Origin: a candidate division FCPU426 bacterium
Lineage (GTDB): Bacteria > Oederibacteriota > Muellerivitia > Muellerivitales > Muellerivitaceae
Direction: 5' to 3'
Length of the DNA stretch: 64,000 nt
NCBI GenBank assembly: GCA_963771075.1
Contig: CAVYSE010000011.1
Span: 352,001-416,000 of the forward strand
The notes beneath the pieces are model-generated. The model searched no databases. It was not told where the DNA came from and saw only the letters and a program-made list of their open reading frames with translations. The translations under genes and the position numbers were made by a program. Shown one piece after another: positions 1 through 64,000 of this stretch (position 1 is the first letter of the stretch; the number at the start of each line of letters is the position of its first letter).

Positions 1-1
1 G

Positions 2-1183
2 GAAAAGAACATACCGAAAGCCATCATCATCGCCCTCGTGGTGCAGGGCCTGCTCGCCTACCTTTACGAGTATTTCTGCGCCAACATGATGGTGAGTGAA
101 AAATTGGTAGGCAGCGTGGCCGTTCCGGCCGTCGCCGCCGTGGCTGCCGTGCCGGCGAGCGTTTCGTCCGCGGGCGTCACGACCGCCGCCGTGGCCGCCG
201 TCGCCGCCGCCCCCGCGACCACCAAAGCCGTCATGGGCATGGATGCCGTAGTGGCCTCCTCGGCGCCCATCGGCGACATGATCACCCTGATCGGGAACAG
301 TATGTTCGGGCACATCGGGTTCATCCTGATGCTCACCATGTCCGCCACGGTCGCCATCGCGGTGGTCTGCACCACCCTGGCCTGCATGAACACCGCCGTG
401 CGCGTTACGTTCGGCATGGCCGAGGACCGGGAAGTGCCGAAGTTCCTTGGTTTCCTGCACCATAAATATGCCTCACCCCACACGGCCATCTGGGCCTTGG
501 CCGCCATTTCCAGCGCCATCGCCATCATCGGGGTGCAGTCGGTGCGCGGGTTGACGGGAATCACCCTGGCCTCGAATTTCGGGACCTTCGTTCTTTACGG
601 CTCGGTCTGTATCTGGACCTTCATCGCTTTCAAGAAACGCAAGGATTTCAGCTTCTTCAAACACGCCTTGATCCCCTTCTTGGGGCTCGTCATGAACGTG
701 GTAATGTGCTGGGGGGTCATTTACCTCTATACCATCGGCAATGATGACGCCAAGGCGGAGGCCAACATCTTCTTCTACATCGCGGGAGGGTTCGCAATCC
801 TCTACTTCCTGTACGTGATGGGCACCTCGGTGCTGAAGAGCCACAGCATGAAAATGATCTCCGCCATGATCCGGCCGGACGCCTTGGACGGCCTGGTGGA
901 GGCCCTGAGCAAGGAAGGGCTGGTGCAGGGCATGACGGTGACCGACATCAAGGGTTTCGGCCGCCAGAGGGGTTCCAAGACCGGGGACACCCCCAATAAG
1001 ATCAAGTTCCTGCCCAAGACCCGCGTGGACGTCGTGGTGAACGACTGGGATGTCCCGCACGTGATGGAAGTGATGCAGGAGGAACTCAACACCGGAGCGG
1101 TTGGGGACGGCAAGATCTTCGTCCTTGACGCGACCGAGGCGGTCCGGGTCCGTACAGGGGAATCCGGAGTCAGCGCCGTCTAA
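2..1183 (+). CDS. APC-family amino acid permease fused to a C-terminal PII (GlnB/GlnK-type) domain; 5' truncated by window edge
   Basis: Frame is open from position 2 (EKNIPKAIII). APC TM8-12 motifs (RVTFGMAEDREVPKFL, SPHTAI) run without a stop into a PII domain from ~848 (MKMISAMIRP, GFGRQRG, TGAVGDGKIFV, RVRTGE). Confidence 0.9.
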   Translation, partial: EKNIPKAIIIALVVQGLLAYLYEYFCANMMVSEKLVGSVAVPAVAAVAAVPASVSSAGVTTAAVAAVAAAPATTKAVMGMDAVVASSAPIGDMITLIGNSMFGHIGFILMLTMSATVAIAVVCTTLACMNTAVRVTFGMAEDREVPKFLGFLHHKYASPHTAIWALAAISSAIAIIGVQSVRGLTGITLASNFGTFVLYGSVCIWTFIAFKKRKDFSFFKHALIPFLGLVMNVVMCWGVIYLYTIGNDDAKAEANIFFYIAGGFAILYFLYVMGTSVLKSHSMKMISAMIRPDALDGLVEALSKEGLVQGMTVTDIKGFGRQRGSKTGDTPNKIKFLPKTRVDVVVNDWDVPHVMEVMQEELNTGAVGDGKIFVLDATEAVRVRTGESGVSAV

Positions 1184-1212
1184 GTTATCCAACAAGAGCT
1201 GTTGCCAGCAGG

Positions 1213-1248
1213 AAGGGTCGACCCGAAAGGGCCGGCCCTTTTTGTTTT
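1213..1248. terminator. Intrinsic terminator between convergent genes
   Basis: aagggtcgaccc-gaaa-gggccggccctt stem followed by T-run. Confidence 0.75.
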
Positions 1249-1263
1249 AAGGTGGATTTAAAA

Positions 1264-3240
1264 CTAAAGCACCCTCACCGGCACGATGACCATGTTGAAA
1301 CCCTTGAAGAGCAGGCGGCGCTGGATTTCAATGGAGGTTTGGTTGTGCAGGAGGCCCGAGAAGATGCTTTCCTTGGCGAAAATGAGCTTGCCGGAGAAGA
1401 AAGTGCAGTCGGGGAACTCACCGGATACCAGTTCGCAAAGCTTCTCCATCCCCTCGATCACGTCGATATCCTCCACATGGCGGAAGTCCGCCCGATAACC
1501 CATTTTGTGGGCCAAGGCCACGTATTTCCTCAGGTTATCCTCGGTGAAGTTCTTCAGGTTTTGAAGCTCCTCCACGCCCTTGAACTTGCTGGTGTCGATC
1601 CGGCCGATGGAAACGAACATGAAATCCTGGAACCGGTTGGCGAAGAGCTTTTGGATCGAGAAGATGGCGTGGATCCCCAGGCCGTTGTAGCGCTCGACCA
1701 TGACCACCGCCACGGGTTTTTTCTTGTCGCAGGGCCCCAGGGGCGGTTCGCTGGCGTCACGATCCGGCAGGGGTAGGTTGGTCAAGGCGTCATCCAGCCG
1801 TTTCAACCCCAATTGAACGCCCTTGTAATGGGCTTTCACCCGGAAACAAATCCATATCAAGGCCCCGGTCAACATGATCGTCACGAAGCCCCCTTCCAAA
1901 AACTTGGCCATGATGGTGGCAACCAGGATGATGGTCGTCAGGGCCAGCCCCAGGCCGTTGATGAACAACCGGCTTTTCCAATCCTTTTGCTCTTTACGGG
2001 CTTTCCACCAATGCACGCACATGGAAAGCTGGGAGAGGCTGAAGGTGATGTAAACGTTGATGGCGTAAAGCACGATCAAGGTATCCACCGAACCCTTGGC
2101 CAGGATGAGGATCACCAGGGTGGAAAGGCCCATGACCAAAATGCCATTCATGCGCACCAGCCGGTGGGACAAGTTGGCGAAGCGGTGGGGAAGCCAGGAA
2201 TCCACCGCCATGTTGGAAAGCACGTTGGGCCCGTCGATGAAGCCGGTTTGGGCCGCGATGAACAGTAGCATGCCCTCCGAAAGCAGGGTCAGGGTGATTA
2301 GCCACTGGCCGACAGGTAGCCGGAAAAGGGTCCAGGGTCCGAAGATCTGCTTGGAAAGGGTACCGTTCATGGTTTCGTCCTTCACGGCCGGGGTGTCCCA
2401 CAACATGTAAAGTACCAGGATGCCGCCGGCCGTTAGGGCAAGGGAGGTCGCCATATAAAGCATGGTGCGTTTTCCCGTCCGCACCCGGGGTTCCCGCAGG
2501 TTTTGGAGGCCGTTGGAGACCGCCTCGATGCCCGTATAGGTTCCCCCACCCAGGCTGTAGGCCGTGAAAAAGATGACCAGGAAACCCCATGCGCCCAGTG
2601 GGCCGCCGACAATCTGGTGGGTTTCCAGGAAGGTGCTGCGCACCACTGGCATAATTTGGGAGCCGTGGCCGATCAACCCAGCCACGATCAAGACGATATG
2701 GGTGATCACGAAAAGAATGAAGATGGGAAGCAGGGTGGTCACCGATTCCTTGATGCCCCGCATATTGAGCCAGATAAGGAGAAGGACCAGTAGGACTTCG
2801 ACCGCCAGCTTGTGGGCCACAAAAGCCCCTGGCATGAAATCCCCTATGGCATCGACCCCAGCGGCGATCGAGATATTGATGGTAAGGATGTAATCGACAA
2901 TGAGGGCGGAACCGGATATCAGCCCCGCGACGGGGTGCAGGAGCTTGCTGGCCACCACGTAGCCGCCGCCCCCGGAGGGAAAGTGCTCGATAATCTGGCT
3001 GTAGCTGGCGGAAATGATGAAGACGGTGGCGGCCACCGCCAGGGCAAGGTAAAGGGCGATATGGTGGTATTGGCCGCCCAGGGCCTTGTAGGTTTCCTCC
3101 GGGCCATAAGCCGAGGAGGAAAGGCCGTCCGCTCCCAGACCCACCCAAGCCAGAAACGCGATCAGGCTTAGCTTGTGAAAAACGTTCGAGTCGAGGGGAT
3201 CCTTGGGTTTTCCAAAAACGAGATCGGAAACTCTTTCCAT
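1264..3240 (-). CDS. kimA: KimA/YdaO-like APC-superfamily K+ transporter
   Basis: ADGLSSSAYGPEE, FPSGGGGY, SALIVDYILT and TGIEAVSNG motifs with a cytoplasmic C-terminal domain. ATG at 3240 with GGAGG SD; c-di-AMP riboswitch upstream. Confidence 0.8.
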   Translation of the reverse strand: MERVSDLVFGKPKDPLDSNVFHKLSLIAFLAWVGLGADGLSSSAYGPEETYKALGGQYHHIALYLALAVAATVFIISASYSQIIEHFPSGGGGYVVASKLLHPVAGLISGSALIVDYILTINISIAAGVDAIGDFMPGAFVAHKLAVEVLLVLLLIWLNMRGIKESVTTLLPIFILFVITHIVLIVAGLIGHGSQIMPVVRSTFLETHQIVGGPLGAWGFLVIFFTAYSLGGGTYTGIEAVSNGLQNLREPRVRTGKRTMLYMATSLALTAGGILVLYMLWDTPAVKDETMNGTLSKQIFGPWTLFRLPVGQWLITLTLLSEGMLLFIAAQTGFIDGPNVLSNMAVDSWLPHRFANLSHRLVRMNGILVMGLSTLVILILAKGSVDTLIVLYAINVYITFSLSQLSMCVHWWKARKEQKDWKSRLFINGLGLALTTIILVATIMAKFLEGGFVTIMLTGALIWICFRVKAHYKGVQLGLKRLDDALTNLPLPDRDASEPPLGPCDKKKPVAVVMVERYNGLGIHAIFSIQKLFANRFQDFMFVSIGRIDTSKFKGVEELQNLKNFTEDNLRKYVALAHKMGYRADFRHVEDIDVIEGMEKLCELVSGEFPDCTFFSGKLIFAKESIFSGLLHNQTSIEIQRRLLFKGFNMVIVPVRVL

Positions 3241-3298
3241 GGGCACGGCCTCCGGCGTCCCCGGGAGGGGACTGAATTTGGGCCGTCTTCTGGACGAG

Positions 3299-3461
3299 CC
3301 CTTCGTTGCCTGCGGGGTTAGCTGTCGGGCTCGGCGCGAAAGGCTCGCCGCCCAGTTTCCATTAGTTAATAAAAAGGAGACTGGATTAGCCCCAAACGTA
3401 TTGGGTCCCCCGTTCGCCCACTGGCGTACCGCAAGGTTCGGCCAGCGGGCGACTCGGCTAT
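3299..3461 (-). ncRNA. c-di-AMP (ydaO/yuaA) riboswitch #1
   Basis: Minus strand carries GCCGA...ACGGGGGACCC...TTTGGGGCTAA...GAGCCCGACAGCTAACCCCGCAGGC, the conserved ydaO core, in the 5' UTR of a KimA-like gene. Confidence 0.9.
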
Positions 3462-3520
3462 TAACGGAGAATTTTTATCTTTTTTTAATGTGGGTTCAAT
3501 GAAAGTGAGAGGAAAAGGGC

Positions 3521-3545
3521 AAATCTTAATAAATTCTTAATTATT
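3521..3545. promoter_or_regulatory. Putative OmpR/PhoB-family direct-repeat box upstream of riboswitch #1
   Basis: aaatcttaataaattcttaattatt; 20/25 identical to 7281-7305 and at the same offset from the riboswitch. Confidence 0.5.
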
Positions 3546-3757
3546 AGATTTTAGGATTTAGCGTTTATTTTCAAGGTGATTCGACCCAGTAGCTTTAAAA
3601 TCATCCCGGACATGGGGAAATGCGTGCCAAGGTCCGAATCCAATCGGGTGTATCCATCCGACCCAATCCCATTCATCTCCCTTGTTTTTTAGGGGAAAGA
3701 CCCCTGGTGGAAAAGGGGCGGAGGGTTTATTGAAATGAAAGAAAGGGTTCCCTGGAA

Positions 3758-5032
3758 ATGACCGTCTTTGACATTGCGGCGGTATTAATCACCCTGGCGG
3801 CGGTTTTTGGCTACTTGAATTACCGGTTCCTTCGGCTTCCCGCCACCACCGGCATCCTGAGTATCGCGCTCCTCAGCTCCCTTTTCATGGTGGCGGCGGA
3901 TTTGCTTATCCCCGGTTGGCACCTGGGAGCGGTGCTGAACCGTTTTCTCGTGGATATCGACTTCAACCAGGCTTTGATGCACGGTATGCTTTGTTTCCTT
4001 CTGTTCGCCGGGGCGCTGCGTGTGAAACTCAAGGACCTGAAATCCAACCGGTGGACCGTCATCGTGCTGGCCACCCTAGGGGTCCTCCTTTCCACGGCGG
4101 TGGTGGGGGGGCTGGCTTTTGGGTTCCTCAAGGCCTCGGGGATGGGGATTCCCTTGCCGGTTTGCCTGGTTTTCGGGGCGCTCATTTCCCCCACCGACCC
4201 CATCGCGGTCCTGGGACTCCTGAAGGAACTCCGCGCGCCCAAGGACTTGGAAGCCACCATCGCGGGAGAATCCCTTTTCAACGACGGCGTGGGCGTCGTG
4301 GTTTTCCTCGCCTTGACGTCACTGGCGGGAATCGGCGGGGGAGGGGAAAGCTCCCCGGCTTTCTTCGGGGTTCTCCAGGCGGTTTGGGTGTTCCTGCGGG
4401 AAGTGGCTGGCGGCGCCCTTTTAGGTTGGAGCCTGGGTTACCTGGCTTTCCGGATGCTCAAAAGCATCAACTACCACCAGCTGGAGCTTTTGATCACCCT
4501 GGCCCTGGTCATGTTCACCTACTCCGTTTCCTTCCTCCTGGGGGTTTCCGGGCCCATTGCGGTCGTGGTGGGGGGGCTTTTGATCGGCAACGCGGGAAAA
4601 CGGTTCGCCATGAGCCGAAAAACGGCCGAGCACGTGGACGCCTTCTGGGGAATGGTGGACGATATCCTGAACGCAGTTCTTTTCCTGTTAATCGGGTTGA
4701 TGGTCTTCGAGACCGTCATATCCCCCCGGATCCTGCTGGTATCCCTGTGGGTGATCCCGATCACCCTTTTTTCACGGTTCCTGTCGGTTCTCCTGCCGAT
4801 CAGTGTGCTCCACTGGAACAAAAGCCGGAAGGGCATCGTGCCCATCCTCACCTGGGGAGGTTTGAGGGGAGGCTTATCGATATCCATGGCCCTTTCCTTG
4901 CCGGCCCTCCCCGAGAAGGACCTGATCCTGTCGGCGACCTATGGAGTCGTCCTCTTTTCCGTCCTAGTCCAAGGACTGACTATGCGCCCCTTGTTGCGCC
5001 ATTACGGGTGGGAAAAGCCACGAGCAAGGTGA
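3758..5032 (+). CDS. Na+(K+)/H+ antiporter, CPA1/NhaP family
   Basis: GALISPTDPIAV, IAGESLFNDG and WGGLRGGLS signature motifs. Confidence 0.92.
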   Translation: MTVFDIAAVLITLAAVFGYLNYRFLRLPATTGILSIALLSSLFMVAADLLIPGWHLGAVLNRFLVDIDFNQALMHGMLCFLLFAGALRVKLKDLKSNRWTVIVLATLGVLLSTAVVGGLAFGFLKASGMGIPLPVCLVFGALISPTDPIAVLGLLKELRAPKDLEATIAGESLFNDGVGVVVFLALTSLAGIGGGGESSPAFFGVLQAVWVFLREVAGGALLGWSLGYLAFRMLKSINYHQLELLITLALVMFTYSVSFLLGVSGPIAVVVGGLLIGNAGKRFAMSRKTAEHVDAFWGMVDDILNAVLFLLIGLMVFETVISPRILLVSLWVIPITLFSRFLSVLLPISVLHWNKSRKGIVPILTWGGLRGGLSISMALSLPALPEKDLILSATYGVVLFSVLVQGLTMRPLLRHYGWEKPRAR

Positions 5033-5092
5033 ATGAGACGGTGTGTGAACTGGCAGGGGAGGGGAAGTTGTTGAAATTTGGCAAGCGGCGCA

Positions 5093-6994
5093 TTATCCCA
5101 CGATGATCAAATCGGCGGATTCGGGCAACCGGTCCGCCAGGTTTTTGAGCATTCTTCCCCGGACCATACGCCAGAAAAAGGTTCGCTTGGAGCTGCCGAC
5201 AAATACCTGTTGGATGCCAAGGGTTTTAGCGGCCTCGGCGATGGAAAAACCCGCGTCCTCGGCCATGCGCCAGATGGGAATACCGTTCATGCCGTGTTTT
5301 CGCAACTCCGCGCAGGAATCCACCAGCACCTTAACCGCTTCGGCCGTGGGTTTGATCTCCTGGGGCAAGAAAAGCCCCGGTATTTCATCGACAAAGACCA
5401 CATAGATATTTTTTTTGCCCAATCCTTTGGCGTAGATGACGGCGTCTTCCAGGAGTTTGGTGTTGACCTGGCGGAGGGCCACCAGGATCGGGGAAGTCTC
5501 GATGGCACTGGCTTCCTGTGCCTCCTCCAGGGTGAGAATATTGGAGGCTTCGGGCAGGTCGGCGACGTTGGATTCCGCTTTGGCGAAGACTTCCACGGCC
5601 TTGCGGGAAGCCCCGACGCGGTGCCAGACCCCGGAAGCCACCAGGATCGCGGCGATGGTGCCGCCGAAAAGGAGAGCGTCGGGCTTGTGGAACATGTTGA
5701 TCACCCAGGCGGCCAGCAGGGCGAATGTGGTGAAAAGACCGGACCAGAACTTGAAACCCCGGATGCCGTCACGCCAGCGAAGTTTATCGATGGCAATCGA
5801 TGACAGGGAAAGGGTGCCCAGGAGACCGAAGTTGTAAAGGTCGCCGAGCGCGTCCACGTTCGCGTGCGTCACCAGGATAATAATCATCGGGATCGCCGCG
5901 GAGCAGAGTATGGAAAGATAGGGCGTTCCCAGCACGGGATGCCGCTTGCGCAAGAAGGAGGGAAGGAACCCCAGGTCGGAGAGGCGCACGTTCACGTGGT
6001 AGTTGCCCACGATGGCGGTGTTGCAGGCCATGAATAAAAGGGCGGAGGCGGCAACCACCACAAGGGCGGCGAGGAGGGGGCCTCCCACGGCCATTCCCAG
6101 GGCGGACAGCAGGGAATCGGACTGGGTCTGCTTCACTGATTCGGGAAGGATGTACATCACCAGTCCGGTAATGGGGGAGGACACCAGGGCCACGATTCCG
6201 ATGACCCACCACATGGCCTTGCTGGCGGTAGCCTTCACCGGAGTTTTCATGGCGCCTGAAATTTGCGCGACCGATTCCAGGCCCGAATAGGCCAGCCATG
6301 TGGTTGCGTATCCGATGGCCAGGTTGCCCAACGTCAGTTGGACCCCGGGATGAACGATGCTGTGGAAAAACCCTCCCCAGCTGAGGTCGGGTTTGACGCA
6401 GATAAAAAAGACCGCGAAGCCCATCAGCAGGAACGTGACGATGATTTCCACGGTGGCGAAGGAGGATGTCACCGAGGCTGATTCCTTGACGCCGATCAGG
6501 TTTATCAGGAGAAGAACCAAAAAGAGCACCAGGGCGGCCACCAAAACCAGGTTGGCCTTGTCCGACAAAAGATGGTCCAGAAAACCGAACCCTGCCACGC
6601 TGGGAACGGAAGAAGTTTTTTTGTCATCCATGAGACTGGCGAGATAATAGAGACCGGAGACACCTGAAATGGCGGAGGTTAGGAAATAATCGACGGTGAT
6701 AAAGGCGCCGCCGACCAGGGGTAGGAATTCGATGGCGGAGAAAGCTTCGCGGGTAATGGAAACCACGCCTCCCCCATCCGGGCACCGCTCGCAGATCTCA
6801 ACGTATTTCAGGGCGATGGAAATGAAAACGCCGGTGGTAATGAACTGGGCCAGGGTGGCTAGGTTGCCAATGGAGCCATAGAGGATGCCGGGAGTGTAGA
6901 AGACCGAAGTGCCGATATCGGCGTAAACCACGGCGAAGACCAGGGCCCAGCCTAATTGGTGAACTTTGATGGAAGGTTTGGCGTTATCGGACAT
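5093..6994 (-). CDS. APC/KUP-like permease with C-terminal universal-stress-protein (USP)-like domain
   Basis: TM1 VVYADIGTSVFY (KUP-like), CPDGGG, TVDYFLT, YSGLES; C-terminal USP-like IAEAAKTLGIQQVFVGSS; c-di-AMP riboswitch upstream. Confidence 0.8.
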   Translation of the reverse strand: MSDNAKPSIKVHQLGWALVFAVVYADIGTSVFYTPGILYGSIGNLATLAQFITTGVFISIALKYVEICERCPDGGGVVSITREAFSAIEFLPLVGGAFITVDYFLTSAISGVSGLYYLASLMDDKKTSSVPSVAGFGFLDHLLSDKANLVLVAALVLFLVLLLINLIGVKESASVTSSFATVEIIVTFLLMGFAVFFICVKPDLSWGGFFHSIVHPGVQLTLGNLAIGYATTWLAYSGLESVAQISGAMKTPVKATASKAMWWVIGIVALVSSPITGLVMYILPESVKQTQSDSLLSALGMAVGGPLLAALVVVAASALLFMACNTAIVGNYHVNVRLSDLGFLPSFLRKRHPVLGTPYLSILCSAAIPMIIILVTHANVDALGDLYNFGLLGTLSLSSIAIDKLRWRDGIRGFKFWSGLFTTFALLAAWVINMFHKPDALLFGGTIAAILVASGVWHRVGASRKAVEVFAKAESNVADLPEASNILTLEEAQEASAIETSPILVALRQVNTKLLEDAVIYAKGLGKKNIYVVFVDEIPGLFLPQEIKPTAEAVKVLVDSCAELRKHGMNGIPIWRMAEDAGFSIAEAAKTLGIQQVFVGSSKRTFFWRMVRGRMLKNLADRLPESADLIIVG

Positions 6995-7069
6995 ATCGGG
7001 TACGGCCTCCTAAGCGGATGCCTTCCAAAGGCACCCTCTTTGTTTTGGGCCGTCGGTTATGGAGACGTG

Positions 7070-7222
7070 CCCTTCGTTTGCCTGCGAGGTTAGCTGTCGG
7101 GCTCGGCGCGAAAGGCTCGCCGGCATGATCCCTGGTGGTATCAAGTCTTAGCCCCGAAAATTCTGGGTCCCCCGTCCGTCCGGGAGCATGCACGAAGCAT
7201 GTTTGTGGGACGGTTCGGCTTT
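7070..7222 (-). ncRNA. c-di-AMP (ydaO/yuaA) riboswitch #2
   Basis: Minus strand GCCGAA...ACGGGGGACCC...TTCGGGGCTAA...GAGCCCGACAGCTAACCTCGCAGGC; ~50 nt near-identical to riboswitch #1. Confidence 0.9.
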
Positions 7223-7280
7223 GAAACATCGTTTTCTTAAGTGAGTAGTTTTGAAATATGTAAAGGAAACGGTGAATGTG

Positions 7281-7305
7281 AAATATTAATGAAATTTTAA
7301 CTATT
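7281..7305. promoter_or_regulatory. Putative OmpR/PhoB-family direct-repeat box upstream of riboswitch #2
   Basis: aaatattaatgaaattttaactatt; TTAA repeated at 11-bp spacing; matches 3521-3545. Confidence 0.5.
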
Positions 7306-7388
7306 TACAATACCCCCTGAAAAGGGGCCATTTTTCGCCGAATCTGCGACAATAGCGGAGATTTAGGACAATGACCAAGGAGCCATTC

Positions 7389-8153
7389 ATGGCGGAAAAT
7401 CGAGTTCATTTGGTGGTGGCCACACCCTGTTATGGCGGTTTGGTGACCAGTCTTTATGCAACCTCCCTCATGCGCCTTCAAAACGCCTGCCTGCAGAGGG
7501 GCGGGATCGACCTGACCGTTCTCATGACCTCGGGGGACGCCCTCATCACCCGTGCACGGCAAAGCTTGGCCGCCCAGTTCCTTCATCATGATTCAGCTAC
7601 CCATCTGATCTTCATCGACGCTGATATTTCCTTCGACCCCGGCCAGGTCTTCCGGCTTTTGGATTTCGACAAGGATATCGTGGCGGGAGTTTATCCCACC
7701 AAAAAGATCGATTGGGAAAAAGCCGCGAATGTGGCCAAGGTGGGCGGGGGGAACCTGGAATCTTCCTCCCTGGGGTACGTGATGGGACTGGAAGACCCGG
7801 CCAAAACGGAGGTCAAGAATGGGTTCGCCAAGGCGTTTTATGCCGGAACGGGGTTCATGTTGATCAAACGACAGGTGATCTTATCCATGATCGAACGCTA
7901 CCCCGAATTGAAGTATACGAGGGAAGACCAGGCCGAAGACGCCTTGCGGGGAAGCCCCTACCGTTGCGCCCTTTTCAATTGCCTGGTGGACAAGGAAACG
8001 GGAACCTACCTGAGCGAGGATTATAGTTTCTGCCGCCGCTGGCGGGATATGGGAGGCGAGATTTGGATCGACCTGCAAAGCAAGCTCACCCACACGGGTT
8101 CCATCAACTTCAAGGGTGATGTGACGACCCAGTTCAAGAATTACAATTCATAA
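7389..8153 (+). CDS. GT-A fold glycosyltransferase-like protein
   Basis: VATPCYGG, ITRARQ, THLIFIDAD (DxD), GTGFMLIKR and LSEDYSFC motifs; AGGAG SD before ATG 7389. Confidence 0.75.
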   Translation: MAENRVHLVVATPCYGGLVTSLYATSLMRLQNACLQRGGIDLTVLMTSGDALITRARQSLAAQFLHHDSATHLIFIDADISFDPGQVFRLLDFDKDIVAGVYPTKKIDWEKAANVAKVGGGNLESSSLGYVMGLEDPAKTEVKNGFAKAFYAGTGFMLIKRQVILSMIERYPELKYTREDQAEDALRGSPYRCALFNCLVDKETGTYLSEDYSFCRRWRDMGGEIWIDLQSKLTHTGSINFKGDVTTQFKNYNS

Positions 8154-8244
8154 CATTCTGTAGCACCGTAGCCTAGGAACACAGTAAAAGCGATTAAGAA
8201 ATTGAAATAGTCTTGTCATTAACTTAAAAATTAATTTTTCTCTT

Positions 8245-8280
8245 TGTCTCCGTGTCTCCGTGTCTCCGTGTCTCTGAGGC
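8245..8280. repeat. Octamer-repeat element, right arm (TGTCTCCG)x3-TGTCTCTG
   Basis: Tandem 8-mers; same family as copies at 22.6, 29.3, 38.7-38.9, 40.8, 42.9, 48.2 and 53.1 kb. Confidence 0.8.
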
Positions 8281-8312
8281 AAATGTATTTGTTTTTGGTC
8301 TTTTTTATTCCC

Positions 8313-8341
8313 GAAACTTTAGGGACGGCACTGCCGTCTAA
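8313..8341 (+). promoter_or_regulatory. Possible ECF sigma-factor promoter
   Basis: GAAACT-N17-GTCTAA about 35 bp upstream of ATG 8378. Confidence 0.4.
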
Positions 8342-8377
8342 TGTAATGAAGATCAAAAACGATCGGGAGCGGGTGAG

Positions 8378-9019
8378 ATGAAAAAGAAAATTCCGGTATT
8401 AACCATGGCTTTGGCCCTTTTGGGCGTGGTTTGGCAAGCGGCCCAGGCCCAAGTATCCGTCGGCGTGGGTGTGAATGTGGGCGGCGGGGGTGACAGTTTC
8501 CACCTGGCCATTGGCGATTATTATCACGCCCCCCCGGCCCAGGTGACGATCTGCACCCAACGGCATATTCCCGACGAGGAAATGCCGGTGGTCTTTTTCA
8601 TCGCGGGGCGGGCCCATGTGGCCCCCGGTGTCATCGTGGACCTTCGCGCCAGCGGGTTGCCATGGGTGGAAATCCTCCACCGTTACCGACTGAGCCCGAG
8701 GATTTTCTGGGTGCCCATCCATGGTTCGGTCATTGGAACACCCTACGAGCGCTTCTACCTTTATTACGGCGGGCGAGGCCCCCGGGTCCGGCTGGTGGAC
8801 GCGGATATCGTGAACATGGTGAACCTAAAGTTCGCCTGCGACTATTACCACCGCACCCCGGAGGAAGTGATCCGTATGAGGGCCGGGGGCCGCAGTTTCG
8901 CCTATATTCACGACCAATACCGCCATCCCCACTCGGTGCAACAAACTAGCCGCCCGGAAGATCGGCCCATCCACCATTTTGGGGACCATCGGGACGACCT
9001 GAGGGACAGAGGTAACTGA
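8378..9019 (+). CDS. Secreted hypothetical protein
   Basis: Signal peptide ending AAQA; SD upstream; terminator downstream. Confidence 0.8.
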   Translation: MKKKIPVLTMALALLGVVWQAAQAQVSVGVGVNVGGGGDSFHLAIGDYYHAPPAQVTICTQRHIPDEEMPVVFFIAGRAHVAPGVIVDLRASGLPWVEILHRYRLSPRIFWVPIHGSVIGTPYERFYLYYGGRGPRVRLVDADIVNMVNLKFACDYYHRTPEEVIRMRAGGRSFAYIHDQYRHPHSVQQTSRPEDRPIHHFGDHRDDLRDRGN

Positions 9020-9063
9020 ACCGACTTATAAATCTTTTAACTGAAACAGTTTCTTGAATGGTT

Positions 9064-9099
9064 AAAAAGGGATTAACCGAATTCGGTTAGTCCTTTTTT
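9064..9099 (+). terminator. Intrinsic terminator
   Basis: aaaaagggattaaccga/ttcggttagtccttttt stem. Confidence 0.8.
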
Positions 9100-9266
9100 A
9101 TTGAACTATGCAGGATGAGAATTAGTCCCTAATACACGAAAGAATTAACTATGATTAGGGCGTCATACTAAGGCTATTCCTGCCGCCCTTGCCGCAGGGG
9201 GGCGATTCAGTATCTTTATCCAGCGCCCATCATTTATTGATTCATCATCAATCGGGGGAACCAATC

Positions 9267-10324
9267 ATGGCTGAAACACCGAATCCAAACCGGATTATTG
9301 TGACCTGCACGGAAAAACCCGCCAAACTTTTACTAGCTTTACCAGTCTTTCAAACCCTAAAAACCGCTTATCCCGGGGCCAAAATCACGGCTTTCGTTAT
9401 CGCGGGGGCGGAAGGTATGTTTCAGGGTCACCCGGCTATCGATGCCGTGGAAACCTTACCGGCGCGGGAAGGCTTGTTCCACCTGGCGGGCCGTTTCCGC
9501 AGTTTGGCGCCGGATCTCTGCCTGCACCTTTCGCCCAACGCTAAGCTGGTCTTGGCCGCCTGGCTGGGTAGGGTTCCCAGTCCGAATCGGGATGGATTAT
9601 AAATGGCAGAATTATTTTCTTACCCGCACCGTGAAGATCAACCGGGCCGTCAGCGACCGCAACGAAGTGGAATATAATTTTGAACTATTGAAACCGCTGG
9701 GAATAACCCGGTTTCCCGCGAAAATCGAATATCCCCTTACCGATGTGGAAAAGTCTAAGGCCCAAGAGATATTAATCCAAAAGGGACTGGGAGTCGGCGC
9801 TCCCTATGTACTCGTTCATCCGGGTTCAAAAGGAAGGGCGCGGCATTGGAAAGCGGAAAGATTCAGCCAGCTTTTGGCGCATTTGTGCCAAATCAAGGGA
9901 TTGCGGGTGGTGTTGACGGCGGAGGGGGACGAATCGGCGTTGGTTGCGGAAGTGACGTCCTTTCTTTATTCACTTTCGCCCGAACAAAAACCCATTACGG
10001 TCATAACGGGGGATCTGACCCTGAATCAATTGGCGGCCCTCTGCCAGGGGGCGGCTTGCGTTCTGACGGGCCCAGCTGGCCCCTTGTACCTGGCGGCCGC
10101 CGTGGGCGCCCCCACGGTCGCCCTCTTTTCCCCAGCGCCCGAGGCGACTCCGGTGAGATGGGGCCCTTGGGGAAATGAACACACGGTCCTGGTTCCCGAA
10201 GGGTTCCCAATGCGCGGCCTGCCAGGTGGGTTACTGCAAAAAGCACGATCCCATGGATGCCCTCACCGTGCCGGAAGTGTTCGAGGCGATGAAAAAATTT
10301 ATCCGGAAAGTCGTGCCGGTTTAG
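9267..10324 (+). pseudogene. Glycosyltransferase family 9 (heptosyltransferase-like) split by two +1 frameshifts; possibly a sequencing artefact
   Basis: N-half in one frame to ...AAWLGRVP, then VRIG...VHPGS...HW...LYLAAAVGAPTVALF...RWGP in the +1 frame, then QCAACQVGYCKKHDPMDALTVPEVFEAM to TAG 10322-10324 in the +2 frame. Confidence 0.75.
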
Positions 10325-10372
10325 CAAAACGGAATGGTTGAACGGGTCATGTGTACCGGCTGAGTAAAGATT

Positions 10373-10954
10373 TTACTTTATTTGATTTCGCTTAAGGTCG
10401 CCCATGATCAGATAGATCCCTGACATCACCAGCAAACCGCCGATACCAGGGCCCTTCAAGTGTCCCATGGCAGGATCCAAATGCAGGTTCATCATGCTCA
10501 TGAAACTCACGTTCCAACCGATCGCCATCAGGAACCACAGGGTCCGCCGGGAAAGATCGGCCGTTTTCCAGCCCCAACCGTAAATCCCCGCTCCTACTAG
10601 GGGCCCCAAAACGCCAATAATTCCTAAATATTTAACAACGAGATCGGCCTGGTTGCCGGCCTTCGCATCTAGTCCCGACCACATGACGCACCAAAGGATC
10701 AGCCAGAATAGGGTTAGGGCCGAAAGGCCGTTGAGAAGGCGTGCCACCGGGATGGGAGGGTTCCGGAATCCGTCTTCGGTCATGGTCAGCATGGTGAAAC
10801 CAACCAAGGCGGGGAAAGCGTAAAGCAGGAGATAAGTCGTCAACATCGAGTGGTGTTGCGCCAATAAAGTTTTGAGCGGCTCCCCGAGCAGGACCCCGGG
10901 CGCGAAGAGGAACCCAAGGATTCCGAAGCGGTAAAATGTGATTCCGAGTTTCAT
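10373..10954 (-). CDS. Hypothetical integral membrane protein (~6 TM)
   Basis: Hydrophobic segments; GAGGAG SD; own sigma54 promoter. Confidence 0.75.
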   Translation of the reverse strand: MKLGITFYRFGILGFLFAPGVLLGEPLKTLLAQHHSMLTTYLLLYAFPALVGFTMLTMTEDGFRNPPIPVARLLNGLSALTLFWLILWCVMWSGLDAKAGNQADLVVKYLGIIGVLGPLVGAGIYGWGWKTADLSRRTLWFLMAIGWNVSFMSMMNLHLDPAMGHLKGPGIGGLLVMSGIYLIMGDLKRNQIK

Positions 10955-11068
10955 TTAAATATTCTCCTCATTTTATGACTTTCTCCCCAGAAGGCGGCGT
11001 ACGAGCCAACGATTTTAAATCGAAGTGCCATCCAGGCGTTGATCTTTCTTTTAATCCAGTGAGATCTC

Positions 11069-11084
11069 AGCAAAGGGGATGCCA
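11069..11084 (-). promoter_or_regulatory. sigma54 -24/-12 promoter for 10373..10954
   Basis: Minus strand TGGCATCCCCTTTGCT (GG-N10-GC). Confidence 0.75.
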
Positions 11085-11210
11085 CAGTTTAGATTATTGA
11101 AACGAGGATGATCGGGCCATGAAACCCCTTGGTTTGAGTTAGAAAGGTTTTTTTCGAGTAAAAGAGTGAAAAAAATAATAAAACTCGTAAAAGTATAAAT
11201 AGTCGAATTT

Positions 11211-11242
11211 TGTAGTTATTAACAATATTGTAGTATTAAACA
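11211..11242. promoter_or_regulatory. Putative enhancer (UAS) for a nitrogen-responsive sigma54 activator
   Basis: TGT-N8-ACA-N4-TGT-N8-ACA between divergent sigma54 promoters; recurs at 24241, 32378, 32492 and 34571. Confidence 0.6.
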
Positions 11243-11318
11243 TTATTCAAAACGGTTTTTTTATTTAATAAAGCCCAATATTTATGAAATTTTTACTTGT
11301 AAATTAGTTTTTGAGAAC

Positions 11319-11334
11319 TGGCACAAGGCTTGCT
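11319..11334 (+). promoter_or_regulatory. sigma54 -24/-12 promoter for amtB-1
   Basis: TGGCACAAGGCTTGCT, near-consensus. Confidence 0.9.
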
Positions 11335-11444
11335 TTTTCTCCCGGAACGTAAGGGGTTCCGTCCTGGCCCCGGGTCGTTGAGTAGGGACTTCCATCCGTG
11401 ATGAGCGGGGAAAGTAAAGTTTATAAACCTTAAGGAGGTAGAGT

Positions 11445-13118
11445 ATGTTGGCAAAAATTCGAAAGATAGGAAGCATCTCCCTGATGCTTTACTATCTCCT
11501 GGTACTAGCGGTACCGGTGGTGGTAAACGCCCAGACGGCGCCCGCTGCCGCGCCGGCTGCGGCGGCACCCGCCCCGGCGGCAACACCGGCGCCTCAACCG
11601 CCGGACCCGAACGGGTCGGCGACCGGCGGGATCTCGGACTTGACGTCTTTTAACAGTTTCAAGGACATCAAGAACCCGACCGTTTTGGAACTGGCGGCTG
11701 CCGTCGGCCATAACCGGGTGGCCATCAATATCGTCTGGACATTGGTGACTGGTTACCTGGTTATGTTCATGCAGGCCGGGTTCGCGATGGTGGAAACGGG
11801 CATGACCCGCGCCAAGAACGTGAACCACACCATGACCATGAACTTCATGATTTATCCCTTCGGGATGTTGGGGTTCTATGTTTGCGGCTTCGCCTTCATG
11901 TTCGGGGGTTTAGGCGCGTTAGGAACCTTGGGGGGGTATGCGGGTCTCAGTAATGAGATTACTTGGACCCTCTTCGGAAAACCCTTCGGCATGCTCGGGA
12001 ACGTCGGGTATTTCCTGACCGGCCCCGCCTATGACGTTGGAGTCTTCACCCTCTTCCTGTTTCAGATGGTGTTCATGGATACAACAGCCACCATCCCCAC
12101 GGGTGCCATGGCGGAACGCTGGAAATGGTCGGCCTTTTGCCTTTACGGGGTGGCCATCGGAACCATCATGTATCCCGTGTTCGGCAACTGGGTCTGGGGC
12201 GGCGGTTGGCTTTCGCAATTGGGCGTCAACTTCGGCCTAGGCCACGGCTACACCGACTTTGCCGGTTCCACGGTCGTGCACATGCAGGGAGGTGTAATCG
12301 CCCTGATCGGCGCTTGGATCATCGGGCCGCGCATCGGCAAGTTCAACAAGAACGGCACCCCCAACACCATCCCGGCTCATAACATGCCGATGGCCATCGC
12401 GGGTTGTTTCATCCTGGCTTTCGGTTGGTTCGGGTTCAACCCCGGTTCAACCCTGGCTGGCGCGGACTTGCGTATTTCGGTGGTGGCGGTCAACACCATG
12501 TTGGCTTCCGCAACCGGAGCCTTGTTTGCCATGATCTGGATCTGGATCCGTGGTGGCAAGCCCGATCCGGGAATGATGGTGAACGGGATGCTGGCCGGGC
12601 TCGTGGCCATCACTGGTCCTTCGGCTTTCGTGAACGCTCCGGGTGCCTGCTTGATCGGGATTGTTTCGGGAGTTCTGGTCATCGAGAGTGTTTTCTTCAT
12701 CGAACGCGTGCTCAAGATTGACGATCCGGTCGGGGCCATTTCGGTTCACGGCGTCAACGGAGCCTGGGGTTGTATCTCCCTGGGGCTTTTGGCGGATGGA
12801 GCCTACGGCCAAGGCTGGAACGGCGTTGGCGCGGACAAGTACATGGGTACCTCAGCCGCCGCGAACAACTTGAAAGGTGTTACGGGGTTGTTCTATGGGG
12901 ACGCCTCCCAGTTTGTGGCCCAAGTCATCGGCGTGGTTGTTTGTTTCGTAACCCTTGCGGTCATTTCCTATATCGTCTTCATGGTTATTGAAAAGACGGT
13001 TGGGAACCGGGTCTCACCCGAAACCGAAATCGAGGGGTTGGATATACCCGAAATGGGCTCGGTAGGCTATTGTGGAATCAAGATGGATAAGGCTTCTGAG
13101 AACGTAACTTCCCATTAA
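11445..13118 (+). CDS. amtB: Ammonium transporter (Amt) #1, long form
   Basis: FMQAGFAMVETG, DFAGSTVVH, GWFGFN and DDPVGAISVHG twin-His motifs; AAGGAGG SD. Confidence 0.97.
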   Translation: MLAKIRKIGSISLMLYYLLVLAVPVVVNAQTAPAAAPAAAAPAPAATPAPQPPDPNGSATGGISDLTSFNSFKDIKNPTVLELAAAVGHNRVAINIVWTLVTGYLVMFMQAGFAMVETGMTRAKNVNHTMTMNFMIYPFGMLGFYVCGFAFMFGGLGALGTLGGYAGLSNEITWTLFGKPFGMLGNVGYFLTGPAYDVGVFTLFLFQMVFMDTTATIPTGAMAERWKWSAFCLYGVAIGTIMYPVFGNWVWGGGWLSQLGVNFGLGHGYTDFAGSTVVHMQGGVIALIGAWIIGPRIGKFNKNGTPNTIPAHNMPMAIAGCFILAFGWFGFNPGSTLAGADLRISVVAVNTMLASATGALFAMIWIWIRGGKPDPGMMVNGMLAGLVAITGPSAFVNAPGACLIGIVSGVLVIESVFFIERVLKIDDPVGAISVHGVNGAWGCISLGLLADGAYGQGWNGVGADKYMGTSAAANNLKGVTGLFYGDASQFVAQVIGVVVCFVTLAVISYIVFMVIEKTVGNRVSPETEIEGLDIPEMGSVGYCGIKMDKASENVTSH

Positions 13119-13156
13119 TCGGGAAGGTTTGTTAAGTTGGTTGGGATGAAAAACCG

Positions 13157-13186
13157 AAAAAGTCCCCTGAATCGAGGGGACTTTTT
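13157..13186 (+). terminator. Terminator-like hairpin between amtB-1 and PII
   Basis: aaaaagtcccct-gaatcg-aggggacttttt. Confidence 0.7.
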
Positions 13187-13204
13187 CATATTTTAGGAGT
13201 TTTT

Positions 13205-13546
13205 GTGAAAAAAATAGAAGCCATCATACGGCCGGAGAAATTCGACAGCGTGAAGAAGGCCCTGGAGCTCGCCGGTTATACCGGGGTTACCATCACGGAG
13301 GTTGAAGGCCACGGCAAACAAAAGGGCCTTTCCCAACAGTTCCGAGGTTACAAGTACAAAGTCGAGTTTTTGCCCAAGTTGAAGCTGGAGATTGTGGCTC
13401 CCAGCGCTGATGTGGAGAAGCTGGTCAAAGCTATTTTGACGAGCGCATCCAGTGGTCACGTGGGGGATGGAAAAATATTCGTCTATACGATCGACGAGGT
13501 TTACCGGATCAGTAGTGGTGAAACAGGCGATACGGCTGTTTCTTAA
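13205..13546 (+). CDS. glnK: PII nitrogen regulatory protein
   Basis: MKKIEAIIRPEK, GHGKQKG, FLPK, GDGKIF; GTG start with AGGAG; retains Tyr51-equivalent. Confidence 0.93.
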   Translation: MKKIEAIIRPEKFDSVKKALELAGYTGVTITEVEGHGKQKGLSQQFRGYKYKVEFLPKLKLEIVAPSADVEKLVKAILTSASSGHVGDGKIFVYTIDEVYRISSGETGDTAVS

Positions 13547-13574
13547 AATTTGATTTTCCCTCGTGGGGAGTACG

Positions 13575-13606
13575 GGGGTTAACCGGATTGGGTTAACTCT
13601 TTTTTT
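13575..13606 (+). terminator. Terminator-like hairpin between two PII genes
   Basis: ggggttaacc-ggattg-ggttaactct followed by T-run. Confidence 0.6.
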
Positions 13607-13706
13607 ATGTGTTGAGAGGCGGTTTTCGATAGAGGTTGGGATGTCATCCCGACCGGTAGGCTTAAGTCATCTACCGAGCACTGCCGACCTAAAACTGGGG
13701 TCCGTG

Positions 13707-14048
13707 ATGAGAAAGATCGAAGCCATTATCCAACCCGCGGCCTTTGAGCGGGTCAAGGAAGCCTTGGAAGCGGCCGACTACCCGGGTATCACCATTACCG
13801 AGGTTAAGGGACATGGGAAACAAATGGGCTTGACCCAAAATTGGCTGGGCCGAAGCATCAAGGTGGACACCCTTCCCAAGATGAAATTAGAAATCGTCGC
13901 GATGGATGAGGAGGGAGAAAAGATCATCCAAACCATCCTTCAATCCGCTTGGACGGGAAAAAAAGGGGACGGGAAGATATTCGTTCATCAAATCGAGCAG
14001 GCGTACAAGATCAGCACCGGGGAATCAGGTGATTCGGTCGTAAGTTGA
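13707..14048 (+). CDS. Divergent PII-family protein
   Basis: MRKIEAIIQP, GHGKQMG, TGKKGDGKIF; lacks Tyr51 and the C-terminal RxR. Confidence 0.88.
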   Translation: MRKIEAIIQPAAFERVKEALEAADYPGITITEVKGHGKQMGLTQNWLGRSIKVDTLPKMKLEIVAMDEEGEKIIQTILQSAWTGKKGDGKIFVHQIEQAYKISTGESGDSVVS

Positions 14049-14084
14049 AAATAGCCGAGTTTTTTTCAAACCGGAAGGAATCCA

Positions 14085-15443
14085 ATGGACTCCATGAATT
14101 ACTGGCAGCAAATGGATGGCATGACCACCCTTTTGCATTTTCTCCCATTCGGGCTCCTGTTATTCAGCACGGCCGCCTTTCCTTTCATCCCTGGTATTTC
14201 CCGGTGGTGGGAAAGCATGCGAAACAAGTTTTTATTCGCCGCGGTCTGCGCGGGCGCAGGGGTGTTTTTATATCTTCGACCATCCGGTGACTACATGAAG
14301 GTGCTGGAAACTTATCTGGATTACCTCGCTTTTTTGGCGTTGGTGGGTTCCCTTTTTACGGTTAGCGGTGGAATCTACATTTCAGGCGCCTTCGCCGGGT
14401 TACCTTATATCAATACATTGTTTCTGGGGCTGGGTGCCGTCCTAGCGAGCCTATTAGGCACCACCGGCGCCAGCATGGTTTTGATCAGGCCCCTGCTTCG
14501 CGCTAATTTGATGCGCCGTCACAAAACCCATGTGGTCGTGTTTTTCATCTTCATCGTCTCAAACTGCGGGGGGCTCTTGACCCCCCTGGGCGATCCGCCC
14601 CTCTATCTGGGATTCCTCCGCGGGGTCCCGTTCTTCTGGACCCTTCGACTGATCCCCATATGGTCCCTGACCCTGTTGATTTTGCTCTTCATTTTCCATT
14701 TGATCGACGACAAAATTTTCGACGGCGAGGAAACACACGTCCGAGGCTCGCTGATCCAGGCCATATCGGACGCTGAACAACCGATCCAGGTGAAGGGACG
14801 TTTAAGCGTGCTTTGCCTCTTGGGGATCCTGTCCACGATCCTGGTGGCGGGCTACTGGCTGAACCCCTGGCTGGAGGCGCGGTGGGGAGCCCATGCGGTC
14901 GATGCCTCAAAAATATTCCAAATCCTGGTCATGACATCCCTCGGGTTGCTTTCCCATTACAAAACACCGAAGGATATCCACGAGGCGAACGAGTTTTCCT
15001 TCGCGCCCTTCTTGGAAGTCATGGTGCTTTTCTTTGGCATTTTCGGATCCATGATCCCGGCCCTCACGTTGTTGGAAGCCAAGGGCAAGACATTGGCCTT
15101 GAACCATTCGTGGGCGTACTTTTGGCTTTCCGGGGCATTAAGCAGTTTCCTCGATAATGCTCCGACCTATCTCAGCTACGCCGCCCTGGCGGCGGGACAA
15201 AATGGGCTTTCCACCGATCATTTAGGCGATTTGGCCCGGCAAGCACCCCAATTGCTCGCCGCGGTTTCCTGCGGGTCTGTCCTCATGGGAGCCAACAGTT
15301 ATATCGGAAATGGCCCCAATTTCATGGTGCGCGCCATTGCCGAGCAATCCCGCGTCCGAATGCCCTCCTTCGGGGGTTATATGCTTTGGTCAGGCGCGGT
15401 TTTAATTCCGATTTTTATCCTTCTTACTTTTATCTTCTTTTAA
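14085..15443 (+). CDS. IT-superfamily transporter (putative citrate transporter / Na+:H+ antiporter, CitMHS_2-like)
   Basis: GTTGASM, SNCGGLLTPLGDPPL, LSSFLDNAPTY and GANSYIGNGPNFMV motifs; start uncertain. Confidence 0.8.
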   Translation: MDSMNYWQQMDGMTTLLHFLPFGLLLFSTAAFPFIPGISRWWESMRNKFLFAAVCAGAGVFLYLRPSGDYMKVLETYLDYLAFLALVGSLFTVSGGIYISGAFAGLPYINTLFLGLGAVLASLLGTTGASMVLIRPLLRANLMRRHKTHVVVFFIFIVSNCGGLLTPLGDPPLYLGFLRGVPFFWTLRLIPIWSLTLLILLFIFHLIDDKIFDGEETHVRGSLIQAISDAEQPIQVKGRLSVLCLLGILSTILVAGYWLNPWLEARWGAHAVDASKIFQILVMTSLGLLSHYKTPKDIHEANEFSFAPFLEVMVLFFGIFGSMIPALTLLEAKGKTLALNHSWAYFWLSGALSSFLDNAPTYLSYAALAAGQNGLSTDHLGDLARQAPQLLAAVSCGSVLMGANSYIGNGPNFMVRAIAEQSRVRMPSFGGYMLWSGAVLIPIFILLTFIFF

Positions 15444-15454
15444 AATCATTGTCC

Positions 15455-16087
15455 ATGTCCGGTCGAATCCTCATGCTTCACAAACCCAAGGGGTATGTGG
15501 TCACCCGTCCCATCGAACCCTTGAACCCAACAACGGTTTATTCGATCCTTCCCCCGGAATTTCATGCCCAAGGTTGGGTTCCGGTTGGGCGGTTGGACAA
15601 GGATTCCAGCGGGTTGCTTCTTTTCGTGAGGGAAGGTTTTCTCGTCAAACTTCTTCAAACTCCAGGGAACATCCACAAGGTTTATGAGGTCTGGGTGAAG
15701 GGCCGTTTGTGTCCGGGGCACCTTCAACAGGTTTTGGATGGTGTTCAAACCCCCTTAGGTCCCCTTAAAGCAAAGGAGGTGGAGGTTTTAGGCGCCATGG
15801 GGGACAACACTTTGGTGAAAATGACCCTGGATGAGGGACAAAATCGGCAAATTCGCCGGATCTTTGCCTGTATGAAAGACATGGAAAAGAACAAGTATTT
15901 TAAGGCCCTGGACCTGATGCGAATCGCGATCGGACCTGTTTCGTTGGACTTGGAGCCGGGGAAATGGCGGTTTTTATCGGATGCGGAAACAGAATCGCTT
16001 TTGAGGGACTTGCCGAGGAAGGCGAAAAAAGCCCAACAACCAAAGGGTTTTTCGAAACCGAGCCTTCAAGGAAGAGGGAACCCCTGA
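15455..16087 (+). CDS. rRNA pseudouridine synthase (RsuA/RluE family, no S4 domain)
   Basis: HKPKGYV, PVGRLDKDSSGLLL and EGQNRQIRR motifs. Confidence 0.9.
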   Translation: MSGRILMLHKPKGYVVTRPIEPLNPTTVYSILPPEFHAQGWVPVGRLDKDSSGLLLFVREGFLVKLLQTPGNIHKVYEVWVKGRLCPGHLQQVLDGVQTPLGPLKAKEVEVLGAMGDNTLVKMTLDEGQNRQIRRIFACMKDMEKNKYFKALDLMRIAIGPVSLDLEPGKWRFLSDAETESLLRDLPRKAKKAQQPKGFSKPSLQGRGNP

Positions 16088-16158
16088 AGCTGTACCAAAC
16101 TTTTCTTATTATTCAATCTTTGCTGTGAAAGGTTGGGATTTTATTACCGGTTTTTAAT

Positions 16159-17592
16159 TTACAGGTTCAGTTCCACCCGCGCGTCGCCATCCAGGGCGAC
16201 CCTTCCCTCCAAGCCGATGTCGCTCACGAAGGCTTCCTCCATTTTTAAGGAAGTAATGGTCGTGCGCAGCATCGCGAAGTGCCCCAAGGGACGGTTGAGC
16301 AGTTTGGTGAGTTCTTCCTGCAATTTATCCAGGCTTTTCCCGACCGGGACCACCGCTTTTTCACGCAATGCATCGCGGATTCCGGAACCAGCGATGAATG
16401 TGGCCATTTGGACCAGGAAGTCGCTGGTCTGGATGTCGAAGTCCATATCGGGGAAGTCGATGACCTGGGTGTCCTCGTGGTATTTGGGAGTGCCCACCAA
16501 GTAGATGGTCAACTGGGCCTGGTGGCCGGATAGGTCGAGAAGGGGATCGTAATCCACCTGGGCTTCCACCACGAGCTGGCCTCCCGAACCGTAAACTGAG
16601 ATGTTGGTGATTTTCAGGTGGTGGTTGCCGCTTCCGGGCAGGGCCCGGTTGAGGATGCCCGTTTTGGGATCGATCAATAATTTATTGACCTCGTGGAAGC
16701 TGATCTTCAAGTTGGTCTCGATATGAAACCCCTCCGGGCCCGGCTGGTAGTCCGAAAGGGGCGGCAATTCGCTTTTGTCCAGTTTGGGTTTTTGGCCGAT
16801 GATGACGTTGGGCTGAACATAAACCTCGAAGACCGTTTCGAGCTTGGGCGTTTTGGGGTCGGGGATCAGGCGATAAGACCCCACGCTGATCTTATCGGTC
16901 TTGAACTGAAGCCAAATATCCTCCGCCATCCGGATCGGTTCTTGGAGCGATTTCCAAAGTTCCTTGGCCTTTTCCTCGATGTTCGTCGCTTTTTTCAACG
17001 ACTCATGGAATTTTGAAGTGCCTTTGCGGAGTAACTTCTCGCCTTTCTTCAAGTCGGATTCTTCCTCCGTTGCGGGCGCGCCCGACACCGGGGCCGATGC
17101 CGTGGCGGAGTTGTCTTCCGCCTCGTTAAAGTTGGGGGCTTCCAGGTGCCAATCCTTGGTCCATTGAATGGAGGAGGCGAGGTCCACCTTGGCGTCCTGT
17201 TCCACTTCCTCGGCTAATTTTTCCGCTTCCTTGGACAGGTTTTCCGAGCCGGTTTTCTTCTTGTAATGCATATGCATATGGGCGGTGAGGGTGTTGCCGG
17301 AGTATTCCCAATCCAACGGGTCCCACCATACGGTCGTGCCCAGGCTTTTGGTGAGGGATTGCTCGGCTTTTTTGAAATCGTTTTTCACGAACTGCGCCAG
17401 ATGTTTTTCCACGTCGCTTAACTGGGGAAGATTCACCACCACCGGTATGCGGAGCCTCGCGGGCGGGGGAGGGTTCAGGGTGTGAACGGGTGCGGGACGG
17501 ATAGGGACCCTTAAATGGTTGCCGGTCGCACAGCCGATGAAAAGCATGCAAAAAGGAATCAAAATCAGATGGGGAGATGTCTTATAACGCAT
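16159..17592 (-). CDS. Lipoprotein, DUF4403-like
   Basis: Lipobox FIGC; WKSLQEPI...WLQF and IYLVGTPKY pattern. Confidence 0.6.
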   Translation of the reverse strand: MRYKTSPHLILIPFCMLFIGCATGNHLRVPIRPAPVHTLNPPPPARLRIPVVVNLPQLSDVEKHLAQFVKNDFKKAEQSLTKSLGTTVWWDPLDWEYSGNTLTAHMHMHYKKKTGSENLSKEAEKLAEEVEQDAKVDLASSIQWTKDWHLEAPNFNEAEDNSATASAPVSGAPATEEESDLKKGEKLLRKGTSKFHESLKKATNIEEKAKELWKSLQEPIRMAEDIWLQFKTDKISVGSYRLIPDPKTPKLETVFEVYVQPNVIIGQKPKLDKSELPPLSDYQPGPEGFHIETNLKISFHEVNKLLIDPKTGILNRALPGSGNHHLKITNISVYGSGGQLVVEAQVDYDPLLDLSGHQAQLTIYLVGTPKYHEDTQVIDFPDMDFDIQTSDFLVQMATFIAGSGIRDALREKAVVPVGKSLDKLQEELTKLLNRPLGHFAMLRTTITSLKMEEAFVSDIGLEGRVALDGDARVELNL

Positions 17593-17939
17593 GGCGGCAT
17601 TTTACACTCTGAAAAAAGAGGCGTGAAACCCCGATCTAAGCAAAGATTTGAAGCAAGGGCGGGAAAAGGGACCGCGGTGGGGTCGGACCCTATAACAATG
17701 TTCGGGGTGGACTCCATTATCAAAAGGCCACTTGTTGAGGCTGGAGGGGGCTGGAATTGGCTGGTTAAACCCCTTTGCCTGCCCCAAAACAGGAAAAGAT
17801 CGGTTCCGGAGGCAAAAAAAGAGGGTTCATGGGGCCTAAGGTGCCTTCGCCTATACAGGCCAATAAGAAACTCCTTGTAAAACCAACGTTACTTTGGATT
17901 AATATCCCCTGAAGATCCTAATTTCTAGGAGGTGAGGCT

Positions 17940-18221
17940 GTGACCAAGAGTGAGATTATTGCCGCGTTAGTGGAAGCGACCCAAATGAAGAAAAAGGAAG
18001 TCGTGACCGTGTTGGACGCCCAACGTGAATTGATTTACAAAACCTTGAAAAAAGAGGGCCAAATCAAGCTGGACGGCCTGGGTGTATTTCAATTGAAAGA
18101 CCGTAAAGCCCGCACTGCCCGCAATCCCCGCACCGGCGAAACGGTTCAGGTTCCGGCCCGCCGGGTTGTCAAGATCCGCGTGTTGAAAGCCTTGAAGGAC
18201 GAGGTTTTGCCAAAGAAGTAA
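17940..18221 (+). CDS. hup: HU/IHF-family DNA-binding protein
   Basis: MTKSEII, GLGVF, RKARTARNPRTGE; GGAGG SD. Confidence 0.95.
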   Translation: MTKSEIIAALVEATQMKKKEVVTVLDAQRELIYKTLKKEGQIKLDGLGVFQLKDRKARTARNPRTGETVQVPARRVVKIRVLKALKDEVLPKK

Positions 18222-18233
18222 AAGAGTTTTTTG

Positions 18234-18266
18234 AAAAAGGGGACTCCTTGGAGTCCCCTTTTTTTT
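18234..18266 (+). terminator. Intrinsic terminator
   Basis: aaaaaggggactcc/ggagtccccttttt. Confidence 0.85.
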
Positions 18267-18402
18267 ACTTGGTTTGTTGAAAATGCAGTTCCTTTCCGAC
18301 TGTGTCCCCAAAATTTTGCCAAAAATGAATTCTCCAAAATATATCCGGTTGGAATCGCCCGGAGCCCCCGATAGAATTTAACGAATGATTTTTTAAGGAA
18401 TC

Positions 18403-20766
18403 ATGATGGGACGATGGTTCATTTTCCTGGGCGGGTTTCTTTCCCTTTTTGGGGCGGCATTAGCGGCGCAGGCACAGCTTGTTCTGCCCGATGCCGTTTC
18501 GAACCAGGCTGGTGTTTACAGCTTGTCAGGAAGAATTTTAGAAAAGGGAAATAAAAACCCGGTGTTGGGCGGCAGTCTTTACCTGGAACCCCTGGGTAAC
18601 ACGTTGTCCTCCACCGCCAATCTCGCGTCTTCCCCCCAGGTCCTGACCGTAGAAGCGGACCTGAAAGGCCGTTTCCAAATTTCGGTGCCGGCGGGTTTAT
18701 ACCGGCTTATCGCGGCGGGGGAGGGCTATAAGAAAATCAGCCTGGATGCTTTTTCCGTCACGCGCGACACCCATAGGGATTTTTACCTGGAGCGCGACGG
18801 GTTCACCCTGCCCGAGGTGGTGGTCACGACCAGCAAGATTCCCAAAACCCAGGTCAGCCACGAGACCCTGTCGAAGGACGAACTGGTAGAGGTGCCGGGT
18901 ACCCAGGAAGACGTCCTCAAGGCCATCCAGACCCTGCCGGGGGTGGTCACCGCCGGCTCCCTCAACGGCCAATTGTTGGTGCGGGGCAGTGGGCCCAACG
19001 ACAACCAGTACTACGTGGACAACATCCCCATCGGCTATCCCTACCACTTCGGCATTGTCTCCACGCTTGATTCGAACCTGGTGAAGGACCTGGATTTTTA
19101 TGAGGGCGGGTTTGGCCCCCAATTCCCCAATTCCCTGGGCGGTCTGGTGGATGTGACCCAGCGGGATCCCCGGTCCGACCGGTGGGGTTTTCGCGCGGAC
19201 GTGAACATCTTCCTTTCCGAAATCGAAATGGAAGGTCCCATCACCTCCAACAGTTCGCTGTCCCTTTCCGGGAGGCGCAGTTACCTGGACTTGTTCGTGA
19301 AGGATTTTTCGGGCAACGCAGGCACCTTTGAGGTGCCTGATTTTGCCGACTACCAAGTGAAGTACAGCTATAACCCCTCTCCCCAAGTGCATTGGGATTT
19401 CGTGGCCTTGGGAAGCGCCGATTCTATCGGGGGGGATATCTCGGCCTCGGCCACCTTCGCGCTCAATGACCCGGACCTGGCGGGTAATTTCAATTTCACC
19501 AATGGTTACAACAACCAGGGCGTTAATTTTCGGGATCTTTCGGATGACCAGAACAAGGTTTCCAACAGCCTTTACCACACGGACAGTTACCTTAATTTTG
19601 CCCTCGGTCCCGGTCTTTTTGAGGACAATTCCATCGAGGATTTTGGTGACAAGTTTCAGGTCGTCCACGACTTTGACGCCGATACCAGCCTGACCGGGGG
19701 CCTGCAATATGACCATTTCATCAACTCGCTGAACGCTTATTGGGCGGCCTATACCGACCAAAATGGAAGACCCAATGAGACCTTCAATCTGACCACCTCC
19801 ACCAAAATCGCCTCCCAAGGAACCGTAAATTCGGATGATTTTTCGGCCCATCTGAATCAAAAGTTCGAAATGCTGGACAAAAAACTAGAGATTTCGGTGG
19901 GGGCCAGGGCTGATTACGTGAATTCGGATAATAAGGTCTTCGGCACGCCCCGGGCCGCGGTGGCCTATCATTTGGCGGGGGATACCACGCTCAAGGCCTC
20001 TTATGGTCTATATAACGAATCCCCTGACCGGTTATTAGGGGCACCCTACCTGGACGCCAACCTGGGCAATCCCCACTTGGCTCCAGAGCAATCAATGGAT
20101 ACCGTCCTGGGGGTGGAGCAAAAACTCGATGAGTCGGGTCTTCTCATCCGGGTGGAAGCCTATGACAAGACTTTTTCCAACCTCATCGTGGTGAGCCCGG
20201 TCATTACTCCTGGCCAGACCTACGTGAACACGGGAACGGGCGATGCCCAGGGTGTGGAATTTTTCCTACGGCAGCCCCCTACGGATCGGTTCTTTGGCTG
20301 GATCGCTTACTCGCTTTGTACTTCCAACCGGCAGGACTTGCCAGGTGGCAATAGCTATCCCTTTCAGTATGACGAGCCCAATTGCTTTACCGCCGTGGGA
20401 ACCTACAAACTCAACCCGGGTTGGGACATGGGGGTGAAGGTGCTCTACTCCACGGGCCTGCCCTATACTCCGGTCGCTTCCACGGGCGTGACCGCGGTGA
20501 CCGTGAGCGGCCAGCCCACCACGATCACCGTTCCCACCTATGCCGCCACTGATTCGGCCCGATTGCCGGATTATTTCCGGATGGATTTTTCCACCTCGCT
20601 CAAGACCGTCTATGACACCTGGGAATGGCGCTTTTACCTGGATATCGTGAACCTGTTGGGAACCCAGAACGTGCTGGGTTACAACTACAATCCCACCTAT
20701 ACCCAGAAGACGGCGGAGAACGACCTGCCTTTCCTGCCTTACCTGGGGTTTGAGGTGAAGTATTAA
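18403..20766 (+). CDS. TonB-dependent receptor with N-terminal carboxypeptidase-regulatory-like domain
   Basis: Signal peptide, EVVVT TonB-box-like motif, plug (LPGV, LLVRGSG, GGFGPQF), RLPDYFRMD, C-terminal aromatic residue. Confidence 0.9.
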   Translation: MMGRWFIFLGGFLSLFGAALAAQAQLVLPDAVSNQAGVYSLSGRILEKGNKNPVLGGSLYLEPLGNTLSSTANLASSPQVLTVEADLKGRFQISVPAGLYRLIAAGEGYKKISLDAFSVTRDTHRDFYLERDGFTLPEVVVTTSKIPKTQVSHETLSKDELVEVPGTQEDVLKAIQTLPGVVTAGSLNGQLLVRGSGPNDNQYYVDNIPIGYPYHFGIVSTLDSNLVKDLDFYEGGFGPQFPNSLGGLVDVTQRDPRSDRWGFRADVNIFLSEIEMEGPITSNSSLSLSGRRSYLDLFVKDFSGNAGTFEVPDFADYQVKYSYNPSPQVHWDFVALGSADSIGGDISASATFALNDPDLAGNFNFTNGYNNQGVNFRDLSDDQNKVSNSLYHTDSYLNFALGPGLFEDNSIEDFGDKFQVVHDFDADTSLTGGLQYDHFINSLNAYWAAYTDQNGRPNETFNLTTSTKIASQGTVNSDDFSAHLNQKFEMLDKKLEISVGARADYVNSDNKVFGTPRAAVAYHLAGDTTLKASYGLYNESPDRLLGAPYLDANLGNPHLAPEQSMDTVLGVEQKLDESGLLIRVEAYDKTFSNLIVVSPVITPGQTYVNTGTGDAQGVEFFLRQPPTDRFFGWIAYSLCTSNRQDLPGGNSYPFQYDEPNCFTAVGTYKLNPGWDMGVKVLYSTGLPYTPVASTGVTAVTVSGQPTTITVPTYAATDSARLPDYFRMDFSTSLKTVYDTWEWRFYLDIVNLLGTQNVLGYNYNPTYTQKTAENDLPFLPYLGFEVKY

Positions 20767-20925
20767 GGACCGGTTCATTTAATATGCGGAGGGGAGTCCC
20801 GAAAGGGCTGGGGGACTGAACGGGTTTGCCGAAACTTTTTTGTTCCATTCCAACCACCAAAGATATAGAAAGAATGTCCAATTGATCCGGTTGAACCGGG
20901 TTGGTTACTTCCAGGAGGATTGCCC

Positions 20926-22593
20926 ATGATTTCCGATACCGTGAAAAAAGGTTTGGACCGCGCCGGCCACCGGGGGCTATTGAAAGCCACGGGGGTGACG
21001 GACGCGGACATGAAAAAGCCCTTTATCGGGGTCGCCAATTCTTTCACGGATATAGTTCCCGGCCATACCCGGTTGAACAAACTGGCGGAAAAGGTCAAAA
21101 CGGCCATCCGGGAAGCGGGCGGGGTGCCCTTCGAGTTCAATACCATCGCGGTGGACGACGGGATCGCCATGGGCCACCTGGGGATGCGCTACTCCCTGGC
21201 AAGCCGGGAATTGATCGCCGACTCCGTCGAGACTATGGCCAAGGCCCATTGCTTTGACGGCATGGTTTGCCTCGCCAACTGCGACAAGATCACTCCCGGC
21301 ATGATCATGGGCGCCCTGCGGGTCAATATCCCCACCCTGTTCCTGACCGGCGGCCCCATGCAGGCGGGCACGGCGGCGGACGGCACCAAGCTGGACCTGA
21401 TCCATATCTTCGAGGGTGTGGGCAAGGTGCAGTCGGGCCAGATGACCGAGGCCCAATTGAAGGAAATCGAGGATAAGGCATGCCCCTCCTGCGGTTCCTG
21501 CTCGGGCATGTTTACCGCCAATTCCATGAACTGCTTATTGGAAGCGGTCGGCTTGGCCCTGCCGGGCAACGGCACCATTTTGGCGGTGGACCCAATCCGG
21601 GAATCCCTGATTCCCTTGGCCGCCACACGCATCATGGCCATGGTGGCTGAAAACGTGAGGCCGAGGGACCTGGTGACCTTGGAATCCATGGACAACGCTT
21701 TCGCGCTCGACATGGCCATGGGGGGTTCTACCAACACGGTATTACATGCCCTGGCGATCGCCATCGAAGCGGGGCTGGATTACCCTTTGGAACGCATCAA
21801 TGAAATTTCCGCGCGCACCCCCTGCCTTTGCAAGGTCTCGCCCTCGCGCATGGACGTTCATATGGAGGACGTGGATAGGGCCGGGGGGATCAGTGGAATC
21901 TTGAAAGAATTGGCCCGCAAGCCGGGGGCGTTGAATTTGAACAGGCCGACGGTGACGGGTAAGACCCTGGGTGAGAACGTGGCGGGAGCCAAGAGCCCGG
22001 ACGGCAACGTAATCCGCACGGTCGAAAAACCTTTCACACTGGACGGGGGCCTGGCGGTACTCTTCGGCAACCTGGCGCCCAAGGGCGCGGTGATCAAGAC
22101 CGCGGGGGTTGACCCCGAATGCTGGGTGTTCGAGGGCAAGGCGGTGGTCTTTAACACGCAGGATGACTGCCTGGCGGCTTTGGCCAAACGGGCCATCCAG
22201 CCGGGGGACGTGGTGGTCCTCCGCTATGAGGGACCCAAGGGCGGGCCCGGGATGCCGGAAATGCTATCCCCGACTTCCATGATCAAGGGGCAGGGGCTAG
22301 GGAAGAAAGTTGCCTTGATCACCGACGGACGATTTTCAGGCGGAACCTCCGGCACCTGCCTGGGGCATATCAGCCCCGAGGCCGCTGAAGGCGGCCCCAT
22401 CGCGTTGGTGAAGGACGGGGATCGAATCCTGATCGATATTCCCAAAAGGACCCTGACACTGAAGGCGGAGGAGGGGGAATTAAAGCGCAGGCAGGAGGCT
22501 TGGAAGGCGCCCGAACCTAAGATCAAGACGGGTTGGCTGGGTCGCTACGCGCGAATGGTGACGAGCGCGAACAGGGGCGCGGTGCTGGAATAA
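20926..22593 (+). CDS. ilvD: Dihydroxy-acid dehydratase
   Basis: [42 protein letters not shown] and LITDGRFSG motifs. Confidence 0.98.
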
Positions 22594-22608
22594 AGAAACT
22601 TTCCAATA

Positions 22609-22701
22609 TTCACCACAGAGGCACGGAGACGCAGTTAAGAACCTGAAAAATCCGGATAAACAAATTGTCATTAAAAACTATCCCGCTATGTCTCTGTCAC
22701 C
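22609..22701. repeat. Octamer inverted-repeat element
   Basis: Left arm ttcaccacagaggcacggagacgcag; degenerate right arm ctatgtctctgtc. Confidence 0.65.
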
Positions 22702-22789
22702 TTTTTGCATGAAAGCCAAAGAAAACGGAACAATGCTGAACTCATAATGAAATTTATAGAAGGTCAGCATGGAGTGAGGGGGGAGTCTC

Positions 22790-24001
22790 TTAATTCTGCT
22801 TATATCCCATGAATTTTTCGATTCGGTCATTCTTGGCGTCGGCAACGTAAAGGAAGCCGTTGAAATCCACCGCCAGGCCTGAAAGCCCGTTGAAGTCCCC
22901 CGGCTGGGTGCCAAACCGGCCCCAGGAACCCAATGGCTTCAATTGGGTGTCCAAAACCTGCACCCGGTAGTTGCCGCTGTCCGCCGCGTAGAGCCTGCCT
23001 GTCTTATCAAAAGCCAAACCTTGGACCTTGTGGAATTGGCCCACTTCGGAACCGAAGGTCCCCGTCTGGGCGATAAAATTACCCTCCGGGTCGAACTTTT
23101 GAATCCTTTCGGAGTAATCCGCGACATAGACGTTTCCGTCGGGGTCGACCGCGATGCCGTGGGGCTGGAAGAACATTCCGTGATCCTTGCCGTTTGATCC
23201 CCAGGTCTTGACGCATTTTCCGTCCGTATCAAATTTCTGAACGCGGTTATTATCCATGTCGGTGACGTAAATCTCGTCTTTGGAGCTGATGGCGATTCCC
23301 CAGGGTTGTTTGAACATTCCAGGGTCGGCTCCCAGGCTTCCCCACCCATTTAGATAAACCCCGTTCAAGTCGAATTTCTGGATTCGGTTGTTTTGTGAAT
23401 CAACGACGTATAGGAATTCTTTGGAATCGACAGCCAGTTCGATGGGACCGGTGAATTGCCCGACCGCCGCGCCCGGGCCGCCCCAAGCCGACATGAAATT
23501 TCCATTCGGGTCGAACTTTTCGATCCGGTTGTTGTCCCGGTCCGTCAGGTACAAGTTCCCATTGTGGTCCGTCGCGACACCCAAGGGCATGCGCATGTCT
23601 CCTGGATCGGATCCCTCTTCCCCGAAAGTGAAGATGCATTTGGGGCTGGGATGCATGGCCTGGTTGATGAAGTTATTTCCCAACATCAGGAAAATTAAGA
23701 AGGCCACGATCAACACGGAGAGGATGATAAGGGTGGTTTTGCTGATGAAAGGCTTGGCTGGAGTCGCGGGTTTTTCTTCCCCTAAAACAGGGGAGGGGAC
23801 GTTTTTTTCGGGTTGATCGACATGTTCTGGGGCGACTTGTTCCGCGGCAGGGGAAGTGTCAGGCGGAGCCGGGGATGATAAGGGTGCCTCAACGGGCTGG
23901 GTGGCCGAGTGGCGTTGGTTCCATTTCGCGAAGACCAAACCGCAACTTTCACAATCGGTACGGGTTTCGGCCTGTTCAAAACCGCAACCGGGGCACTTCA
24001 T
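22790..24001 (-). CDS. Zn-ribbon/TM-anchored NHL-repeat beta-propeller protein
   Basis: N-terminal CPGCG...CESCG, Pro-rich linker, one TM helix, six NHL repeats (PxGIAVD...YVxDxxNxRIQKF). Confidence 0.9.
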   Translation of the reverse strand: MKCPGCGFEQAETRTDCESCGLVFAKWNQRHSATQPVEAPLSSPAPPDTSPAAEQVAPEHVDQPEKNVPSPVLGEEKPATPAKPFISKTTLIILSVLIVAFLIFLMLGNNFINQAMHPSPKCIFTFGEEGSDPGDMRMPLGVATDHNGNLYLTDRDNNRIEKFDPNGNFMSAWGGPGAAVGQFTGPIELAVDSKEFLYVVDSQNNRIQKFDLNGVYLNGWGSLGADPGMFKQPWGIAISSKDEIYVTDMDNNRVQKFDTDGKCVKTWGSNGKDHGMFFQPHGIAVDPDGNVYVADYSERIQKFDPEGNFIAQTGTFGSEVGQFHKVQGLAFDKTGRLYAADSGNYRVQVLDTQLKPLGSWGRFGTQPGDFNGLSGLAVDFNGFLYVADAKNDRIEKFMGYKQN

Positions 24002-24240
24002 AAGCACCTCTTAAGAATAGAAATTAAGGATTTTCCCCGTACAAACGGCTTCCACAGGTTAATTATACAGTTGAATCGTTTACCAAAACTGTCTTTTTGG
24101 AGAGGGTTAAGCCATAAAATGGCTTATTTATTTAAAAAAAGTTTCAAACCCGCCTTGTCGTTTTACCTGAATCCATCTTCATTAGGTGGGAATGGCCTGG
24201 TTGGTCCTCTCGATTCGGGAGTGTGATATTACTCTTTTAT

Positions 24241-24263
24241 TGTAATACTCTACATATTTGTAG
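24241..24263. promoter_or_regulatory. Putative nitrogen-regulon UAS
   Basis: TGT-aatactct-ACA-tatt-TGTAG, containing the perfect-arm palindrome CTACA-N4-TGTAG. Confidence 0.6.
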
Positions 24264-24328
24264 TATCGCTTGTTTTTAAAAACACTTTAATAACAACAGT
24301 TTTGGGCCGCTTTTGGAATTTACACGAA

Positions 24329-24344
24329 TGGCATGTTGTTTGCT
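24329..24344 (+). promoter_or_regulatory. sigma54 promoter for the porin gene
   Basis: TGGCATGTTGTTTGCT. Confidence 0.8.
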
Positions 24345-24431
24345 TTTCGTTAGGCCGTGTTGGTGGTCGAAAGGTTCTTCCCTGAGGAACCCTTCGGATT
24401 TTGGGATGGAAATTATTCTTAGGAGGATGAG

Positions 24432-25625
24432 ATGAGTAAGTTCAAAAAGTTGTTCAGCTTATTGGCCTCGATCGCGCTCTCGAGCGTGATGGCTCCGGCC
24501 TTGGCGCAGACGGCGGCGACTACGCCAGCCGCTGCTGCTGCGGCGACACCTACGCCGGTGCCGACCCCGGCCGTGACGGTGGATGGTTTGGTGGATGCTT
24601 ATTATTCGTACAATTTCACCAACCCGGGAACGAGTTCTTCGACGGCGGGCAAGAACACGGGTTATTTCTATAACTCGGCCACCGATTCATTCACTTTGGG
24701 TTTGGCGGAAGCCAAGATAACCGCCACCCAAGGCGCGGCCAGCGGCCATTTGGTTTTGGGGTACGGAGAAGAATCTTCGTTGAACATCGGCGCGGCTCCT
24801 GGAATTGATGTCCTGCAAGCCTATGTGTCCTACAACCCCGGGCAATGGACATTCAATTTCGGGAAATTCGTCACCTGGATGGGATATGAGGTGATCGAAT
24901 CCACAGGCAACATGAACTACAGCCATTCACTGTTGTTCGGTGCCTTGCCCTTCTGGCATACCGGTTTCAGCGCGAACTATGCCCCCTCTTCGACATTCAA
25001 TGCGACTGTGTACGTGACTGACGGGGACAACACCACGAACGCCACCCCATTGGGCAAAACCTACGGGTTGGAACTGGGCATCACGCCCAATTCCATGTGG
25101 ACCATCACCTTGAACGGGATCCTGTCTCCCTTCACAGAGCCTGTCTCCTTCACTACGCAAAACTCGTTCACAGGTGAGGCCATCATCGGGTACAAGCCCG
25201 ATGGCAACTGGTCCTTCGCCTTGGACGGCCAATATGGAATGTGGAGCATGCCTTCCGGGATTGATTCGCCCAGCTACTTCGGGGCGGCCCTCTATGGCAA
25301 ATACCAAATTCAGAGTGACTATTCTGCCGCTCTGCGTTTGGAATACCTGAATGACTCGGAGAACACGGCTTATGCCCTCGGCAGTGGAGGCAGCCTCTAT
25401 GGCAACGGAGATGCTTCCGGCAAGAGCGACGGGTTCACGGGAATGGAAGCCACTTTGACCCTGGAACACGACTTCACGCCGAACATGATCGCCCGACTGG
25501 AGGGCCGGATCGACATGGCCACCGACAGCGCCACGGGCGGAACGAACGATGTGTTCGCCACCGGCACAACGTCTTTGTCTTCCAGCATGGTCACTGGAAC
25601 AGCAAGCGTAGCTTACACGTTCTAA
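24432..25625 (+). CDS. Outer-membrane beta-barrel porin (BBP2/OmpL-like)
   Basis: Signal peptide; VDAYYSYNF, QAYVSY, GKFVTWMGYEVIES, NYSHS, PFWHTG; C-terminal YTF. Confidence 0.85.
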   Translation: MSKFKKLFSLLASIALSSVMAPALAQTAATTPAAAAAATPTPVPTPAVTVDGLVDAYYSYNFTNPGTSSSTAGKNTGYFYNSATDSFTLGLAEAKITATQGAASGHLVLGYGEESSLNIGAAPGIDVLQAYVSYNPGQWTFNFGKFVTWMGYEVIESTGNMNYSHSLLFGALPFWHTGFSANYAPSSTFNATVYVTDGDNTTNATPLGKTYGLELGITPNSMWTITLNGILSPFTEPVSFTTQNSFTGEAIIGYKPDGNWSFALDGQYGMWSMPSGIDSPSYFGAALYGKYQIQSDYSAALRLEYLNDSENTAYALGSGGSLYGNGDASGKSDGFTGMEATLTLEHDFTPNMIARLEGRIDMATDSATGGTNDVFATGTTSLSSSMVTGTASVAYTF

Positions 25626-25802
25626 GTTTTGTTGAAAAATTACTCTGGAAGCCCGGCGTCAACGCCGGGCCCGGGGGTAAGGGCTCCGAGGAACCCTTAC
25701 CTACGGTGAATCTGGGAAAATTAGACGGGATTTAAGGAGACCACGAGAGAAAAGGCAGTTGGTTTAAAGTTTCCATTCTCTCTCTCTCCCTTCTGGGGCA
25801 AA

Positions 25803-25840
25803 GGGGGGTCAGCCCGGCCAAGGCTGGCCCCTCTGTTGTT
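25803..25840 (+). terminator. Terminator-like hairpin
   Basis: gggggtcagcc/ggctggcccct stem followed by T-rich tail. Confidence 0.55.
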
Positions 25841-25841
25841 T

Positions 25842-25876
25842 GTCGGCAGTCGACAGTCCGCTGTTGACAGTTCGCA
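25842..25876. repeat. Heptamer tandem repeat (GTYGRCA-like x5)
   Basis: gtcggca gtcgaca gtccgct gttgaca gttcgca. Confidence 0.75.
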
Positions 25877-25930
25877 GATTAGACGTTAAAAGCCTGACGA
25901 TTGACAGACAAGCGCGAACTGGAGTCAACC

Positions 25931-26302
25931 ATGTTTAAAATTGAAGCTATTATTCGGCCCGAGAAATTGGAGGCCGTTCAACTCAAATTGCGCAAGATCG
26001 GCTATCCCGGCATGATGGTCACCGAAATGGAAGGCCATGGCCGCCAGAAAGGACTGCACTCCGGCTGGCCGGATTCCCTCCGGGTCAATTTTCTCCCCAA
26101 AACCAAGCTGGAGATCGTCGTGGAAAAACGTCATCTCAACGCGGTTATCCAGGCGATCCTCAAGGGGGCGCGCACGGGGGAGATGGGCGACGGAAAGATT
26201 TTCATCATTGAGATCAAGAACGCCATCCGTATCCGTACGGGGGAGCGGGGTTCGACGGCCATTTCAATGAAAGAAAAGGCTGAAAAACCCAAAAAGAAAT
26301 AA
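25931..26302 (+). CDS. PII-family protein with divergent T-loop and Lys-rich tail
   Basis: KIEAIIRPEKL, GHGRQKG, TGEMGDGKIF, RIRTGE; GGAG SD. Confidence 0.92.
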   Translation: MFKIEAIIRPEKLEAVQLKLRKIGYPGMMVTEMEGHGRQKGLHSGWPDSLRVNFLPKTKLEIVVEKRHLNAVIQAILKGARTGEMGDGKIFIIEIKNAIRIRTGERGSTAISMKEKAEKPKKK

Positions 26303-26407
26303 ATTTTTCCACCTTACTGTTTAAAGAGAGCCTCCTACGGGTGGTTTCAATTTGTTTTGGTTTTTAGTACGATACCGCCCACGTTTTACCACCCGGAGGT
26401 TTTGCCC

Positions 26408-26860
26408 ATGACCCAGGCCTTTCCCACCCCTTATGTCTTTGTTTACGATGTTTTTTTGAAGGACGCGGTCAAACATGTGAAAATCGCCTCCTATATCAAG
26501 ACCTGGGCGCGTGCCGAGATGCCGGGTAAGCTTTACCAAATACCCACGGGCTTGCCCCTTGCCATCGATGAACCCGGGGCGGTCATATATGGGGAAGTGA
26601 TGAGTTTTGAGTCTATGGAAGAGGTGATGGCGGTCATCGACGCACAGGAAGGCTATCGCCCGGATGCCCCCCAATCGAGCCGGTTGATCCGGGAAGTCCG
26701 TGAAGTGACGGTATCCGCTACCGGCGAGAAATTGCAGGCCATGGTTTACCTATACCCCAAGGAAAAATTCAACGCCAAGGAAATGTACGCGGTGCTGGCA
26801 CACGGGGGCGATTGGCGGAAGTTCATCATGATGCCCCGGTTCGACGGGTACCAACATTAA
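26408..26860 (+). CDS. Gamma-glutamylcyclotransferase (AIG2-like) family protein
   Basis: YVFVY, GKLY, IYGEV, IDAQEGY, AMVYLY and GDWR pattern; GGAGG SD. Confidence 0.7.
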   Translation: MTQAFPTPYVFVYDVFLKDAVKHVKIASYIKTWARAEMPGKLYQIPTGLPLAIDEPGAVIYGEVMSFESMEEVMAVIDAQEGYRPDAPQSSRLIREVREVTVSATGEKLQAMVYLYPKEKFNAKEMYAVLAHGGDWRKFIMMPRFDGYQH

Positions 26861-26865
26861 AGGCA

Positions 26866-26886
26866 GCTGGCAGTCGGCGGTCGACA
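26866..26886. repeat. Heptamer tandem repeat x3
   Basis: gctggca gtcggcg gtcgaca. Confidence 0.6.
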
Positions 26887-26913
26887 GCAAGGCAAAAGCG
26901 AAAACCACAAGTC

Positions 26914-26943
26914 CAAAAGGGTACGGGGAACCGTACCCTTTTG
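26914..26943 (+). terminator. Intrinsic terminator
   Basis: caaaagggtacgg-ggaa-ccgtacccttttg. Confidence 0.8.
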
Positions 26944-26978
26944 TTTTATACTCGGCTTTTTAAATAAGGGTTACCCGA

Positions 26979-27770
26979 TTGATCTTGAAAATCGCCTTTC
27001 TTTATTTCGGCTATATGGCATGGGGTTGCTTTGCCCTTTTGCCCCTCGTTTCCCTTCGGGAGATTGGGCAGGGATTTTACCGATTCTTCGGTTTTCTTTG
27101 CGCGGCACTCGCGACCCTTTCCATCGGTATTGCGATCTATGAGTGGGCGGGACTGGGGGAAACTTACCGGTCCTCCTCCTGCGCCTTAAGCGCCTTCCTT
27201 TTTTTCAACCTTTGCTTCACGGCCGCTTTAAAGGCGAGGGCGCGTGCTTTACTTTGGTCAGTTTGGGCATTGGGGTTGGCCAGCGGGATATTGGCCTTGG
27301 CCATTTACCCCTGGTCGACCCTGAACCAAGGGTTTTTATTGGGGTTCGACGCGGTTTCCTCCGCACTTGTTTTGGGAGCGGGCATCCTGGCCATGATGCT
27401 GGGCCATTGGTATCTGGTGACTCCCAAATTGTCGATCAAACCCTTGAAGCGGTATTCAGCGGCCTATATCCTTCTGACGGTTTTTACAGCCCTAAAACTT
27501 CTTTTGAGTTATCACCTCGCCGTGGGTTGGGGGTCGGAACCGGTCACCCCAGAGGGCGCCCGGTTAATGGGGGACGACCTGGTCTTCATGCTTTTTCGGG
27601 TCACCTGGGGCGTGATGGCGCCACTCGCGGGGGCGTACTTTATCTGGGAAACGGTCAAGATCAAATCCACCCAATCGGCCACAGGCATTCTTTACGCCTC
27701 CATGGTTTGCACAATCATTGGGGAAGGGATGGGACTCTTTTTGACGCTTTCGACGGGAGTACCGTTTTAG
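26979..27770 (+). CDS. Hypothetical multi-pass membrane protein (MMLGHWYL / STQSATGILY motifs)
   Basis: About 8 TM segments; TTG start. Confidence 0.7.
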   Translation: MILKIAFLYFGYMAWGCFALLPLVSLREIGQGFYRFFGFLCAALATLSIGIAIYEWAGLGETYRSSSCALSAFLFFNLCFTAALKARARALLWSVWALGLASGILALAIYPWSTLNQGFLLGFDAVSSALVLGAGILAMMLGHWYLVTPKLSIKPLKRYSAAYILLTVFTALKLLLSYHLAVGWGSEPVTPEGARLMGDDLVFMLFRVTWGVMAPLAGAYFIWETVKIKSTQSATGILYASMVCTIIGEGMGLFLTLSTGVPF

Positions 27771-27911
27771 TTGGAAGTTGGCGGTTCGCAGTCGGCAGCT
27801 TAAAACTTAAATCAAAGACGAAACAAAGGTGCATTTAGTGGACAAGAATATTTTCCTTCGGTTTTCGGGGGTTGGGTTTTTACTGCCAACTGCGAACTGT
27901 CGACTGTCGAC
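27770..27911. repeat. Heptamer inverted-repeat element
   Basis: Left arm 27770-27797 (gttggaa gttggcg gttcgca gtcggca); right arm 27884-27911 (tgccaac tgcgaac tgtcgac tgtcgac). Confidence 0.8.
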
Positions 27912-27920
27912 GGGTGTCTA

Positions 27921-28394
27921 ATGGAAATAAATACCTTTTGCCCGGAATGCGAAAACGGCTTATTCCTATCCGAAATGCCTAAGCCTGGCTTGGTACCTTG
28001 CTCCAAGTGTGGAAAAGGGAGGGAAGCCAAAGGGAATGGCAGGCTTGCGAAAGACGGTTCGGTTGAAAAGTGCGGCCTTTGCGGATGCGAGGAATTTTAC
28101 CGTCTGAAGGATTTCAACACCAAATTGGGTTTATGGACGGTGGTGTTGATATTTGCTTTGGCCCTGATCTTTGAGAAATGGTTCTTTCCAATATTAATAG
28201 CCGGAGCGGTATTGGATTTGGCCTTGTACTTCCTGCTTCCGGATGTGGTGGAGTGCTACGATTGCAAGGCAGTCTACCGTGGGTTACCCTTTTCGCCGGA
28301 CCACAAGGGGTTTGACCTGGCGATTCACGATAAATACGTTTTTAAGAAAAAAAGCAGGACAAACATGCAAAATAAGGAAGTCACCCATGACTGA
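27921..28394 (+). CDS. Zn-ribbon membrane protein (four CxxC motifs, 2 TM)
   Basis: CPEC, CSKC, CGLC and CYDC. Confidence 0.75.
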   Translation: MEINTFCPECENGLFLSEMPKPGLVPCSKCGKGREAKGNGRLAKDGSVEKCGLCGCEEFYRLKDFNTKLGLWTVVLIFALALIFEKWFFPILIAGAVLDLALYFLLPDVVECYDCKAVYRGLPFSPDHKGFDLAIHDKYVFKKKSRTNMQNKEVTHD

Positions 28395-29250
28395 AAACCC
28401 CAGTGCCATGCCGGAAGGGGAAGGGCCCCTTTACGCCCCGGAAACGGGCTGGTCCCTCTTTATTAAACTCTTCATCGTCCCAGCCGCGATAGTCTTGGTT
28501 GCCCTGGGGATCTTTTTCCTGGGTTCCCTCGCCCTCCAGCACCCCAAAAGCGCCGAGCAATACCTCCAGGAATTGAGAAGCGACAATACCAACCACCGTT
28601 GGCAAGCCGCCTTCGAGCTTTCCCGCATTCTCAACCAGGGCGAAAGGATTGAGATGGACCAAAACCTTCGTTCCCAGTTGGTGCAGACATTCGAGGATAG
28701 TAAAAAGGACGATCCGAAAATAAGGCAGTACCTTGCGTTGGTTTTGGGTCGATTGAAGGAGAAAACGGCGGTTCCAGCGCTTTCGGAAGCTGTGACGGAC
28801 GAATCCACCGATGTTCGGGTTTACAGCCTATGGGCCCTGGGTAATATCGAGGACCCGGCGGGCGGACCCGCGGCCCTTGCGGCCCTTTCCGACCCGGACC
28901 CCAACGTTCAGCTCATGGCGGTCGGGGCCCTAAGTTCCTTGAAGTATGAACCGGCTAAACCCGTACTGGAAAAAGAACTGGAAAGCACCAACTCGCCTCT
29001 CCGCTACGATTCGGCGGTAGCCTTGGCCCGGATGGGAGACAACAAATGCGTGCCTACCTTAGGGGATATGTTGGACCTCAAGACGACGGGGCAAGCTGGG
29101 GATGAAAAAATTCAATCCGCGAAGTTAGCGGCGATTGAGGGATACCAGGCCTTTCCCGATCCGGTGCTCATGTTGAAGGTGCGGGATTTGAGTAAGAATG
29201 ATCCTGATTTAAAGGTGCGTGAAGCGGCCTTGGACGCGCTCAAGAAATAA
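28387..29250 (+). CDS. Membrane-anchored HEAT-repeat protein
   Basis: N-terminal TM; PBS-lyase HEAT repeats (VRVYSLWALG, VREAALDAL); overlaps the upstream stop. Confidence 0.85.
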   Translation: MTENPSAMPEGEGPLYAPETGWSLFIKLFIVPAAIVLVALGIFFLGSLALQHPKSAEQYLQELRSDNTNHRWQAAFELSRILNQGERIEMDQNLRSQLVQTFEDSKKDDPKIRQYLALVLGRLKEKTAVPALSEAVTDESTDVRVYSLWALGNIEDPAGGPAALAALSDPDPNVQLMAVGALSSLKYEPAKPVLEKELESTNSPLRYDSAVALARMGDNKCVPTLGDMLDLKTTGQAGDEKIQSAKLAAIEGYQAFPDPVLMLKVRDLSKNDPDLKVREAALDALKK

Positions 29251-29325
29251 GAGAACTTCCAAAATATTCATTCCAGGGGCACCGATTTTAAATCTTGGTT
29301 ATTTTGCGGTTTTACAAGTGCTTAA

Positions 29326-29343
29326 CTGGGTCTCTGTGGTAAA
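29326..29343. repeat. Degenerate octamer-element right arm
   Basis: ctgggtctctgtggtaaa. Confidence 0.45.
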
Positions 29344-29384
29344 GGGTTATTGATGCTATATCCAAGTCGTAAAATGAGGTTGAA

Positions 29385-30077
29385 ATGATCCTGTCCGAAG
29401 TCGCCGTACAAGGTCATCGCTGCCTGATGATGGACCCGCCCATTGTTCCGCCCGGCGCGCCGGTCGTCGTGGTTCTGCATGGCCTCGGCACCAATGGAGA
29501 TGATCTGGTACCTGTGGCGGAAGAACTGGGTTTGTCGGGATGCCGGTTCGTATTTCCTGACGCGCCGCTCCTTCTGGCGGGGTACCCCGACACGGCCTTT
29601 GCTTGGTATGACTTCCAGATTCATGACCGTAAAGAGATTGAACAAAGTAGGGAATATCTGTTCAAGATTTTTGACCGCTTTACTAACGACCCCAATCTAA
29701 GGCCCGGACCCGGCAAAGAAAAAGGAAGCAGTCCCCTGATCGTCATGGGTTTTTCCCAAGGCGGGGTCATGTCATTGGAAAGCGGGTTGAATTATAAGGG
29801 TAAGCTTTTGGGTATTGTTTCCATGAGCGGATACATGCCCGACGCCTGGGCTACCTTAAAGAAGGCCGAGGCTCCTTTTGAGACTCCTATCCTATTGGTG
29901 CATGGAACTGAGGACCCGGTGGTGCCGGTGGAAGGTTCCCGCAAGGCGAAGAAAGAGTTGGAACAGGTGGGATATCATCCCCATCTGAAGGAATTCCAAA
30001 TGCCCCACACCATCACAGAAGATTCACTCGCGACTGTCTCCGAATTCCTTTGTAAAATCATCCCCTCAAATCGTTAA
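29385..30077 (+). CDS. Phospholipase/carboxylesterase (alpha/beta hydrolase)
   Basis: LHGLG, AWYD, GFSQGG, HGTEDPVV and PH catalytic motifs. Confidence 0.93.
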   Translation: MILSEVAVQGHRCLMMDPPIVPPGAPVVVVLHGLGTNGDDLVPVAEELGLSGCRFVFPDAPLLLAGYPDTAFAWYDFQIHDRKEIEQSREYLFKIFDRFTNDPNLRPGPGKEKGSSPLIVMGFSQGGVMSLESGLNYKGKLLGIVSMSGYMPDAWATLKKAEAPFETPILLVHGTEDPVVPVEGSRKAKKELEQVGYHPHLKEFQMPHTITEDSLATVSEFLCKIIPSNR

Positions 30078-30209
30078 CTAATCGGAAATAGATGGTTTTG
30101 TCATGGCTTCTTTACCTTGAAAACCCGGGCTTGGATTTGTAACTTATCGAGGTCCTGTTAAGCAGACCAACGTGTCTATTCTTCAACTTGAATCTGGAGG
30201 TTTTTTCAA

Positions 30210-31130
30210 ATGAGGTTCTTACGAGGCGCATTCCTTTTTTTAGCCGTGAACTTTTTGGTTATGGCGACGATCTCTGTCATTGTTGGGGTTTTGGGAATGA
30301 TGGGGTATCAAATCCCTGTCGGGTACACGGGTTTGATGATGATGTGCTTTCTCTGGGGCATGGGTGGGTCCTTCATCTCCCTTCTTATATCGAGATGGAT
30401 GGCGAAGTCGATGATGGGAGTGCAGCTCATCGACCCCGAGAACGCGGGGTCCCCTGAGGAAAGGTGGCTGGTCGATACGGTCCACCGCTTGGCCAATAAC
30501 GCGGGGCTGACCACCATGCCGGAGGTTGGGATTTATGAGAGCCCGGATCCGAATGCTTTCGCGACCGGGCCTGGGAAAAACAGCGCTTTGGTGGCTGTTT
30601 CGACAGGCCTTTTCAACACGATGGGCAAGGATGAAATCGAAGGGGTGTTGGGCCATGAACTGACCCACGTCCATAACGGTGACATGGTGACCATGACCTT
30701 GATCCAGGGAGTGGTCAACTCCTTCGCCATGTTCTTCGCTTACATCATCAGTTCCGCGATCGCCCGGGGTGGGAGAGACAGGCAAGGAGGGTCCAGCTTC
30801 TTCCTTCAATATATGATTCGATGGGTATTGGAAATGGTCCTTTGTTTCTTTGGATCGCTCTTTGTGACCATGCCCTTTTCCCGCTGGAGGGAATACAGGG
30901 CCGACGCGGGAGGAGCCAAGCTGGCGGGCAAGAATAAGATGATCAGCGCATTGAAGGCCCTTCAGAGGGTTTATGAAAGGCCCGCCCCGCCGGTGCAGGA
31001 GCCTGCGGCTATGAACGCGTTCAAGATCTCAAGCCGGGACGGGGGCTTGATGGCCCTCATGGCCAGCCACCCGCCATTGGAAAAACGAATCGCGGCTTTG
31101 GAATCCGGTTCGACAGTTGTCGAAGACTAA
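30210..31130 (+). CDS. htpX: Zinc metalloprotease HtpX
   Basis: PNAFATG, HELTH (HExxH), NGDMVT, FSRWREYRAD and SHPPLE motifs. Confidence 0.96.
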   Translation: MRFLRGAFLFLAVNFLVMATISVIVGVLGMMGYQIPVGYTGLMMMCFLWGMGGSFISLLISRWMAKSMMGVQLIDPENAGSPEERWLVDTVHRLANNAGLTTMPEVGIYESPDPNAFATGPGKNSALVAVSTGLFNTMGKDEIEGVLGHELTHVHNGDMVTMTLIQGVVNSFAMFFAYIISSAIARGGRDRQGGSSFFLQYMIRWVLEMVLCFFGSLFVTMPFSRWREYRADAGGAKLAGKNKMISALKALQRVYERPAPPVQEPAAMNAFKISSRDGGLMALMASHPPLEKRIAALESGSTVVED

Positions 31131-31143
31131 GTGACATTTGTTT

Positions 31144-31176
31144 AAAGGCGGTTGGGATTTCCCAACCGCCTTTTTT
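31144..31176. terminator. Bidirectional terminator
   Basis: aaaggcggttggga/tcccaaccgccttt. Confidence 0.85.
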
Positions 31177-31188
31177 ATTTAGAGAGTC

Positions 31189-32250
31189 TTAAGGCCAGTT
31201 AACTGGGAATATTTCCGGATGAAAATGAGAACCCGTCTTTTTATATTTCGTTTCCAGCATATTGACCCGGCCGTCCTTTAAGGACTCCACGTGTAGTTTT
31301 TCCCAAGCAAAGGAACTTTTATCCGCGATCGACTTTGCTTTTCCCCAAAATTGGAAGCCTTTCGCGAGTTTTCCTTCCATCCAATTCACTTCGGCGAATC
31401 CAAGCAGGGTATAGATACGGCCCCGGGTATCGCCTGTGATGACGAACAGTCGATCGGCGGATAGAAAAGCCTTGCGAGCTAGGGAGAATCGCCGAAGCAT
31501 TTTTTCCGCAGTGCCAATGGACCAGAGGGTATAGGCATAGCTGACCTTGTCACCGATCGTTCCGTAAAGTTTCTCGGCTTTGCGGTAAAAGGGAAGCGCC
31601 TGTTTAAACCGGCCCGCCATGCGCTCCACGTTGCCAAGACCGCAATAGGAGTAGGCGGTACCGAAGGTATCCTTCCTTTCCCACATCCGCCGGTTGGCTT
31701 CCCGATACCATTTGCCCGATTCAGCGTAACGGCCCAGCATTCGGTAAACCCCACCCAAGGCGCAGCAGGTATAGGCGATTCCTTCTTCCTCTTTTAGCTT
31801 TTTGTAAATCCGCAAGGCGACCTGAAGTTCCGCCAGGCCCCTTCTCATGTCACCTGCGATGCGGTAAGTCCCGCCCAAGGCCCAATGCACAAAAGCTTCG
31901 CCCTGGGGATCTTTTTCTTTCTTATAAAAGGAGAGTGCTGCTTTCAACTTGGTCAAGGCTTCGATAGGCCGACCTACAGCCCGGGCCGCCAAAGCCCAGC
32001 CTACTTTGGCATCCATCACGCCCATTGGATCCTTTCCTTTCAAACAGTTGGAAGCCATTTCGTAATGATGGAGGGAGGCACGGAAATCACCTTGAATTCT
32101 TTGAACATCAGCGAGACCTAAAGCGGCTTCGGCTTTTTCAAACGGATCAAATAGGTTTTTCAATAGCCTTTTGTACAGGTTTTGGGCTTTCTTAAATTGG
32201 GATGAAAGCCTAGCCTGATGGGCCTGGTCAAAGAGTCGAACAGTGTTCAT
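31189..32250 (-). CDS. Tetratricopeptide-repeat protein (MalT-like TPR)
   Basis: Repeated (A/T)xxxxxLGxxYRxxG units. Confidence 0.85.
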   Translation of the reverse strand: MNTVRLFDQAHQARLSSQFKKAQNLYKRLLKNLFDPFEKAEAALGLADVQRIQGDFRASLHHYEMASNCLKGKDPMGVMDAKVGWALAARAVGRPIEALTKLKAALSFYKKEKDPQGEAFVHWALGGTYRIAGDMRRGLAELQVALRIYKKLKEEEGIAYTCCALGGVYRMLGRYAESGKWYREANRRMWERKDTFGTAYSYCGLGNVERMAGRFKQALPFYRKAEKLYGTIGDKVSYAYTLWSIGTAEKMLRRFSLARKAFLSADRLFVITGDTRGRIYTLLGFAEVNWMEGKLAKGFQFWGKAKSIADKSSFAWEKLHVESLKDGRVNMLETKYKKTGSHFHPEIFPVNWP

Positions 32251-32377
32251 GAAAAGTCCTTGGGTGAGGTGGGTTCATCATCGGGATTTCGGTTTTTTTT
32301 TCATTAATAAAAAACTTAAAAACCCAAACTAATTGTTATTAAGGTTATACACATTTAAAAATACAAAATAAAAAGTT

Positions 32378-32391
32378 CTACAATATTGTCG
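32378..32391. promoter_or_regulatory. Putative nitrogen-regulon site (distal)
   Basis: CTACA-ATAT-TGTCG. Confidence 0.5.
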
Positions 32392-32491
32392 CGTCAATAA
32401 AAGCATTGATTTTATTGATCTTTTAAACCTCCCTTATTCAAATTTGAATTTTTTAAATGGCTAATTTTTTGTGGATAAAATTTTTCAAAGT

Positions 32492-32514
32492 TGTAACAAG
32501 CGACAATTTCGTAG
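32492..32514. promoter_or_regulatory. Putative nitrogen-regulon UAS (proximal)
   Basis: TGT-aacaagcg-ACA-attt-CGTAG. Confidence 0.55.
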
Positions 32515-32569
32515 CCTGTTTTTAAGATTTTTATCCATAAATTCATGGAATAACCTTCATTTTCATCAT

Positions 32570-32585
32570 TGGCACGAAACTCGCT
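32570..32585 (+). promoter_or_regulatory. sigma54 promoter for amtB-2
   Basis: TGGCACGAAACTCGCT. Confidence 0.8.
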
Positions 32586-32643
32586 TTCCTAAGCCTGTTT
32601 TGCTCCGAGAGAGAGCGAATTTTGCCGAAAAGGAGATTGAAGA

Positions 32644-34029
32644 ATGAGTTTTCTTAAAACTTTTGCCCCGGTTTTGAGGGGGAATGGGATCAGATTGGCC
32701 CTGATCGGCTTCACCTTGGGACTGACAATCAACGCTTTGGCTCAACAGGCTCCGGCCGCGTCCGTTCCGGCGCAAGCCCCTGCGGCTGCGCCTGCCGCCG
32801 CGACCCAGGCAGCGCCAGTGGCTCCGGCCATCAGCGCGGGCGACACAGCTTGGGTGCTAACTTCCGCTGCTCTCGTGCTTTTGATGACGCCCGGGTTGGC
32901 TTTCTTTTATGGCGGGATGGTGCGCAGGAAAAACGTTCTGGCCACAATCATGCAGAGTTTTTTCCTGGTGGCCTTGATCAGCGTGCAATGGGTCATCTGG
33001 GGCTACTCCTTGGCCTTCAGCCCGGGGAGCACTCCTTACATTGGAAGTCTTGATTGGCTCTTTCTGCACAATATGCCAGCGGTGAGCTCCAACGCTCCGA
33101 CCATCCCCCATTATGCCTACATGATATTCCAGGCCATGTTCGCCATCATTACCCCGGCCCTGATCTGCGGGGCTTATGCTGAGCGTGTGAACTTCAAGGG
33201 CTTCGTTGTCTTCTCGCTTCTGTGGGCCACTTTCGTTTACGACCCGATCGCTCACTGGGTCTGGGGCGGTGGTTTCTTTAGCAACGCGCTTGATTTTGCC
33301 GGCGGCACGGTTGTTCATATGTCCTCCGGATATTCAGCCCTTACTCTGGCGCTTCTTCTGGGGACCCGGAAGGGATACGGGAAGAATCCCATGGTTCCCC
33401 ACAACCTAACCCTGGTCCTTTTGGGCGCGAGCCTGCTGTGGTTCGGTTGGTTCGGTTTCAACGCTGGTTCCGCCTGTGCCGCCAACTCTCTGGCTTGCAA
33501 CGCCTTCGTCACCACCAATACGGCAACTGCCATGGCGGCAATCACTTGGTGCCTCATCGAATTGTTTCATCACGGCAAGGCTACTTCCCTTGGAGCTGCT
33601 TCGGGCGCGGTGGCTGGACTGGTTGCCATCACCCCGGCTTGCGGTTATGTGGATGTGATGGGGGCGTTGATCATCGGCTTCATCGTTTCCTTCCTCTGCT
33701 ATGCGGCCATCCAAATCAAGGTCAAGATGGGCTATGACGACTCGCTGGACGCCTTTGGGGTTCATGGGGTGGGTGGGACCTGGGGCGCCTTGGCCACCGG
33801 CCTTTTCGCTTTGAAATCCATCAACGGGACCGATGGCTGGTTCGCCGGCAACCCGGCCCAATTTTTCATCCAACTCAAGACCGTGGGTTGCACGGCGGTT
33901 TACTCCGTCCTTTGCACGATCGTCCTCTTCTTGCTGGTGGAGAAAACCATCGGCTTGCGTGTTTCCGCGAGGGATGAGGAAGTGGGTTTGGACCTGTCCC
34001 AACATGGGGAAGAGGGATACAACTTCTAA
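32644..34029 (+). CDS. amtB: Ammonium transporter #2
   Basis: LMTPGLAFFYGG, DFAGGTVVH, DDSLDAFGVHG and GLDLSQHGE motifs. Confidence 0.97.
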   Translation: MSFLKTFAPVLRGNGIRLALIGFTLGLTINALAQQAPAASVPAQAPAAAPAAATQAAPVAPAISAGDTAWVLTSAALVLLMTPGLAFFYGGMVRRKNVLATIMQSFFLVALISVQWVIWGYSLAFSPGSTPYIGSLDWLFLHNMPAVSSNAPTIPHYAYMIFQAMFAIITPALICGAYAERVNFKGFVVFSLLWATFVYDPIAHWVWGGGFFSNALDFAGGTVVHMSSGYSALTLALLLGTRKGYGKNPMVPHNLTLVLLGASLLWFGWFGFNAGSACAANSLACNAFVTTNTATAMAAITWCLIELFHHGKATSLGAASGAVAGLVAITPACGYVDVMGALIIGFIVSFLCYAAIQIKVKMGYDDSLDAFGVHGVGGTWGALATGLFALKSINGTDGWFAGNPAQFFIQLKTVGCTAVYSVLCTIVLFLLVEKTIGLRVSARDEEVGLDLSQHGEEGYNF

Positions 34030-34115
34030 AGAGCAGCCGATAGCTATTGGCTTTTAGCAAGGCATTTAACGGAAGACAAAAATTGGAACACGGAAAGAGC
34101 GTAAAGGAGAAAATA

Positions 34116-34451
34116 ATGAAAAAAGTCGAGGCGGTCATCCGTCCCAGCGCTTTGAGGGATATTTTGGAGAGTTTGAAGAACGTTGGTTATCACGGTGTCA
34201 CCGTGACCGAAGTGCAAGGCCATGGAAAACAAAAAGGCATCACCGAATCCTACCGGGGTCAGAGTGTTGAAAATTTACTGCCCAAGATGGTGATCACCGC
34301 GGTCGTGAACGACAAGGAAGTACCCAAGGTCCTGAAAGCGATCATTGATGCGGCGCGAACGGGTGAAATAGGTGACGGGAAGATATTCGTATCATCGGTT
34401 TCGGATGCCATCCGAATAAGAACCGGTGAAAAAGGACCCAAAGCCTTATAA
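34116..34451 (+). CDS. glnK: PII protein
   Basis: MKKVEAVIRP, GHGKQKG, TGEIGDGKIF, RIRTGE; AAGGAG SD. Confidence 0.95.
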   Translation: MKKVEAVIRPSALRDILESLKNVGYHGVTVTEVQGHGKQKGITESYRGQSVENLLPKMVITAVVNDKEVPKVLKAIIDAARTGEIGDGKIFVSSVSDAIRIRTGEKGPKAL

Positions 34452-34464
34452 GCTGATTTTTAGT

Positions 34465-34503
34465 AAAAAAGAGGCCTGGAGGACTCCCTCCGGGCCTTTT
34501 TTT
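34465..34503 (+). terminator. Intrinsic terminator
   Basis: aggcctggagg/cctccgggcct followed by T-run. Confidence 0.8.
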
Positions 34504-34570
34504 GCTTCAATCGCCTCAAAAACCCTCGATTTTTGCTTATTTAACTGCCCGAACTATGATTTTAAATATG

Positions 34571-34584
34571 TTACAAAATTGTAG
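34571..34584. promoter_or_regulatory. Putative nitrogen-regulon site upstream of amtB-3
   Basis: TTACA-AAAT-TGTAG. Confidence 0.5.
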
Positions 34585-34647
34585 ATTCGATTAGTCTTTC
34601 TAAGCTTTTGGCGTTTTTTCGTCAAAACCTCAAGGAGTGATCGAGAA

Positions 34648-35967
34648 ATGAAATTACGAAGCGTGTTTTGGTGGTCTCTCAGCTTCTTCGGTTTGGCGGT
34701 CTTAGCCACCGCCCAAACCCCGGCAGCCCCTGTGGCGGCTGCGGCCCCGGCAGGGCCGGTGATCAGCGCGGGTGATACCGCGTGGGTTTTGGTTTCCACG
34801 GCCCTAGTCATGTTGATGACCCCGGGCTTGGGACTTTTCTACGGTGGGATGGTACGGCGCAAGAATGTGCTCTCCACCATCATGCAGAGCTTTTTTCTCG
34901 TCGCTCTAATCAGCATCCAGTGGGTGTTGTGGGGATATTCCACGTCCTTTTCACCGGGGACCGAATACATCGGGGGCTTGGGTTGGGCTTTCTTAAGGAA
35001 CATCGGCCCCGTCAGCTCGAATGCTCCGACCATCCCTCACCTGGCTTTCATCCTCTTCCAGGCCATGTTCGCGGTCATCACTCCCGCACTCATCACCGGC
35101 GCCTACGCCGAAAGGGTGAGCTTCAAGGGCTTTCTTCTCTTCTCCCTTCTCTGGGCCGCCCTGGTCTATGATCCCATCTGCCACTGGGTTTGGAGTAGTG
35201 GTGGGTGGTGGGCCAAGATGGGTGGTCTCGATTTCGCGGGGGGAGTGGTGGTTCACATCAGCGCCGGTTTTTCCGCACTGGCTTTAGCTCTACTCCTGGG
35301 AATACGTCGAGGGTACGGCAAGGAGACCATGGTGCCGCATAACATGACCATGGTCATCACCGGTACTGGCCTTTTGTGGTTCGGCTGGTTCGGGTTCAAC
35401 GCGGGCTCGGCCCTGGCTGCCAATAACGTGGCCTGCAGCGCTTTCCTGGCCACCAATACGGCGGGCGCCATGGCGACCCTGGTCTGGTGCCTGTTGGAAA
35501 GCATGCACCGCGGGAAGGCAACCACCCTGGGCGCAGCCTCGGGGGCCATCGCGGGATTGGCGGCGGTCACTCCCGCCTCGGGCTACGTGGATATGTGGGG
35601 CGCTCTTTGCATCGGCGCTATCGCCAGCCTGGTTTGCTACAGCGCGATCCTGGTGAAGATCAAGTGGGGCTATGACGACTCCCTGGACGCCTTTGGGGTA
35701 CACGGGGTCGGCGGGTTCTGGGGAACGCTGGCGGTGGGGCTTTGGGCCTGCCCGGCCGTGAACGGGAAGGCCGGTTGGTTTTATGGCAACTCGAACCAAT
35801 TTTTCATCCAACTGGGGATGGCCGGCGCGGCCGCGGTCTATTCATTGGGCGTGACCATGATCCTGTATCTCATCGTGGAAAAGACCGTGGGATTCCGGGC
35901 CCAGACCAAGGACGAGGACATGGGGCTGGACATCACCCAGCATGGTGAAGAGGGTTACAACTACTAA
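34648..35967 (+). CDS. amtB: Ammonium transporter #3
   Basis: Same Amt motifs; close paralog of #2. Confidence 0.97.
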   Translation: MKLRSVFWWSLSFFGLAVLATAQTPAAPVAAAAPAGPVISAGDTAWVLVSTALVMLMTPGLGLFYGGMVRRKNVLSTIMQSFFLVALISIQWVLWGYSTSFSPGTEYIGGLGWAFLRNIGPVSSNAPTIPHLAFILFQAMFAVITPALITGAYAERVSFKGFLLFSLLWAALVYDPICHWVWSSGGWWAKMGGLDFAGGVVVHISAGFSALALALLLGIRRGYGKETMVPHNMTMVITGTGLLWFGWFGFNAGSALAANNVACSAFLATNTAGAMATLVWCLLESMHRGKATTLGAASGAIAGLAAVTPASGYVDMWGALCIGAIASLVCYSAILVKIKWGYDDSLDAFGVHGVGGFWGTLAVGLWACPAVNGKAGWFYGNSNQFFIQLGMAGAAAVYSLGVTMILYLIVEKTVGFRAQTKDEDMGLDITQHGEEGYNY

Positions 35968-36052
35968 GTCTTTCACTGGGAAGGGCCGTCTTGAGAAGTC
36001 TCCGGCCCCGCGCACATAATGGTTAGGGAAAAAAAGAGCAAAGGGGACATAC

Positions 36053-36400
36053 ATGAAATCGAGCATCAAGAAGATCGAGGCGGTCATCCGCCCCAGCGCC
36101 CTTCGGGCGGTGTTGGATGGGCTTAAATCCGTCGGGTATCCGGGGGTAATGGTGACCGACGTGCAGGGCCACGGCAAACAGAGGGGAATAACGGAAAATT
36201 ACAGGGGCCAAAGCGTGGAGGGTCTTTTGCAGAAACTCCTGGTCACCACGGTGGTTCAAGATAAGGACGTGAAGAAAGTGGTCCAGATCCTGGTCACGAC
36301 GACCCGTACCGGCGAAATTGGGGATGGAAAAATATTTATTTCTCCGGTGGAGGATGTGATCCGCGTCCGTACGGGGGAAAAGGGAACCAAGGCGCTGTAA
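36053..36400 (+). CDS. glnK: PII protein
   Basis: KKIEAVIRP, GHGKQRG, TGEIGDGKIF, RVRTGE. Confidence 0.93.
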   Translation: MKSSIKKIEAVIRPSALRAVLDGLKSVGYPGVMVTDVQGHGKQRGITENYRGQSVEGLLQKLLVTTVVQDKDVKKVVQILVTTTRTGEIGDGKIFISPVEDVIRVRTGEKGTKAL

Positions 36401-36424
36401 TCGCCTTTAACCAATCTTTACAAT

Positions 36425-36461
36425 GGCCCTTCCCGGTTCAAATGGGAAGGGCCTTTTTTTT
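36425..36461 (+). terminator. Intrinsic terminator
   Basis: ggcccttccc/gggaagggcc followed by T-run. Confidence 0.85.
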
Positions 36462-36471
36462 GGGGTAAAAC

Positions 36472-37467
36472 ATGAACAAAAAATGGATGGGTTTGTTTCT
36501 TTTCGTTTTCTTCAACGGGTGGGCGCTTGGATTTACGCAAGGGACCCCGCCGTCCATTCAAGTCTTGCCTTGGAATGGACACCGTGCCGCGATTTCCTTG
36601 ACCTTTGACGACGGCGACCCCTCCCATTTGGACGTGGCTTTACCCGAATTGAATTCCCGCGGCCTTAAGGCCACCTTTTTCATCATCGGCAACAAGATCG
36701 ACCGGAAGGATGACTGGCGGAAGATCCTTATCGCGGGTCACGAGATAGGCAATCACAGCTTGGACCACCTCCATACCTCGGACCTGAAAACTCCACGCGA
36801 CCTGGAAGCCCAGGTGGTCGGGTCCCAAAATGTCCTCCAAAAAGAATTCGGAGTTTCGCTTTATACCTACGCTTATCCCTTCACCGAAACGACCCCTGAG
36901 TTGGAATCCCTGGTGGGAAAAACCCATTTATTGGCCCGAGGGGGATGGGGCCAAGGCCAGTCGGACTTGAAACCGGAGGCGGAACCCGATTGGTTAAACC
37001 TGCCGTCCCGAATGACCCAAACGAACCTGCCCTGGGTAACCTATCAGTCTTGGTTGGACGCCGACTTAAAGGACGGCGCCTGGATGATATTTACCATCCA
37101 CGGGTTGGAGGGAACCCCCTGGGGCTGGCAACCCATTAGACGGGCCATGTTGACCCAAATCCTCGACTTTCTTTCAAAGAATGACTATTGGGTCGATACC
37201 CTCATGCGCGTGGGAAGCTATTTCCGAGCCCAAAAAATTTTCGAGAAGGCCTCGGCCGAACCGATGGGGAATGGGGTCCGGTACCGGTGGCAGGTTCCCG
37301 GCGTCTTTCCCCCGGGCGTGACACTTCGGGTGAGGATGGCTCCTTCCAACCCGGCCGGTCGGAGCCTGGCGCCCAGCCAAGATGGGAAGTCGTTGAAGGA
37401 AGACGGGACGGGAGTCTATACCGTCGAATTCAACCGCGGTGAATTGACATTTCTGCCCAAAAGTTGA
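36472..37467 (+). CDS. Secreted polysaccharide deacetylase (CE4/NodB)
   Basis: SLTFDDG, ATFF, HEIGNHSLDH and YAYP motifs. Confidence 0.9.
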   Translation: MNKKWMGLFLFVFFNGWALGFTQGTPPSIQVLPWNGHRAAISLTFDDGDPSHLDVALPELNSRGLKATFFIIGNKIDRKDDWRKILIAGHEIGNHSLDHLHTSDLKTPRDLEAQVVGSQNVLQKEFGVSLYTYAYPFTETTPELESLVGKTHLLARGGWGQGQSDLKPEAEPDWLNLPSRMTQTNLPWVTYQSWLDADLKDGAWMIFTIHGLEGTPWGWQPIRRAMLTQILDFLSKNDYWVDTLMRVGSYFRAQKIFEKASAEPMGNGVRYRWQVPGVFPPGVTLRVRMAPSNPAGRSLAPSQDGKSLKEDGTGVYTVEFNRGELTFLPKS

Positions 37468-37610
37468 CCAAGTTTAAGGTTACGCCCTTGTATCCTTTGG
37501 AGAAGATTTAGAAACTTATTTGACAGGCCTGGAAAATTTTTAAAACTATTTCTTCCTTTGCTCTTTTCAGCATGGCAAAAGAACCCCGCGATTTCTAAAA
37601 TAAGCCGCGA

Positions 37611-37624
37611 TGAAAACGTTTTTT
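37611..37624. promoter_or_regulatory. LacI-family operator (likely autoregulatory)
   Basis: TGAAAACGTTTTTT, a central-CG palindrome typical of LacI/GalR operators, upstream of the LacI gene. Confidence 0.55.
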
Positions 37625-37699
37625 TGCGTTTGATCGGTTCAGCCTTGCTGGTAAATCTCAATACCAATTAACGGATTTCGATCTTAGGAGAATATCACC

Positions 37700-38713
37700 G
37701 TGGCCACCATTAAGGATGTCGCCAAGCGAGCGGGAGTCACCATAGGAACAGTTTCCCGGGTCTTGAACAACAAAAAATGGGTCAGCGACGATTGCCGGAC
37801 AAAGGTCCAGGCCGCCATCAAGGATCTTCACTACAAACCCCAAGCCCATGCACGCCGCCTACGGCAAAAGCATTCTCAAATATGCGGGTTGATCGCACCC
37901 CACCACACCGCCATTTTCCGCAGTTCCTTTTTCACCAGCATCCTCGAGGGGATCGAGGAAGTGGCCGCCGAGAAACAGTACCGGCTCCTGCTTCACCCCC
38001 TGAACGAGACTGCGCGCGCCCAGATCTCCTACCGGGCCCTTTTGGGGGACGGCAGCGTGGATGGGATGTTCGTGCTGAACGCATGGTCCAGCGATGTTTC
38101 CATCCGGGAATTGGCGGAGGCCAATGTACCCTTCGTTTTGGTCAATGGAAAGATCACGGGACAGGACGACATGCCTTACGTGGGTTTCGACAACAAGAAG
38201 GGGGTGCAAAAGGCGGTGGAATACCTCGTCGGCCTGGGGCACCAGCGAATCGGTATCATCAACGGCCGCATGACCACTACCAACGCCTTGGAAAGGTTTC
38301 AGGGCTTTCAAGAGAACCTCGCGATACACCAACTGGATTTCCACCAGGAATGGACCGCCGACGGGGACTATGAGGAGGAGGGCGGCTACCGGGCGGCCTT
38401 GAAAATTTTATCGGCGGTCAGCCGGCCCAGCGCGATCATCTGCGCCAGCGACTTGATGGCCATGGGTGCCATCCGGGCCTTGAAAGACAAGGGAATCTCC
38501 GTGCCGGGGGATATTTCAATAATAGGTTTCGACAACATGGAGGAAGCGGCCTACCACGAGCCGGCCCTCACCACCGTGGCCTTTTCGCCCTATGAAATGG
38601 GTAAACTTTCGGCCAAGAAGATGTTCCAAATGATTTCGGGAGAGCCCTTGGCCGTGAAAGCCTCGACGTTGCAGCCCGAATTGATCGAGCGGGAATCGAC
38701 CCGGAAAATTTGA
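37700..38713 (+). CDS. LacI-family transcriptional regulator
   Basis: ATIKDVAKRAGVTIGTVSRVLN HTH; IIGFDN and PALTTV. Confidence 0.96.
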   Translation: MATIKDVAKRAGVTIGTVSRVLNNKKWVSDDCRTKVQAAIKDLHYKPQAHARRLRQKHSQICGLIAPHHTAIFRSSFFTSILEGIEEVAAEKQYRLLLHPLNETARAQISYRALLGDGSVDGMFVLNAWSSDVSIRELAEANVPFVLVNGKITGQDDMPYVGFDNKKGVQKAVEYLVGLGHQRIGIINGRMTTTNALERFQGFQENLAIHQLDFHQEWTADGDYEEEGGYRAALKILSAVSRPSAIICASDLMAMGAIRALKDKGISVPGDISIIGFDNMEEAAYHEPALTTVAFSPYEMGKLSAKKMFQMISGEPLAVKASTLQPELIERESTRKI

Positions 38714-38732
38714 ATTAAAAAAACCCATTATT

Positions 38733-38808
38733 TTAGAGACACGGGGTCAAAATTAACCCACTACCTAATTTAAAATCCCTTAGTTTCTCCCTGTCTCCGC
38801 GGCGAAAA
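38733..38808. repeat. Degenerate octamer inverted-repeat element
   Basis: agagacacgggg ... ctccctgtctccgcggcgaaaa. Confidence 0.5.
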
Positions 38809-38823
38809 TATTTTGAGAAAAAC

Positions 38824-38852
38824 AATAAACCCGGTACACACCGGGTTTTTTT
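38824..38852 (+). terminator. Intrinsic terminator
   Basis: aaacccggt/accgggttt followed by T-run. Confidence 0.7.
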
Positions 38853-38925
38853 ATTTGGGCAGTAACTCTTAGGGCTCGGGTTGGGGTATAAAAGGGCATG
38901 GGAAAATTAATGAATCATTCAAATA

Positions 38926-38954
38926 TTCACCTCAGAGACACAGAGGCACAGGGA
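38926..38954. repeat. Octamer-element left arm
   Basis: ttcacctcagagacacagaggcacaggga. Confidence 0.7.
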
Positions 38955-38969
38955 AAAGTTTATTATTCG

Positions 38970-40775
38970 ATGTCAGCAAAACCAAAAATCCAATTTAGAG
39001 AATTGTCCGTAAAACTTTTAATACTTGCCGTTTTATCCCTATTTACAAATCCGGTATGGCCACAAATGCCTGGGCCGCAAGGGGAGGTTTTCGGTCAAGC
39101 CATTCCTTCGGTTCAACCGATAGCTCCCGGTTCGACCTTTACGGCGGCGGTGGTGCTACAAATCCAGCCAGGCTGGCACATCAATGCCCATGATGGACTA
39201 CCGGAGGGCTTCATCCCCCTGACGGTTGCCCCGGTATCCGGGTCTCCCTTGAGCGTTACAGGAAATGTCCGGTATGAGGAAGGTATCCCTAAAACCCTCG
39301 CGGGGGAAACGAAACCCTTTCCGGTCTACCAGAAAAGCGCAACCCTCTTTTTGGACCTGGTTTTGGATCCTCGAACCCCACCGGGCAGGCTCCCCGCAAA
39401 AATTCAAATCCATTACCAGGCCTGCAACGACCAAATTTGCCTGGCCCCCGCCTCTTTGACCCTTGACCTTAACCTCATCGTGGGCCAGCCCGGGCAGGCG
39501 GTGACGCCGGTTAACCCCGAGGTTTTCAACAACCCCCGCGCCTCTGCGGCCAGCCCCGCGACGGAGAACATCATTTCCCGTTTCTTCCGTGAAAAGGGTC
39601 TTTTCTTAACTTTCCTTTTGATCTTCTTGGGCGGGCTGGCCCTGAATATGACCCCTTGCGTCTATCCCATGATTCCCCTGACGGTTTCCTATTTCGGATC
39701 CCAAAAGGCCGAAAAACCCATGGTGATCCTGAACCGGGCCATCGCTTACGTGATAGGTATTTCCCTCACCTATTCCGGTCTGGGGGTGACGGCCGCCTTG
39801 ACCGGGAAGATATTGGGTTCCACCCTACAATCCCCCGTGGTCCTAGTGGGAATCTCCCTGGTCTTAGTGATCCTTTCCTTATCCATGTTTGGGCTTTATG
39901 AAATCCAAGCCCCTAGCTGGCTTTTAAACAAGGTCGCCGCGGGAAACACCCAAGGTTGGTTGGGGGCCCTGGGAATGGGTTTGGTCTTTGGCATCGTGGC
40001 CGCGCCTTGTGTGGACCCATTTTCCATCGGTCTCCTCACCTATGTGGCCGCCAAGGCCAACCCCTTCCTGGGGTTCATCCTTTTTTTCACCCTGTCCTTG
40101 GGGTTGGGGTTCCCCTATCTGTTGCTGGGGTTTTTCTCGGGAGAGTTGGGCCGCCTGCCCAAGGCCGGGACCTGGATGGTTTGGGTTAAGAAGGTCTTCG
40201 GCTTAGTGCTTTTAGGGATGCCGCTTTACTTTTTGGCTCCGCTACTGCCTGATGGGTTCAACCGGATTGCCGTTCCCGCCTACCTGGGAATGGGCGGTTT
40301 CCTGTTAGGCTGGGTCTTCGCTGGCGGTTCCGTGGCGTTGGGGTTTAAAAGATTCCAACGAATGGCCGGGGTCCTTCTGATCCTGGGGGGCGTGGGCCTA
40401 TTCCAGGTATGGCCCAAACCGGCGGAAAGTTATTTCGCCCCTTACGATCCCGCGTTGCTTTCCCAAGCCCAGACCCAAGGGAAACCAGTCCTGGTGGATT
40501 TCTCCGCTTCCTGGTGCATCCCCTGCAAGGAACTGGAACTGAAGACTTTCTCCGACCCGAATGTGAGAGAGGCTCTGAAACCTTGGGTGCTTTTAAAGGC
40601 GGACCTGACCCAATATTCCTCCGGGCCAGTGGAGGCTTTGAAGAAACAATTCGGCATCATGGGTGTGCCAACTCTGGTGTTTGTGGGGCCGGATGGTAAA
40701 GAAAGGCAGGAACTTAGATCGGTGGGGTTTGTTTCTGCGCATGAGCTACTTCAGAAGATCGAAAAAAATCGTTAA
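38970..40775 (+). CDS. dsbD: Thiol:disulfide interchange protein DsbD
   Basis: N-domain GWHIN, YQACNDQIC; TM domain TPCVYPMIP, APC; thioredoxin domain WCIPC; start uncertain. Confidence 0.93.
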   Translation: MSAKPKIQFRELSVKLLILAVLSLFTNPVWPQMPGPQGEVFGQAIPSVQPIAPGSTFTAAVVLQIQPGWHINAHDGLPEGFIPLTVAPVSGSPLSVTGNVRYEEGIPKTLAGETKPFPVYQKSATLFLDLVLDPRTPPGRLPAKIQIHYQACNDQICLAPASLTLDLNLIVGQPGQAVTPVNPEVFNNPRASAASPATENIISRFFREKGLFLTFLLIFLGGLALNMTPCVYPMIPLTVSYFGSQKAEKPMVILNRAIAYVIGISLTYSGLGVTAALTGKILGSTLQSPVVLVGISLVLVILSLSMFGLYEIQAPSWLLNKVAAGNTQGWLGALGMGLVFGIVAAPCVDPFSIGLLTYVAAKANPFLGFILFFTLSLGLGFPYLLLGFFSGELGRLPKAGTWMVWVKKVFGLVLLGMPLYFLAPLLPDGFNRIAVPAYLGMGGFLLGWVFAGGSVALGFKRFQRMAGVLLILGGVGLFQVWPKPAESYFAPYDPALLSQAQTQGKPVLVDFSASWCIPCKELELKTFSDPNVREALKPWVLLKADLTQYSSGPVEALKKQFGIMGVPTLVFVGPDGKERQELRSVGFVSAHELLQKIEKNR

Positions 40776-40796
40776 GACCAATCAAGAAGAAAAGAC

Positions 40797-40895
40797 TTCT
40801 CCGCAAAGGCGCAGAGACACAGAGGACGCAAAGAATAACAAAGGCGTTTTTTGGGGGCGAAGAAATATTGGTTTAACTGTGACTCTGTGGTAAAA
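40797..40895. repeat. Octamer inverted-repeat element
   Basis: ccgcaaaggcgcagagacacagaggacgcaaag ... ctgtgactctgtggtaaaa. Confidence 0.7.
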
Positions 40896-40907
40896 GCCCG
40901 AAATGTT

Positions 40908-41105
40908 TTAATCTTCCTCGATTAAGTGAAATTCTCGGTGGGGCGCGGCGCAAGAAGGGCAATAGTCGGGGACCCCGCATTTGCGGTGGGCCAGGAGACC
41001 GCATTGGCCACAACGCCAAAGAAGTTCCCGCAAATCAGAAACGGCGTCATAAGTGAATTGGTTGAGGATCTTGATCTTTGACTCGAACTTGAACCCATTG
41101 GTCAT
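40908..41105 (-). CDS. Small rubredoxin-like Zn/Fe-ribbon protein (65 aa)
   Basis: WRCGQCG...PDYCPSCAAP..EF; GGAAGG SD before ATG 41105. Confidence 0.7.
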   Translation of the reverse strand: MTNGFKFESKIKILNQFTYDAVSDLRELLWRCGQCGLLAHRKCGVPDYCPSCAAPHREFHLIEED

Positions 41106-41402
41106 TCGATTTCCTTCCGTGAACCACATCTCAAACTACCCACCTACTTTATGCCTGGAACATTGGAAGGGAACCTTTCCGGATGTTAAATCAGGTTAAA
41201 CAAATAACCATGGTGTTTTCGCAATTTGGCTTAAAGGGCTTTGTGAAAGCGATACAAGCAGTGAAGTTTTTAGGGGCGTTTTCGAAAACTCAATGAATTT
41301 GACGCTAAAATTTCAGTATTCAATCCTGACAAGGAACAATTCAAAAGGTTTCATGACCTGCTTTATTTAGGTTTCGCGATTTTAGTTTGTTTTAGGCGGA
41401 GT

Positions 41403-42761
41403 TTATTCGCCCAATTTTCTTAGGGTGTCGAATGAATAGAGCCCCGTGCCGTGGCCGTCTGACCACTGAAAGTGGAGGGCATAACGGCCCACCGGGTCCA
41501 CTCCCTCGATCTTTACGTCGGGGTCCACTGATTCCAAATTAATCATCCGCTGGCCCGTATCCTCGTTCACGCAGGAAGCGCAGGGGCACATGCTCCTCAA
41601 ATAACGGTTGGGATAGCGGGTAATCTTTCCATCGTCCCAAGTGATAACCGTGACCTTGTCGTCCTGGGTGTTTACTTCCTGGGGCCGGTTGGTGATCCGC
41701 GCCGTGGCGGCATTGATCAAGGAAAGTTGGGCCGCCATCTGAAGGGCGATGAGACCATAGGCTTTTCCGGAGGCCGAATCGGGATGGGCAGCCACAGTAG
41801 GAACTCCCGAGTCCCCATCCTCGGCGATCAAGGGTTCCAGGGGAACCTCCCCCAGGAAGGGAACAGCCAGTTCCTCCGCCATCCTTTTACCTCCGCCTTT
41901 CTTAAAGATGGGGGTAATCTCCTGGCAATGGGAACAAACGAAACCGCTCATGTTCTCCACGATGCCCAGAATCGGCACCTGAACCTGTTGAAACATACGC
42001 AACCCCTTCTGGGTGATATGCCGGGCCACGTCCTGGGGAGTCGTCACCAAGACGGCCCCCGCCAAGGGTACGGACTGGGTGAGGGTAAGTTGGATATCAC
42101 CGGTCCCCGGGGGAAGGTCAATCAAGAGGTAATCCAGGGCCCCCCATTCGACCCCCGCCAGGAACTGCTGAACCAGCTTGCTGGCCATGGGCCCCCGCCA
42201 GATAAGGGCGGTGTCGCTGTCCTGTTGGAGCATCCCCACGCTCATGAACTTGATGCCGTGCTTCTCGAACGGGATCATTTTCTTGGAAAGGGGGTCGGTA
42301 TCGGGCTGGCGACCCATCACCCCCAACATACGGGGAATGGAGGGGCCGTAAACGTCGGCGTCCATCAAACCGACGGCGGCACCGGTTTTGGCCAGGGCTA
42401 GCGCCAGGTTGGAGGAAACGGTGCTTTTACCCACCCCGCCCTTGCCCGAGGCGATGGCGATAAGGTTCTTCACCATGGGCATATTCAGGTTTTTGACGCC
42501 GGTAGGGGCCTGACGCACGTTGGAAGTCATTTTGACCTCCACCGAAGTGACACCGGGAAGCTTTTGAACGGCCGCTTGGGCCTGGGTCTTGAAAAGGTCC
42601 TTTACCGGGCAGGCGGGGGTGGTAAGTTCCAGGTCAAACCGGACCTTCCCCCCTTCGATAGCCAGGTTCTTCACGAAACCCAAGGACACGATGTCCTGGT
42701 GCAGGTCGGGGTCTTTGATGGGGCGAAGGGCGTTCAAAATATTCTGTTCGGATAGGCTCAT
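41403..42761 (-). CDS. apbC: Mrp/ApbC Fe-S carrier ATPase with N-terminal DUF59 and C-terminal DUF971 domains (HCF101-like)
   Basis: DPDLHQDIVSLG/LTTPACP; SGKGGVGKST; DLPPGTGD; ENMS..CSHC; LRSMCPCASC...VGRYAL...WSDGH. Confidence 0.92.
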   Translation of the reverse strand: MSLSEQNILNALRPIKDPDLHQDIVSLGFVKNLAIEGGKVRFDLELTTPACPVKDLFKTQAQAAVQKLPGVTSVEVKMTSNVRQAPTGVKNLNMPMVKNLIAIASGKGGVGKSTVSSNLALALAKTGAAVGLMDADVYGPSIPRMLGVMGRQPDTDPLSKKMIPFEKHGIKFMSVGMLQQDSDTALIWRGPMASKLVQQFLAGVEWGALDYLLIDLPPGTGDIQLTLTQSVPLAGAVLVTTPQDVARHITQKGLRMFQQVQVPILGIVENMSGFVCSHCQEITPIFKKGGGKRMAEELAVPFLGEVPLEPLIAEDGDSGVPTVAAHPDSASGKAYGLIALQMAAQLSLINAATARITNRPQEVNTQDDKVTVITWDDGKITRYPNRYLRSMCPCASCVNEDTGQRMINLESVDPDVKIEGVDPVGRYALHFQWSDGHGTGLYSFDTLRKLGE

Positions 42762-42871
42762 GGGGTGGGGTCTCCTTGGGTTTATGTGAACCCATAAAAT
42801 GGGTTTTAAAATCCGAAAATGCAAGTTTCCTTTTAATAAAATTTTTTTCCCCCAATGGCACAACCCCGATC

Positions 42872-43016
42872 TCGCCATAGAGGCTCAGAGCCACAGAGAA
42901 AACATCCAAGATCAATGTTTAATTCTCGGCTTTAAAACCCCAAGGGTTCAATCCGACACTGAAAACTCAAAGTTCATTTTTTGTCGTTCTCTGCGCCTAT
43001 GTGACTTTGTGGTGGT
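42872..43016. repeat. Octamer inverted-repeat element
   Basis: cgccatagaggctcagagccacagagaa ... ctctgcgcctatgtgactttgtggt. Confidence 0.7.
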
Positions 43017-43183
43017 TATTTAGTTAGCGCCGAACGTTCAATTTTCCCGTGAAAGCGGATAAAATAACCCCCGTCTTTCCTCCCTTAAAAAAGAGATCAC
43101 AGAAGAATGAATCACCCCTTTTCCCAATGGATGAGGGAAATTCGGTCCTTTTCACCGGACCCTCGAAAAGCAAAGGTCGCGTT

Positions 43184-45685
43184 ATGAAAGCCCTTATCCT
43201 GGCCGGTGGTTTCGGAACCCGCATGCGCCCACTCACCATCAACCTGCCCAAACCCATGATACCGATGGTCAACCGGCCCATTATGGAGATTATCGTGGAT
43301 CTGCTGAAAAAACATGGATTCACCGACCTCGTCAGCGTGGTGTTCTACCAGCCGGAAGTCATCACCGAATATTTCCGGGACGGCGCCGATTTCGGGGTGA
43401 AAATGCAGTACGAGGCTGCGGAAAGCGACCTGGGCACGGCGGGTTCGGTCAAGCATTGCCAGGGGTTGATCGAGAAAAAACGGTTTCTCATCATTTCGGG
43501 GGACGTCCTGACCGATTTCGACCTGACCGAGGCTCTCGCTTTCCATGAGAAGAACAAGGCCCAGGCCACCATGATCCTCACACGGGTCGAAAACCCCCTC
43601 GCCTTTGGGGTCGTCATCACCGGAGCGGACGGCAAGATCCAGCGTTTCCTGGAAAAGCCCACTTGGGGCGAGGTCTTTTCCGACACGGTCAACACGGGCA
43701 TTTATATCCTCGAGCCAGAGGTCCTGGACCTGATCCCGGATCGGGAGGATTTCGATTTCTCTAAGAATCTTTTCCCGCTCATGCTTCAAAAGGGTTTGCC
43801 GCTCTACGGTTACGTGGCCCAGGGTTATTGGGCCGATATCGGCAATCTGGACCAGTACCGACTGGCCCATCAGGATGTGTTCGCGGGCAAGGTGGAGGTC
43901 AGCATCCAGGGTTCCCGTTTGAACCGGGTGGGCAAGGAAATCTGGGCGGGGGAAAGAAGCTCCATCGATCCCACGGCGCAATTGACGGGAACGGTGGTGG
44001 TCGGCAGGGACTGCCACGTGGGGAAACATGTGAAGATCACCAACTCGGTCCTGGGCGACGGTTGCCAGATCGGGGAGGGCGCGGTCCTGACCAACGCGAT
44101 CCTTTGGCGCAACGTGGCCTTGGAGGCCGGGGCCCAGGTACGCGAGTGCGTGATCGCGTCCGGCGCCGACGTGCGCGAGAAGGCCAATATCTTCGAGGGT
44201 GTCATCGTCTCCGATAACTGTACCATCGGCCGGGAGGCCGTGATCAAGGCGGGCGTGAAGGTCTGGCCCAACAAGGTGGTGGAGGACGGAGCCCAGCTTT
44301 CCACCTCTCTCGTTTGGGGCGACAAGTGGTCCCGGTCGATTTTCGGGCAACATGGGGTCACCGGCATGGCCGGAATCGACATTACGCCGGAATTCGCGAG
44401 CAAGCTGGGAGCGGCCTACGGGGCTTCCCTTCCCAAAGGCTCCACGATCCTGACCGCGCGCGATATCCACAAGACCAGCCGCATGATCAACCGGGCTTTG
44501 ATTTCGGGCATCCTCTCCTCCGGTGTCAATGTGCACGACCTGCAGGAAATGCCCATTCCCGTGGCGCGCTACGCCGTGCCCAAGCTTTCCGACGCGGGGG
44601 GATTGCATACCCGCAAGAGCCCCTTCGATGAGCAATTCATTGACATCAAATTCTTCGATGGCCGGGGCCTGGCCCTTTCCTCCGGCAAGGAAAAGGGGAT
44701 CGAGAGCCTTTTTTACCGCGAGGATTTTCGTCGCGCCACCATGGAGGAAACCGGCGAACTGGTTTTTCCCCACCGCATGCTTGAGTTTTATCACCAGGGT
44801 TTCCTGGATGCCCTAGAGGTGAAAGCCATCGTGGACCACAAGCCCAAGGTAGTCATCGACTACGCCTTTTCGGCGGCTTCCCCCATCTTCCCATGGCTTT
44901 TGGGGAAACTGGGTTGCGAGGTGGTGGCCCTGAACGCCTACATGGATGAATCCAAGCTCACCAAAACCCCCGAGCAGTTTCAGGCCGCCCTGAAGCAGCT
45001 TTCCGACATCGTACCGACCCTCCACGCCCACTTTGGTGTATTGTTCGACGCGGGCGCGGAGAAGATTTTCGTGGTGGATGAGAAGGGGCATTTGCTGGCC
45101 GGAACCGAATTGCTGGCTCTGTTCTCCCTTTATATGTATCACCGAATTAAGGGGACGAAGACGGTGGTTCCCATCAACGCTTCCCAAGTTTTGGACGAAC
45201 TGGCCAAGGCCAACGGGGGGAGCATCCAGCGCACCCGCACGACCTATTATTCCCTTATGGAAGCGGCCACCCAGCCGGGCGTGTCCCTGGTGGGTGAACC
45301 GGACGGGGGCTTCATTTTCACCTCCTTCGCGCCCCACATGGACGCCATGATGTCCACTGCTAAACTAATGGAATTTCTAGCCCTGGAACGCAAGCCCATC
45401 TCCAGCTACCTCCAGCAGATCCCCAAGAAGCACGAAATCTCCCAGAAGGTTCCCTGCTCCTGGGAAATGAAGGGGACCATCATGCGGCACCTGATCGAAG
45501 ATACGGAAAAACTGCAGAGGGAACTGATCGATGGGGTCAAGATCCATCAGGAAGGATCTTCCGTCATGATCCTGCCCGACGCGGACTTAGCCTTCTTTCA
45601 CGTCACGGCCGAGGCAGAGACCGAGAAGACGGCGAAAGACTTAGTTGATTCCTACGTAGAGAAAATTAAAAAGTGGCATGGGTAA
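43184..45685 (+). CDS. Mannose-1-phosphate guanylyltransferase / LbH / PMM-like fusion
   Basis: LAGGFGTRMRPLT..LPKPM, FLEKP, left-handed beta-helix repeats; C-terminal phosphohexomutase fold lacking SHN and DxDxD. Confidence 0.92.
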   Translation: MKALILAGGFGTRMRPLTINLPKPMIPMVNRPIMEIIVDLLKKHGFTDLVSVVFYQPEVITEYFRDGADFGVKMQYEAAESDLGTAGSVKHCQGLIEKKRFLIISGDVLTDFDLTEALAFHEKNKAQATMILTRVENPLAFGVVITGADGKIQRFLEKPTWGEVFSDTVNTGIYILEPEVLDLIPDREDFDFSKNLFPLMLQKGLPLYGYVAQGYWADIGNLDQYRLAHQDVFAGKVEVSIQGSRLNRVGKEIWAGERSSIDPTAQLTGTVVVGRDCHVGKHVKITNSVLGDGCQIGEGAVLTNAILWRNVALEAGAQVRECVIASGADVREKANIFEGVIVSDNCTIGREAVIKAGVKVWPNKVVEDGAQLSTSLVWGDKWSRSIFGQHGVTGMAGIDITPEFASKLGAAYGASLPKGSTILTARDIHKTSRMINRALISGILSSGVNVHDLQEMPIPVARYAVPKLSDAGGLHTRKSPFDEQFIDIKFFDGRGLALSSGKEKGIESLFYREDFRRATMEETGELVFPHRMLEFYHQGFLDALEVKAIVDHKPKVVIDYAFSAASPIFPWLLGKLGCEVVALNAYMDESKLTKTPEQFQAALKQLSDIVPTLHAHFGVLFDAGAEKIFVVDEKGHLLAGTELLALFSLYMYHRIKGTKTVVPINASQVLDELAKANGGSIQRTRTTYYSLMEAATQPGVSLVGEPDGGFIFTSFAPHMDAMMSTAKLMEFLALERKPISSYLQQIPKKHEISQKVPCSWEMKGTIMRHLIEDTEKLQRELIDGVKIHQEGSSVMILPDADLAFFHVTAEAETEKTAKDLVDSYVEKIKKWHG

Positions 45686-45723
45686 CTATAAGTTATAAAA
45701 AGGATTTCATTGAGAAGCTACTT

Positions 45724-46337
45724 ATGAACCGGTTGTTAAAAAGCGCATTCTTTGTTCTGGCCTTTCTAATGAATACTGCAATTGTTTTTGGAATGGATGC
45801 AAAGCCCGAGGAATTTCAGATAAATCAAAAACCGTCCCATTTTTTCCTGGTGGGATTTATTCCAACTTTGAAATTAATTGGTATTCAAAACATCTAACGG
45901 CGTTGAATGAGCCGTCCTTGTTTGAAAATTCAAAGGCCGCGTTCAAACAAACGTATCGGTTTTTATGGCTCAGATCTTTACATCATCCGGTAAGCATCAG
46001 GCTTACGGTGAATGAAGATGAGACGGGTGAATTGGTTGTAAAAATGACAAACGGTGCTGGTGGGTATCAACCAGGAATCTTGATTACAAATGAACTTTTA
46101 AAAGTTACTAAACCCCAGGTTTCTAATTTTCTAAAGAGGATTGATTCAATTGGATTTTGGAATATGAAACCAAAAACCGGAATTGCTGGTTTAGATGGCG
46201 CTCGATGGATATTGGAAGGGGTTCGGCATAGAAAATATCATTTGATTGATCGTTGGACTTCGGACACGAAAGAAATTAGAGAGCCGGCTTTAGCACTTAT
46301 TCACTTAGCAAAACTAAATGTCGTTGAAGTTTATTAG
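45724..46337 (+). pseudogene. AT-rich secreted hypothetical protein split by a frameshift; possibly an artefact
   Basis: Signal-peptide ORF from ATG 45724 joins FFPGGIYSNFEINWYSKHLTALNEPSL...YRFLWLRS if one T is added to the T6 run at 45840-45845. Confidence 0.55.
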
Positions 46338-46485
46338 CAAACATATGATTAGATTTTCATGGCAGCAATAATTTGGTTTGTTGTAAGTATTAGTTTCATT
46401 TGAATTTTGAAGAGCAAATCCATTGCGTCCTTTTTTCTTTTTCCCTAAACTCTCTTCGCTCTTTAAAACCCTTAAGGAATAACCC

Positions 46486-47916
46486 ATGGCCAAGATCACG
46501 TTTGGAACTTCAGGCTGGCGCGCCATCATTGCGGAGGATTTCACCTTCGCCAACGTGAAGATCGCCGTGGCGGCCATCGCCCAACATCTGCAAAAGACCG
46601 GCGAGGCCTCCAAGGGCGTGGTGGTGGCAGGGGACTACCGGTTCCTTACCGAGGAATTCATGCAGTTGACCGCCAGGGTGCTGACGGGCCACGGCATCAC
46701 CTCCTTCATGTGCCCTATCGGCACGCCGACCCCAACCGTTTCCTACGAACTGATCCGCCGCAAGACGGCGGGTTCCATCAACTTCACCGCCAGCCATAAT
46801 CCCGCGGCCTACCAGGGGCTTAAGTTCAACGGCTCCGACGGGGGTCCGGCGCCGGTTCAAGTCACAATGTCCCTCGAGTCGCTCGCCGAGAGTATTTCCG
46901 CGCAGGGGGGTAAGGTTCCCGAACTCAGCTATGCCGAGGCCGAAGCCAAGGGGCTGGTCGTCCCCATCGATCCCAAGCCGGCTTATTTTGAACGTCTTCG
47001 CCAGTTGGTGCAGTTCGAAACAATACGAAAGGCCCGGATGAAGATCGTGGTGGACCTGATGCACGGAAACGGCCTGGGCTATATGGATACCCTGCTTCAG
47101 GAAGCGGGGGTCAACGCGAAGGTCATGCACAATACCCGCGATCCCTTCTTCGGCGGGGCGGGGCATCATCCCGAGCCGGGGGAAGAAGAACTGAGTGAAG
47201 CCATCCATCTCGTGAAGACCTTGCCGGCCCATTTAGGGCTTGCCAACGACGGGGACGCGGACCGCTTCGGGATCATTGATGCCGACGGTAGTTTCATCAC
47301 TCCCAATCAAGTCTTGCCCATTCTCTTCGCCCATCTTTTAAAGACCCGCGACTGGAAGGGCTGCGTGGTTCGCACCCTGGCCACGACCTCCCTGATGGAT
47401 GCCATCGCCAAGGCCAACAATGTGACCCTCAAGGAAACCCCGGTGGGGTTCAAATACATCGCCGAGGTCATGGCCCAGGAGCCGATCATCATCGGCGGGG
47501 AAGAGTCGGGTGGCCTCACGGTTCACGGCCATGTTCCCGAAAAAGACGGGATCCTGGCCAACCTTTTAATGGCCGAAGTGGTGGCCCAGGAAGGCAAGAC
47601 CTTGGCCGCAGTCTTAAAAGGCCTCCATCAGCAGTACGGCGCCTTTTATTCTGACCGCCTCAACCTTAGGTTGAAGGACGGTTTGAAGGAAGTCATGACG
47701 GCCCGTTTGAAGGACAATCCCCCCTCCGACCTGGCTGGCAAGAAAGTGGTTGACCTGATCCGCAAGGACGGGGTGAAGTTCCTCCTGGAGGGCGGGGAAT
47801 GGATGATGGTCCGCTTTTCCGGGACCGAGCCGCTGATGCGTTGCTACATGGAATCCCGCACTCCCGAAGGTTTGGCCAAACTCCGTCTGGCGGGAAAAGA
47901 ACTAACCCAGGTTTAG
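46486..47916 (+). CDS. Phosphoglucomutase/phosphomannomutase
   Basis: FGTSGWR, TASHNP, DGDADR, GEESGG and RFSGTEP motifs. Confidence 0.96.
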   Translation: MAKITFGTSGWRAIIAEDFTFANVKIAVAAIAQHLQKTGEASKGVVVAGDYRFLTEEFMQLTARVLTGHGITSFMCPIGTPTPTVSYELIRRKTAGSINFTASHNPAAYQGLKFNGSDGGPAPVQVTMSLESLAESISAQGGKVPELSYAEAEAKGLVVPIDPKPAYFERLRQLVQFETIRKARMKIVVDLMHGNGLGYMDTLLQEAGVNAKVMHNTRDPFFGGAGHHPEPGEEELSEAIHLVKTLPAHLGLANDGDADRFGIIDADGSFITPNQVLPILFAHLLKTRDWKGCVVRTLATTSLMDAIAKANNVTLKETPVGFKYIAEVMAQEPIIIGGEESGGLTVHGHVPEKDGILANLLMAEVVAQEGKTLAAVLKGLHQQYGAFYSDRLNLRLKDGLKEVMTARLKDNPPSDLAGKKVVDLIRKDGVKFLLEGGEWMMVRFSGTEPLMRCYMESRTPEGLAKLRLAGKELTQV

Positions 47917-47974
47917 GATTTCGGTAACTGTTCAGCACGACTAAAAAAAACATCCAATACAAAGATAGGAAGAC

Positions 47975-48007
47975 ACCCCATATGATTCACCGTGAATCAT
48001 ATGGGGT
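47975..48007. repeat. Perfect 16-bp-arm palindrome
   Basis: accccatatgattcac-c-gtgaatcatatggggt. Confidence 0.85.
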
Positions 48008-48191
48008 AGTACCGCCATCATTAAACCAATCAAATGGAGGGGCGGCACACAAAGGACAGTAAAAGAAGAATGAATGCCTAAAAAATATCTTAAACCAGGG
48101 CCCTTTTTGCCTTTCTTCCTGGCTTAGTGGCTTCGTGTTGGCTTTGGGTTTGTCGGGCCTGAACTATTACGAATTTTGAATATAAAGGGTT

Positions 48192-48317
48192 TTCACCACG
48201 GAGGAACAGGAAAAATATTTTTTGTGGACAAACCAAAGATTTAAATAAGTTATTTGGGGAAAATGAAGAATTTTTTTTATTTTTATCCTATTCGGGTCTT
48301 GCCGTGTCCCCGTGGTT
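48192..48317. repeat. Octamer inverted-repeat element (degenerate)
   Basis: ttcaccacggaggaacagg ... ttgccgtgtccccgtggtt. Confidence 0.6.
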
Positions 48318-48445
48318 CTGTCGTCAATTAAGATTTTGGGAGCTTTTCAGTCAAAAGCCGTCCTTTTTTGCGGGTGCTTTTCCGATTCCTTTTGCGTTAA
48401 ACTGATTTTTGGTAATACCTCCACCCGCATCCTAAAGGCCCGATC

Positions 48446-49483
48446 GTGCCCTTGACCCTTTTAAAAAAGATTGTCGACCGGTTCAACCGGTTTTTGGCCC
48501 TCCTGGGTTTCATCATCCTCCTATCCTTACTCGTGTGGGTCATCGCCTCTTCCATGATCGACAATACGGTGGAGGTGTTTTGGATATCCGTCGGGGCGTT
48601 TTTTTTGCTTTTGCTTTGGTGGGGAATCGTCTCCTGGGTCGACAAGGCGGGCCTGATGTCGGAACTGGAATCATCCCTGCTGAAGAATCAAGTACTTCCC
48701 TTCCAATATGAAAGGGTGAAGAATCACATGCCATGGAATCTGGGGGATAACCAGGAGCGTATTATCCGGACGGTTTCCGCCGAATACCGGGCCCTTCAGG
48801 AAAAGGAAAAAGAAGCCCAGCAAACCTTGGAACGCTATGTCGGGTCCAGCGTTTCCACACAGGCCGCTTCCAAGGCCGCCCGATCCGAGTTGGGGGGGGA
48901 ATCACGCCGGGTCTATGTCCTTTTCTCCGATATCCGCGGGTTTACCCGCATGACGGAGATACTCAAACCGGAAGAAACCGTCGAGATCCTCAACAAAATG
49001 TTCACTGCCATGCAGGAAGTCATCACCCAAAACGGCGGGGACATCAACAAGTACATCGGAGACGCCATCTTCGCTTATTTCCGGCGCCCTTACGGCAACG
49101 AGGGAGAGGCGTCCAAAATGGTCCTAAGGACCGCCCTTCGCATGCAGGACCGGTTCGAACTGCTCAATAAGACCTTTAAGGTCGCCTATAGCCAGCCTGT
49201 GGATATCGGCCTTGGGGTGGGAATCACGGCCGGAACCGCCATCGTGGGAAACCTGGGTTCGGCCGAACGTATGGAATTCACCCTCATCGGGGATACGGTC
49301 AACCTGGCCTCCCGGTTTTGCGGCATCGCCAAGCATGGGCAGATCCTCGTCAATGAGGAAATGGCCGATGTCTGCCATGATTATTTCGACCTAACGACTC
49401 TTCCGGCGGTGCAAATCAAGGGAAAGAGCGGCATGATCACTCCCTACCTCGTGAATGGAGAGCGCCTGACCATGAGCCGGTAA
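48446..49483 (+). CDS. Class III adenylate cyclase, 2 N-terminal TM
   Basis: LFSDIRGFT, KYIGDA, GNLGS..RMEFTLIGDTVNLASR; the Lys/Thr pair indicates ATP specificity. Confidence 0.92.
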   Translation: MPLTLLKKIVDRFNRFLALLGFIILLSLLVWVIASSMIDNTVEVFWISVGAFFLLLLWWGIVSWVDKAGLMSELESSLLKNQVLPFQYERVKNHMPWNLGDNQERIIRTVSAEYRALQEKEKEAQQTLERYVGSSVSTQAASKAARSELGGESRRVYVLFSDIRGFTRMTEILKPEETVEILNKMFTAMQEVITQNGGDINKYIGDAIFAYFRRPYGNEGEASKMVLRTALRMQDRFELLNKTFKVAYSQPVDIGLGVGITAGTAIVGNLGSAERMEFTLIGDTVNLASRFCGIAKHGQILVNEEMADVCHDYFDLTTLPAVQIKGKSGMITPYLVNGERLTMSR

Positions 49484-49541
49484 TCTTCCCCGCATCCGCA
49501 TTTTTGATCCGGCATCGACGGGCGCGTGAAATCAGGGACCC

Positions 49542-50780
49542 ATGAAAAAAAAGACCCCCCCCCAGTCGTCACCCGCGGACCGGATCGGGGCCGCCTATCA
49601 CCGCTATGGCCTGCGTTTTGACCCCTTTACCACCCTGGCCTTGCGTGAACATGAGCTGGACTGTTTTATCGGTCGGGAGGATTTGCTCGACCGCCTGACC
49701 TCGGCCATGCTCTCCTTGTCCAACGCCGGGATCGCGGGGGACCCGGGCATGGGCAAGAGCAGCCTGCTTCAAGTATTACGAAGCCGTGTTCCCAGGGAGT
49801 TCCACAACCTGGCCATCGGGGTCCCCCTGGATGACGCCGCTTATTTTCTGGGTGAACTGCTCCGGGAAATGCTAATCAACCTGCCCCGTCCCAAGGGCCT
49901 TTCCCTGGAGAAGGTGGAAAGAAGTTTGAACCGGGGGGAATTAAGCAAGAACGCCATCTTCACCGTTATCAAAACTTTCGCCGCCCGCCTGAAAAAACCC
50001 CTGCTGATTTTCGTGGATGACATGGAAAAAATAAGGGGGGATTGGAACCAGCATTTGAGCCGGGCCGACCGCACCCTTCAACTGTTGGAGGAATTAAAAT
50101 CCCTTTTGGAGCTCCGCCAAGCCAGCTTCGTCATCGCCTTGCAGGATGAGTTTTACGCGAAGGTGGCGAATGTGGTGAGGGATGGCGCCGAATCAACGGT
50201 GTTGGGGCTATTCCGGCATATGGTTCGGATCGAACCCTTTAACCACGCCCAGCTCAAGGAAATTCTCAAACGGCGGGTTGAAAAGGCCGGTTTTCAAGGC
50301 TCCTCCGACCATTTCCTGGAACCCGAAGCGCTGACCTTGGCTCTTTCGCTTTCGGCGGGAAACCCCCGCCGTTTCCTTTACCTGATTTCCGAAGCTATGG
50401 CCCGCGCCAACCTGAGAAAGGGGCGCCGGGTCGAGTTCCAGGACCTTTTCGAGGCGGTCAATGAGCATTTGAAACTCGACCTGGTCTGCAAGAAACTGCT
50501 TTACTTCCTGGCCAAGGCCGGCCGGGCGACTGCTTCCAACGGCGACCTGCAGGCTTTCATGGGTCTCGACACGATTTCCATCGCCCGACGGCTGGAGATC
50601 CTTTCCAAAAACCGCTTGGCGGACCGGGTGGATTCGGTGGATGGGGTGAGGGTTTACGCCCTGCCCGGCGGGGAACTTCCCGTACCCGTCCCTTCCGCAG
50701 GCACGGACGCGCGTTTTACCCGCACCCCCGAGGGGGACAAACGATTCGATGTGGGCGGCGGAGAAAAGGAGGGCCCTTGA
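49542..50780 (+). CDS. P-loop/AAA+ ATPase with C-terminal winged-helix-like domain
   Basis: DPF, FIGRE, Walker A GDPGMGKS, Walker B LLIFVDD, SAGNPRR. Confidence 0.8.
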   Translation: MKKKTPPQSSPADRIGAAYHRYGLRFDPFTTLALREHELDCFIGREDLLDRLTSAMLSLSNAGIAGDPGMGKSSLLQVLRSRVPREFHNLAIGVPLDDAAYFLGELLREMLINLPRPKGLSLEKVERSLNRGELSKNAIFTVIKTFAARLKKPLLIFVDDMEKIRGDWNQHLSRADRTLQLLEELKSLLELRQASFVIALQDEFYAKVANVVRDGAESTVLGLFRHMVRIEPFNHAQLKEILKRRVEKAGFQGSSDHFLEPEALTLALSLSAGNPRRFLYLISEAMARANLRKGRRVEFQDLFEAVNEHLKLDLVCKKLLYFLAKAGRATASNGDLQAFMGLDTISIARRLEILSKNRLADRVDSVDGVRVYALPGGELPVPVPSAGTDARFTRTPEGDKRFDVGGGEKEGP

Positions 50781-51109
50781 GGCCCAAGGCCCTGGTCGTT
50801 TTCATCACCACGCCCGGCCCCCAGGTCAGCCGACAATTGGCCCGGGGGCTTTTGGAGGGAAAATGGGCCGCCTGCGTGAACCGGATATCCGGCATGACCA
50901 GCCAATACTGGTGGAAGGGCGCCATTGAGTCGTCCCAAGAGGACCTCCTGATCGTTAAAACCCTTCCGGGGAAATGGAAAGGCCTGGAAAAATGGGTCCG
51001 TGCCCGTCATCCCTATCAGGTTTGCGAAATTGTGGCCCTGCCCCTGACCGCTCTATCCCTTCCTTATTTGAAATGGCTGCGTGACAGCCTTAAACGAGTC
51101 CGTTCCTAA
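50777..51109 (+). CDS. cutA: CutA divalent-cation tolerance protein
   Basis: AACVN, SQYWWKG and HPYQVCEI motifs; 4-bp overlap with the upstream gene. Confidence 0.93.
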   Translation: MRPKALVVFITTPGPQVSRQLARGLLEGKWAACVNRISGMTSQYWWKGAIESSQEDLLIVKTLPGKWKGLEKWVRARHPYQVCEIVALPLTALSLPYLKWLRDSLKRVRS

Positions 51110-51120
51110 AGGAGATTTCC

Positions 51121-52506
51121 TTGGCTTCCATCGTGACGGACCATCAGACTTTCCGTTATCTCCTCCGGGCCCGAACCCTTTGCCTGGGCCTTTTAGTTTT
51201 GCTTTTTTGGGTTGGAGAGGGGAACCAGACCTCCTCCATCGCGGTCGAGGTGGGTTGGGATATCCTGCTTCTCGCCATGGCGTTGAGCCTGGTTTTTGTG
51301 GCGCTGGGCGGTATCCGCCGGATTACGTGGATACTGATCCCGGCCATCATGGTCTTGGACACCTTCTTAACGGGGATATGGGTATCCGCCTCGGGCGGTC
51401 CGGTGAGCAACTATACCCCCATTTTTATTTTAATCCTCGCGTCCGCCTTGATGATCCTTCCCCCCAAGCGCGCGGCCTGGGTGGTGGCCTGGGTCCTGGT
51501 CATCGCCCTCACAACCCTTTACTTGGATTTTTCCTGGAGACTTCCCCTGGTGTTTGAGGCGGGGGAGATCAACCCCTTCTCAGGAATCTTGGAAAAATCA
51601 TCGTTGGAATTCCGCCAGGCGGCTTATTTCCATCAGGGCCTCCGCTGGGTTTTCTTTTTGGTCATGACAACCGCGCTTTGCACGGTCCTGATGCGCCAGG
51701 TGTGGACGCGGGAAGAACGTATCCGGACGAAGGAAAAGGCCTTGGAGCAAAAAAGGCACTTCATTCAAATGGGGGAGTTGACGGGCCGGATTGCCCACGG
51801 GGTCAACACGCCCCTGGGCCTCATCTCAGGCAACCTCGAGCTTTTAATGGGAGAAATGCGCAAAGATACCAAGACCTACAAGCAACTGGTCCAGATTGAT
51901 GAATATGTCCAGCGAGCCATCCACACGGTCCGGGACGTGCTGGATTATTCCCGGCAAAGCCTCTCCGAGATCAAGCCGGTCTTCCTTCCAAATATTCTCC
52001 AGGCCGTGGTCCAGGCGATCCAGCCGAAGTTGAAGGAAAAGGAGGCCAAGCTGATCGTGGACATCGACCCCAAACTTCCTGCCCTGATGGCCTATACGGA
52101 GGGCCTCTTCCAGGCTCACCTCAACCTCATCGAAAACGCCCTGGATTCCTTGGACCCGGGCGGCCTCATCACCCTGACCGCCAAGTTCCAATACCGGGAA
52201 GTGCGGTTGAGCGCCGCGGACAAGCGGGGAGAAATAAAGGTTACGGTCCGTGACACGGGCCGGGGCATCCCGCCCCAGGACCTCAAGAATATTTTCGAGC
52301 CCTTTTACTCGACCAAGGGATTTGGCAAGGGGACCGGTTTGGGATTGGCCATCGTGAAACGCGTGGTGGATGAGCATCGGGGCAGTATGACCGTTGAAAG
52401 CAAACCGGGGAAAGGCTCCTGCTTCACCCTTCTGTTTCCCGTAGATGGATTAACCGATGAGGAAGAGAAGGATAAGGATTCTTTGGGTTATAATGCGAAG
52501 ACTTAA
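51121..52506 (+). CDS. Membrane sensor histidine kinase
   Basis: About 6 TM; H-box IAHGVNTPL, NLIENA, DTGRGI, FEPFYSTK, GTGLGL. Confidence 0.93.
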   Translation: MASIVTDHQTFRYLLRARTLCLGLLVLLFWVGEGNQTSSIAVEVGWDILLLAMALSLVFVALGGIRRITWILIPAIMVLDTFLTGIWVSASGGPVSNYTPIFILILASALMILPPKRAAWVVAWVLVIALTTLYLDFSWRLPLVFEAGEINPFSGILEKSSLEFRQAAYFHQGLRWVFFLVMTTALCTVLMRQVWTREERIRTKEKALEQKRHFIQMGELTGRIAHGVNTPLGLISGNLELLMGEMRKDTKTYKQLVQIDEYVQRAIHTVRDVLDYSRQSLSEIKPVFLPNILQAVVQAIQPKLKEKEAKLIVDIDPKLPALMAYTEGLFQAHLNLIENALDSLDPGGLITLTAKFQYREVRLSAADKRGEIKVTVRDTGRGIPPQDLKNIFEPFYSTKGFGKGTGLGLAIVKRVVDEHRGSMTVESKPGKGSCFTLLFPVDGLTDEEEKDKDSLGYNAKT

Positions 52507-52518
52507 AGGAGTATCCCG

Positions 52519-53007
52519 ATGGGGACAAAAAAGAAGAACGTTCCGTCCAAAAAAGCATCACCGAAAAATCGTCCCTTAACGGTTACCCGGTCCCGGGTTT
52601 TGGTGGTCGATGACGAGATCGATTTCGCAAAGATGATCCAAACCAGCCTCCTTCAGTCGGGGTACAGGGTGGATATCGCCCAAAGCGCAACCCAAGCCAT
52701 CGCCCTACAGCGAAAGAACTCTTACGATTTGGCACTGGTTGATCTTAGGATGCCTGAGATGACCGGCTTGGAATTGCTTCAATATCTCAAGCTTAGGGAC
52801 AAGCGCCTTTTCATCATCCTCATGACCGCATATGGCTCTTTCTCCATCGGCATCGAGGCCTTGAAAAAGGGGGCTTGCGATTATTTGGCAAAGCCATTCA
52901 AGCTCAAATCCATGAAGGAAAAGGTCGCTGAGGCATTGCAGCGGCGATCCCGTTTTTTGGAGGAACAAAGCCTTTTTCCCCAGCGTTCGACTCTGGATGA
53001 ATGGTAA
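52519..53007 (+). CDS. Single-domain response regulator (receiver only)
   Basis: VLVVDDE, DLRMPEMTG, MTAY, YLAKPF. Confidence 0.92.
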   Translation: MGTKKKNVPSKKASPKNRPLTVTRSRVLVVDDEIDFAKMIQTSLLQSGYRVDIAQSATQAIALQRKNSYDLALVDLRMPEMTGLELLQYLKLRDKRLFIILMTAYGSFSIGIEALKKGACDYLAKPFKLKSMKEKVAEALQRRSRFLEEQSLFPQRSTLDEW

Positions 53008-53132
53008 GGGAGCTGTTTTTGAACGGATGGTTCCCGTGAAACGGGTTCAAGTATTGTCTTATTTAAAAAAGATTCACCCGTTTTCAAACGGTTTCGAAAG
53101 TGATAATTTAAGAGATTATAACAATACCTAAT

Positions 53133-53250
53133 TTCACCACAGGCCGCCTTGGGCGGCCACAGAGGCACAGAGAAAAACCTTTCTTAATTCAAGGAATCTT
53201 AAACTCATTGTCCGGGTTTACTCTGTGTCTCCGTGTCTCTGTGGTAAAAA
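53133..53250. repeat. Octamer inverted-repeat element (best-preserved copy)
   Basis: ttcaccacag[gccgccttgggcggc]cacagaggcacagag ... ctctgtgtctccgtgtctctgtggtaaaa. Confidence 0.85.
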
Positions 53251-53298
53251 TTGGGTTTTGTCAGAGATTCTAAGTCAACATCCCAAAAGGGGAGCAGG

Positions 53299-53961
53299 TT
53301 GAACAAAAACAAAATCCATCCGGACCTAAAATTGGAACGGAAACCGTTCCAGGGTTTCCGAAAAGTATTCCATGTACTGGCGTCCTCCCTTTTTCCCCTC
53401 TTTTACCTTTATTGCCCTTTCACCTTGTCGCATTCCCAGGCCAGGGTGGTTTTATTGTGGTTTGCGGGTTGTTCATTCGTCGGTTCCCTGTTACTAGATC
53501 TTTTCCGCCTCGCGGATAAGCGGTTCAATTCGCGTTTTATGGCCCAATTTTCTTTTTTGATCCGCAAGGCGGAAGCGAATCGATTAAACGGTTCCACCTT
53601 TCTTCTGCTTGCCTTTGCCATTGTGATGTATTTCTTTTCCCGGCCTGTGGCCATCACGGCCATGTTCTTTCTTTCCCTTGGGGACGCCGCGGCGGAGCTG
53701 GGAGGAAAGAATTTTGGACGGATGAAGATTTTTGAAAGGTCCCTGGAAGGCAGCCTATCTTTCTTTTTAGTGGCCTTCGCCGTGGCTTTTGCCCTTTTAG
53801 AAGACGTTCGCGTGGCCTTTTTTGGCGCATTGGCGGGTGCCTTGGTGGAGCTGTTCTCTTTTGAACTCGATGATAATTTGACGGTACCCATCGGATCAGC
53901 CTTGGCCATTAGCTGCGCCTTGGTTTTTTTCCATTTTTCGAATCAATTCCTGATTTTTTAA
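53299..53961 (+). CDS. CTP-dependent polyprenol/diacylglycerol kinase (SEC59/phytol kinase family)
   Basis: RKVFH, GDAAAELGG, RSLEGS, VE...DDNLTVP motifs. Confidence 0.88.
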   Translation: MNKNKIHPDLKLERKPFQGFRKVFHVLASSLFPLFYLYCPFTLSHSQARVVLLWFAGCSFVGSLLLDLFRLADKRFNSRFMAQFSFLIRKAEANRLNGSTFLLLAFAIVMYFFSRPVAITAMFFLSLGDAAAELGGKNFGRMKIFERSLEGSLSFFLVAFAVAFALLEDVRVAFFGALAGALVELFSFELDDNLTVPIGSALAISCALVFFHFSNQFLIF

Positions 53962-53975
53962 TCCAACCAAGAAAT

Positions 53976-54210
53976 TTCAGTAGTGGGTCAGTTTGAGGGC
54001 GAACGTTCTTTTCCCCCGCCGAAAGAGGGGGATTAAGGGGGAGTTAGCCTGTCTTTAAAGACAAATACCCCCCCTGTCCCCCTTTTTCACCCCCCATTTC
54101 TTCATTCGTGAATACCAAAAAATAAAATGGGGACGTCCCCATGCCTCTTGCCATTTTTCAAAGGAGGCATGGGGGAAGTGGGGAATTATTCAAACTGACC
54201 TACTACCGAA
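53976..54210. mobile_element. MITE/REP-like non-autonomous element with 21-bp terminal inverted repeats
   Basis: ttcagtagtgggtcagtttga vs reverse complement of tcaaactgacctactaccgaa (19/21 match); internal G/C-run hairpins. Confidence 0.6.
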
Positions 54211-54421
54211 TCTTTGGGGTAGGTAGGCTGCTTTGTAGCCCTTTTATATTTTTTTAGCAGGCCTACTAGGGGTGGGGTTGTCTTGATCAAAACACCCAAT
54301 AAAATAATAGTTTTAACGTAAAACTTTTAACGCTATTGGCAGATTATTGTCTACTTTCGGTAATCAAAACTTAGAAAATCCAACGACCCACCCCTTTTTA
54401 AGTTATTCCCAAACCTGAATT

Positions 54422-54436
54422 TGGCACAGATGATGC
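54422..54436 (+). promoter_or_regulatory. sigma54 -24/-12 promoter
   Basis: TGGCACAGATGATGC (GG-N10-GC). Confidence 0.65.
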
Positions 54437-54645
54437 CCTTTAAATAATGAGAACCTAAGCCGCCCGCTTGCCAGCGACGCCTTGGTACCAATTCGTTGGG
54501 TCCAGGCATTTTCCCCTAAAAATCCAATCAAGATTCACAAGGAGAAAATGACTTGTCCGGCAATCCCTGATCGATTTGATAAGGATGCCGGGCAGGAAGT
54601 TGACTGATACGACACTGATTCGGACACCGGAAAGCGAGGGGAGCT

Positions 54646-54804
54646 ATGGATGAGAATTGCGAGAGAATTAAAAGGTTATTGGACCAGTACCGGTTGGGAA
54701 CCTTGGGAGACAAGGAAAAGGCCGAGGTGGAATTTCACCTTTTGACTTGTCCTGAATGCATTTTCCTCTTAACCATGGTGCCCTCCCTGAGCCCGGACCG
54801 TTGA
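54646..54804 (+). CDS. Stand-alone zf-HC2 (ZAS anti-sigma zinc finger) mini-protein, 52 aa; not in the ORF track
   Basis: MDENCERIKRLLDQYRLGTLGDKEKAEVEFHLLTCPECIFLLTMVPSLSPDR: C...LL..Y..G.L......VE.HL..C..C; GAGGGGAG SD. Confidence 0.8.
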   Translation: MDENCERIKRLLDQYRLGTLGDKEKAEVEFHLLTCPECIFLLTMVPSLSPDR

Positions 54805-54844
54805 CCCATCCCTTCTTGAACGAGGTGAAGTTGAGTCCCGGCTT

Positions 54845-54877
54845 TTAAGCCCGTCCCCTGACCGGGGACGGGCTTAA
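54845..54877. terminator. Strong hairpin downstream of the zf-HC2 gene
   Basis: ttaagcccgtccc-N7-gggacgggcttaa. Confidence 0.6.
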
Positions 54878-55089
54878 TGTATCCATCATCACCGGAATAT
54901 TCAGGTTTTAGCAGGGGACGGGTTGATGTCACGCTTGTCTGAAAGAAAGATTTCAAAGGCATTCTTAATCGGTTTGGCGGTGGATACCGGCCGACACTTA
55001 AGCTGGAGTGGGATGGCCTGCTGAAAGCAGCCGGTCTTCCGAAGCCTAGTAGGTTTGAGTTTTTTGGTTCGTCCCATACTCGGTCTTCC

Positions 55090-55118
55090 TTGACATTCCA
55101 TTGCGCGCTAGGCAAGAT
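55090..55118 (+). promoter_or_regulatory. Possible sigma70 promoter for mfd
   Basis: TTGACA-N17-CAAGAT. Confidence 0.4.
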
Positions 55119-55218
55119 TCATCCACAAATATTGACCTTTTCCGGGTTTTCTGCCCCACATGGGCGTGGAAAGCCCTCTTTGCGTTTACGGACATTTAAA
55201 AAAGGCATTTAAAACCCC

Positions 55219-58200
55219 ATGCCAGTGACTGAACCTAAAACCCCGCCCACCTCTCCCTTGGCTTTAAACAAGCTGGACTGGCCCGAGGCGGAACAATCCC
55301 TCACCGCCCTCAAGGCCATGAAGCCCCGTACGCTGCTTCAGGGTGTGCCGGGTTCGGCCAAACCCTTCCTCATTTCCTGGCTTTACCAGCGTTTAAAAGA
55401 AGAACAACCTTGGTTGATTCTCGCTCCCACCCGGGATGAGGCCTTGGGGTTGCAGGATGATTTGCTGAGCTGGATGCCCGATGTGCCCGTTTTGTTGTGC
55501 CCTTCCTGGGAAATCATGCCCCAGGACGTGGAGACCCCCGATCCTGAATTGATCGGGGAACGACAAAGGGTTTTTTACCAGCTTTTGCAGGGTGGGCCCT
55601 GCGTCATTATCGCCACATTACAAGGCGCCCTTCAGCAGACCCTTCCCGCATCCGAATGGCTGGATCAGGTAATGGTCCTGCGCAGGGATCAGGAGGTCCC
55701 CCTTGATTTAAAGCAAAAACTGGTGGCTTTGGGATACGAATCGGTCACCCAAGTAGTCGAATTGGGACAGTTCGCCATGCGTGGAGGAATCTTGGACCTA
55801 GCCTCCCCGGGTTCGCCTTCCGGGCCAGTGCGTCTGGAGTTTTTCGGCGAGACCCTAATCTCGGTGCGGCCCCTGAATATCCTCAACCAGAGATCGGGTG
55901 GCGACCTTTCGGAAGTTTATGTCTTTCCAGCCCACGAGGTGGTGGTGAAAGCGGAGACGAGCCAGAACCTGAAGGCGGCCCTAAGGGAAAAGGTGAAGGA
56001 AGAATCCCGCTGGGCGTCCTCGGCGCTGGAGCTTTTCACCCAAACTCGTACCTTTCCCGGCTGGGAATGGCAGGCGGTGGGAGCCCTACCGGATCGACAA
56101 TGCCTTTTGGATTACCTTCCCGAAAAAAGCCGACTATTACTCTTAGAACCCCTGGCCCTGGAAAGAAAATTTGAGGAACTGGCGGACAAACTCAAAGCCT
56201 GTGATCGACAGGCCGCCGAGGAGAAATCGGATCTTTTTCCCGCCTCGAACCTTTTTGGCGATCTTCAGTATATTCAAAAGGCGCTCGCGGACGGCCGAGC
56301 CTTCGCCATCGGGCAAATTCTCCAGGACCTCATGGGGGAGTCTCCCGATTTTGATTTCCCAATCCAGTCCCGAAGTCTGAACCCCTATTACGGCAAATTC
56401 GGTTCTTTTATCAATGATTTAAAAAAATGGCTGGACGACAAGGAAAGGGTGATTTTGTGGTGCCATAACCGGGGCGAGAGGGAAAGGCTGATCGAGCTTT
56501 TACGCGAAGAAAAGATCGACCCAAAGGAGACCCCTTCCCTGACCCTGGCCCTGGGTGAGGTGGAACAGGGATTCGCGTTGGAAGGGATCGGTCTCAAGGT
56601 CCTACCCGACCATGACCTGTTCCGCCGCTACCGGGGCCGACGGCACCGCCGCATTCGAACCGTTTCCGGGGGCAAGGCCCTCTCTTCCCTTAATGAGCTA
56701 TCCCTGGGGGATTGGGCGGTCCACCTGGACTGCGGCATCTGCCTCTATCGGGGGCTAACGCCCCTTACCATTGACGAGGTGACCCGCGACTATATCCAAC
56801 TGGAGTTCGCGGACAACGAGAAAATCTACCTTCCCACTGACCAGATCGGGCTCATCCAGCGATATATCGGAAGCGAGGGTTCGCCGGTCCTCTCGAAATT
56901 GGGGGGCGAGCAGTGGAGCCGGACCAAGAATAAAATCAAAAAAGAGATTGAGGCGGTGGCCCGGGAACTGATGGCGCTCTATTCCACCCGCCAGGCCTTG
57001 CGCAAGAAGCCCTTTTCCATCGACACGCCCTGGCAATACGAGTTCGAAGACGCCTTCCTCTATACACTCACACCCGGCCAGCACCAGGCCATTCAGGATG
57101 TTAAAAAGGACATGGAATCGGACCGGGTCATGGACCGATTGGTTTGCGGTGATGTGGGTTACGGCAAGACCGAGGTGGCCATGCGGGCCGCCTTCAAGGC
57201 GGTGCAGGACAAACGCCAGGTCGCCGTCTTGGTGCCCACGACCATACTGGCCCAGCAGCACTTCAACACTTTCAAGGACCGCATGGCGGACTATCCGATC
57301 AAGATCGCGCTCCTCTCCCGTTTCCGCTCTCCCAAGGAAATCCACGAGACCCTCAACCAGGCGCGCGAAGGCGAAATCGACGTCCTCATCGGTACCCACC
57401 GTTTGATCATGAAAGACGTGAAACTGCCCAACCTGGGCCTTTTGGTGATTGACGAAGAGCATCGATTCGGCGTGGCGCAAAAAGAAAAGATGAAGGCCCT
57501 CAAGAAAGACGTGGATGTCCTGACGCTCACGGCAACCCCCATTCCACGCACCCTGCACATGTCCCTTTCCGGCATCCGGGAGATCTCCGTGATCGACACC
57601 CCGCCCCGCAACCGCATGTCGGTCCTGAGCCAGGTGGCTCCCATGGACGAAAAGCTTTTGGGTGAGGCGATCCGGCGGGAAATCAACCGCGAGGGCCAGG
57701 TTTTCTACGTTCACAACCACGTGAAGGATATCGAGCGCATCGCCGACCGACTGCACCAGGTGGTGCCCGAGGCGAAATTGGCGGTAGCCCACGGCCAGCT
57801 TAATGAACATGAGCTGGAATCCATCATGATGGACTTCATCGACCGGGAATACGACGTACTGGTCTGTACCTCCATCATCGAGTCGGGGCTGGACATGCCC
57901 AATGTCAATACGCTTATCGTAGAGCGGGCGGACCATATGGGATTGTCCCAGCTTTACCAGTTGAAGGGCCGGGTCGGCCGCACCGACCGGCAAGCTTACG
58001 CTTACTTTTTCTATCCCCGGCATATGACCCTGAAGGAACTGGCGCAGAAACGGTTGGAGGTCCTCCAGGAATTTTCCTCCCTCGGTTCGGGCCTTCACAT
58101 CGCCATGAAGGACATGGAGATCCGGGGGGCGGGGAACGTGCTCGGCACCCAACAGCACGGCAACATGGACGCCATCGGTTTCGAGCTTTACAGCCGCATG

Positions 58201-58698
58201 CTCAGCCAGGAAGTGGCGCACTTGAAGGGCGAGGCCTTCAGCGAGGACTTCACACCCCAGCTTTCCCTGGGCGTGACGGCTTATTTCCCAAAAGAATATA
58301 TTCCGGACGAGGGACTGAAGATCGAATTTTACCGGAGATTGGCGGAAGCAGGCGACGATTTGGCGGGGGTGGTGGAGGAGTTGAAGGACCGTTTTGGCCC
58401 CCCTCCTCCCGAGGCCCAGATGTTATTGACCGTGGCCTCTTTCCGTCCGCTCACGAAAAACCTGGGCGTCCAAAGGCTGGAGGCCCAAGGCGGCTGGGTC
58501 AGCCTGCAGTGGCATCCAAGCCATTCGCCTGATCCGAAGCGGGTGGAAAAATGGTTCAAGCAGTACCCCCCCTCCCGAATCCGATTCTCCCCGCATGATC
58601 CTAATATGGTTTCCTTTCGCGTGGCGAAGGGGGATGAATCCCAGGAACAACGTCTAGCGGCGGTAGAACGGCTTCTAAAAGACCTACAAAAGGGGTAG
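55219..58698 (+). CDS. mfd: Transcription-repair coupling factor
   Basis: UvrB-homology region, RID, CGDVGYGKTEVA, DEEHRFG, QLYQLKGRVGR and TRCF domain. Confidence 0.98.
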   Translation: MPVTEPKTPPTSPLALNKLDWPEAEQSLTALKAMKPRTLLQGVPGSAKPFLISWLYQRLKEEQPWLILAPTRDEALGLQDDLLSWMPDVPVLLCPSWEIMPQDVETPDPELIGERQRVFYQLLQGGPCVIIATLQGALQQTLPASEWLDQVMVLRRDQEVPLDLKQKLVALGYESVTQVVELGQFAMRGGILDLASPGSPSGPVRLEFFGETLISVRPLNILNQRSGGDLSEVYVFPAHEVVVKAETSQNLKAALREKVKEESRWASSALELFTQTRTFPGWEWQAVGALPDRQCLLDYLPEKSRLLLLEPLALERKFEELADKLKACDRQAAEEKSDLFPASNLFGDLQYIQKALADGRAFAIGQILQDLMGESPDFDFPIQSRSLNPYYGKFGSFINDLKKWLDDKERVILWCHNRGERERLIELLREEKIDPKETPSLTLALGEVEQGFALEGIGLKVLPDHDLFRRYRGRRHRRIRTVSGGKALSSLNELSLGDWAVHLDCGICLYRGLTPLTIDEVTRDYIQLEFADNEKIYLPTDQIGLIQRYIGSEGSPVLSKLGGEQWSRTKNKIKKEIEAVARELMALYSTRQALRKKPFSIDTPWQYEFEDAFLYTLTPGQHQAIQDVKKDMESDRVMDRLVCGDVGYGKTEVAMRAAFKAVQDKRQVAVLVPTTILAQQHFNTFKDRMADYPIKIALLSRFRSPKEIHETLNQAREGEIDVLIGTHRLIMKDVKLPNLGLLVIDEEHRFGVAQKEKMKALKKDVDVLTLTATPIPRTLHMSLSGIREISVIDTPPRNRMSVLSQVAPMDEKLLGEAIRREINREGQVFYVHNHVKDIERIADRLHQVVPEAKLAVAHGQLNEHELESIMMDFIDREYDVLVCTSIIESGLDMPNVNTLIVERADHMGLSQLYQLKGRVGRTDRQAYAYFFYPRHMTLKELAQKRLEVLQEFSSLGSGLHIAMKDMEIRGAGNVLGTQQHGNMDAIGFELYSRMLSQEVAHLKGEAFSEDFTPQLSLGVTAYFPKEYIPDEGLKIEFYRRLAEAGDDLAGVVEELKDRFGPPPPEAQMLLTVASFRPLTKNLGVQRLEAQGGWVSLQWHPSHSPDPKRVEKWFKQYPPSRIRFSPHDPNMVSFRVAKGDESQEQRLAAVERLLKDLQKG

Positions 58699-58833
58699 TT
58701 TTCATTCCTGTAACCTCCACCTGTGTGATTTTTCACCTATTTTGACTTTTTGTTGTAATGTAAAGGCTCCTTTCGGGCCCTTAAAAGCCTGTTCGGATCA
58801 ATATAAAACAAACGAAGGTTGAGGTTTCAAGCA

Positions 58834-59034
58834 ATGGTTCAAGGTACTGTGAAGTGGTTCAAGAACGAGAAGGGTTTTGGTTTCATTTCCCAAGACGGTG
58901 GCGAAGACGTATTTGTTCACCATTCGTCCATCCAAGGCGAGGGTTACAAGTCGCTGAACGAAGGGGACCGCGTGGAGTTTGAAGTGACCCGCGGGGACAA
59001 GGGCCTGAAAGCTGAGAACGTCGTTAAGATCTAA
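58834..59034 (+). CDS. cspA: Cold-shock protein
   Basis: GTVKWF, KGFGFI and DVFVH RNP motifs. Confidence 0.96.
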
Positions 59035-59057
59035 TCAAGATCTTTCAGGATTTTTTT

Positions 59058-59095
59058 AAAAGCCCTGTAGTGGTTAACCGCTACAGGGCTTTTTT
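59058..59095 (+). terminator. Intrinsic terminator
   Basis: aaaagccctgtagtgg/ccgctacagggctttt. Confidence 0.85.
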
Positions 59096-59136
59096 ATTAG
59101 AGGCATCAAAAATTTATCTTAAGAAGAAAGGCTGCC

Positions 59137-59403
59137 ATGCAAATCAGTGAAAAAGACCTGGGGAAAATAGTCCGCCTACCCGTCCGCCCCGAATGGGGCT
59201 TCGGCATCATCAGCAAAGTCGAGAACCGTTTCGCTTTCATCCTCTTTCAGACAGCCGAGGATAAAACGCCAAAGAAATATTATCTGGCCGAAAATCCATT
59301 GCAGCTTGCGCCCGACCAGAACCAGCCTGATCTCACAAAACGCGCCCGCGTGAAGAACAAAAAGATCAAGGTCAAGGCTGCGGCCCCCAAAGCTGCCGAA
59401 TAA
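59137..59403 (+). CDS. Small SH3-like hypothetical protein (DUF3553-like)
   Basis: GKIVRLPVRPEWGFG motif; basic tail. Confidence 0.6.
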   Translation: MQISEKDLGKIVRLPVRPEWGFGIISKVENRFAFILFQTAEDKTPKKYYLAENPLQLAPDQNQPDLTKRARVKNKKIKVKAAAPKAAE

Positions 59404-59609
59404 AGTGAGTTGATGATTTCTCCCTCTATCGTGATTGGGAGAGGGTTTATGGATCTGCTTTGCCAGGCGAATAATGTCTAACCTTTTTGGGACTACGGTT
59501 CGGTGGTGAAGGATTGGTATTTGCCCCGGCCCCGCGCTATTGCGGGACCCATCCCTATTTGTTACGATACGCAGTCTTTTTTCCAGTAAAGCCGATACAA
59601 GGAGTCTCC

Positions 59610-60377
59610 ATGGTTTCGCGCCCGACCCGATTCTGTCTAATCCTTTGCGCTGCCGCCCTCTTTTTTACCGGCTGGTCCTGCGGAAAGCTCGGAAATAAAA
59701 ACGCCCTCTCAGACGATCAGGTCGTCGCCACGGTGGGTGCCAAGAAGATAACCTTTGGCGACTGGATGAGGCAAATGGACCTTTTGCGGGTGTTCTCGCC
59801 CCAACCCGTGGACCCTAACAATTCCGAGGCGGTGAAGGCCGTGCTGGACAGCCTGATCGACCAACAAGTGGTGTTGGAAGCGGCCAAGGCGGCCAATTAC
59901 AGCGATCCCAAGTTCGACGAAATTTCCAAGAACAAGCTCATCGAGGCGGGGAACCAGATCAAGGATATCAAGGATCGCCTGGTCCAGGACATGGAAACGG
60001 TGAATCGCCTGGAAAAAACATACAAGGAATCCTACCTGCATATGCTCTTGGCCCAATCCTATGCCACGAGCCGGGCCTCGCTGGTGCCAGTCAGCGACTT
60101 GGAGATGAATGAACGATACGCTAAATATGTCAAGCAAGCGGAAGGTGTCGGCCAGAAACCACATTCTTTTAGCGAGGTAAAAGAACAGGTGAAGATGAGG
60201 TGCCAAGCGGACAAACTGATGAGCCAGATCGAGTCGACCCAAAAGGTCGTCCGGGACGAAGACGCGATCCAAAAATACCTAACCAATCTTTCCACCTCCA
60301 GTGCCTTGCTTCAGGATCAAACGGCCCTGCCGCAACCCTCTTCTGCGGTAACGGCGTCTAAACCGGGCAGGGAATAG
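59610..60377 (+). CDS. SurA N-terminal-domain lipoprotein
   Basis: Lipobox-like GWSC; VVATVG..KIT; VLDSLIDQQVV; AAGGAG SD. Confidence 0.7.
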   Translation: MVSRPTRFCLILCAAALFFTGWSCGKLGNKNALSDDQVVATVGAKKITFGDWMRQMDLLRVFSPQPVDPNNSEAVKAVLDSLIDQQVVLEAAKAANYSDPKFDEISKNKLIEAGNQIKDIKDRLVQDMETVNRLEKTYKESYLHMLLAQSYATSRASLVPVSDLEMNERYAKYVKQAEGVGQKPHSFSEVKEQVKMRCQADKLMSQIESTQKVVRDEDAIQKYLTNLSTSSALLQDQTALPQPSSAVTASKPGRE

Positions 60378-60424
60378 TCTCGAAGGCCCGTTTTCGCGTG
60401 CCTCTGATCACGGATACAAAGAAG

Positions 60425-61411
60425 ATGGGGAAGTGGTTGCGTTGCGCACAGGGAGCCGGGGGGATCTTTTTTCTGCTGGCTGGGTGCCAGAAGGAACCCC
60501 TGGTGGATTTGACCCCAGACCAGGCGATTCCAGCGAAAACGCTTGTGACGGTCAATGGCGAGCCCATTTCCCTGGAAACCTTTGACAATGAATTCCGCCT
60601 CATGGAAATCCATTACAGCGCCGTGACCGAGGGCGAGATGAGGCCCGTCAAGCGGCGCCTATTTGAACAGGTGATCAACCGCAGACTGTTGCTTCAGGAG
60701 GCCCGGCGGGTAGGCCTCAAGATGACCCAGAAAGACCTTGATGACGCCTTTCAAAAAGCCCTCCGGGAGGTTCCCGACGATTACCGGACCGTTTTGAAGA
60801 CCCAGGGGGTCAGTGAGGAAGCCTGGAAGAAAAAGGTGCTCCAGGAGAAATTGGCCCAGAAAATCGTGGATCAGGAAGTGAATTCGAAGGTGCAGGTGAC
60901 GGATCCCGAGGTCGAGGAGTATTACTGGTCCCATCTCTCCGAATATTGGGTCCCGGCTGCGGTGTGGGCCCATCATTTGGTGGTGAGAAAAAGGACCGAC
61001 TTGGACAAGGCCCTGTTAAGCTTGAAGCGCGGGGAGGATTTCGCCAAGGTGGCGGCCACCTTCTCCGAGGGCGTGGAAAAGGCCCAGGGAGGCGATTGGG
61101 GTTGGATGCAGACGGACCGGCTTCCCCCGTCGTTCCTGGCCAGCCTTTCGGGGTTGGGACCGGGTGAGGTTTCCAAGCCCTTGCGGGACGAGTTCGGCTA
61201 CCATTTATTCCAGCGGATCGATTGGAGGCCCCGGCGCATGAGCACCCTGGCCGAGGCGGCTCCCCGAATCCGTGATTTTCTTTTGAAGGAAGAGCAAGAC
61301 GTGAGGTTCGACCAATGGATGGCCGGGCTCAAGAAAAACGCAGTCATTAAAGTGAACCAAGACCTGGCCCCCATCGTCGGGGTCACCCTGGAGGGATTGA
61401 AAGATGAATAA
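60425..61411 (+). CDS. PpiC/parvulin-type peptidyl-prolyl isomerase lipoprotein (SurA/PrsA family)
   Basis: LLAGC; VTVNGEPI; GEDFAKVAATFS, GGDWGW, GEVSKP..FGYH; start uncertain. Confidence 0.88.
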   Translation: MGKWLRCAQGAGGIFFLLAGCQKEPLVDLTPDQAIPAKTLVTVNGEPISLETFDNEFRLMEIHYSAVTEGEMRPVKRRLFEQVINRRLLLQEARRVGLKMTQKDLDDAFQKALREVPDDYRTVLKTQGVSEEAWKKKVLQEKLAQKIVDQEVNSKVQVTDPEVEEYYWSHLSEYWVPAAVWAHHLVVRKRTDLDKALLSLKRGEDFAKVAATFSEGVEKAQGGDWGWMQTDRLPPSFLASLSGLGPGEVSKPLRDEFGYHLFQRIDWRPRRMSTLAEAAPRIRDFLLKEEQDVRFDQWMAGLKKNAVIKVNQDLAPIVGVTLEGLKDE

Positions 61412-63212
61412 ATGGATCATGGCGGGATTGTTCGCGGCGGGACTCACCGGAATTATCCCGGTTTCCGCCAAGGCGGAAACGGTGGACGAGATCGCGCTGG
61501 TGGTGGACCAGGAATCCATGACGCGGGGGGAAATCACCGAATCCATCGAGGCTTATTTCGCCGCCCGGAATGAAAAGAGCCCCTCCCCCGGGTCCCGCGA
61601 GTACCTGGAGGCCAAGAAACAGGTAGAGGACAATTTCATCCAAGAGGTTGTCCTGGCCGAGGAGGCGGACCGTGAAAAGATTGAGGTTTCCGATTCCGAC
61701 GTGGACGGGCAGGTGAACCAGGAGATCGAGGGAATGAAGCGTAATTTTCCAACGGACGAAGATTTCCAAGAGGGGCTGAAGCGGGAAGGAATCACCCTGG
61801 ATGATCTGAAGCAGGATACCCGCGACCGGATGACCCGGCGCATCAAGGCCGGCCGAGTTCTTCACACCAAACAGGCCGAATTGCCCTCGACCGCCGTGGT
61901 CACGGACGAGCAGGTGGCCGATTATTACCAAAAGCACCCGAAGGACTATGAACAAGCCAAGTTTTCCATCATTCTTTTCAACGCGGACGCCAAAACTTCC
62001 GCCGAGAAAAGGGCCTCGGCCGAGAAACAGGCCCAGGCCGTTTTGGCGGAATTGAAAAAAGGCGGGGATTTCGCCGCTGCCGCCAGAAAATATTCCGAAG
62101 ACGCGGGCACCCGGGATAACGGCGGTGAAGTGGGAACCGTCTACCGGTCCGACCTGGACCCCGACCTGGCCAAGGGTATTTTCGCCATGACCGTCCACAG
62201 CCTGGGATTGGTGCATGGAGCCGAGGGCTTTTACGTGGTCAAACTGGAATTCAAAGGGACCGCCGAATACAGTTCGGTGGCTTCCAGTATCAAGACCCAT
62301 CTTGAGCAAACGGGGCGGTCTGACGCCCTTCAACAGTGGATCGACCAGCTGAAGGCCAATGCCTACATCATGGAAGACGGGAAAGTGGTGGTGTTCAAGG
62401 CGAAGCCCGCTTCCACTGTTTCCGCGCCGTTAACCACCGCTGCCTCGAACGTCCCGGCAGGTTCCAGTTCACCCGCCACCGCCGCTTCGGAGGCCGCGAC
62501 CGATGAGGACTCGGACCTGCCCCCCATGGTGGTTTATCCCACCCTGCCGGATACGGACAGCTGGACCCTGACTGCGAAGTTCAACGGAATCAATTACAAC
62601 ACCCAGGATCTGAGCGATTATTACGGCTCATCGTCGAACGCCAACCAGAACTTTCCATTCGGCTTCGGGTTGAATTTTGGCGCCGACCTGGCGCTGGACC
62701 CGACCATTCAGGTCGGTGTGGAAGCCGAATTCCTGCGCAAGACCGTTGAAACGGTCCTGAATGCCAACAATTCGGGTGACACCGAACTTTGGAACAGCGC
62801 GGTGCTGGGTCCCGCCCTTCACGCCAAGTTGTTGATTCCCCTGGACGAAGGAACGAATTTCGACCTTTCCCTTTCCGGGGGATATTATTTCTTGGCCGGT
62901 GCGAGCGTGTCGGTTTCCGGGCCCGTTAGCGAGAACATGAACGCCTCGGCCTCAAGCTTTGGGGCGGTCGCCGCCGCGGATTTCGAGTTTTTCGTCGACA
63001 GCTCCAAAAACACCTCGCTGGATTTGGGCCTAGCCTACCGCTTCCTCAAATTCAGCCCCTTAAATACCAGCCTGACTTATTCCTCCAACAACAACGCCAC
63101 CCCCCTGGCAAACTCGCCGCTCCAGAACGCCGATGGAAGCAATGCCGCCATCGACTATTCGGGAATCGAAGTGGGGGTCGGCCTGCGTTTCTACCTGGGA
63201 AAGGGTGAATAG
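61404..63212 (+). CDS. surA: SurA-family chaperone/PPIase fused to a C-terminal outer-membrane beta-barrel
   Basis: VDEIALVVD, GGDFAAAARKYSED..GGEVG, WIDQLKANAYI; Ser/Ala/Thr/Pro linker; amphipathic beta-strands ending IDYSGIEVGVGLRFYL. Confidence 0.8.
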   Translation: MNKWIMAGLFAAGLTGIIPVSAKAETVDEIALVVDQESMTRGEITESIEAYFAARNEKSPSPGSREYLEAKKQVEDNFIQEVVLAEEADREKIEVSDSDVDGQVNQEIEGMKRNFPTDEDFQEGLKREGITLDDLKQDTRDRMTRRIKAGRVLHTKQAELPSTAVVTDEQVADYYQKHPKDYEQAKFSIILFNADAKTSAEKRASAEKQAQAVLAELKKGGDFAAAARKYSEDAGTRDNGGEVGTVYRSDLDPDLAKGIFAMTVHSLGLVHGAEGFYVVKLEFKGTAEYSSVASSIKTHLEQTGRSDALQQWIDQLKANAYIMEDGKVVVFKAKPASTVSAPLTTAASNVPAGSSSPATAASEAATDEDSDLPPMVVYPTLPDTDSWTLTAKFNGINYNTQDLSDYYGSSSNANQNFPFGFGLNFGADLALDPTIQVGVEAEFLRKTVETVLNANNSGDTELWNSAVLGPALHAKLLIPLDEGTNFDLSLSGGYYFLAGASVSVSGPVSENMNASASSFGAVAAADFEFFVDSSKNTSLDLGLAYRFLKFSPLNTSLTYSSNNNATPLANSPLQNADGSNAAIDYSGIEVGVGLRFYLGKGE

Positions 63213-63233
63213 GCCTTTACCAGCAGGCTGGCC

Positions 63234-63497
63234 ATGCGAGTGGATCTGTTTTTGAAGCTCATGGGAATCACCAAAACCCGCATGGCCGCAAAGCGGTTTT
63301 GTGATAATGGGCGGGTGACATACGGGCCGCATGCGCTCAAACCCTCTTTTGAACTTCAATGCGGTGAGGAACTGTTGATTCGTCTACCTATTCGGGAAAT
63401 AAGATTAAAGGTCGTCGCGTTACCTAGGGAGAAAAGCGTCGCTAAAGCGAACCGGCCCAAGTTTGTCGAGATCTTATCCTCTGTTGAAATGAAGTAA
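63234..63497 (+). CDS. S4-domain RNA-binding protein (YabO/RqcP/Hsp15-like)
   Basis: MRVDLFLK..ITKTRMAAK..C..GRV...KPS. Confidence 0.85.
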   Translation: MRVDLFLKLMGITKTRMAAKRFCDNGRVTYGPHALKPSFELQCGEELLIRLPIREIRLKVVALPREKSVAKANRPKFVEILSSVEMK

Positions 63498-63582
63498 CTT
63501 TCCCTTTTGCGCCTCTTTTTTTCACGATCTGGTAGATACCACCTTTGGTAACTCAAAAATGAAATACTCTTCATTTTCTAAT

Positions 63583-63597
63583 TGATAATGGTTATCA
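63583..63597. promoter_or_regulatory. Fur-family box
   Basis: TGATAAT-G-GTTATCA, one mismatch from the 7-1-7 Fur consensus. Confidence 0.7.
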
Positions 63598-63650
63598 TTT
63601 AAATTATTCTCAAGACGCAATCGAATCTATTGAAAGCTATGAGGGAGCGT

Positions 63651-64000
63651 ATGTCGGCGGATATTAAGATTCTCAAAGCGATTTCCGTCAAAAAGAAATC
63701 CAATTTTGGGTCGCGCCTTGCGGCTTTTCTCATGGTCATGGGCCCGGGCTTGATCGTCATGCAGGCCGACACCGAGGCGGGAAGCATCACCACCGCGGCG
63801 GTGGCCGGCGCCCAATACAGCTTCCACCTGGTCGGGTTGCTTGTGATCCTCGCGTTACCTCTCTATGTGGTCCAGGAAATGACCGCGCGCCTGGGTTCGA
63901 TCACGGGAAAGGGCCACGCCTTTCTCATACGCCAAAAATACGGAATGGGTTGGGCCTGGGTTTCCCTTTCAGTGCTGTTCCTTTGCAACATCGCGGCCCT
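63651..64000 (+). CDS. NRAMP-family divalent metal transporter, 3' truncated; not in the ORF track
   Basis: MGPGLIVMQADTEAGSITT..AGAQY, QEMTARLG..TGKGH...IR..YG; GAGGGAG SD. Confidence 0.85.
   Translation, partial: MSADIKILKAISVKKKSNFGSRLAAFLMVMGPGLIVMQADTEAGSITTAAVAGAQYSFHLVGLLVILALPLYVVQEMTARLGSITGKGHAFLIRQKYGMGWAWVSLSVLFLCNIAA

Follow-up and report, generated by a model that had tools for sequence, protein, structure and literature searches.

Which protein reads the site shared by the sigma54 promoters of ammonium transporter and porin genes in a candidate division FCPU426 bacterium, and is that site peculiar to the lineage? A preliminary description of the locus, a 64,000-nucleotide stretch of DNA referred to here as the window, had proposed a nitrogen regulon governed through the composite TGT-N8-ACA-N4-YGTAG. 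This pattern matches three times in the window (11211, 24241 and 32492) and five times in the 4.39 Mb genome, the remaining two matches lying within ORFs. All three coordinates were verified, as were the sigma54-type boxes at 11319, 24329 and 32570 and on the minus strand at 11084. The sigma54-linked nitrogen regulon with its conserved upstream site is real. The motif is not peculiar to the lineage, nor is it new: it has been published for other bacteria, among other places as sites predicted in 2015.

The ammonium transporter gene amt1 (11445..13118, plus strand; TIGR00836, 364 bits, exceeding the cut-off) is followed by two P-II genes (13205..14048, plus) and preceded by a sigma54 -24/-12 box, TGGCACAAGGCTTGC (11319..11334, plus), kept in 5/5 orthologs examined. 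Further upstream lies the main palindrome and putative enhancer, TTAACAATATTGTAGT (11219..11234), scoring 14.1 bits with a matrix trained on 36 promoters of relatives, from which the three sites of this genome were held out. The TGT at 11211 is the 3' half of a weak distal palindrome (11201..11216, 5.2 bits), offset from the main one by 18 bp, and an additional ACA half-site lies at 11240, 3' of the main palindrome. At the gene for a BBP2 (OmpL-like) beta-barrel porin (24432..25625, plus; PF07642, E 8e-55), followed by a P-II gene (25901..26302, plus; PF00543), the putative enhancer (24241..24264, 17.4 bits) comprises a TGT half-site at 24241 and a main palindrome at 24249-24264, ahead of a sigma54 box at 24329..24344 (plus). 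That of amt2 and its P-II gene (32644..34451, plus) has the same make-up (32492..32515, 15.4 bits; half-site at 32492, main palindrome at 32500-32515), and its sigma54 box, TGGCACGAAACTCGC (32570..32585, plus), has a less canonical -12 element. Core-only palindromes had also been described at 32378 and 34571, and both are present: one (32377..32392, 17.2 bits) stands singly between a divergent TPR gene and amt2, at a position equivalent in G001 and G003, and the other (17.6 bits) lies 5' of amt3. Under the held-out matrix, the amt1, porin and amt2 sites take the top ranks among 12 intergenic sigma54 boxes. An Rfam scan of the window found no RNA element at the sites, its only hits being two c-di-AMP riboswitches elsewhere, and none of the three promoters (0/3) has an IHF consensus between enhancer site and sigma54 box.

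An unseeded palindromic motif search of the 36 promoters of relatives returned ACTACAAATTTGTAGT as its best motif, recovered from 5/60 starts at 13.2 bits vs. 9.7 for the next. Of 39 sigma54-bearing amt and porin promoters (36 of them the training set), 37 carry the palindrome nCTACA-W4-TGTAGn with a score of 10 bits or more; 11 of 50 upstream regions are without a sigma54 box. Its core C and G are invariant across 37 aligned sites, with variable flanks, and its 4-nt centre is kept as A/T. An inner YGT-N8/9-ACR joined to the palindrome occurs in 31/39 promoters (N8 in 28, N9 in 3, other spacers in 0-2) and is missing from eight; a TGT-N10-ACA of NifA type is so joined in 2/39, vs. 28 for N8. 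As read from these alignments, the unit is nCTACA-W4-TGTAGn, and amt and porin promoters hold two of them, 18 bp apart; the kept parts of the pair are the two inner halves (TGT-N8-ACA) and usually one outer half. The composite first described is a real motif, but it is better read as the inner part of this two-palindrome tandem than as the whole unit. Taking it as the sole unit was tried and abandoned for the tandem model, since only 16 of 37 promoters have YGT at N8 5' of the best site. About ten intergenic sites of 13-15.5 bits adjoin genes unrelated to nitrogen.

The preliminary description placed the enhancer-binding protein outside the window and excluded a NifA site on spacer length. The first point finds a likely candidate and the second does not hold, as the likely regulator of the sites is predicted to be a NifA-family protein encoded on contig C14 (C14:47416-49011). 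Its domain order is GAF-AAA-HTH_8, and it passes the NifA model TIGR01817 at 578.4 bits (cut-off 528.85) while reaching 340 of the 558.6 bits demanded by TIGR01818 (NtrC); its N-terminus is the GAF domain, and the NtrC receiver domain is not present. The gene lies directly 5' of glnA, amt genes adjoin the activator in the distant relatives G036 and G030, and the genome encodes rpoN and a Sigma54_activat protein. The recognition helix is TPRQLGY (canonical NifA, TPRQIAY or TPRQIGY), and of three cysteines in all, none form a close pair within the N-terminal 210 residues. The sigma54-contact loop reads GSYTGA instead of GAFTGA, as in 48/51 nearest homologs, so the activating ability of this protein is assumed; the variants GSFTGA and GAYTGA are found in other predicted activators.

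The palindrome follows the C14-type protein across the phylum. It is absent in G031 and G037, whose amt-linked activator has a different helix, and the amt upstream regions of seven same-phylum genomes without this activator type score at most 8.0 bits, although the 900-nt windows of several of these control genes may miss the promoter because the gene is second in its operon. Among 31 genomes of the family, five did not yield the activator, one of them because the gene is split; G002 (90% complete) and G020 (80%) have sites, and a full-length activator was not found in either. No nifH or NifH-family gene was found in the genome under study (96.7% complete). Across 41 genomes, nifH exceeds the cut-off in two and is broken in a third, and no palindrome of at least 9 bits was found at the nifH promoters of those genomes.

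We consider it probable, at roughly 0.8, that the tandem palindromes 5' of the sigma54 boxes are enhancers of this NifA-family activator, which would act as a general nitrogen regulator in a genome where nitrogenase was not found. Each palindrome would be bound by one dimer, with two dimers cooperating on the pair. When nitrogen is short, the dimers would assemble into an ATPase oligomer that loops to the sigma54 polymerase and opens the amt1, porin, amt2 and glnA promoters, while lone sites over sigma70 promoters would repress the activator's own gene and probably amt3. The least certain step is sensing: the GAF domain may respond to nitrogen status by way of 2-oxoglutarate or of a P-II protein.

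Hits near glnA and gltB had been expected. For glnA, the sigma54 enhancer probably sits inside the last codons of the activator gene, where AC-N TTT TTG T is kept in 12/12 genomes whose activator stop codon has a TGGCA box no more than 160 nt away vs. 3/15 others (Fisher p 4e-5, which overstates the retention because relatives are not independent samples). TTT TTG accounts for 13% of the Phe-Leu pairs that this genome encodes, and in G008, G023 and G106 the codons are relaxed and an intergenic copy is present instead. Sites at glnA are weak, at 5.1-12.4 bits, and unpaired. What is new is the site in the activator's last codons, which would likely drive glnA; a limited literature search found no report of sigma54 regulation in the FCPU426 lineage or of an activator gene whose final codons hold an enhancer. 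The expectation failed for gltB: no combination of site and sigma54 box was found there in a genome-wide scan, nor at type III glnA or glnB-glnE. A GlnD candidate, the single match of PF08335, is a 1026-aa protein that we read as GlnE by its length and double match.

Upstream of the activator gene itself, 22/26 genomes have a site scoring 10 bits or more. The palindrome there is single (paired in only 1/22) and lies over a sigma70-type -35 or -10 element, overlapping a TTGAC/TCGAC hexamer in 16/22 and a TACAAT hexamer in 4/22. Half of this palindrome is already provided by TTGACA itself. Before amt3 and its P-II gene (34648..36400, plus), a TATGAT hexamer (34555-34560) is followed by the single palindrome (34570-34585; together 34555..34585, plus), which is probably a repression site. 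Both are kept in 3/3 same-genus genomes having amt3. No sigma54 box was found at amt3, and a promoter scan gave no full sigma70 match and no terminator, so the idea of repression rests on the conserved TATGAT.

The site had been called lineage-specific and unlike any described site, and neither statement survives: the exact composite occurs at nifH of Desulfovibrio vulgaris, between that gene and the one for homocitrate synthase, with no second match in 18 kb of pDV plasmid sequence; the palindrome stands beside homologous activators in 14/29 loci of another phylum, and it fits both the sites predicted for DVUA0143 and DVU1949 and the AnfA/VnfA consensus. With the motif already known, an outcome that the preliminary description had itself named as refuting, the main claim to novelty falls. 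The C14 and pDV proteins share 45% identity and the same helix, with a long branch in an unfinished quick tree that is open at its base. We take DVU1231, DVU3392, DVU1258 and DVU1823 to be amt, glnA, glnN and gltB. In the available tables of PMC4641369 these genes are labeled with nitrogen metabolism and transport only. The regulons of DVUA0143 (nif activator) and DVU1949 (nitrogen metabolism) are predictions (Kazakov et al., 2015; PMC4641369), which we compared through all 25 DVUA0143 sites and, for DVU1949, 30 of 117 sites plus eight by gene. Both share the palindrome (e.g. CTACAAAAATGTAG) and sigma54 promoters, DVUA0143 sites are paired 18 bp apart as here, and a TTGAC-starting site likewise stands at the regulator's own operon (PMC4641369). 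In Desulfovibrio, nif and assimilation genes are predicted to be under two regulators, whereas in the present genome a single NifA-type protein would suit the assimilation genes, and nif was not found. The DNA-binding-domain labels of DVUA0143 and DVU1949 look swapped in the supplement of PMC4641369.

AnfA of Rhodobacter capsulatus binds two TAC-N6-GTA sites (PMC7294313), and VnfA1 promoters of Azotobacter vinelandii mostly carry two GT(T/A)C-N6-GTAC motifs (PMC9542535), as established by mutation, EMSA and ChIP-seq in those studies. These GAF-AAA-HTH proteins and their paired TAC-N6-GTA-type sites are matched here, as compared by published consensus. They differ in having an N-terminal cysteine motif and alternative nitrogenase targets, where the C14 protein is without the motif and nifH was not found in its genome, and the A/T-only palindrome centre is unlike their sites. 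Canonical NifA (TIGR01817; PDB 9qq6) has the same domain order, a near-identical helix and the half-site letters TGT(A/C)R in common with the C14 protein and its site, but has nif targets and the loop GAFTGA rather than GSYTGA; six canonical promoters, identified by probing 18 gene starts, carry TGT-N10-ACA and score at most 5.3 bits for the palindrome. Nlh1/AQ_218 of Aquifex aeolicus reportedly binds some 100 bp ahead of glnBA, in work by Studholme et al. from 2000. It is a NifA-like protein of a non-diazotroph, for which control of nitrogen assimilation has been speculated (PMC9866876). NtrC, Geobacter GnfM (PMC2995071) and Leptospira EbpA (PMC12655853) have a like role in sigma54 activation of amt and glnA and in repression via sites overlapping a promoter; a receiver domain and a partner kinase characterize NtrC and GnfM, and two GAF domains EbpA, where the C14 protein has a GAF domain. 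A literature search found no paper on Nitrospira with nifA, glnA and amtB together, and nothing further on AQ_218, Nlh1 or DVU1949. The available parts of PMC6606698 tie a NifA-like gene to nxr and not to the ACA-W4-TGT motif, and those of PMC12316311 and PMC10434106 hold nothing on that motif.

The same activator might instead place its dimer on the inner TGT-N8-ACA, a short-spacer form of the NifA site TGT-N10-ACA, with ACA-W4-TGT a by-product of adjacent half-sites. The sharp preference for N8 (28/39, other spacers 0-3) and a helix nearly that of canonical NifA favor this, and the half-site geometry could be flexible because NifA DNA-binding domains are monomeric in solution (PMC10590331). 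We nevertheless consider it unlikely: the palindrome occurs without the N8/9 pair in 21/22 autoregulatory sites, at 34570 and 32377 and at glnA; its four central nucleotides stay A/T, in contrast to the low information content of the N8 spacer; and in another phylum the palindromes are spaced 20, 21 or 24 bp. Binding by a different regulator, either another enhancer-binding protein comparable to DVU1949 or a non-sigma54 factor, with the C14 gene merely a target, appears quite improbable. It would account for the GSYTGA loop and for G002 and G020, and the same motif in Desulfovibrionales has been allotted to DVU1949, by inference only (PMC4641369). Against it, the recognition helix of the C14 protein is unlike those of the remaining Sigma54_activat proteins encoded in the genome, the motif tracks the C14-type protein as described above, and among 36 D. 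vulgaris proteins listed, the sole one with this helix is plasmid-encoded, like the composite-bearing nifH promoter. Chance AT-rich sequence or a DNA-bending element bound by no specific protein is close to negligible: the upstream regions are 64-79% AT and 29 of 1310 overlapping AT-rich intergenic windows (~2%, real sites counted in) reach at least 12 bits, but the invariant core C/G, the fixed 18-bp pairing and the codon-level retention at glnA argue otherwise, and shuffling each of the three upstream windows yields the composite 1 time in 20000, a figure that flatters it because the pattern was derived from those same sites; the scores under the held-out matrix are the fairer measure.

Under the favored reading, in which the C14 protein acts on tandem palindromes, a probable nitrogen master regulator, its predicted site and its targets can be named for a lineage without cultured members, in which the "nif-specific NifA" labels assigned automatically would indicate ammonium scavenging rather than nitrogen fixation. 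More speculatively, and doubtful in our view, the NifA family may originally have had ACA-W4-TGT as its site and global control of ammonium assimilation as its task. TGT-N10-ACA would then have arisen from the inner halves of a palindrome pair with 20-bp spacing, an arrangement found next to homologs in G063, G054 and G074, and TGT-N8-ACA would be the counterpart at 18 bp. In that case a single helix would recognize both of these "different" motifs, activation or repression would depend on how many sites there are and how they are spaced, and the tail of the activator gene would be the enhancer of glnA. Possible uses include a site grammar (18-bp pairs at activated promoters, lone sites over sigma70 elements), a putative enhancer in a regulator's terminal codons that is repeatedly gained and lost across genomes, and a test case relating one NifA-type helix to TGT-N10-ACA and TAC-N6-GTA.

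Helical phasing of the sites is weakly supported. The whole-turn spacing proposed earlier started from correct distances between site end and TGG, which we recomputed as 86, 66 and 56 bp for amt1, the porin gene and amt2; phasing of these three alone has a chance of 0.06. For pair centres in six distance classes, p is 0.03 at a period of 10.5, 0.02 at 11 and 0.18 at 10, with a best-of-periods p of 0.044, but phasing by single best sites in 17 classes is not significant (p 0.33-0.68). The divergent sigma54-type box (11069..11084, minus strand) is present as claimed but poorly conserved, being found in 2/6 orthologous regions, once in degenerate form, and its function is doubtful. The divergent 193-aa ORF (10373..10954, minus strand) belongs to no known family, with hypothetical proteins as its only Atlas matches, and stands beside amt1 in 5/5 orthologous loci.

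Comparison across related genomes indicates that the sigma54-linked regulon is real and conserved, and that it probably acts through a NifA-family protein which here is not a nif regulator. All three composite sites (TGT-N8-ACA-N4-YGTAG), four sigma54-type boxes and two core-only sites of the preliminary description are present in the window, and its site-to-promoter distances of 86, 66 and 56 bp are borne out. Across the 4.39 Mb genome the composite occurs five times, and both occurrences beyond the window fall within ORFs. The forward boxes precede the two ammonium transporter genes amt1 and amt2 and a gene for a BBP2 porin; P-II genes follow in all three cases. A third transporter gene, amt3, lies 3' of a palindrome at 34570 and lacks a sigma54 box. 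The divergent box at 11084 is present in two of six orthologous regions. Divergent from amt1 is a conserved 193-aa ORF (10373-10954) that has no family match. Behind the amt1 P-II genes lies a CitMHS_2-family transporter (14085-15443), a family also found after the amt cluster of genome G036.

To define the motif, 50 upstream regions were taken from relatives, 39 of which contain a sigma54 box. The first set used 6 of 30 loci, the amt1 orthologs at ≥88%, omitting L007 and L008 (other arrangement), L009 (cut) and distant matches. The second used 22 of 30, leaving aside three fragments and five copies that were second or in-operon and had no box; the third also used 22 of 30, omitting three contig-end cuts and one second-in-operon gene, with four retained as controls. 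An unseeded palindromic search of 36 promoters, excluding the genome under study, returned ACTACAAATTTGTAGT as the top motif, and the three held-out sites score 14.1, 17.4 and 15.4 bits on the resulting matrix. Of the 39 sigma54-bearing promoters, 36 of which formed the search set, 37 reach ≥10 bits for the palindrome (nCTACA-W4-TGTAGn). A matrix scan of the genome, as proposed in the preliminary description, retrieved a glnA site with a sigma54 box: when 12 intergenic boxes were ranked, the window's four came out on top and glnA fifth with 10.9 bits, followed by two at 9.4 and 7.0 bits and five at ≤4.0 bits. The 9.4-bit box (C27:25880) precedes a methyltransferase-like ORF, and the 7.0-bit box (C11:281512) an ORF of 553 aa, secreted or outer-membrane, that is flanked by kdpD-like genes; both palindromes are weak. 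In the genome scan, 29 of 1310 overlapping AT-rich windows, real sites included, reached ≥12 bits. About ten further intergenic sites of 13-15.5 bits lack a sigma54 box, and a nitrogen role is not evident for most of their neighbors. A palindrome of 14.8 bits lies 274 nt 5' of a gene encoding a fusion of an APC transporter and a P-II domain (window 38-1183; gene start C11:351141), in an intergenic region without a sigma54 box, making this gene a possible further regulon member. Two c-di-AMP riboswitches (3292-3469 and 7065-7230, minus strand) are found 5' of APC-family transporter genes.

Read against this palindrome, the composite resolves into the 3' half of one palindrome and a complete second palindrome 18 bp further on. 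If each promoter is represented by its top-scoring site alone, a YGT stands upstream at N8 in 16 of 37, and every other spacer occurs at most once. Once the stronger site could be either palindrome, 31 of 39 promoters showed the inner pair, with spacers of N8 (28) and N9 (3), and at most two for N5-7 and N10-13. The eight promoters without an inner pair include all four from other families. Distances from pair centers to the TGG at the -24 end of the box form six classes (69, 78, 79, 91, 103 and 111 bp), which cluster in phase with p = 0.03 at 10.5 bp, 0.02 at 11 and 0.18 at 10, or p = 0.044 for the best of the periods tried; phasing was absent when one best site per promoter was used. The helical phasing of site and promoter proposed in the preliminary description is no more than plausible.

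The candidate binder is the best Sigma54_activat match in the genome, a 531-aa GAF-AAA-HTH protein (C14:47416-49011) that exceeds the NifA model cut-off, has NifA (9qq6) as its nearest PDB structure, and is directly followed by glnA with its sigma54 box. Orthologs share 72-90% identity with it. The protein was detected in 26 of 31 family genomes, and in 22 of these 26 a palindrome of ≥10 bits lies 5' of its own gene. Of those 22 sites, 16 start with a -35-like TTGAC/TCGAC, four overlap TACAAT 17 nt behind TTGYCT, and one is paired, a layout from which we infer negative autoregulation. In seven same-phylum genomes without this activator type, amt upstream regions score ≤8.0 bits, although in several cases the amt gene occupies the second position of an operon. 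In G031 and G037 the amt-linked activator has a different helix. At L062 in G031, an activator with an NtrC-like helix lies beside amt, and a GCAC-N5-GTGC inverted repeat replaces the palindrome 5' of the sigma54 box, ~170 nt behind the activator. Two observations count against this candidate: the sigma54-contact loop is GSYTGA in 48 of its 51 nearest homologs, and G002 and G020 have palindromes but no detected activator. A search of the genome did not find nifH, and 2 of 41 genomes have one that exceeds the model threshold; a second GAF activator adjoins the nif genes in G013 and G001, and the palindrome was not found at the nifH promoters inspected in relatives.

In this genome the best site 5' of glnA is formed by the final codons of the activator gene itself, CCT ACT TTT TTG TCG, 139 bp from the sigma54 box. 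Parsing covered 27 of 28 genomes, as the pattern failed to catch G105. All 12 with a TGGCA box ≤160 nt from the activator stop retain AC-N TTT TTG T, as do 3 of the 15 lacking such a close box: G014, with ~1 kb between activator and glnA, G108, and G104, which lacks this glnA. In G008, G023 and G106 the codons are TTC CTC/CTT and the palindrome is found intergenically instead; in G005, G109 and G009 the box is decayed or absent and the codons are lost too. TTT TTG makes up 13% of the 5548 Phe-Leu pairs in the genome, and in a FastTree tree the codon-site states require at least four changes along branches with good support. There is thus good circumstantial evidence for a glnA enhancer within the activator's last codons, circumstantial because the sites are weak (5.1-12.4 bits across genomes) and related genomes are not independent. 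Type I glnA was not found with this query (E 1e-100) in G015, G104, G105, G016, G006, G022 and G013, all of which keep the activator.

The preliminary description interpreted the regulon almost correctly from the bare sequence, but its motif had already been published. Kazakov et al. (2015, PMC4641369) predict this palindrome for DVUA0143, where its copies are paired at an 18-bp distance. For DVU1949 they give a looser form, together with autoregulation and nine nitrogen operons. The sites of AnfA and VnfA share the core, are paired and are experimentally supported (PMC7294313, PMC9542535). On plasmid pDV, the exact composite has a single match within 18 kb, in the stretch separating nifH from homocitrate synthase. 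In contrast, canonical NifA promoters (18 gene starts from three plasmid nif regions, six yielding a box) carry TGT-N10-ACA in all six and score ≤5.3 on the palindrome, unlike our sites. The regulon resembles NtrC in role and AnfA/VnfA/DVUA0143 in site. In the phylum of G041, a genome labeled Thermodesulfovibrionia, an activator homolog occurs in 37 of 61 genomes and the core lies near the activator gene in 14 of 29 loci (one partial locus excluded); several cores form tandems spaced 20, 21 or 24 bp, and they precede nifH, nitrite reductase or amt-P-II. In supplement 2 of PMC4641369 the DVU1949 and DVUA0143 rows look swapped, because plasmid protein WP_011176720.1 (L143:8977-10524) has as its C-terminus the DNA-binding domain given for DVU1949. 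The DVU0569 row shows a helix similar to that of the amt-linked activators in G036 and G030, a lead that DVU0569 may be the true Desulfovibrio assimilation regulator.

The mechanism we propose starts from what the sequence comparison shows, namely the site, its pairing and placement, its co-occurrence with the activator and a search that did not find nifH. By analogy with established bEBP biology, one activator dimer would occupy each palindrome, and paired palindromes would nucleate the ATPase oligomer, which would reach the sigma54 polymerase by looping. Lone palindromes, judging from their placement, would repress the activator gene and perhaps amt3, which would exchange transporters according to nitrogen supply. 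The signal is the least certain part: NifA GAF domains in other species bind 2-oxoglutarate or P-II (review PMC9866876), and either might be sensed here via GAF. The genome has 11-12 P-II domains (eleven clear, one weak) on C11, C20 and C28, three of them consecutive at C11:290281-291408, while GlnD was not found in it. The genome also has two rpoN copies (C17:141763-143301 and 161599-163212) that share their neighbors and form an inverted duplication, the second frameshifted close to its end, which may be an assembly effect.

Follow-up and report, generated by a model that had tools for sequence, protein, structure and literature searches.

The locus and the domain make-up of the protein

An uncultured soil bacterium is the source of a gene in which a SurA-like protein and a predicted outer-membrane (OM) beta-barrel share one reading frame. 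The gene lies in a window of 64,000 nucleotides (the whole stretch of DNA that was analysed) at 61404..63212 on the + strand and codes for 602 amino acids, exactly as the original prediction had it. From the N- to the C-terminus its product consists of a signal peptide, a SurA core, a parvulin domain, a C-terminal helix, a linker and a barrel. These parts and the neighbouring genes are the following:

55219..58698, + strand: mfd (transcription-repair coupling factor), a conserved landmark on the upstream side of the cluster
59487..60377, + strand: SurA_N-only probable lipoprotein (Pfam; neighbours in related loci)
60398..61411, + strand: SurA_N plus parvulin protein with the lipobox LLAGC
61390..61394, + strand: Shine-Dalgarno-like GGAGG, 9 nt 5' of the ATG at 61404
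61404..61475, + strand: signal peptide, residues 1-24, cleavage after SAKA, read by eye
61476..61898, + strand: SurA N-terminal core, residues 25-165 (Pfam, conservation, Foldseek match to SurA)
61899..62261, + strand: single parvulin (PpiC-type) domain, residues 166-286 (Pfam Rotamase_3, alignment to SurA P1/P2)
62262..62408, + strand: last segment of the SurA core, a C-terminal helix with short strands, residues 287-335
62409..62534, + strand: disordered Pro/Ala/Ser/Thr-rich linker, residues 336-377
62535..63197, + strand: predicted 8-stranded OmpA-like OM beta-barrel, residues 378-598 (models, Foldseek, VIA-align, Pfam relatives)
63162..63197, + strand: last barrel strand GIEVGVGLRFYL, beta-signal-like, residues 587-598, followed by a GKGE tail and the stop (63198-63212)
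63234..63497, + strand: S4-domain small protein, adjoining the SurA-type gene in two of five related loci (L032, L029)

The ATG at 61404 falls within the final codons of the gene before it (TAA at 61409-61411), and the two overlap by 8 nt. Read by eye, the N-terminus (MNKWIMAGLFAAGLTGIIPVSAKA/ET) has the hydrophobic core and the AxA site of a Sec signal peptide; this peptide would be cleavable, and the protein has no N-terminal inner-membrane anchor. Residues 1-27 have a pLDDT below 50 in the full-length AF2 model. In the core that follows, VDEIALVVDQ is a nearly invariant N-terminal strand, and Pfam detects SurA_N_3 (PF13624; residues 10-145, 41.1 bits, cut-off 27.2), SurA_N (PF09312; residues 27-143, 32.8 bits, cut-off 30.8) and Rotamase_3 (PF13616; residues 180-281, E 7.2e-18), the parvulin being inserted between the core segments. 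The C-terminal part of the core is modelled as a helix (289-318) and strands (322-329). The full-length model (pLDDT 79.9) matches SurA 9hg5_F in Foldseek (E 4e-13) as well as OmpA 1bxw (E 8.7e-8, TMt 0.72), and the SurA fragment 2pv3_A reaches a TMt of 0.46 against it; the predicted fold is that of a SurA core with the C-helix on the N-domain. The assignment of residues ~1-330 to SurA-N, parvulin and SurA C-helix, made beforehand from the sequence, is therefore sustained by Pfam and by the match to 9hg5_F. None of the NCBIfam SurA/PrsA equivalogs reaches its cut-off for the fusion protein (SurA NF008038, 49.6 vs 394 bits), and by its sequence the protein is SurA-like and not an equivalog of the E. 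coli-type SurA.

From a catalytic perspective, the alignment to SurA P1 and P2 places I189 and Y277 at the positions of the two conserved parvulin histidines, both of which are thus replaced: SIILF stands opposite SHILI, and GFYVV opposite GFHIL and GWHLI of SurA. Y277 is invariant in 44 sequences. Since both histidines are missing, the domain would be no standard PPIase. In the upstream neighbour (60398..61411) both parvulin histidines are kept.

The low-complexity linker expected after the SurA part is evident from the composition of residues 337-385, which are chiefly A, S, T and P, and from a pLDDT below 50 at residues 337-375. It is about 40-50 residues long here; across 44 orthologues its length varies between 38 and 67 residues, with a mean P+A+S+T+G share of 0.65.

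The C-terminal domain is predicted to fold as an 8-stranded OmpA-like OM barrel. Modelled alone (pLDDT 90.5, pTM 0.84), it forms a closed antiparallel barrel of 8 strands, and all the Foldseek matches listed for this model are OM barrel proteins, the best global fits being 8-stranded: OmpA 9fzd_A (E 2.7e-8, TMt 0.73), OmpW and NspA. This is the OmpA/OmpW-like result that had been anticipated for an AlphaFold and Foldseek analysis of the region. Furthermore, a VIA-align comparison of the barrel with 48,161 chains gave a de novo transmembrane barrel (Z 17.9), OprF (16.6), OmpA (16.5), NspA (16.4), PagL (15.3) and OmpW (15.0). The alternation of hydrophobic and polar faces is clear in 7 of the 8 strands, in line with the roughly eight alternating-hydrophobic strands first noticed. 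At the sequence level the Pfam family OMP_b-brl (PF13505) gives 24.2 bits for the fusion protein, under its cut-off of 28.7; it is matched at E<=0.01 by 11 of 33 members of the barrel module (best 2.9e-9), and scores above the cut-off (31.4-54.7 bits) are reached in at least 8 of 54 module relatives. When the barrel alignment was used as a profile against PDB sequences, no OM protein was found, and the matches to the HSP90 N-domain that came up (E ~0.003) were discarded as spurious.

As for the beta-signal-like end of the original prediction, the strand GIEVGVGLRFYL is indeed conserved, the SurA fusions sharing a last strand ..GLRFYL; it is followed by 4-6 further residues (the GKGE tail here), and there is no aromatic C-terminal residue. 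The barrel has long variable loops at 398-418 and 560-586 and short turns at 431-434, 480-483 and 531-536. Because the strand number is even and the short turns lie on the side of the N- and C-termini, the linker and the SurA domain are predicted to be periplasmic; given a periplasmic N-terminus, short turns on that side and long variable loops opposite are the canonical pattern of OM proteins. The periplasmic location assumed at the outset for the SurA domain agrees with this topology.

Two SurA-like lipoproteins had also been proposed upstream of the fusion, and SurA_N is present in both genes. The lipobox of 60398..61411 is LLAGC, replaced in this protein's orthologues from other families by a transmembrane helix at the N-terminus; that of 59487..60377 is atypical here (GWSC) and canonical in relatives (LAAC, LSGC), the true start of this gene being probably an internal MVSRPTRF... 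Between 58600 and 63700 predicted promoters and terminators are no more numerous than in shuffled sequences, so the scan is silent on operon boundaries, and no RNA dataset is listed among the public runs containing the gene.

Conservation and origin of the fusion

A single open frame that includes the barrel (593-654 aa) is found in 25 of the 31 genomes of the family, which answers the question of conservation in relatives; three more genomes have copies cut by contig ends. Databases contain about 50 full-length homologues (580-632 aa), which come from several sources. As the genome was assembled from metagenome data, in 28 contigs, two neighbouring genes might have been merged by mis-assembly or by a sequencing frameshift. 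This explanation is effectively refuted, and we leave it next to no probability: beside the recurrence of the same frame in family genomes and databases, the SurA-linker-barrel junction is bridged, with no indel or joint, by contigs from 4 runs of 4 public studies, so that the assembly error once named as a danger does not apply. Moreover, the frame 61404..63212 is not interrupted by a stop; neither a second signal peptide nor a well-placed Shine-Dalgarno site occurs inside it, as had been noticed for the region before the barrel, and a separate barrel gene would have neither signal peptide nor ribosome-binding site.

In three comparisons dN/dS was 0.07-0.11 in the SurA part and 0.11-0.15 in the barrel; the linker, at 0.20-0.41, exceeded both flanking domains in all three. 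The SurA and barrel halves are both under purifying selection, and the early view of a true fusion is borne out by these ratios together with the family genomes and the bridging contigs. The domain content, the uninterrupted frame and their conservation are direct observations.

The origin of the gene can be observed just as directly. Two sister genera and two other families have, in their version of the mfd-linked cluster, orthologues of 354-365 aa that lack the barrel; these stop right after the SurA core and are ordinary secreted SurA-like proteins. The SurA domains that bear a barrel, 45 in all, group in a single clade (SH-aLRT 98). The SurA-barrel fusion arose once, and it derives from an ordinary soluble SurA-like gene. 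The closest cluster in the ESM Atlas, a SurA_N/Rotamase family of 551 aa, is commonest in Acidobacteriota.

The barrel itself is a reusable module that is mostly joined to TPR domains, as in 38 of the 54 relatives with an extra domain. These 54 relatives were collected by an exhaustive HMM search, since word-index searches miss divergent paralogues; word-index searches with the barrel gave 4 fragments at near lengths and, at longer lengths (with a profile), 10 SurA fusions. In the barrel tree the barrels of the TPR proteins group together as a clade (SH-aLRT 100), and those of the SurA proteins as an unresolved grade. TPR-linker-barrel paralogues encoded in the same genomes (G000:C3, 375 aa; G000:C6, 374 aa) share the module at 30-38% identity and resemble the fusion in their Pro/Thr/Ala type of linker and in the arrangement of their parts. 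They differ from the fusion in their 2-3 N-terminal TPR repeats, in being much commoner and in the barrel ending directly on F or Y, as seen in 10 of the 14 aligned (..ARFF, ..VRFF, ..LRFY).

A proposed OM-tethered chaperone

How unfolded OM proteins cross the ATP-free periplasm is debated, with a shuttling SurA proposed on one side and, on the other, a supercomplex spanning the envelope or chaperones with fixed posts at Sec and at BAM. The models make it likely that the protein described here is a periplasmic SurA-type chaperone tethered to the OM near BAM by its C-terminal barrel, its localisation, topology and client binding being predictions. The protein would first be exported by Sec, and its barrel would then be inserted by BAM; the SurA domain and the linker would remain periplasmic on a leash of 38-67 residues, and a leash of this length would keep the SurA domain in the outer periplasm, close to the BAM POTRA domains. 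There the SurA domain would capture unfolded OM proteins and hand them to BAM. We propose that it acts as a chaperone and not as an isomerase, because both parvulin histidines are replaced. In E. coli, according to one study, SurA stays docked on BamA POTRA-1 as the client folds (PMC11366764).

The genome encodes Skp, a BamD-like lipoprotein with a lipobox, and BamA (786 aa), whose POTRA1-2 region spans residues 40-205. Its SurA_N proteins are four, three in the window and a PpiD-like protein of 488 aa with an N-terminal transmembrane helix, encoded by a separate gene (G000:C7). The search of the genome yielded no SurA-like protein that is freely soluble, and for this reason the tethered form appears to be the sole periplasmic-type SurA. 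Clients may arrive from the inner-membrane side, where both SurA-like lipoproteins encoded upstream would be placed together with the PpiD-like protein; a relay with these lipoproteins, as originally envisaged, is plausible on the basis of the conserved gene order and the predicted anchors. More broadly, and as a tentative proposal that we hold with rather low confidence, the lineage may use a self-inserting 8-stranded barrel as a portable OM anchor acting through a leash, often for TPR domains and once for SurA, with the OM-stationed SurA being fed by inner-membrane-anchored SurA/PpiD-like partners. If this were true, the delivery of OM proteins would need two tethered stations across the periplasm and no freely diffusing chaperone.

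The idea that the barrel anchor replaces lipoprotein sorting for lack of a Lol system was considered. LolA was not found in the genome by PF03548 or TIGR00547 (best E 0.005); the idea is weakened by a LolCE-like permease (362.1 bits, cut-off 362.45) and by the lipobox of the BamD-like protein. Since both occur, a lipid anchor was available, which counts against the reading of a barrel-tethered chaperone.

The roles of the two halves may also be the reverse, with the barrel as the working part (an OmpA/OmpW-type structural or small-channel protein) and SurA as its periplasmic appendage, be it a scaffold or an in-cis chaperone that brings its own barrel to BAM, and not a chaperone of general use to other proteins. 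A barrel paired with a periplasmic domain is common among OmpA-type proteins, and the barrel is here conserved as strongly as the SurA half; in the engineered SurA-OmpX chimera, moreover, the attached barrel reportedly fills the SurA client site (PMC11366764). We nevertheless consider this arrangement unlikely: it would leave the general chaperone role vacant in a genome where no other periplasmic-type SurA was found, the orthologues that lack a barrel at this locus are secreted SurA-like proteins of the usual kind, and the frequent joining of the same barrel to TPR domains (38/54) fits an anchor better than the client of a private chaperone.

Two further readings concern the nature of the barrel. 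Surface display, in which an autotransporter-like barrel exports the SurA/parvulin part as an exposed foldase or adhesin, would account for the order of N-terminal passenger, linker and C-terminal barrel, which is that of type Va autotransporters, and the autotransporter EstA (3kvn_X) is among the Foldseek matches (E 4.9e-6). Globally, however, EstA fits badly, with a TMq of 0.34, a TMt of 0.16 and an rmsd of 16.5 (OmpA: TMt 0.73), the model has 8 strands and not 12, the linker is disordered and Pro/Ala/Ser/Thr-rich with no pore-filling helix, and no Pfam autotransporter family is found at E<=1. To our knowledge the lumen of an 8-stranded barrel is too narrow for a passenger, and surface display is in our view very improbable. 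Even less credit is given to a soluble periplasmic ligand-binding barrel (avidin/lipocalin/YceI-like) with no anchor function: avidins, designed barrels and YceI are also among the VIA-align matches (Z 8-12.7), but membrane barrels score higher (Z 14.8-17.9) over longer aligned lengths, hydrophobic residues occupy the outward-facing strand positions, OMP_b-brl matches occur across the module family, and the paralogues end in the OM-protein signature ..RFF/..RFY.

Comparison with known systems

For the N-terminal half the top structural match, and for the parvulin the top sequence match, is E. coli SurA (1m5y; BAM-bound 9hg5 and 8pz1), which shares with the fusion the SurA_N core, a parvulin, the core-closing C-helix and Sec export. 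The fusion differs in having one parvulin instead of two, no conserved histidines, and a linker and barrel added. Its domain count and fold in this half are those of the single-parvulin SurA-like chaperones Campylobacter PEB4/Cj1289 (3rfw, 3rgc), Leptospira LIC12922 (3nrk) and PrsA (6vj6, 5tvl), which match the model in Foldseek with E 6e-11 to 6e-8. Unlike the fusion, these proteins are either soluble or held at the cytoplasmic membrane by a lipid, and a beta-barrel is present in none of PEB4, LIC12922 and Gram-positive PrsA. PpiD, of the same superfamily, is likewise a membrane-tethered SurA_N plus parvulin chaperone; it is located at SecYEG and held in the inner membrane by an N-terminal helix, whereas the fusion is predicted at the opposite membrane.

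On the barrel side, the 8-stranded fold predicted here is shared with OmpA/OprF barrels, NspA, OmpW and PagL (OMP_b-brl clan), with a sequence identity of 9-16% to the solved barrels. In OmpA/OprF the barrel comes first and the periplasmic domain second, and in the fusion this order is reversed. That one barrel module is found joined to TPR domains as well as to SurA suggests a means of fixing periplasmic proteins to the OM that does not depend on a lipid. If the localisation is true, SurA function would be compatible with permanent OM residence, and the protein would be a ready-made tool to capture BAM-SurA-client states.

A search of the open-access literature found no description of a natural SurA-barrel fusion. 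The closest design is artificial: engineered SurA-OmpX and SurA-EspP chimeras (8qpv, 8qp5) have been used to trap BAM intermediates, and the recent cryo-EM view of the hand-over reportedly needed such an artificial tether of SurA to BAM or to the client barrel (PMC11366764). The SurA-OmpX chimera resembles the fusion in carrying SurA and then an OM barrel (8 strands in OmpX) in one chain. According to the same work, such a chain reaches BAM, and folding of the barrel can begin with SurA on POTRA-1; the SurA-OmpX chimera was unable to complete folding because OmpX was joined with no linker, and its authors state that an added linker would be required (PMC11366764). The fusion differs from these chimeras, as far as they are described there, in being natural and in having a linker of 38-67 residues. 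Evolution thus appears to have built the tether itself, including the linker that is absent from the engineered SurA-OmpX, and to have kept it under purifying selection across ~15 genera, with the soluble copy removed.

Architecture and continuity of the fusion gene

The gene lies exactly where the original prediction had placed it, at 61404..63212 on the + strand, and encodes a protein of 602 aa; its start and the end of the preceding gene, stop codon included, share 8 nt. The features that define the gene and its product are the following:

9 nt 5' of the ATG: Shine-Dalgarno-like GGAGG
residues 1-24: putative Sec signal peptide, ending SAKA/ET, judged by eye
residues 10-145: SurA_N_3 (Pfam, above the curated cut-off)
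residues 27-143: SurA_N (Pfam, above the curated cut-off)
residues 180-281: PpiC-type parvulin (Pfam, above the curated cut-off)
window 61968-61982 (residues 188-192) and 62226-62240 (residues 275-279): sites of the replaced parvulin histidines
residues 337-385: Ala/Ser/Thr/Pro-rich linker, after the SurA C-terminal helix
residues 387-397, 419-430, 435-452, 460-479, 484-505, 510-530, 537-559 and 587-598: predicted strands of the full-length model
62290-62719, 62343-63064, 62407-62886 and 62308-62544: examples of contigs bridging the junction

The frame is open without interruption through SurA, linker and barrel. The single Met of the linker has, on reading the sequence, neither a well-spaced Shine-Dalgarno site nor a signal peptide behind it, in agreement with the earlier claim that the barrel is preceded by no second signal peptide or ribosome-binding site. 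The low-complexity linker proposed at the same time was likewise found, and it is unstructured in the AlphaFold model (pLDDT <50 at residues 337-375). Among 44 orthologues it spans 38-67 residues, of which Pro, Ala, Ser, Thr and Gly together make up a mean fraction of 0.65; this variable length and make-up mark it as a presumable spacer rather than a domain.

The fusion is real, as had been supposed from this sequence, and it is conserved. Of the 31 family genomes (the window's own counted), 25 carry the barrel module within a single open frame of 593-654 aa; in three others the copies are truncated at contig ends, and the remaining three gave no match to the barrel. The full-length protein is matched end to end and free of stops, with identities of 39-79%. 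A large protein collection contains about 50 homologues of full length (580-632 aa) that stem from several sources, one of them named in its source as 'parvulin-like peptidyl-prolyl isomerase/opacity protein-like surface antigen'. The source assembly comprises 4.39 Mb in 28 contigs, and the SurA-linker-barrel junction is bridged, with no indel or joint, by contigs of four public runs from four studies (soil, bog and unspecified metagenomes); one of these runs possibly represents the sample from which the assembly came. Comparison with three congeners gave dN/dS ratios of 0.07-0.11 (SurA part), 0.11-0.15 (barrel) and 0.20-0.41 (linker), which are rough since dS exceeds 1.2. Relatives are on public record as MAGs of uncultured organisms, under labels that disagree with one another (proteobacterium, Elusimicrobia, Candidatus Firestonebacteria, plain 'bacterium').

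The predicted barrel and its reuse as a module

The full-length model, built on 44 aligned orthologues, has a mean pLDDT of 79.9 and a pTM of 0.42, the latter fitting two domains without a fixed mutual orientation. In Foldseek its N-terminal half matches SurA (9hg5_F, E 4e-13) and its C-terminal half the OmpA transmembrane domain (1bxw, E 8.7e-8, TMt 0.72), and everything C-terminal of the linker is all beta. A barrel-only model (residues 376-602, alignment of 33 module sequences including distant paralogues) reached a mean pLDDT of 90.5 and a pTM of 0.84. All matches listed for it by Foldseek are outer-membrane barrel proteins, and the best global fits are 8-stranded, namely OmpA (9fzd_A, E 2.7e-8, TMt 0.73), OmpW and NspA, so that the barrel proposed earlier stood up to this check. 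A comparison with 48,161 representative chains by VIA-align, independent of Foldseek, gave Z values of 17.9 for a designed transmembrane barrel, 16.6 for the OprF barrel, 16.5 for OmpA, 16.4 for NspA, 15.3 for PagL and 15.0 for OmpW. In seven of the eight strands, hydrophobic and polar residues fall on opposite faces, and a short tail follows the last strand. By these models, the predicted fold of the C-terminal domain is an outer-membrane barrel with eight strands.

The support at the sequence level is weaker than the structural one. PF13505 (OMP_b-brl) scores 24.2 bits on the fusion protein, below its cut-off of 28.7; it is matched at E<=0.01 by 11 of the 33 module members (best 2.9e-9) and its cut-off is passed by at least eight of 54 library relatives. 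The barrel-module profile retrieved no outer-membrane protein among PDB sequences, its only matches being to HSP90 and judged spurious.

Eight strands would bring the two ends of the barrel out on one side of the membrane. Outer-membrane proteins generally have short periplasmic turns and long external loops; here the connections on the side of the N- and C-termini are short (431-434, 480-483, 531-536), and those on the opposite side include the two long loops (398-418, 560-586), which also vary most. We infer from this rule that linker and SurA domain are periplasmic.

The window's genome contains two further copies of the module, in proteins of 375 aa (G000:C3, L026:3235-4359, -) and 374 aa (G000:C6, L027:2501-3622, +), in both of which a signal peptide is followed by 2-3 TPR repeats, and a Pro/Thr/Ala linker leads on to the barrel. 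Proteins of this TPR-barrel family measure 336-518 aa, with further relatives in loci L033-L043, and in 10 of the 14 aligned from family genomes the last residue is F or Y (..ARFF, ..VRFF, ..LRFY), the classical C-terminus of outer-membrane proteins. One member has a weak YfiO/BamD-like TPR match. Searched exhaustively with an HMM of the module, 1.84 billion representatives yielded no more than 620 proteins at E<=1e-3, of which 126 were at <=1e-10 and 45 at <=1e-30. A Pfam scan of 54 representatives with an extra region, hand-picked from 150 listed of the 620, gave an N-terminal TPR in 38, SurA_N plus Rotamase in three, barrel first and C-terminal TPR in one, only barrel families in four and nothing in eight; two more SurA-type representatives among those listed (proteins P0047 and P0048) were already among the full-length homologues. 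On these counts the TPR-barrel is the common form and the SurA-barrel a rare offshoot; their order of origin is not separable in the barrel tree. The reversed order occurs in P0134 (355 aa), with the barrel at residues 33-241 and TPR at 279-342. Another protein, of 567 aa (L045:510-2210, G003:C46; representative P0140), holds the module mid-protein, at residues 229-391, flanked by barrel-like segments (Pfam OMP_b-brl, PagL), and could represent several small barrels in series or a single larger one.

Gene cluster, origin of the fusion and cellular context

The order mfd, SurA_N-only lipoprotein, SurA_N+parvulin protein and secreted SurA-like protein is found in all five related loci compared, followed by an S4-domain protein in two (L032, L029). 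The secreted SurA-like gene is barrel-less, ending a few residues past the SurA core, both in two other genera of the same family (G019, 357 aa; G010, 354 aa) and in two other families (G030, 357 aa; G036, 365 aa). Matches outside the family cover only residues 1 to ~335 of the query. The module itself is matched at E<=1e-5, weakly, in no more than 5 of the 68 genomes from other families; the three cases inspected are small outer-membrane proteins, 264-281 aa long, that stand alone. In a tree of the SurA domain only, every one of the 45 rows with a barrel falls into a single clade (SH-aLRT 98) with the barrel-less family members outside, on long branches that make their exact placement unsure. 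The most economical history would have a barrel module joined just once to an ordinary gene for a soluble SurA-like protein. In the interval from mfd to the SurA cluster (window 58819-59403) there are a gene for a cold-shock protein and a small ORF whose DUF3553-like match is weak (19.4 bits, below the 20.3 cut-off); in G019 (L028) the first SurA-like gene directly follows mfd.

The genome encodes BamA (786 aa), a second Omp85 protein, Skp and a BamD-like TPR lipoprotein, and thus belongs to a diderm with BAM. Lipoproteins are present, too, as is a LolCE-like permease (G000:C6:45964-47202) scoring 362.1 bits, just below the cut-off of 362.45, so that a lipid anchor would be an alternative to the barrel; LolA was not found in the genome with two models (PF03548, TIGR00547). 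Only four SurA_N proteins were detected, the three of the window and a PpiD-like protein of 488 aa with an uncleaved N-terminal transmembrane helix, and no freely soluble SurA-like protein was found in this genome. The middle gene of the cluster (60398-61411) has a lipobox, LLAGC, in this family, whereas its counterparts in G030 and G036 (L030:5062-6000, L031:4500-5438) have an uncleaved N-terminal transmembrane helix and no cysteine, a comparison that argues for its working at the inner membrane.

In the alignment, the parvulin domain of the fusion carries I189 and Y277 in place of the two conserved histidines of SurA's parvulin domains, which belong to the parvulin active site. Y277 is invariant in 44 sequences and the barrel-less orthologues also lack both histidines; the middle gene and the PpiD-like protein retain them. 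Since both are replaced, the fusion would act as a chaperone and not as an isomerase.

Proposed role and comparison with known systems

Taken as a whole, we consider it probable that the protein is a Sec-exported, BAM-assembled SurA chaperone, tethered to the outer membrane and presenting clients to BAM. After export by Sec, its C-terminal barrel would be built into the outer membrane by BAM, and the SurA domain would then reach into the outer part of the periplasm at the end of a flexible tether, 38-67 residues long. From this position it would take over unfolded outer-membrane proteins, with the SurA/PpiD-like proteins anchored in the inner membrane as plausible donors, and pass them on to BAM.

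Alternatively, the barrel could be the main actor, with SurA as its private chaperone or periplasmic appendage, a reading that we hold to be unlikely. Surface display of an autotransporter-like kind is very improbable, being contradicted by the eight strands, the disordered linker and a poor fit to EstA. A soluble barrel is scarcely credible; soluble 8-stranded barrels (avidins, YceI) are lower in VIA-align, at Z 8-12.7. An artefact can practically be dismissed.

By fold and domains the fusion protein is a SurA-like chaperone and not an equivalog of the E. coli type: it scores 49.6 bits against a cut-off of 394 with the NCBIfam SurA equivalog, and differs from SurA in having one parvulin domain and no histidine pair. 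Its nearest named NCBIfam relatives are all far below their cut-offs; the treponemal TDE1658 family ('MOSP complex formation periplasmic protein') weakly resembles residues 1-234 of protein P0001 (E 9.3e-11, 41 bits against a cut-off of 340). By language-model features, the nearest ESM Atlas cluster is a SurA_N/Rotamase family of 551 aa (86 members, commonest in Acidobacteriota). At this length, greater than the 354-365 aa of the barrel-less orthologues, its members might have their own extension at the C-terminus. No description of a natural SurA-barrel fusion was found in the open-access full-text literature searched.

The first residues of mature E. coli SurA dock it on BamA POTRA-1, where it remains while the client begins to fold (PMC11366764). 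The strand of the fusion that corresponds to this N-terminus, VDEIALVVDQ, is the best conserved stretch of the N-domain in the orthologue alignment. The same paper describes engineered SurA-OmpX and SurA-EspP chains (PDB 8qpv, 8qp5), and, according to its authors, OmpX joined to SurA without a linker cannot finish folding and would need one to be added (PMC11366764). In contrast to that engineered SurA-OmpX, the natural fusion has a linker.
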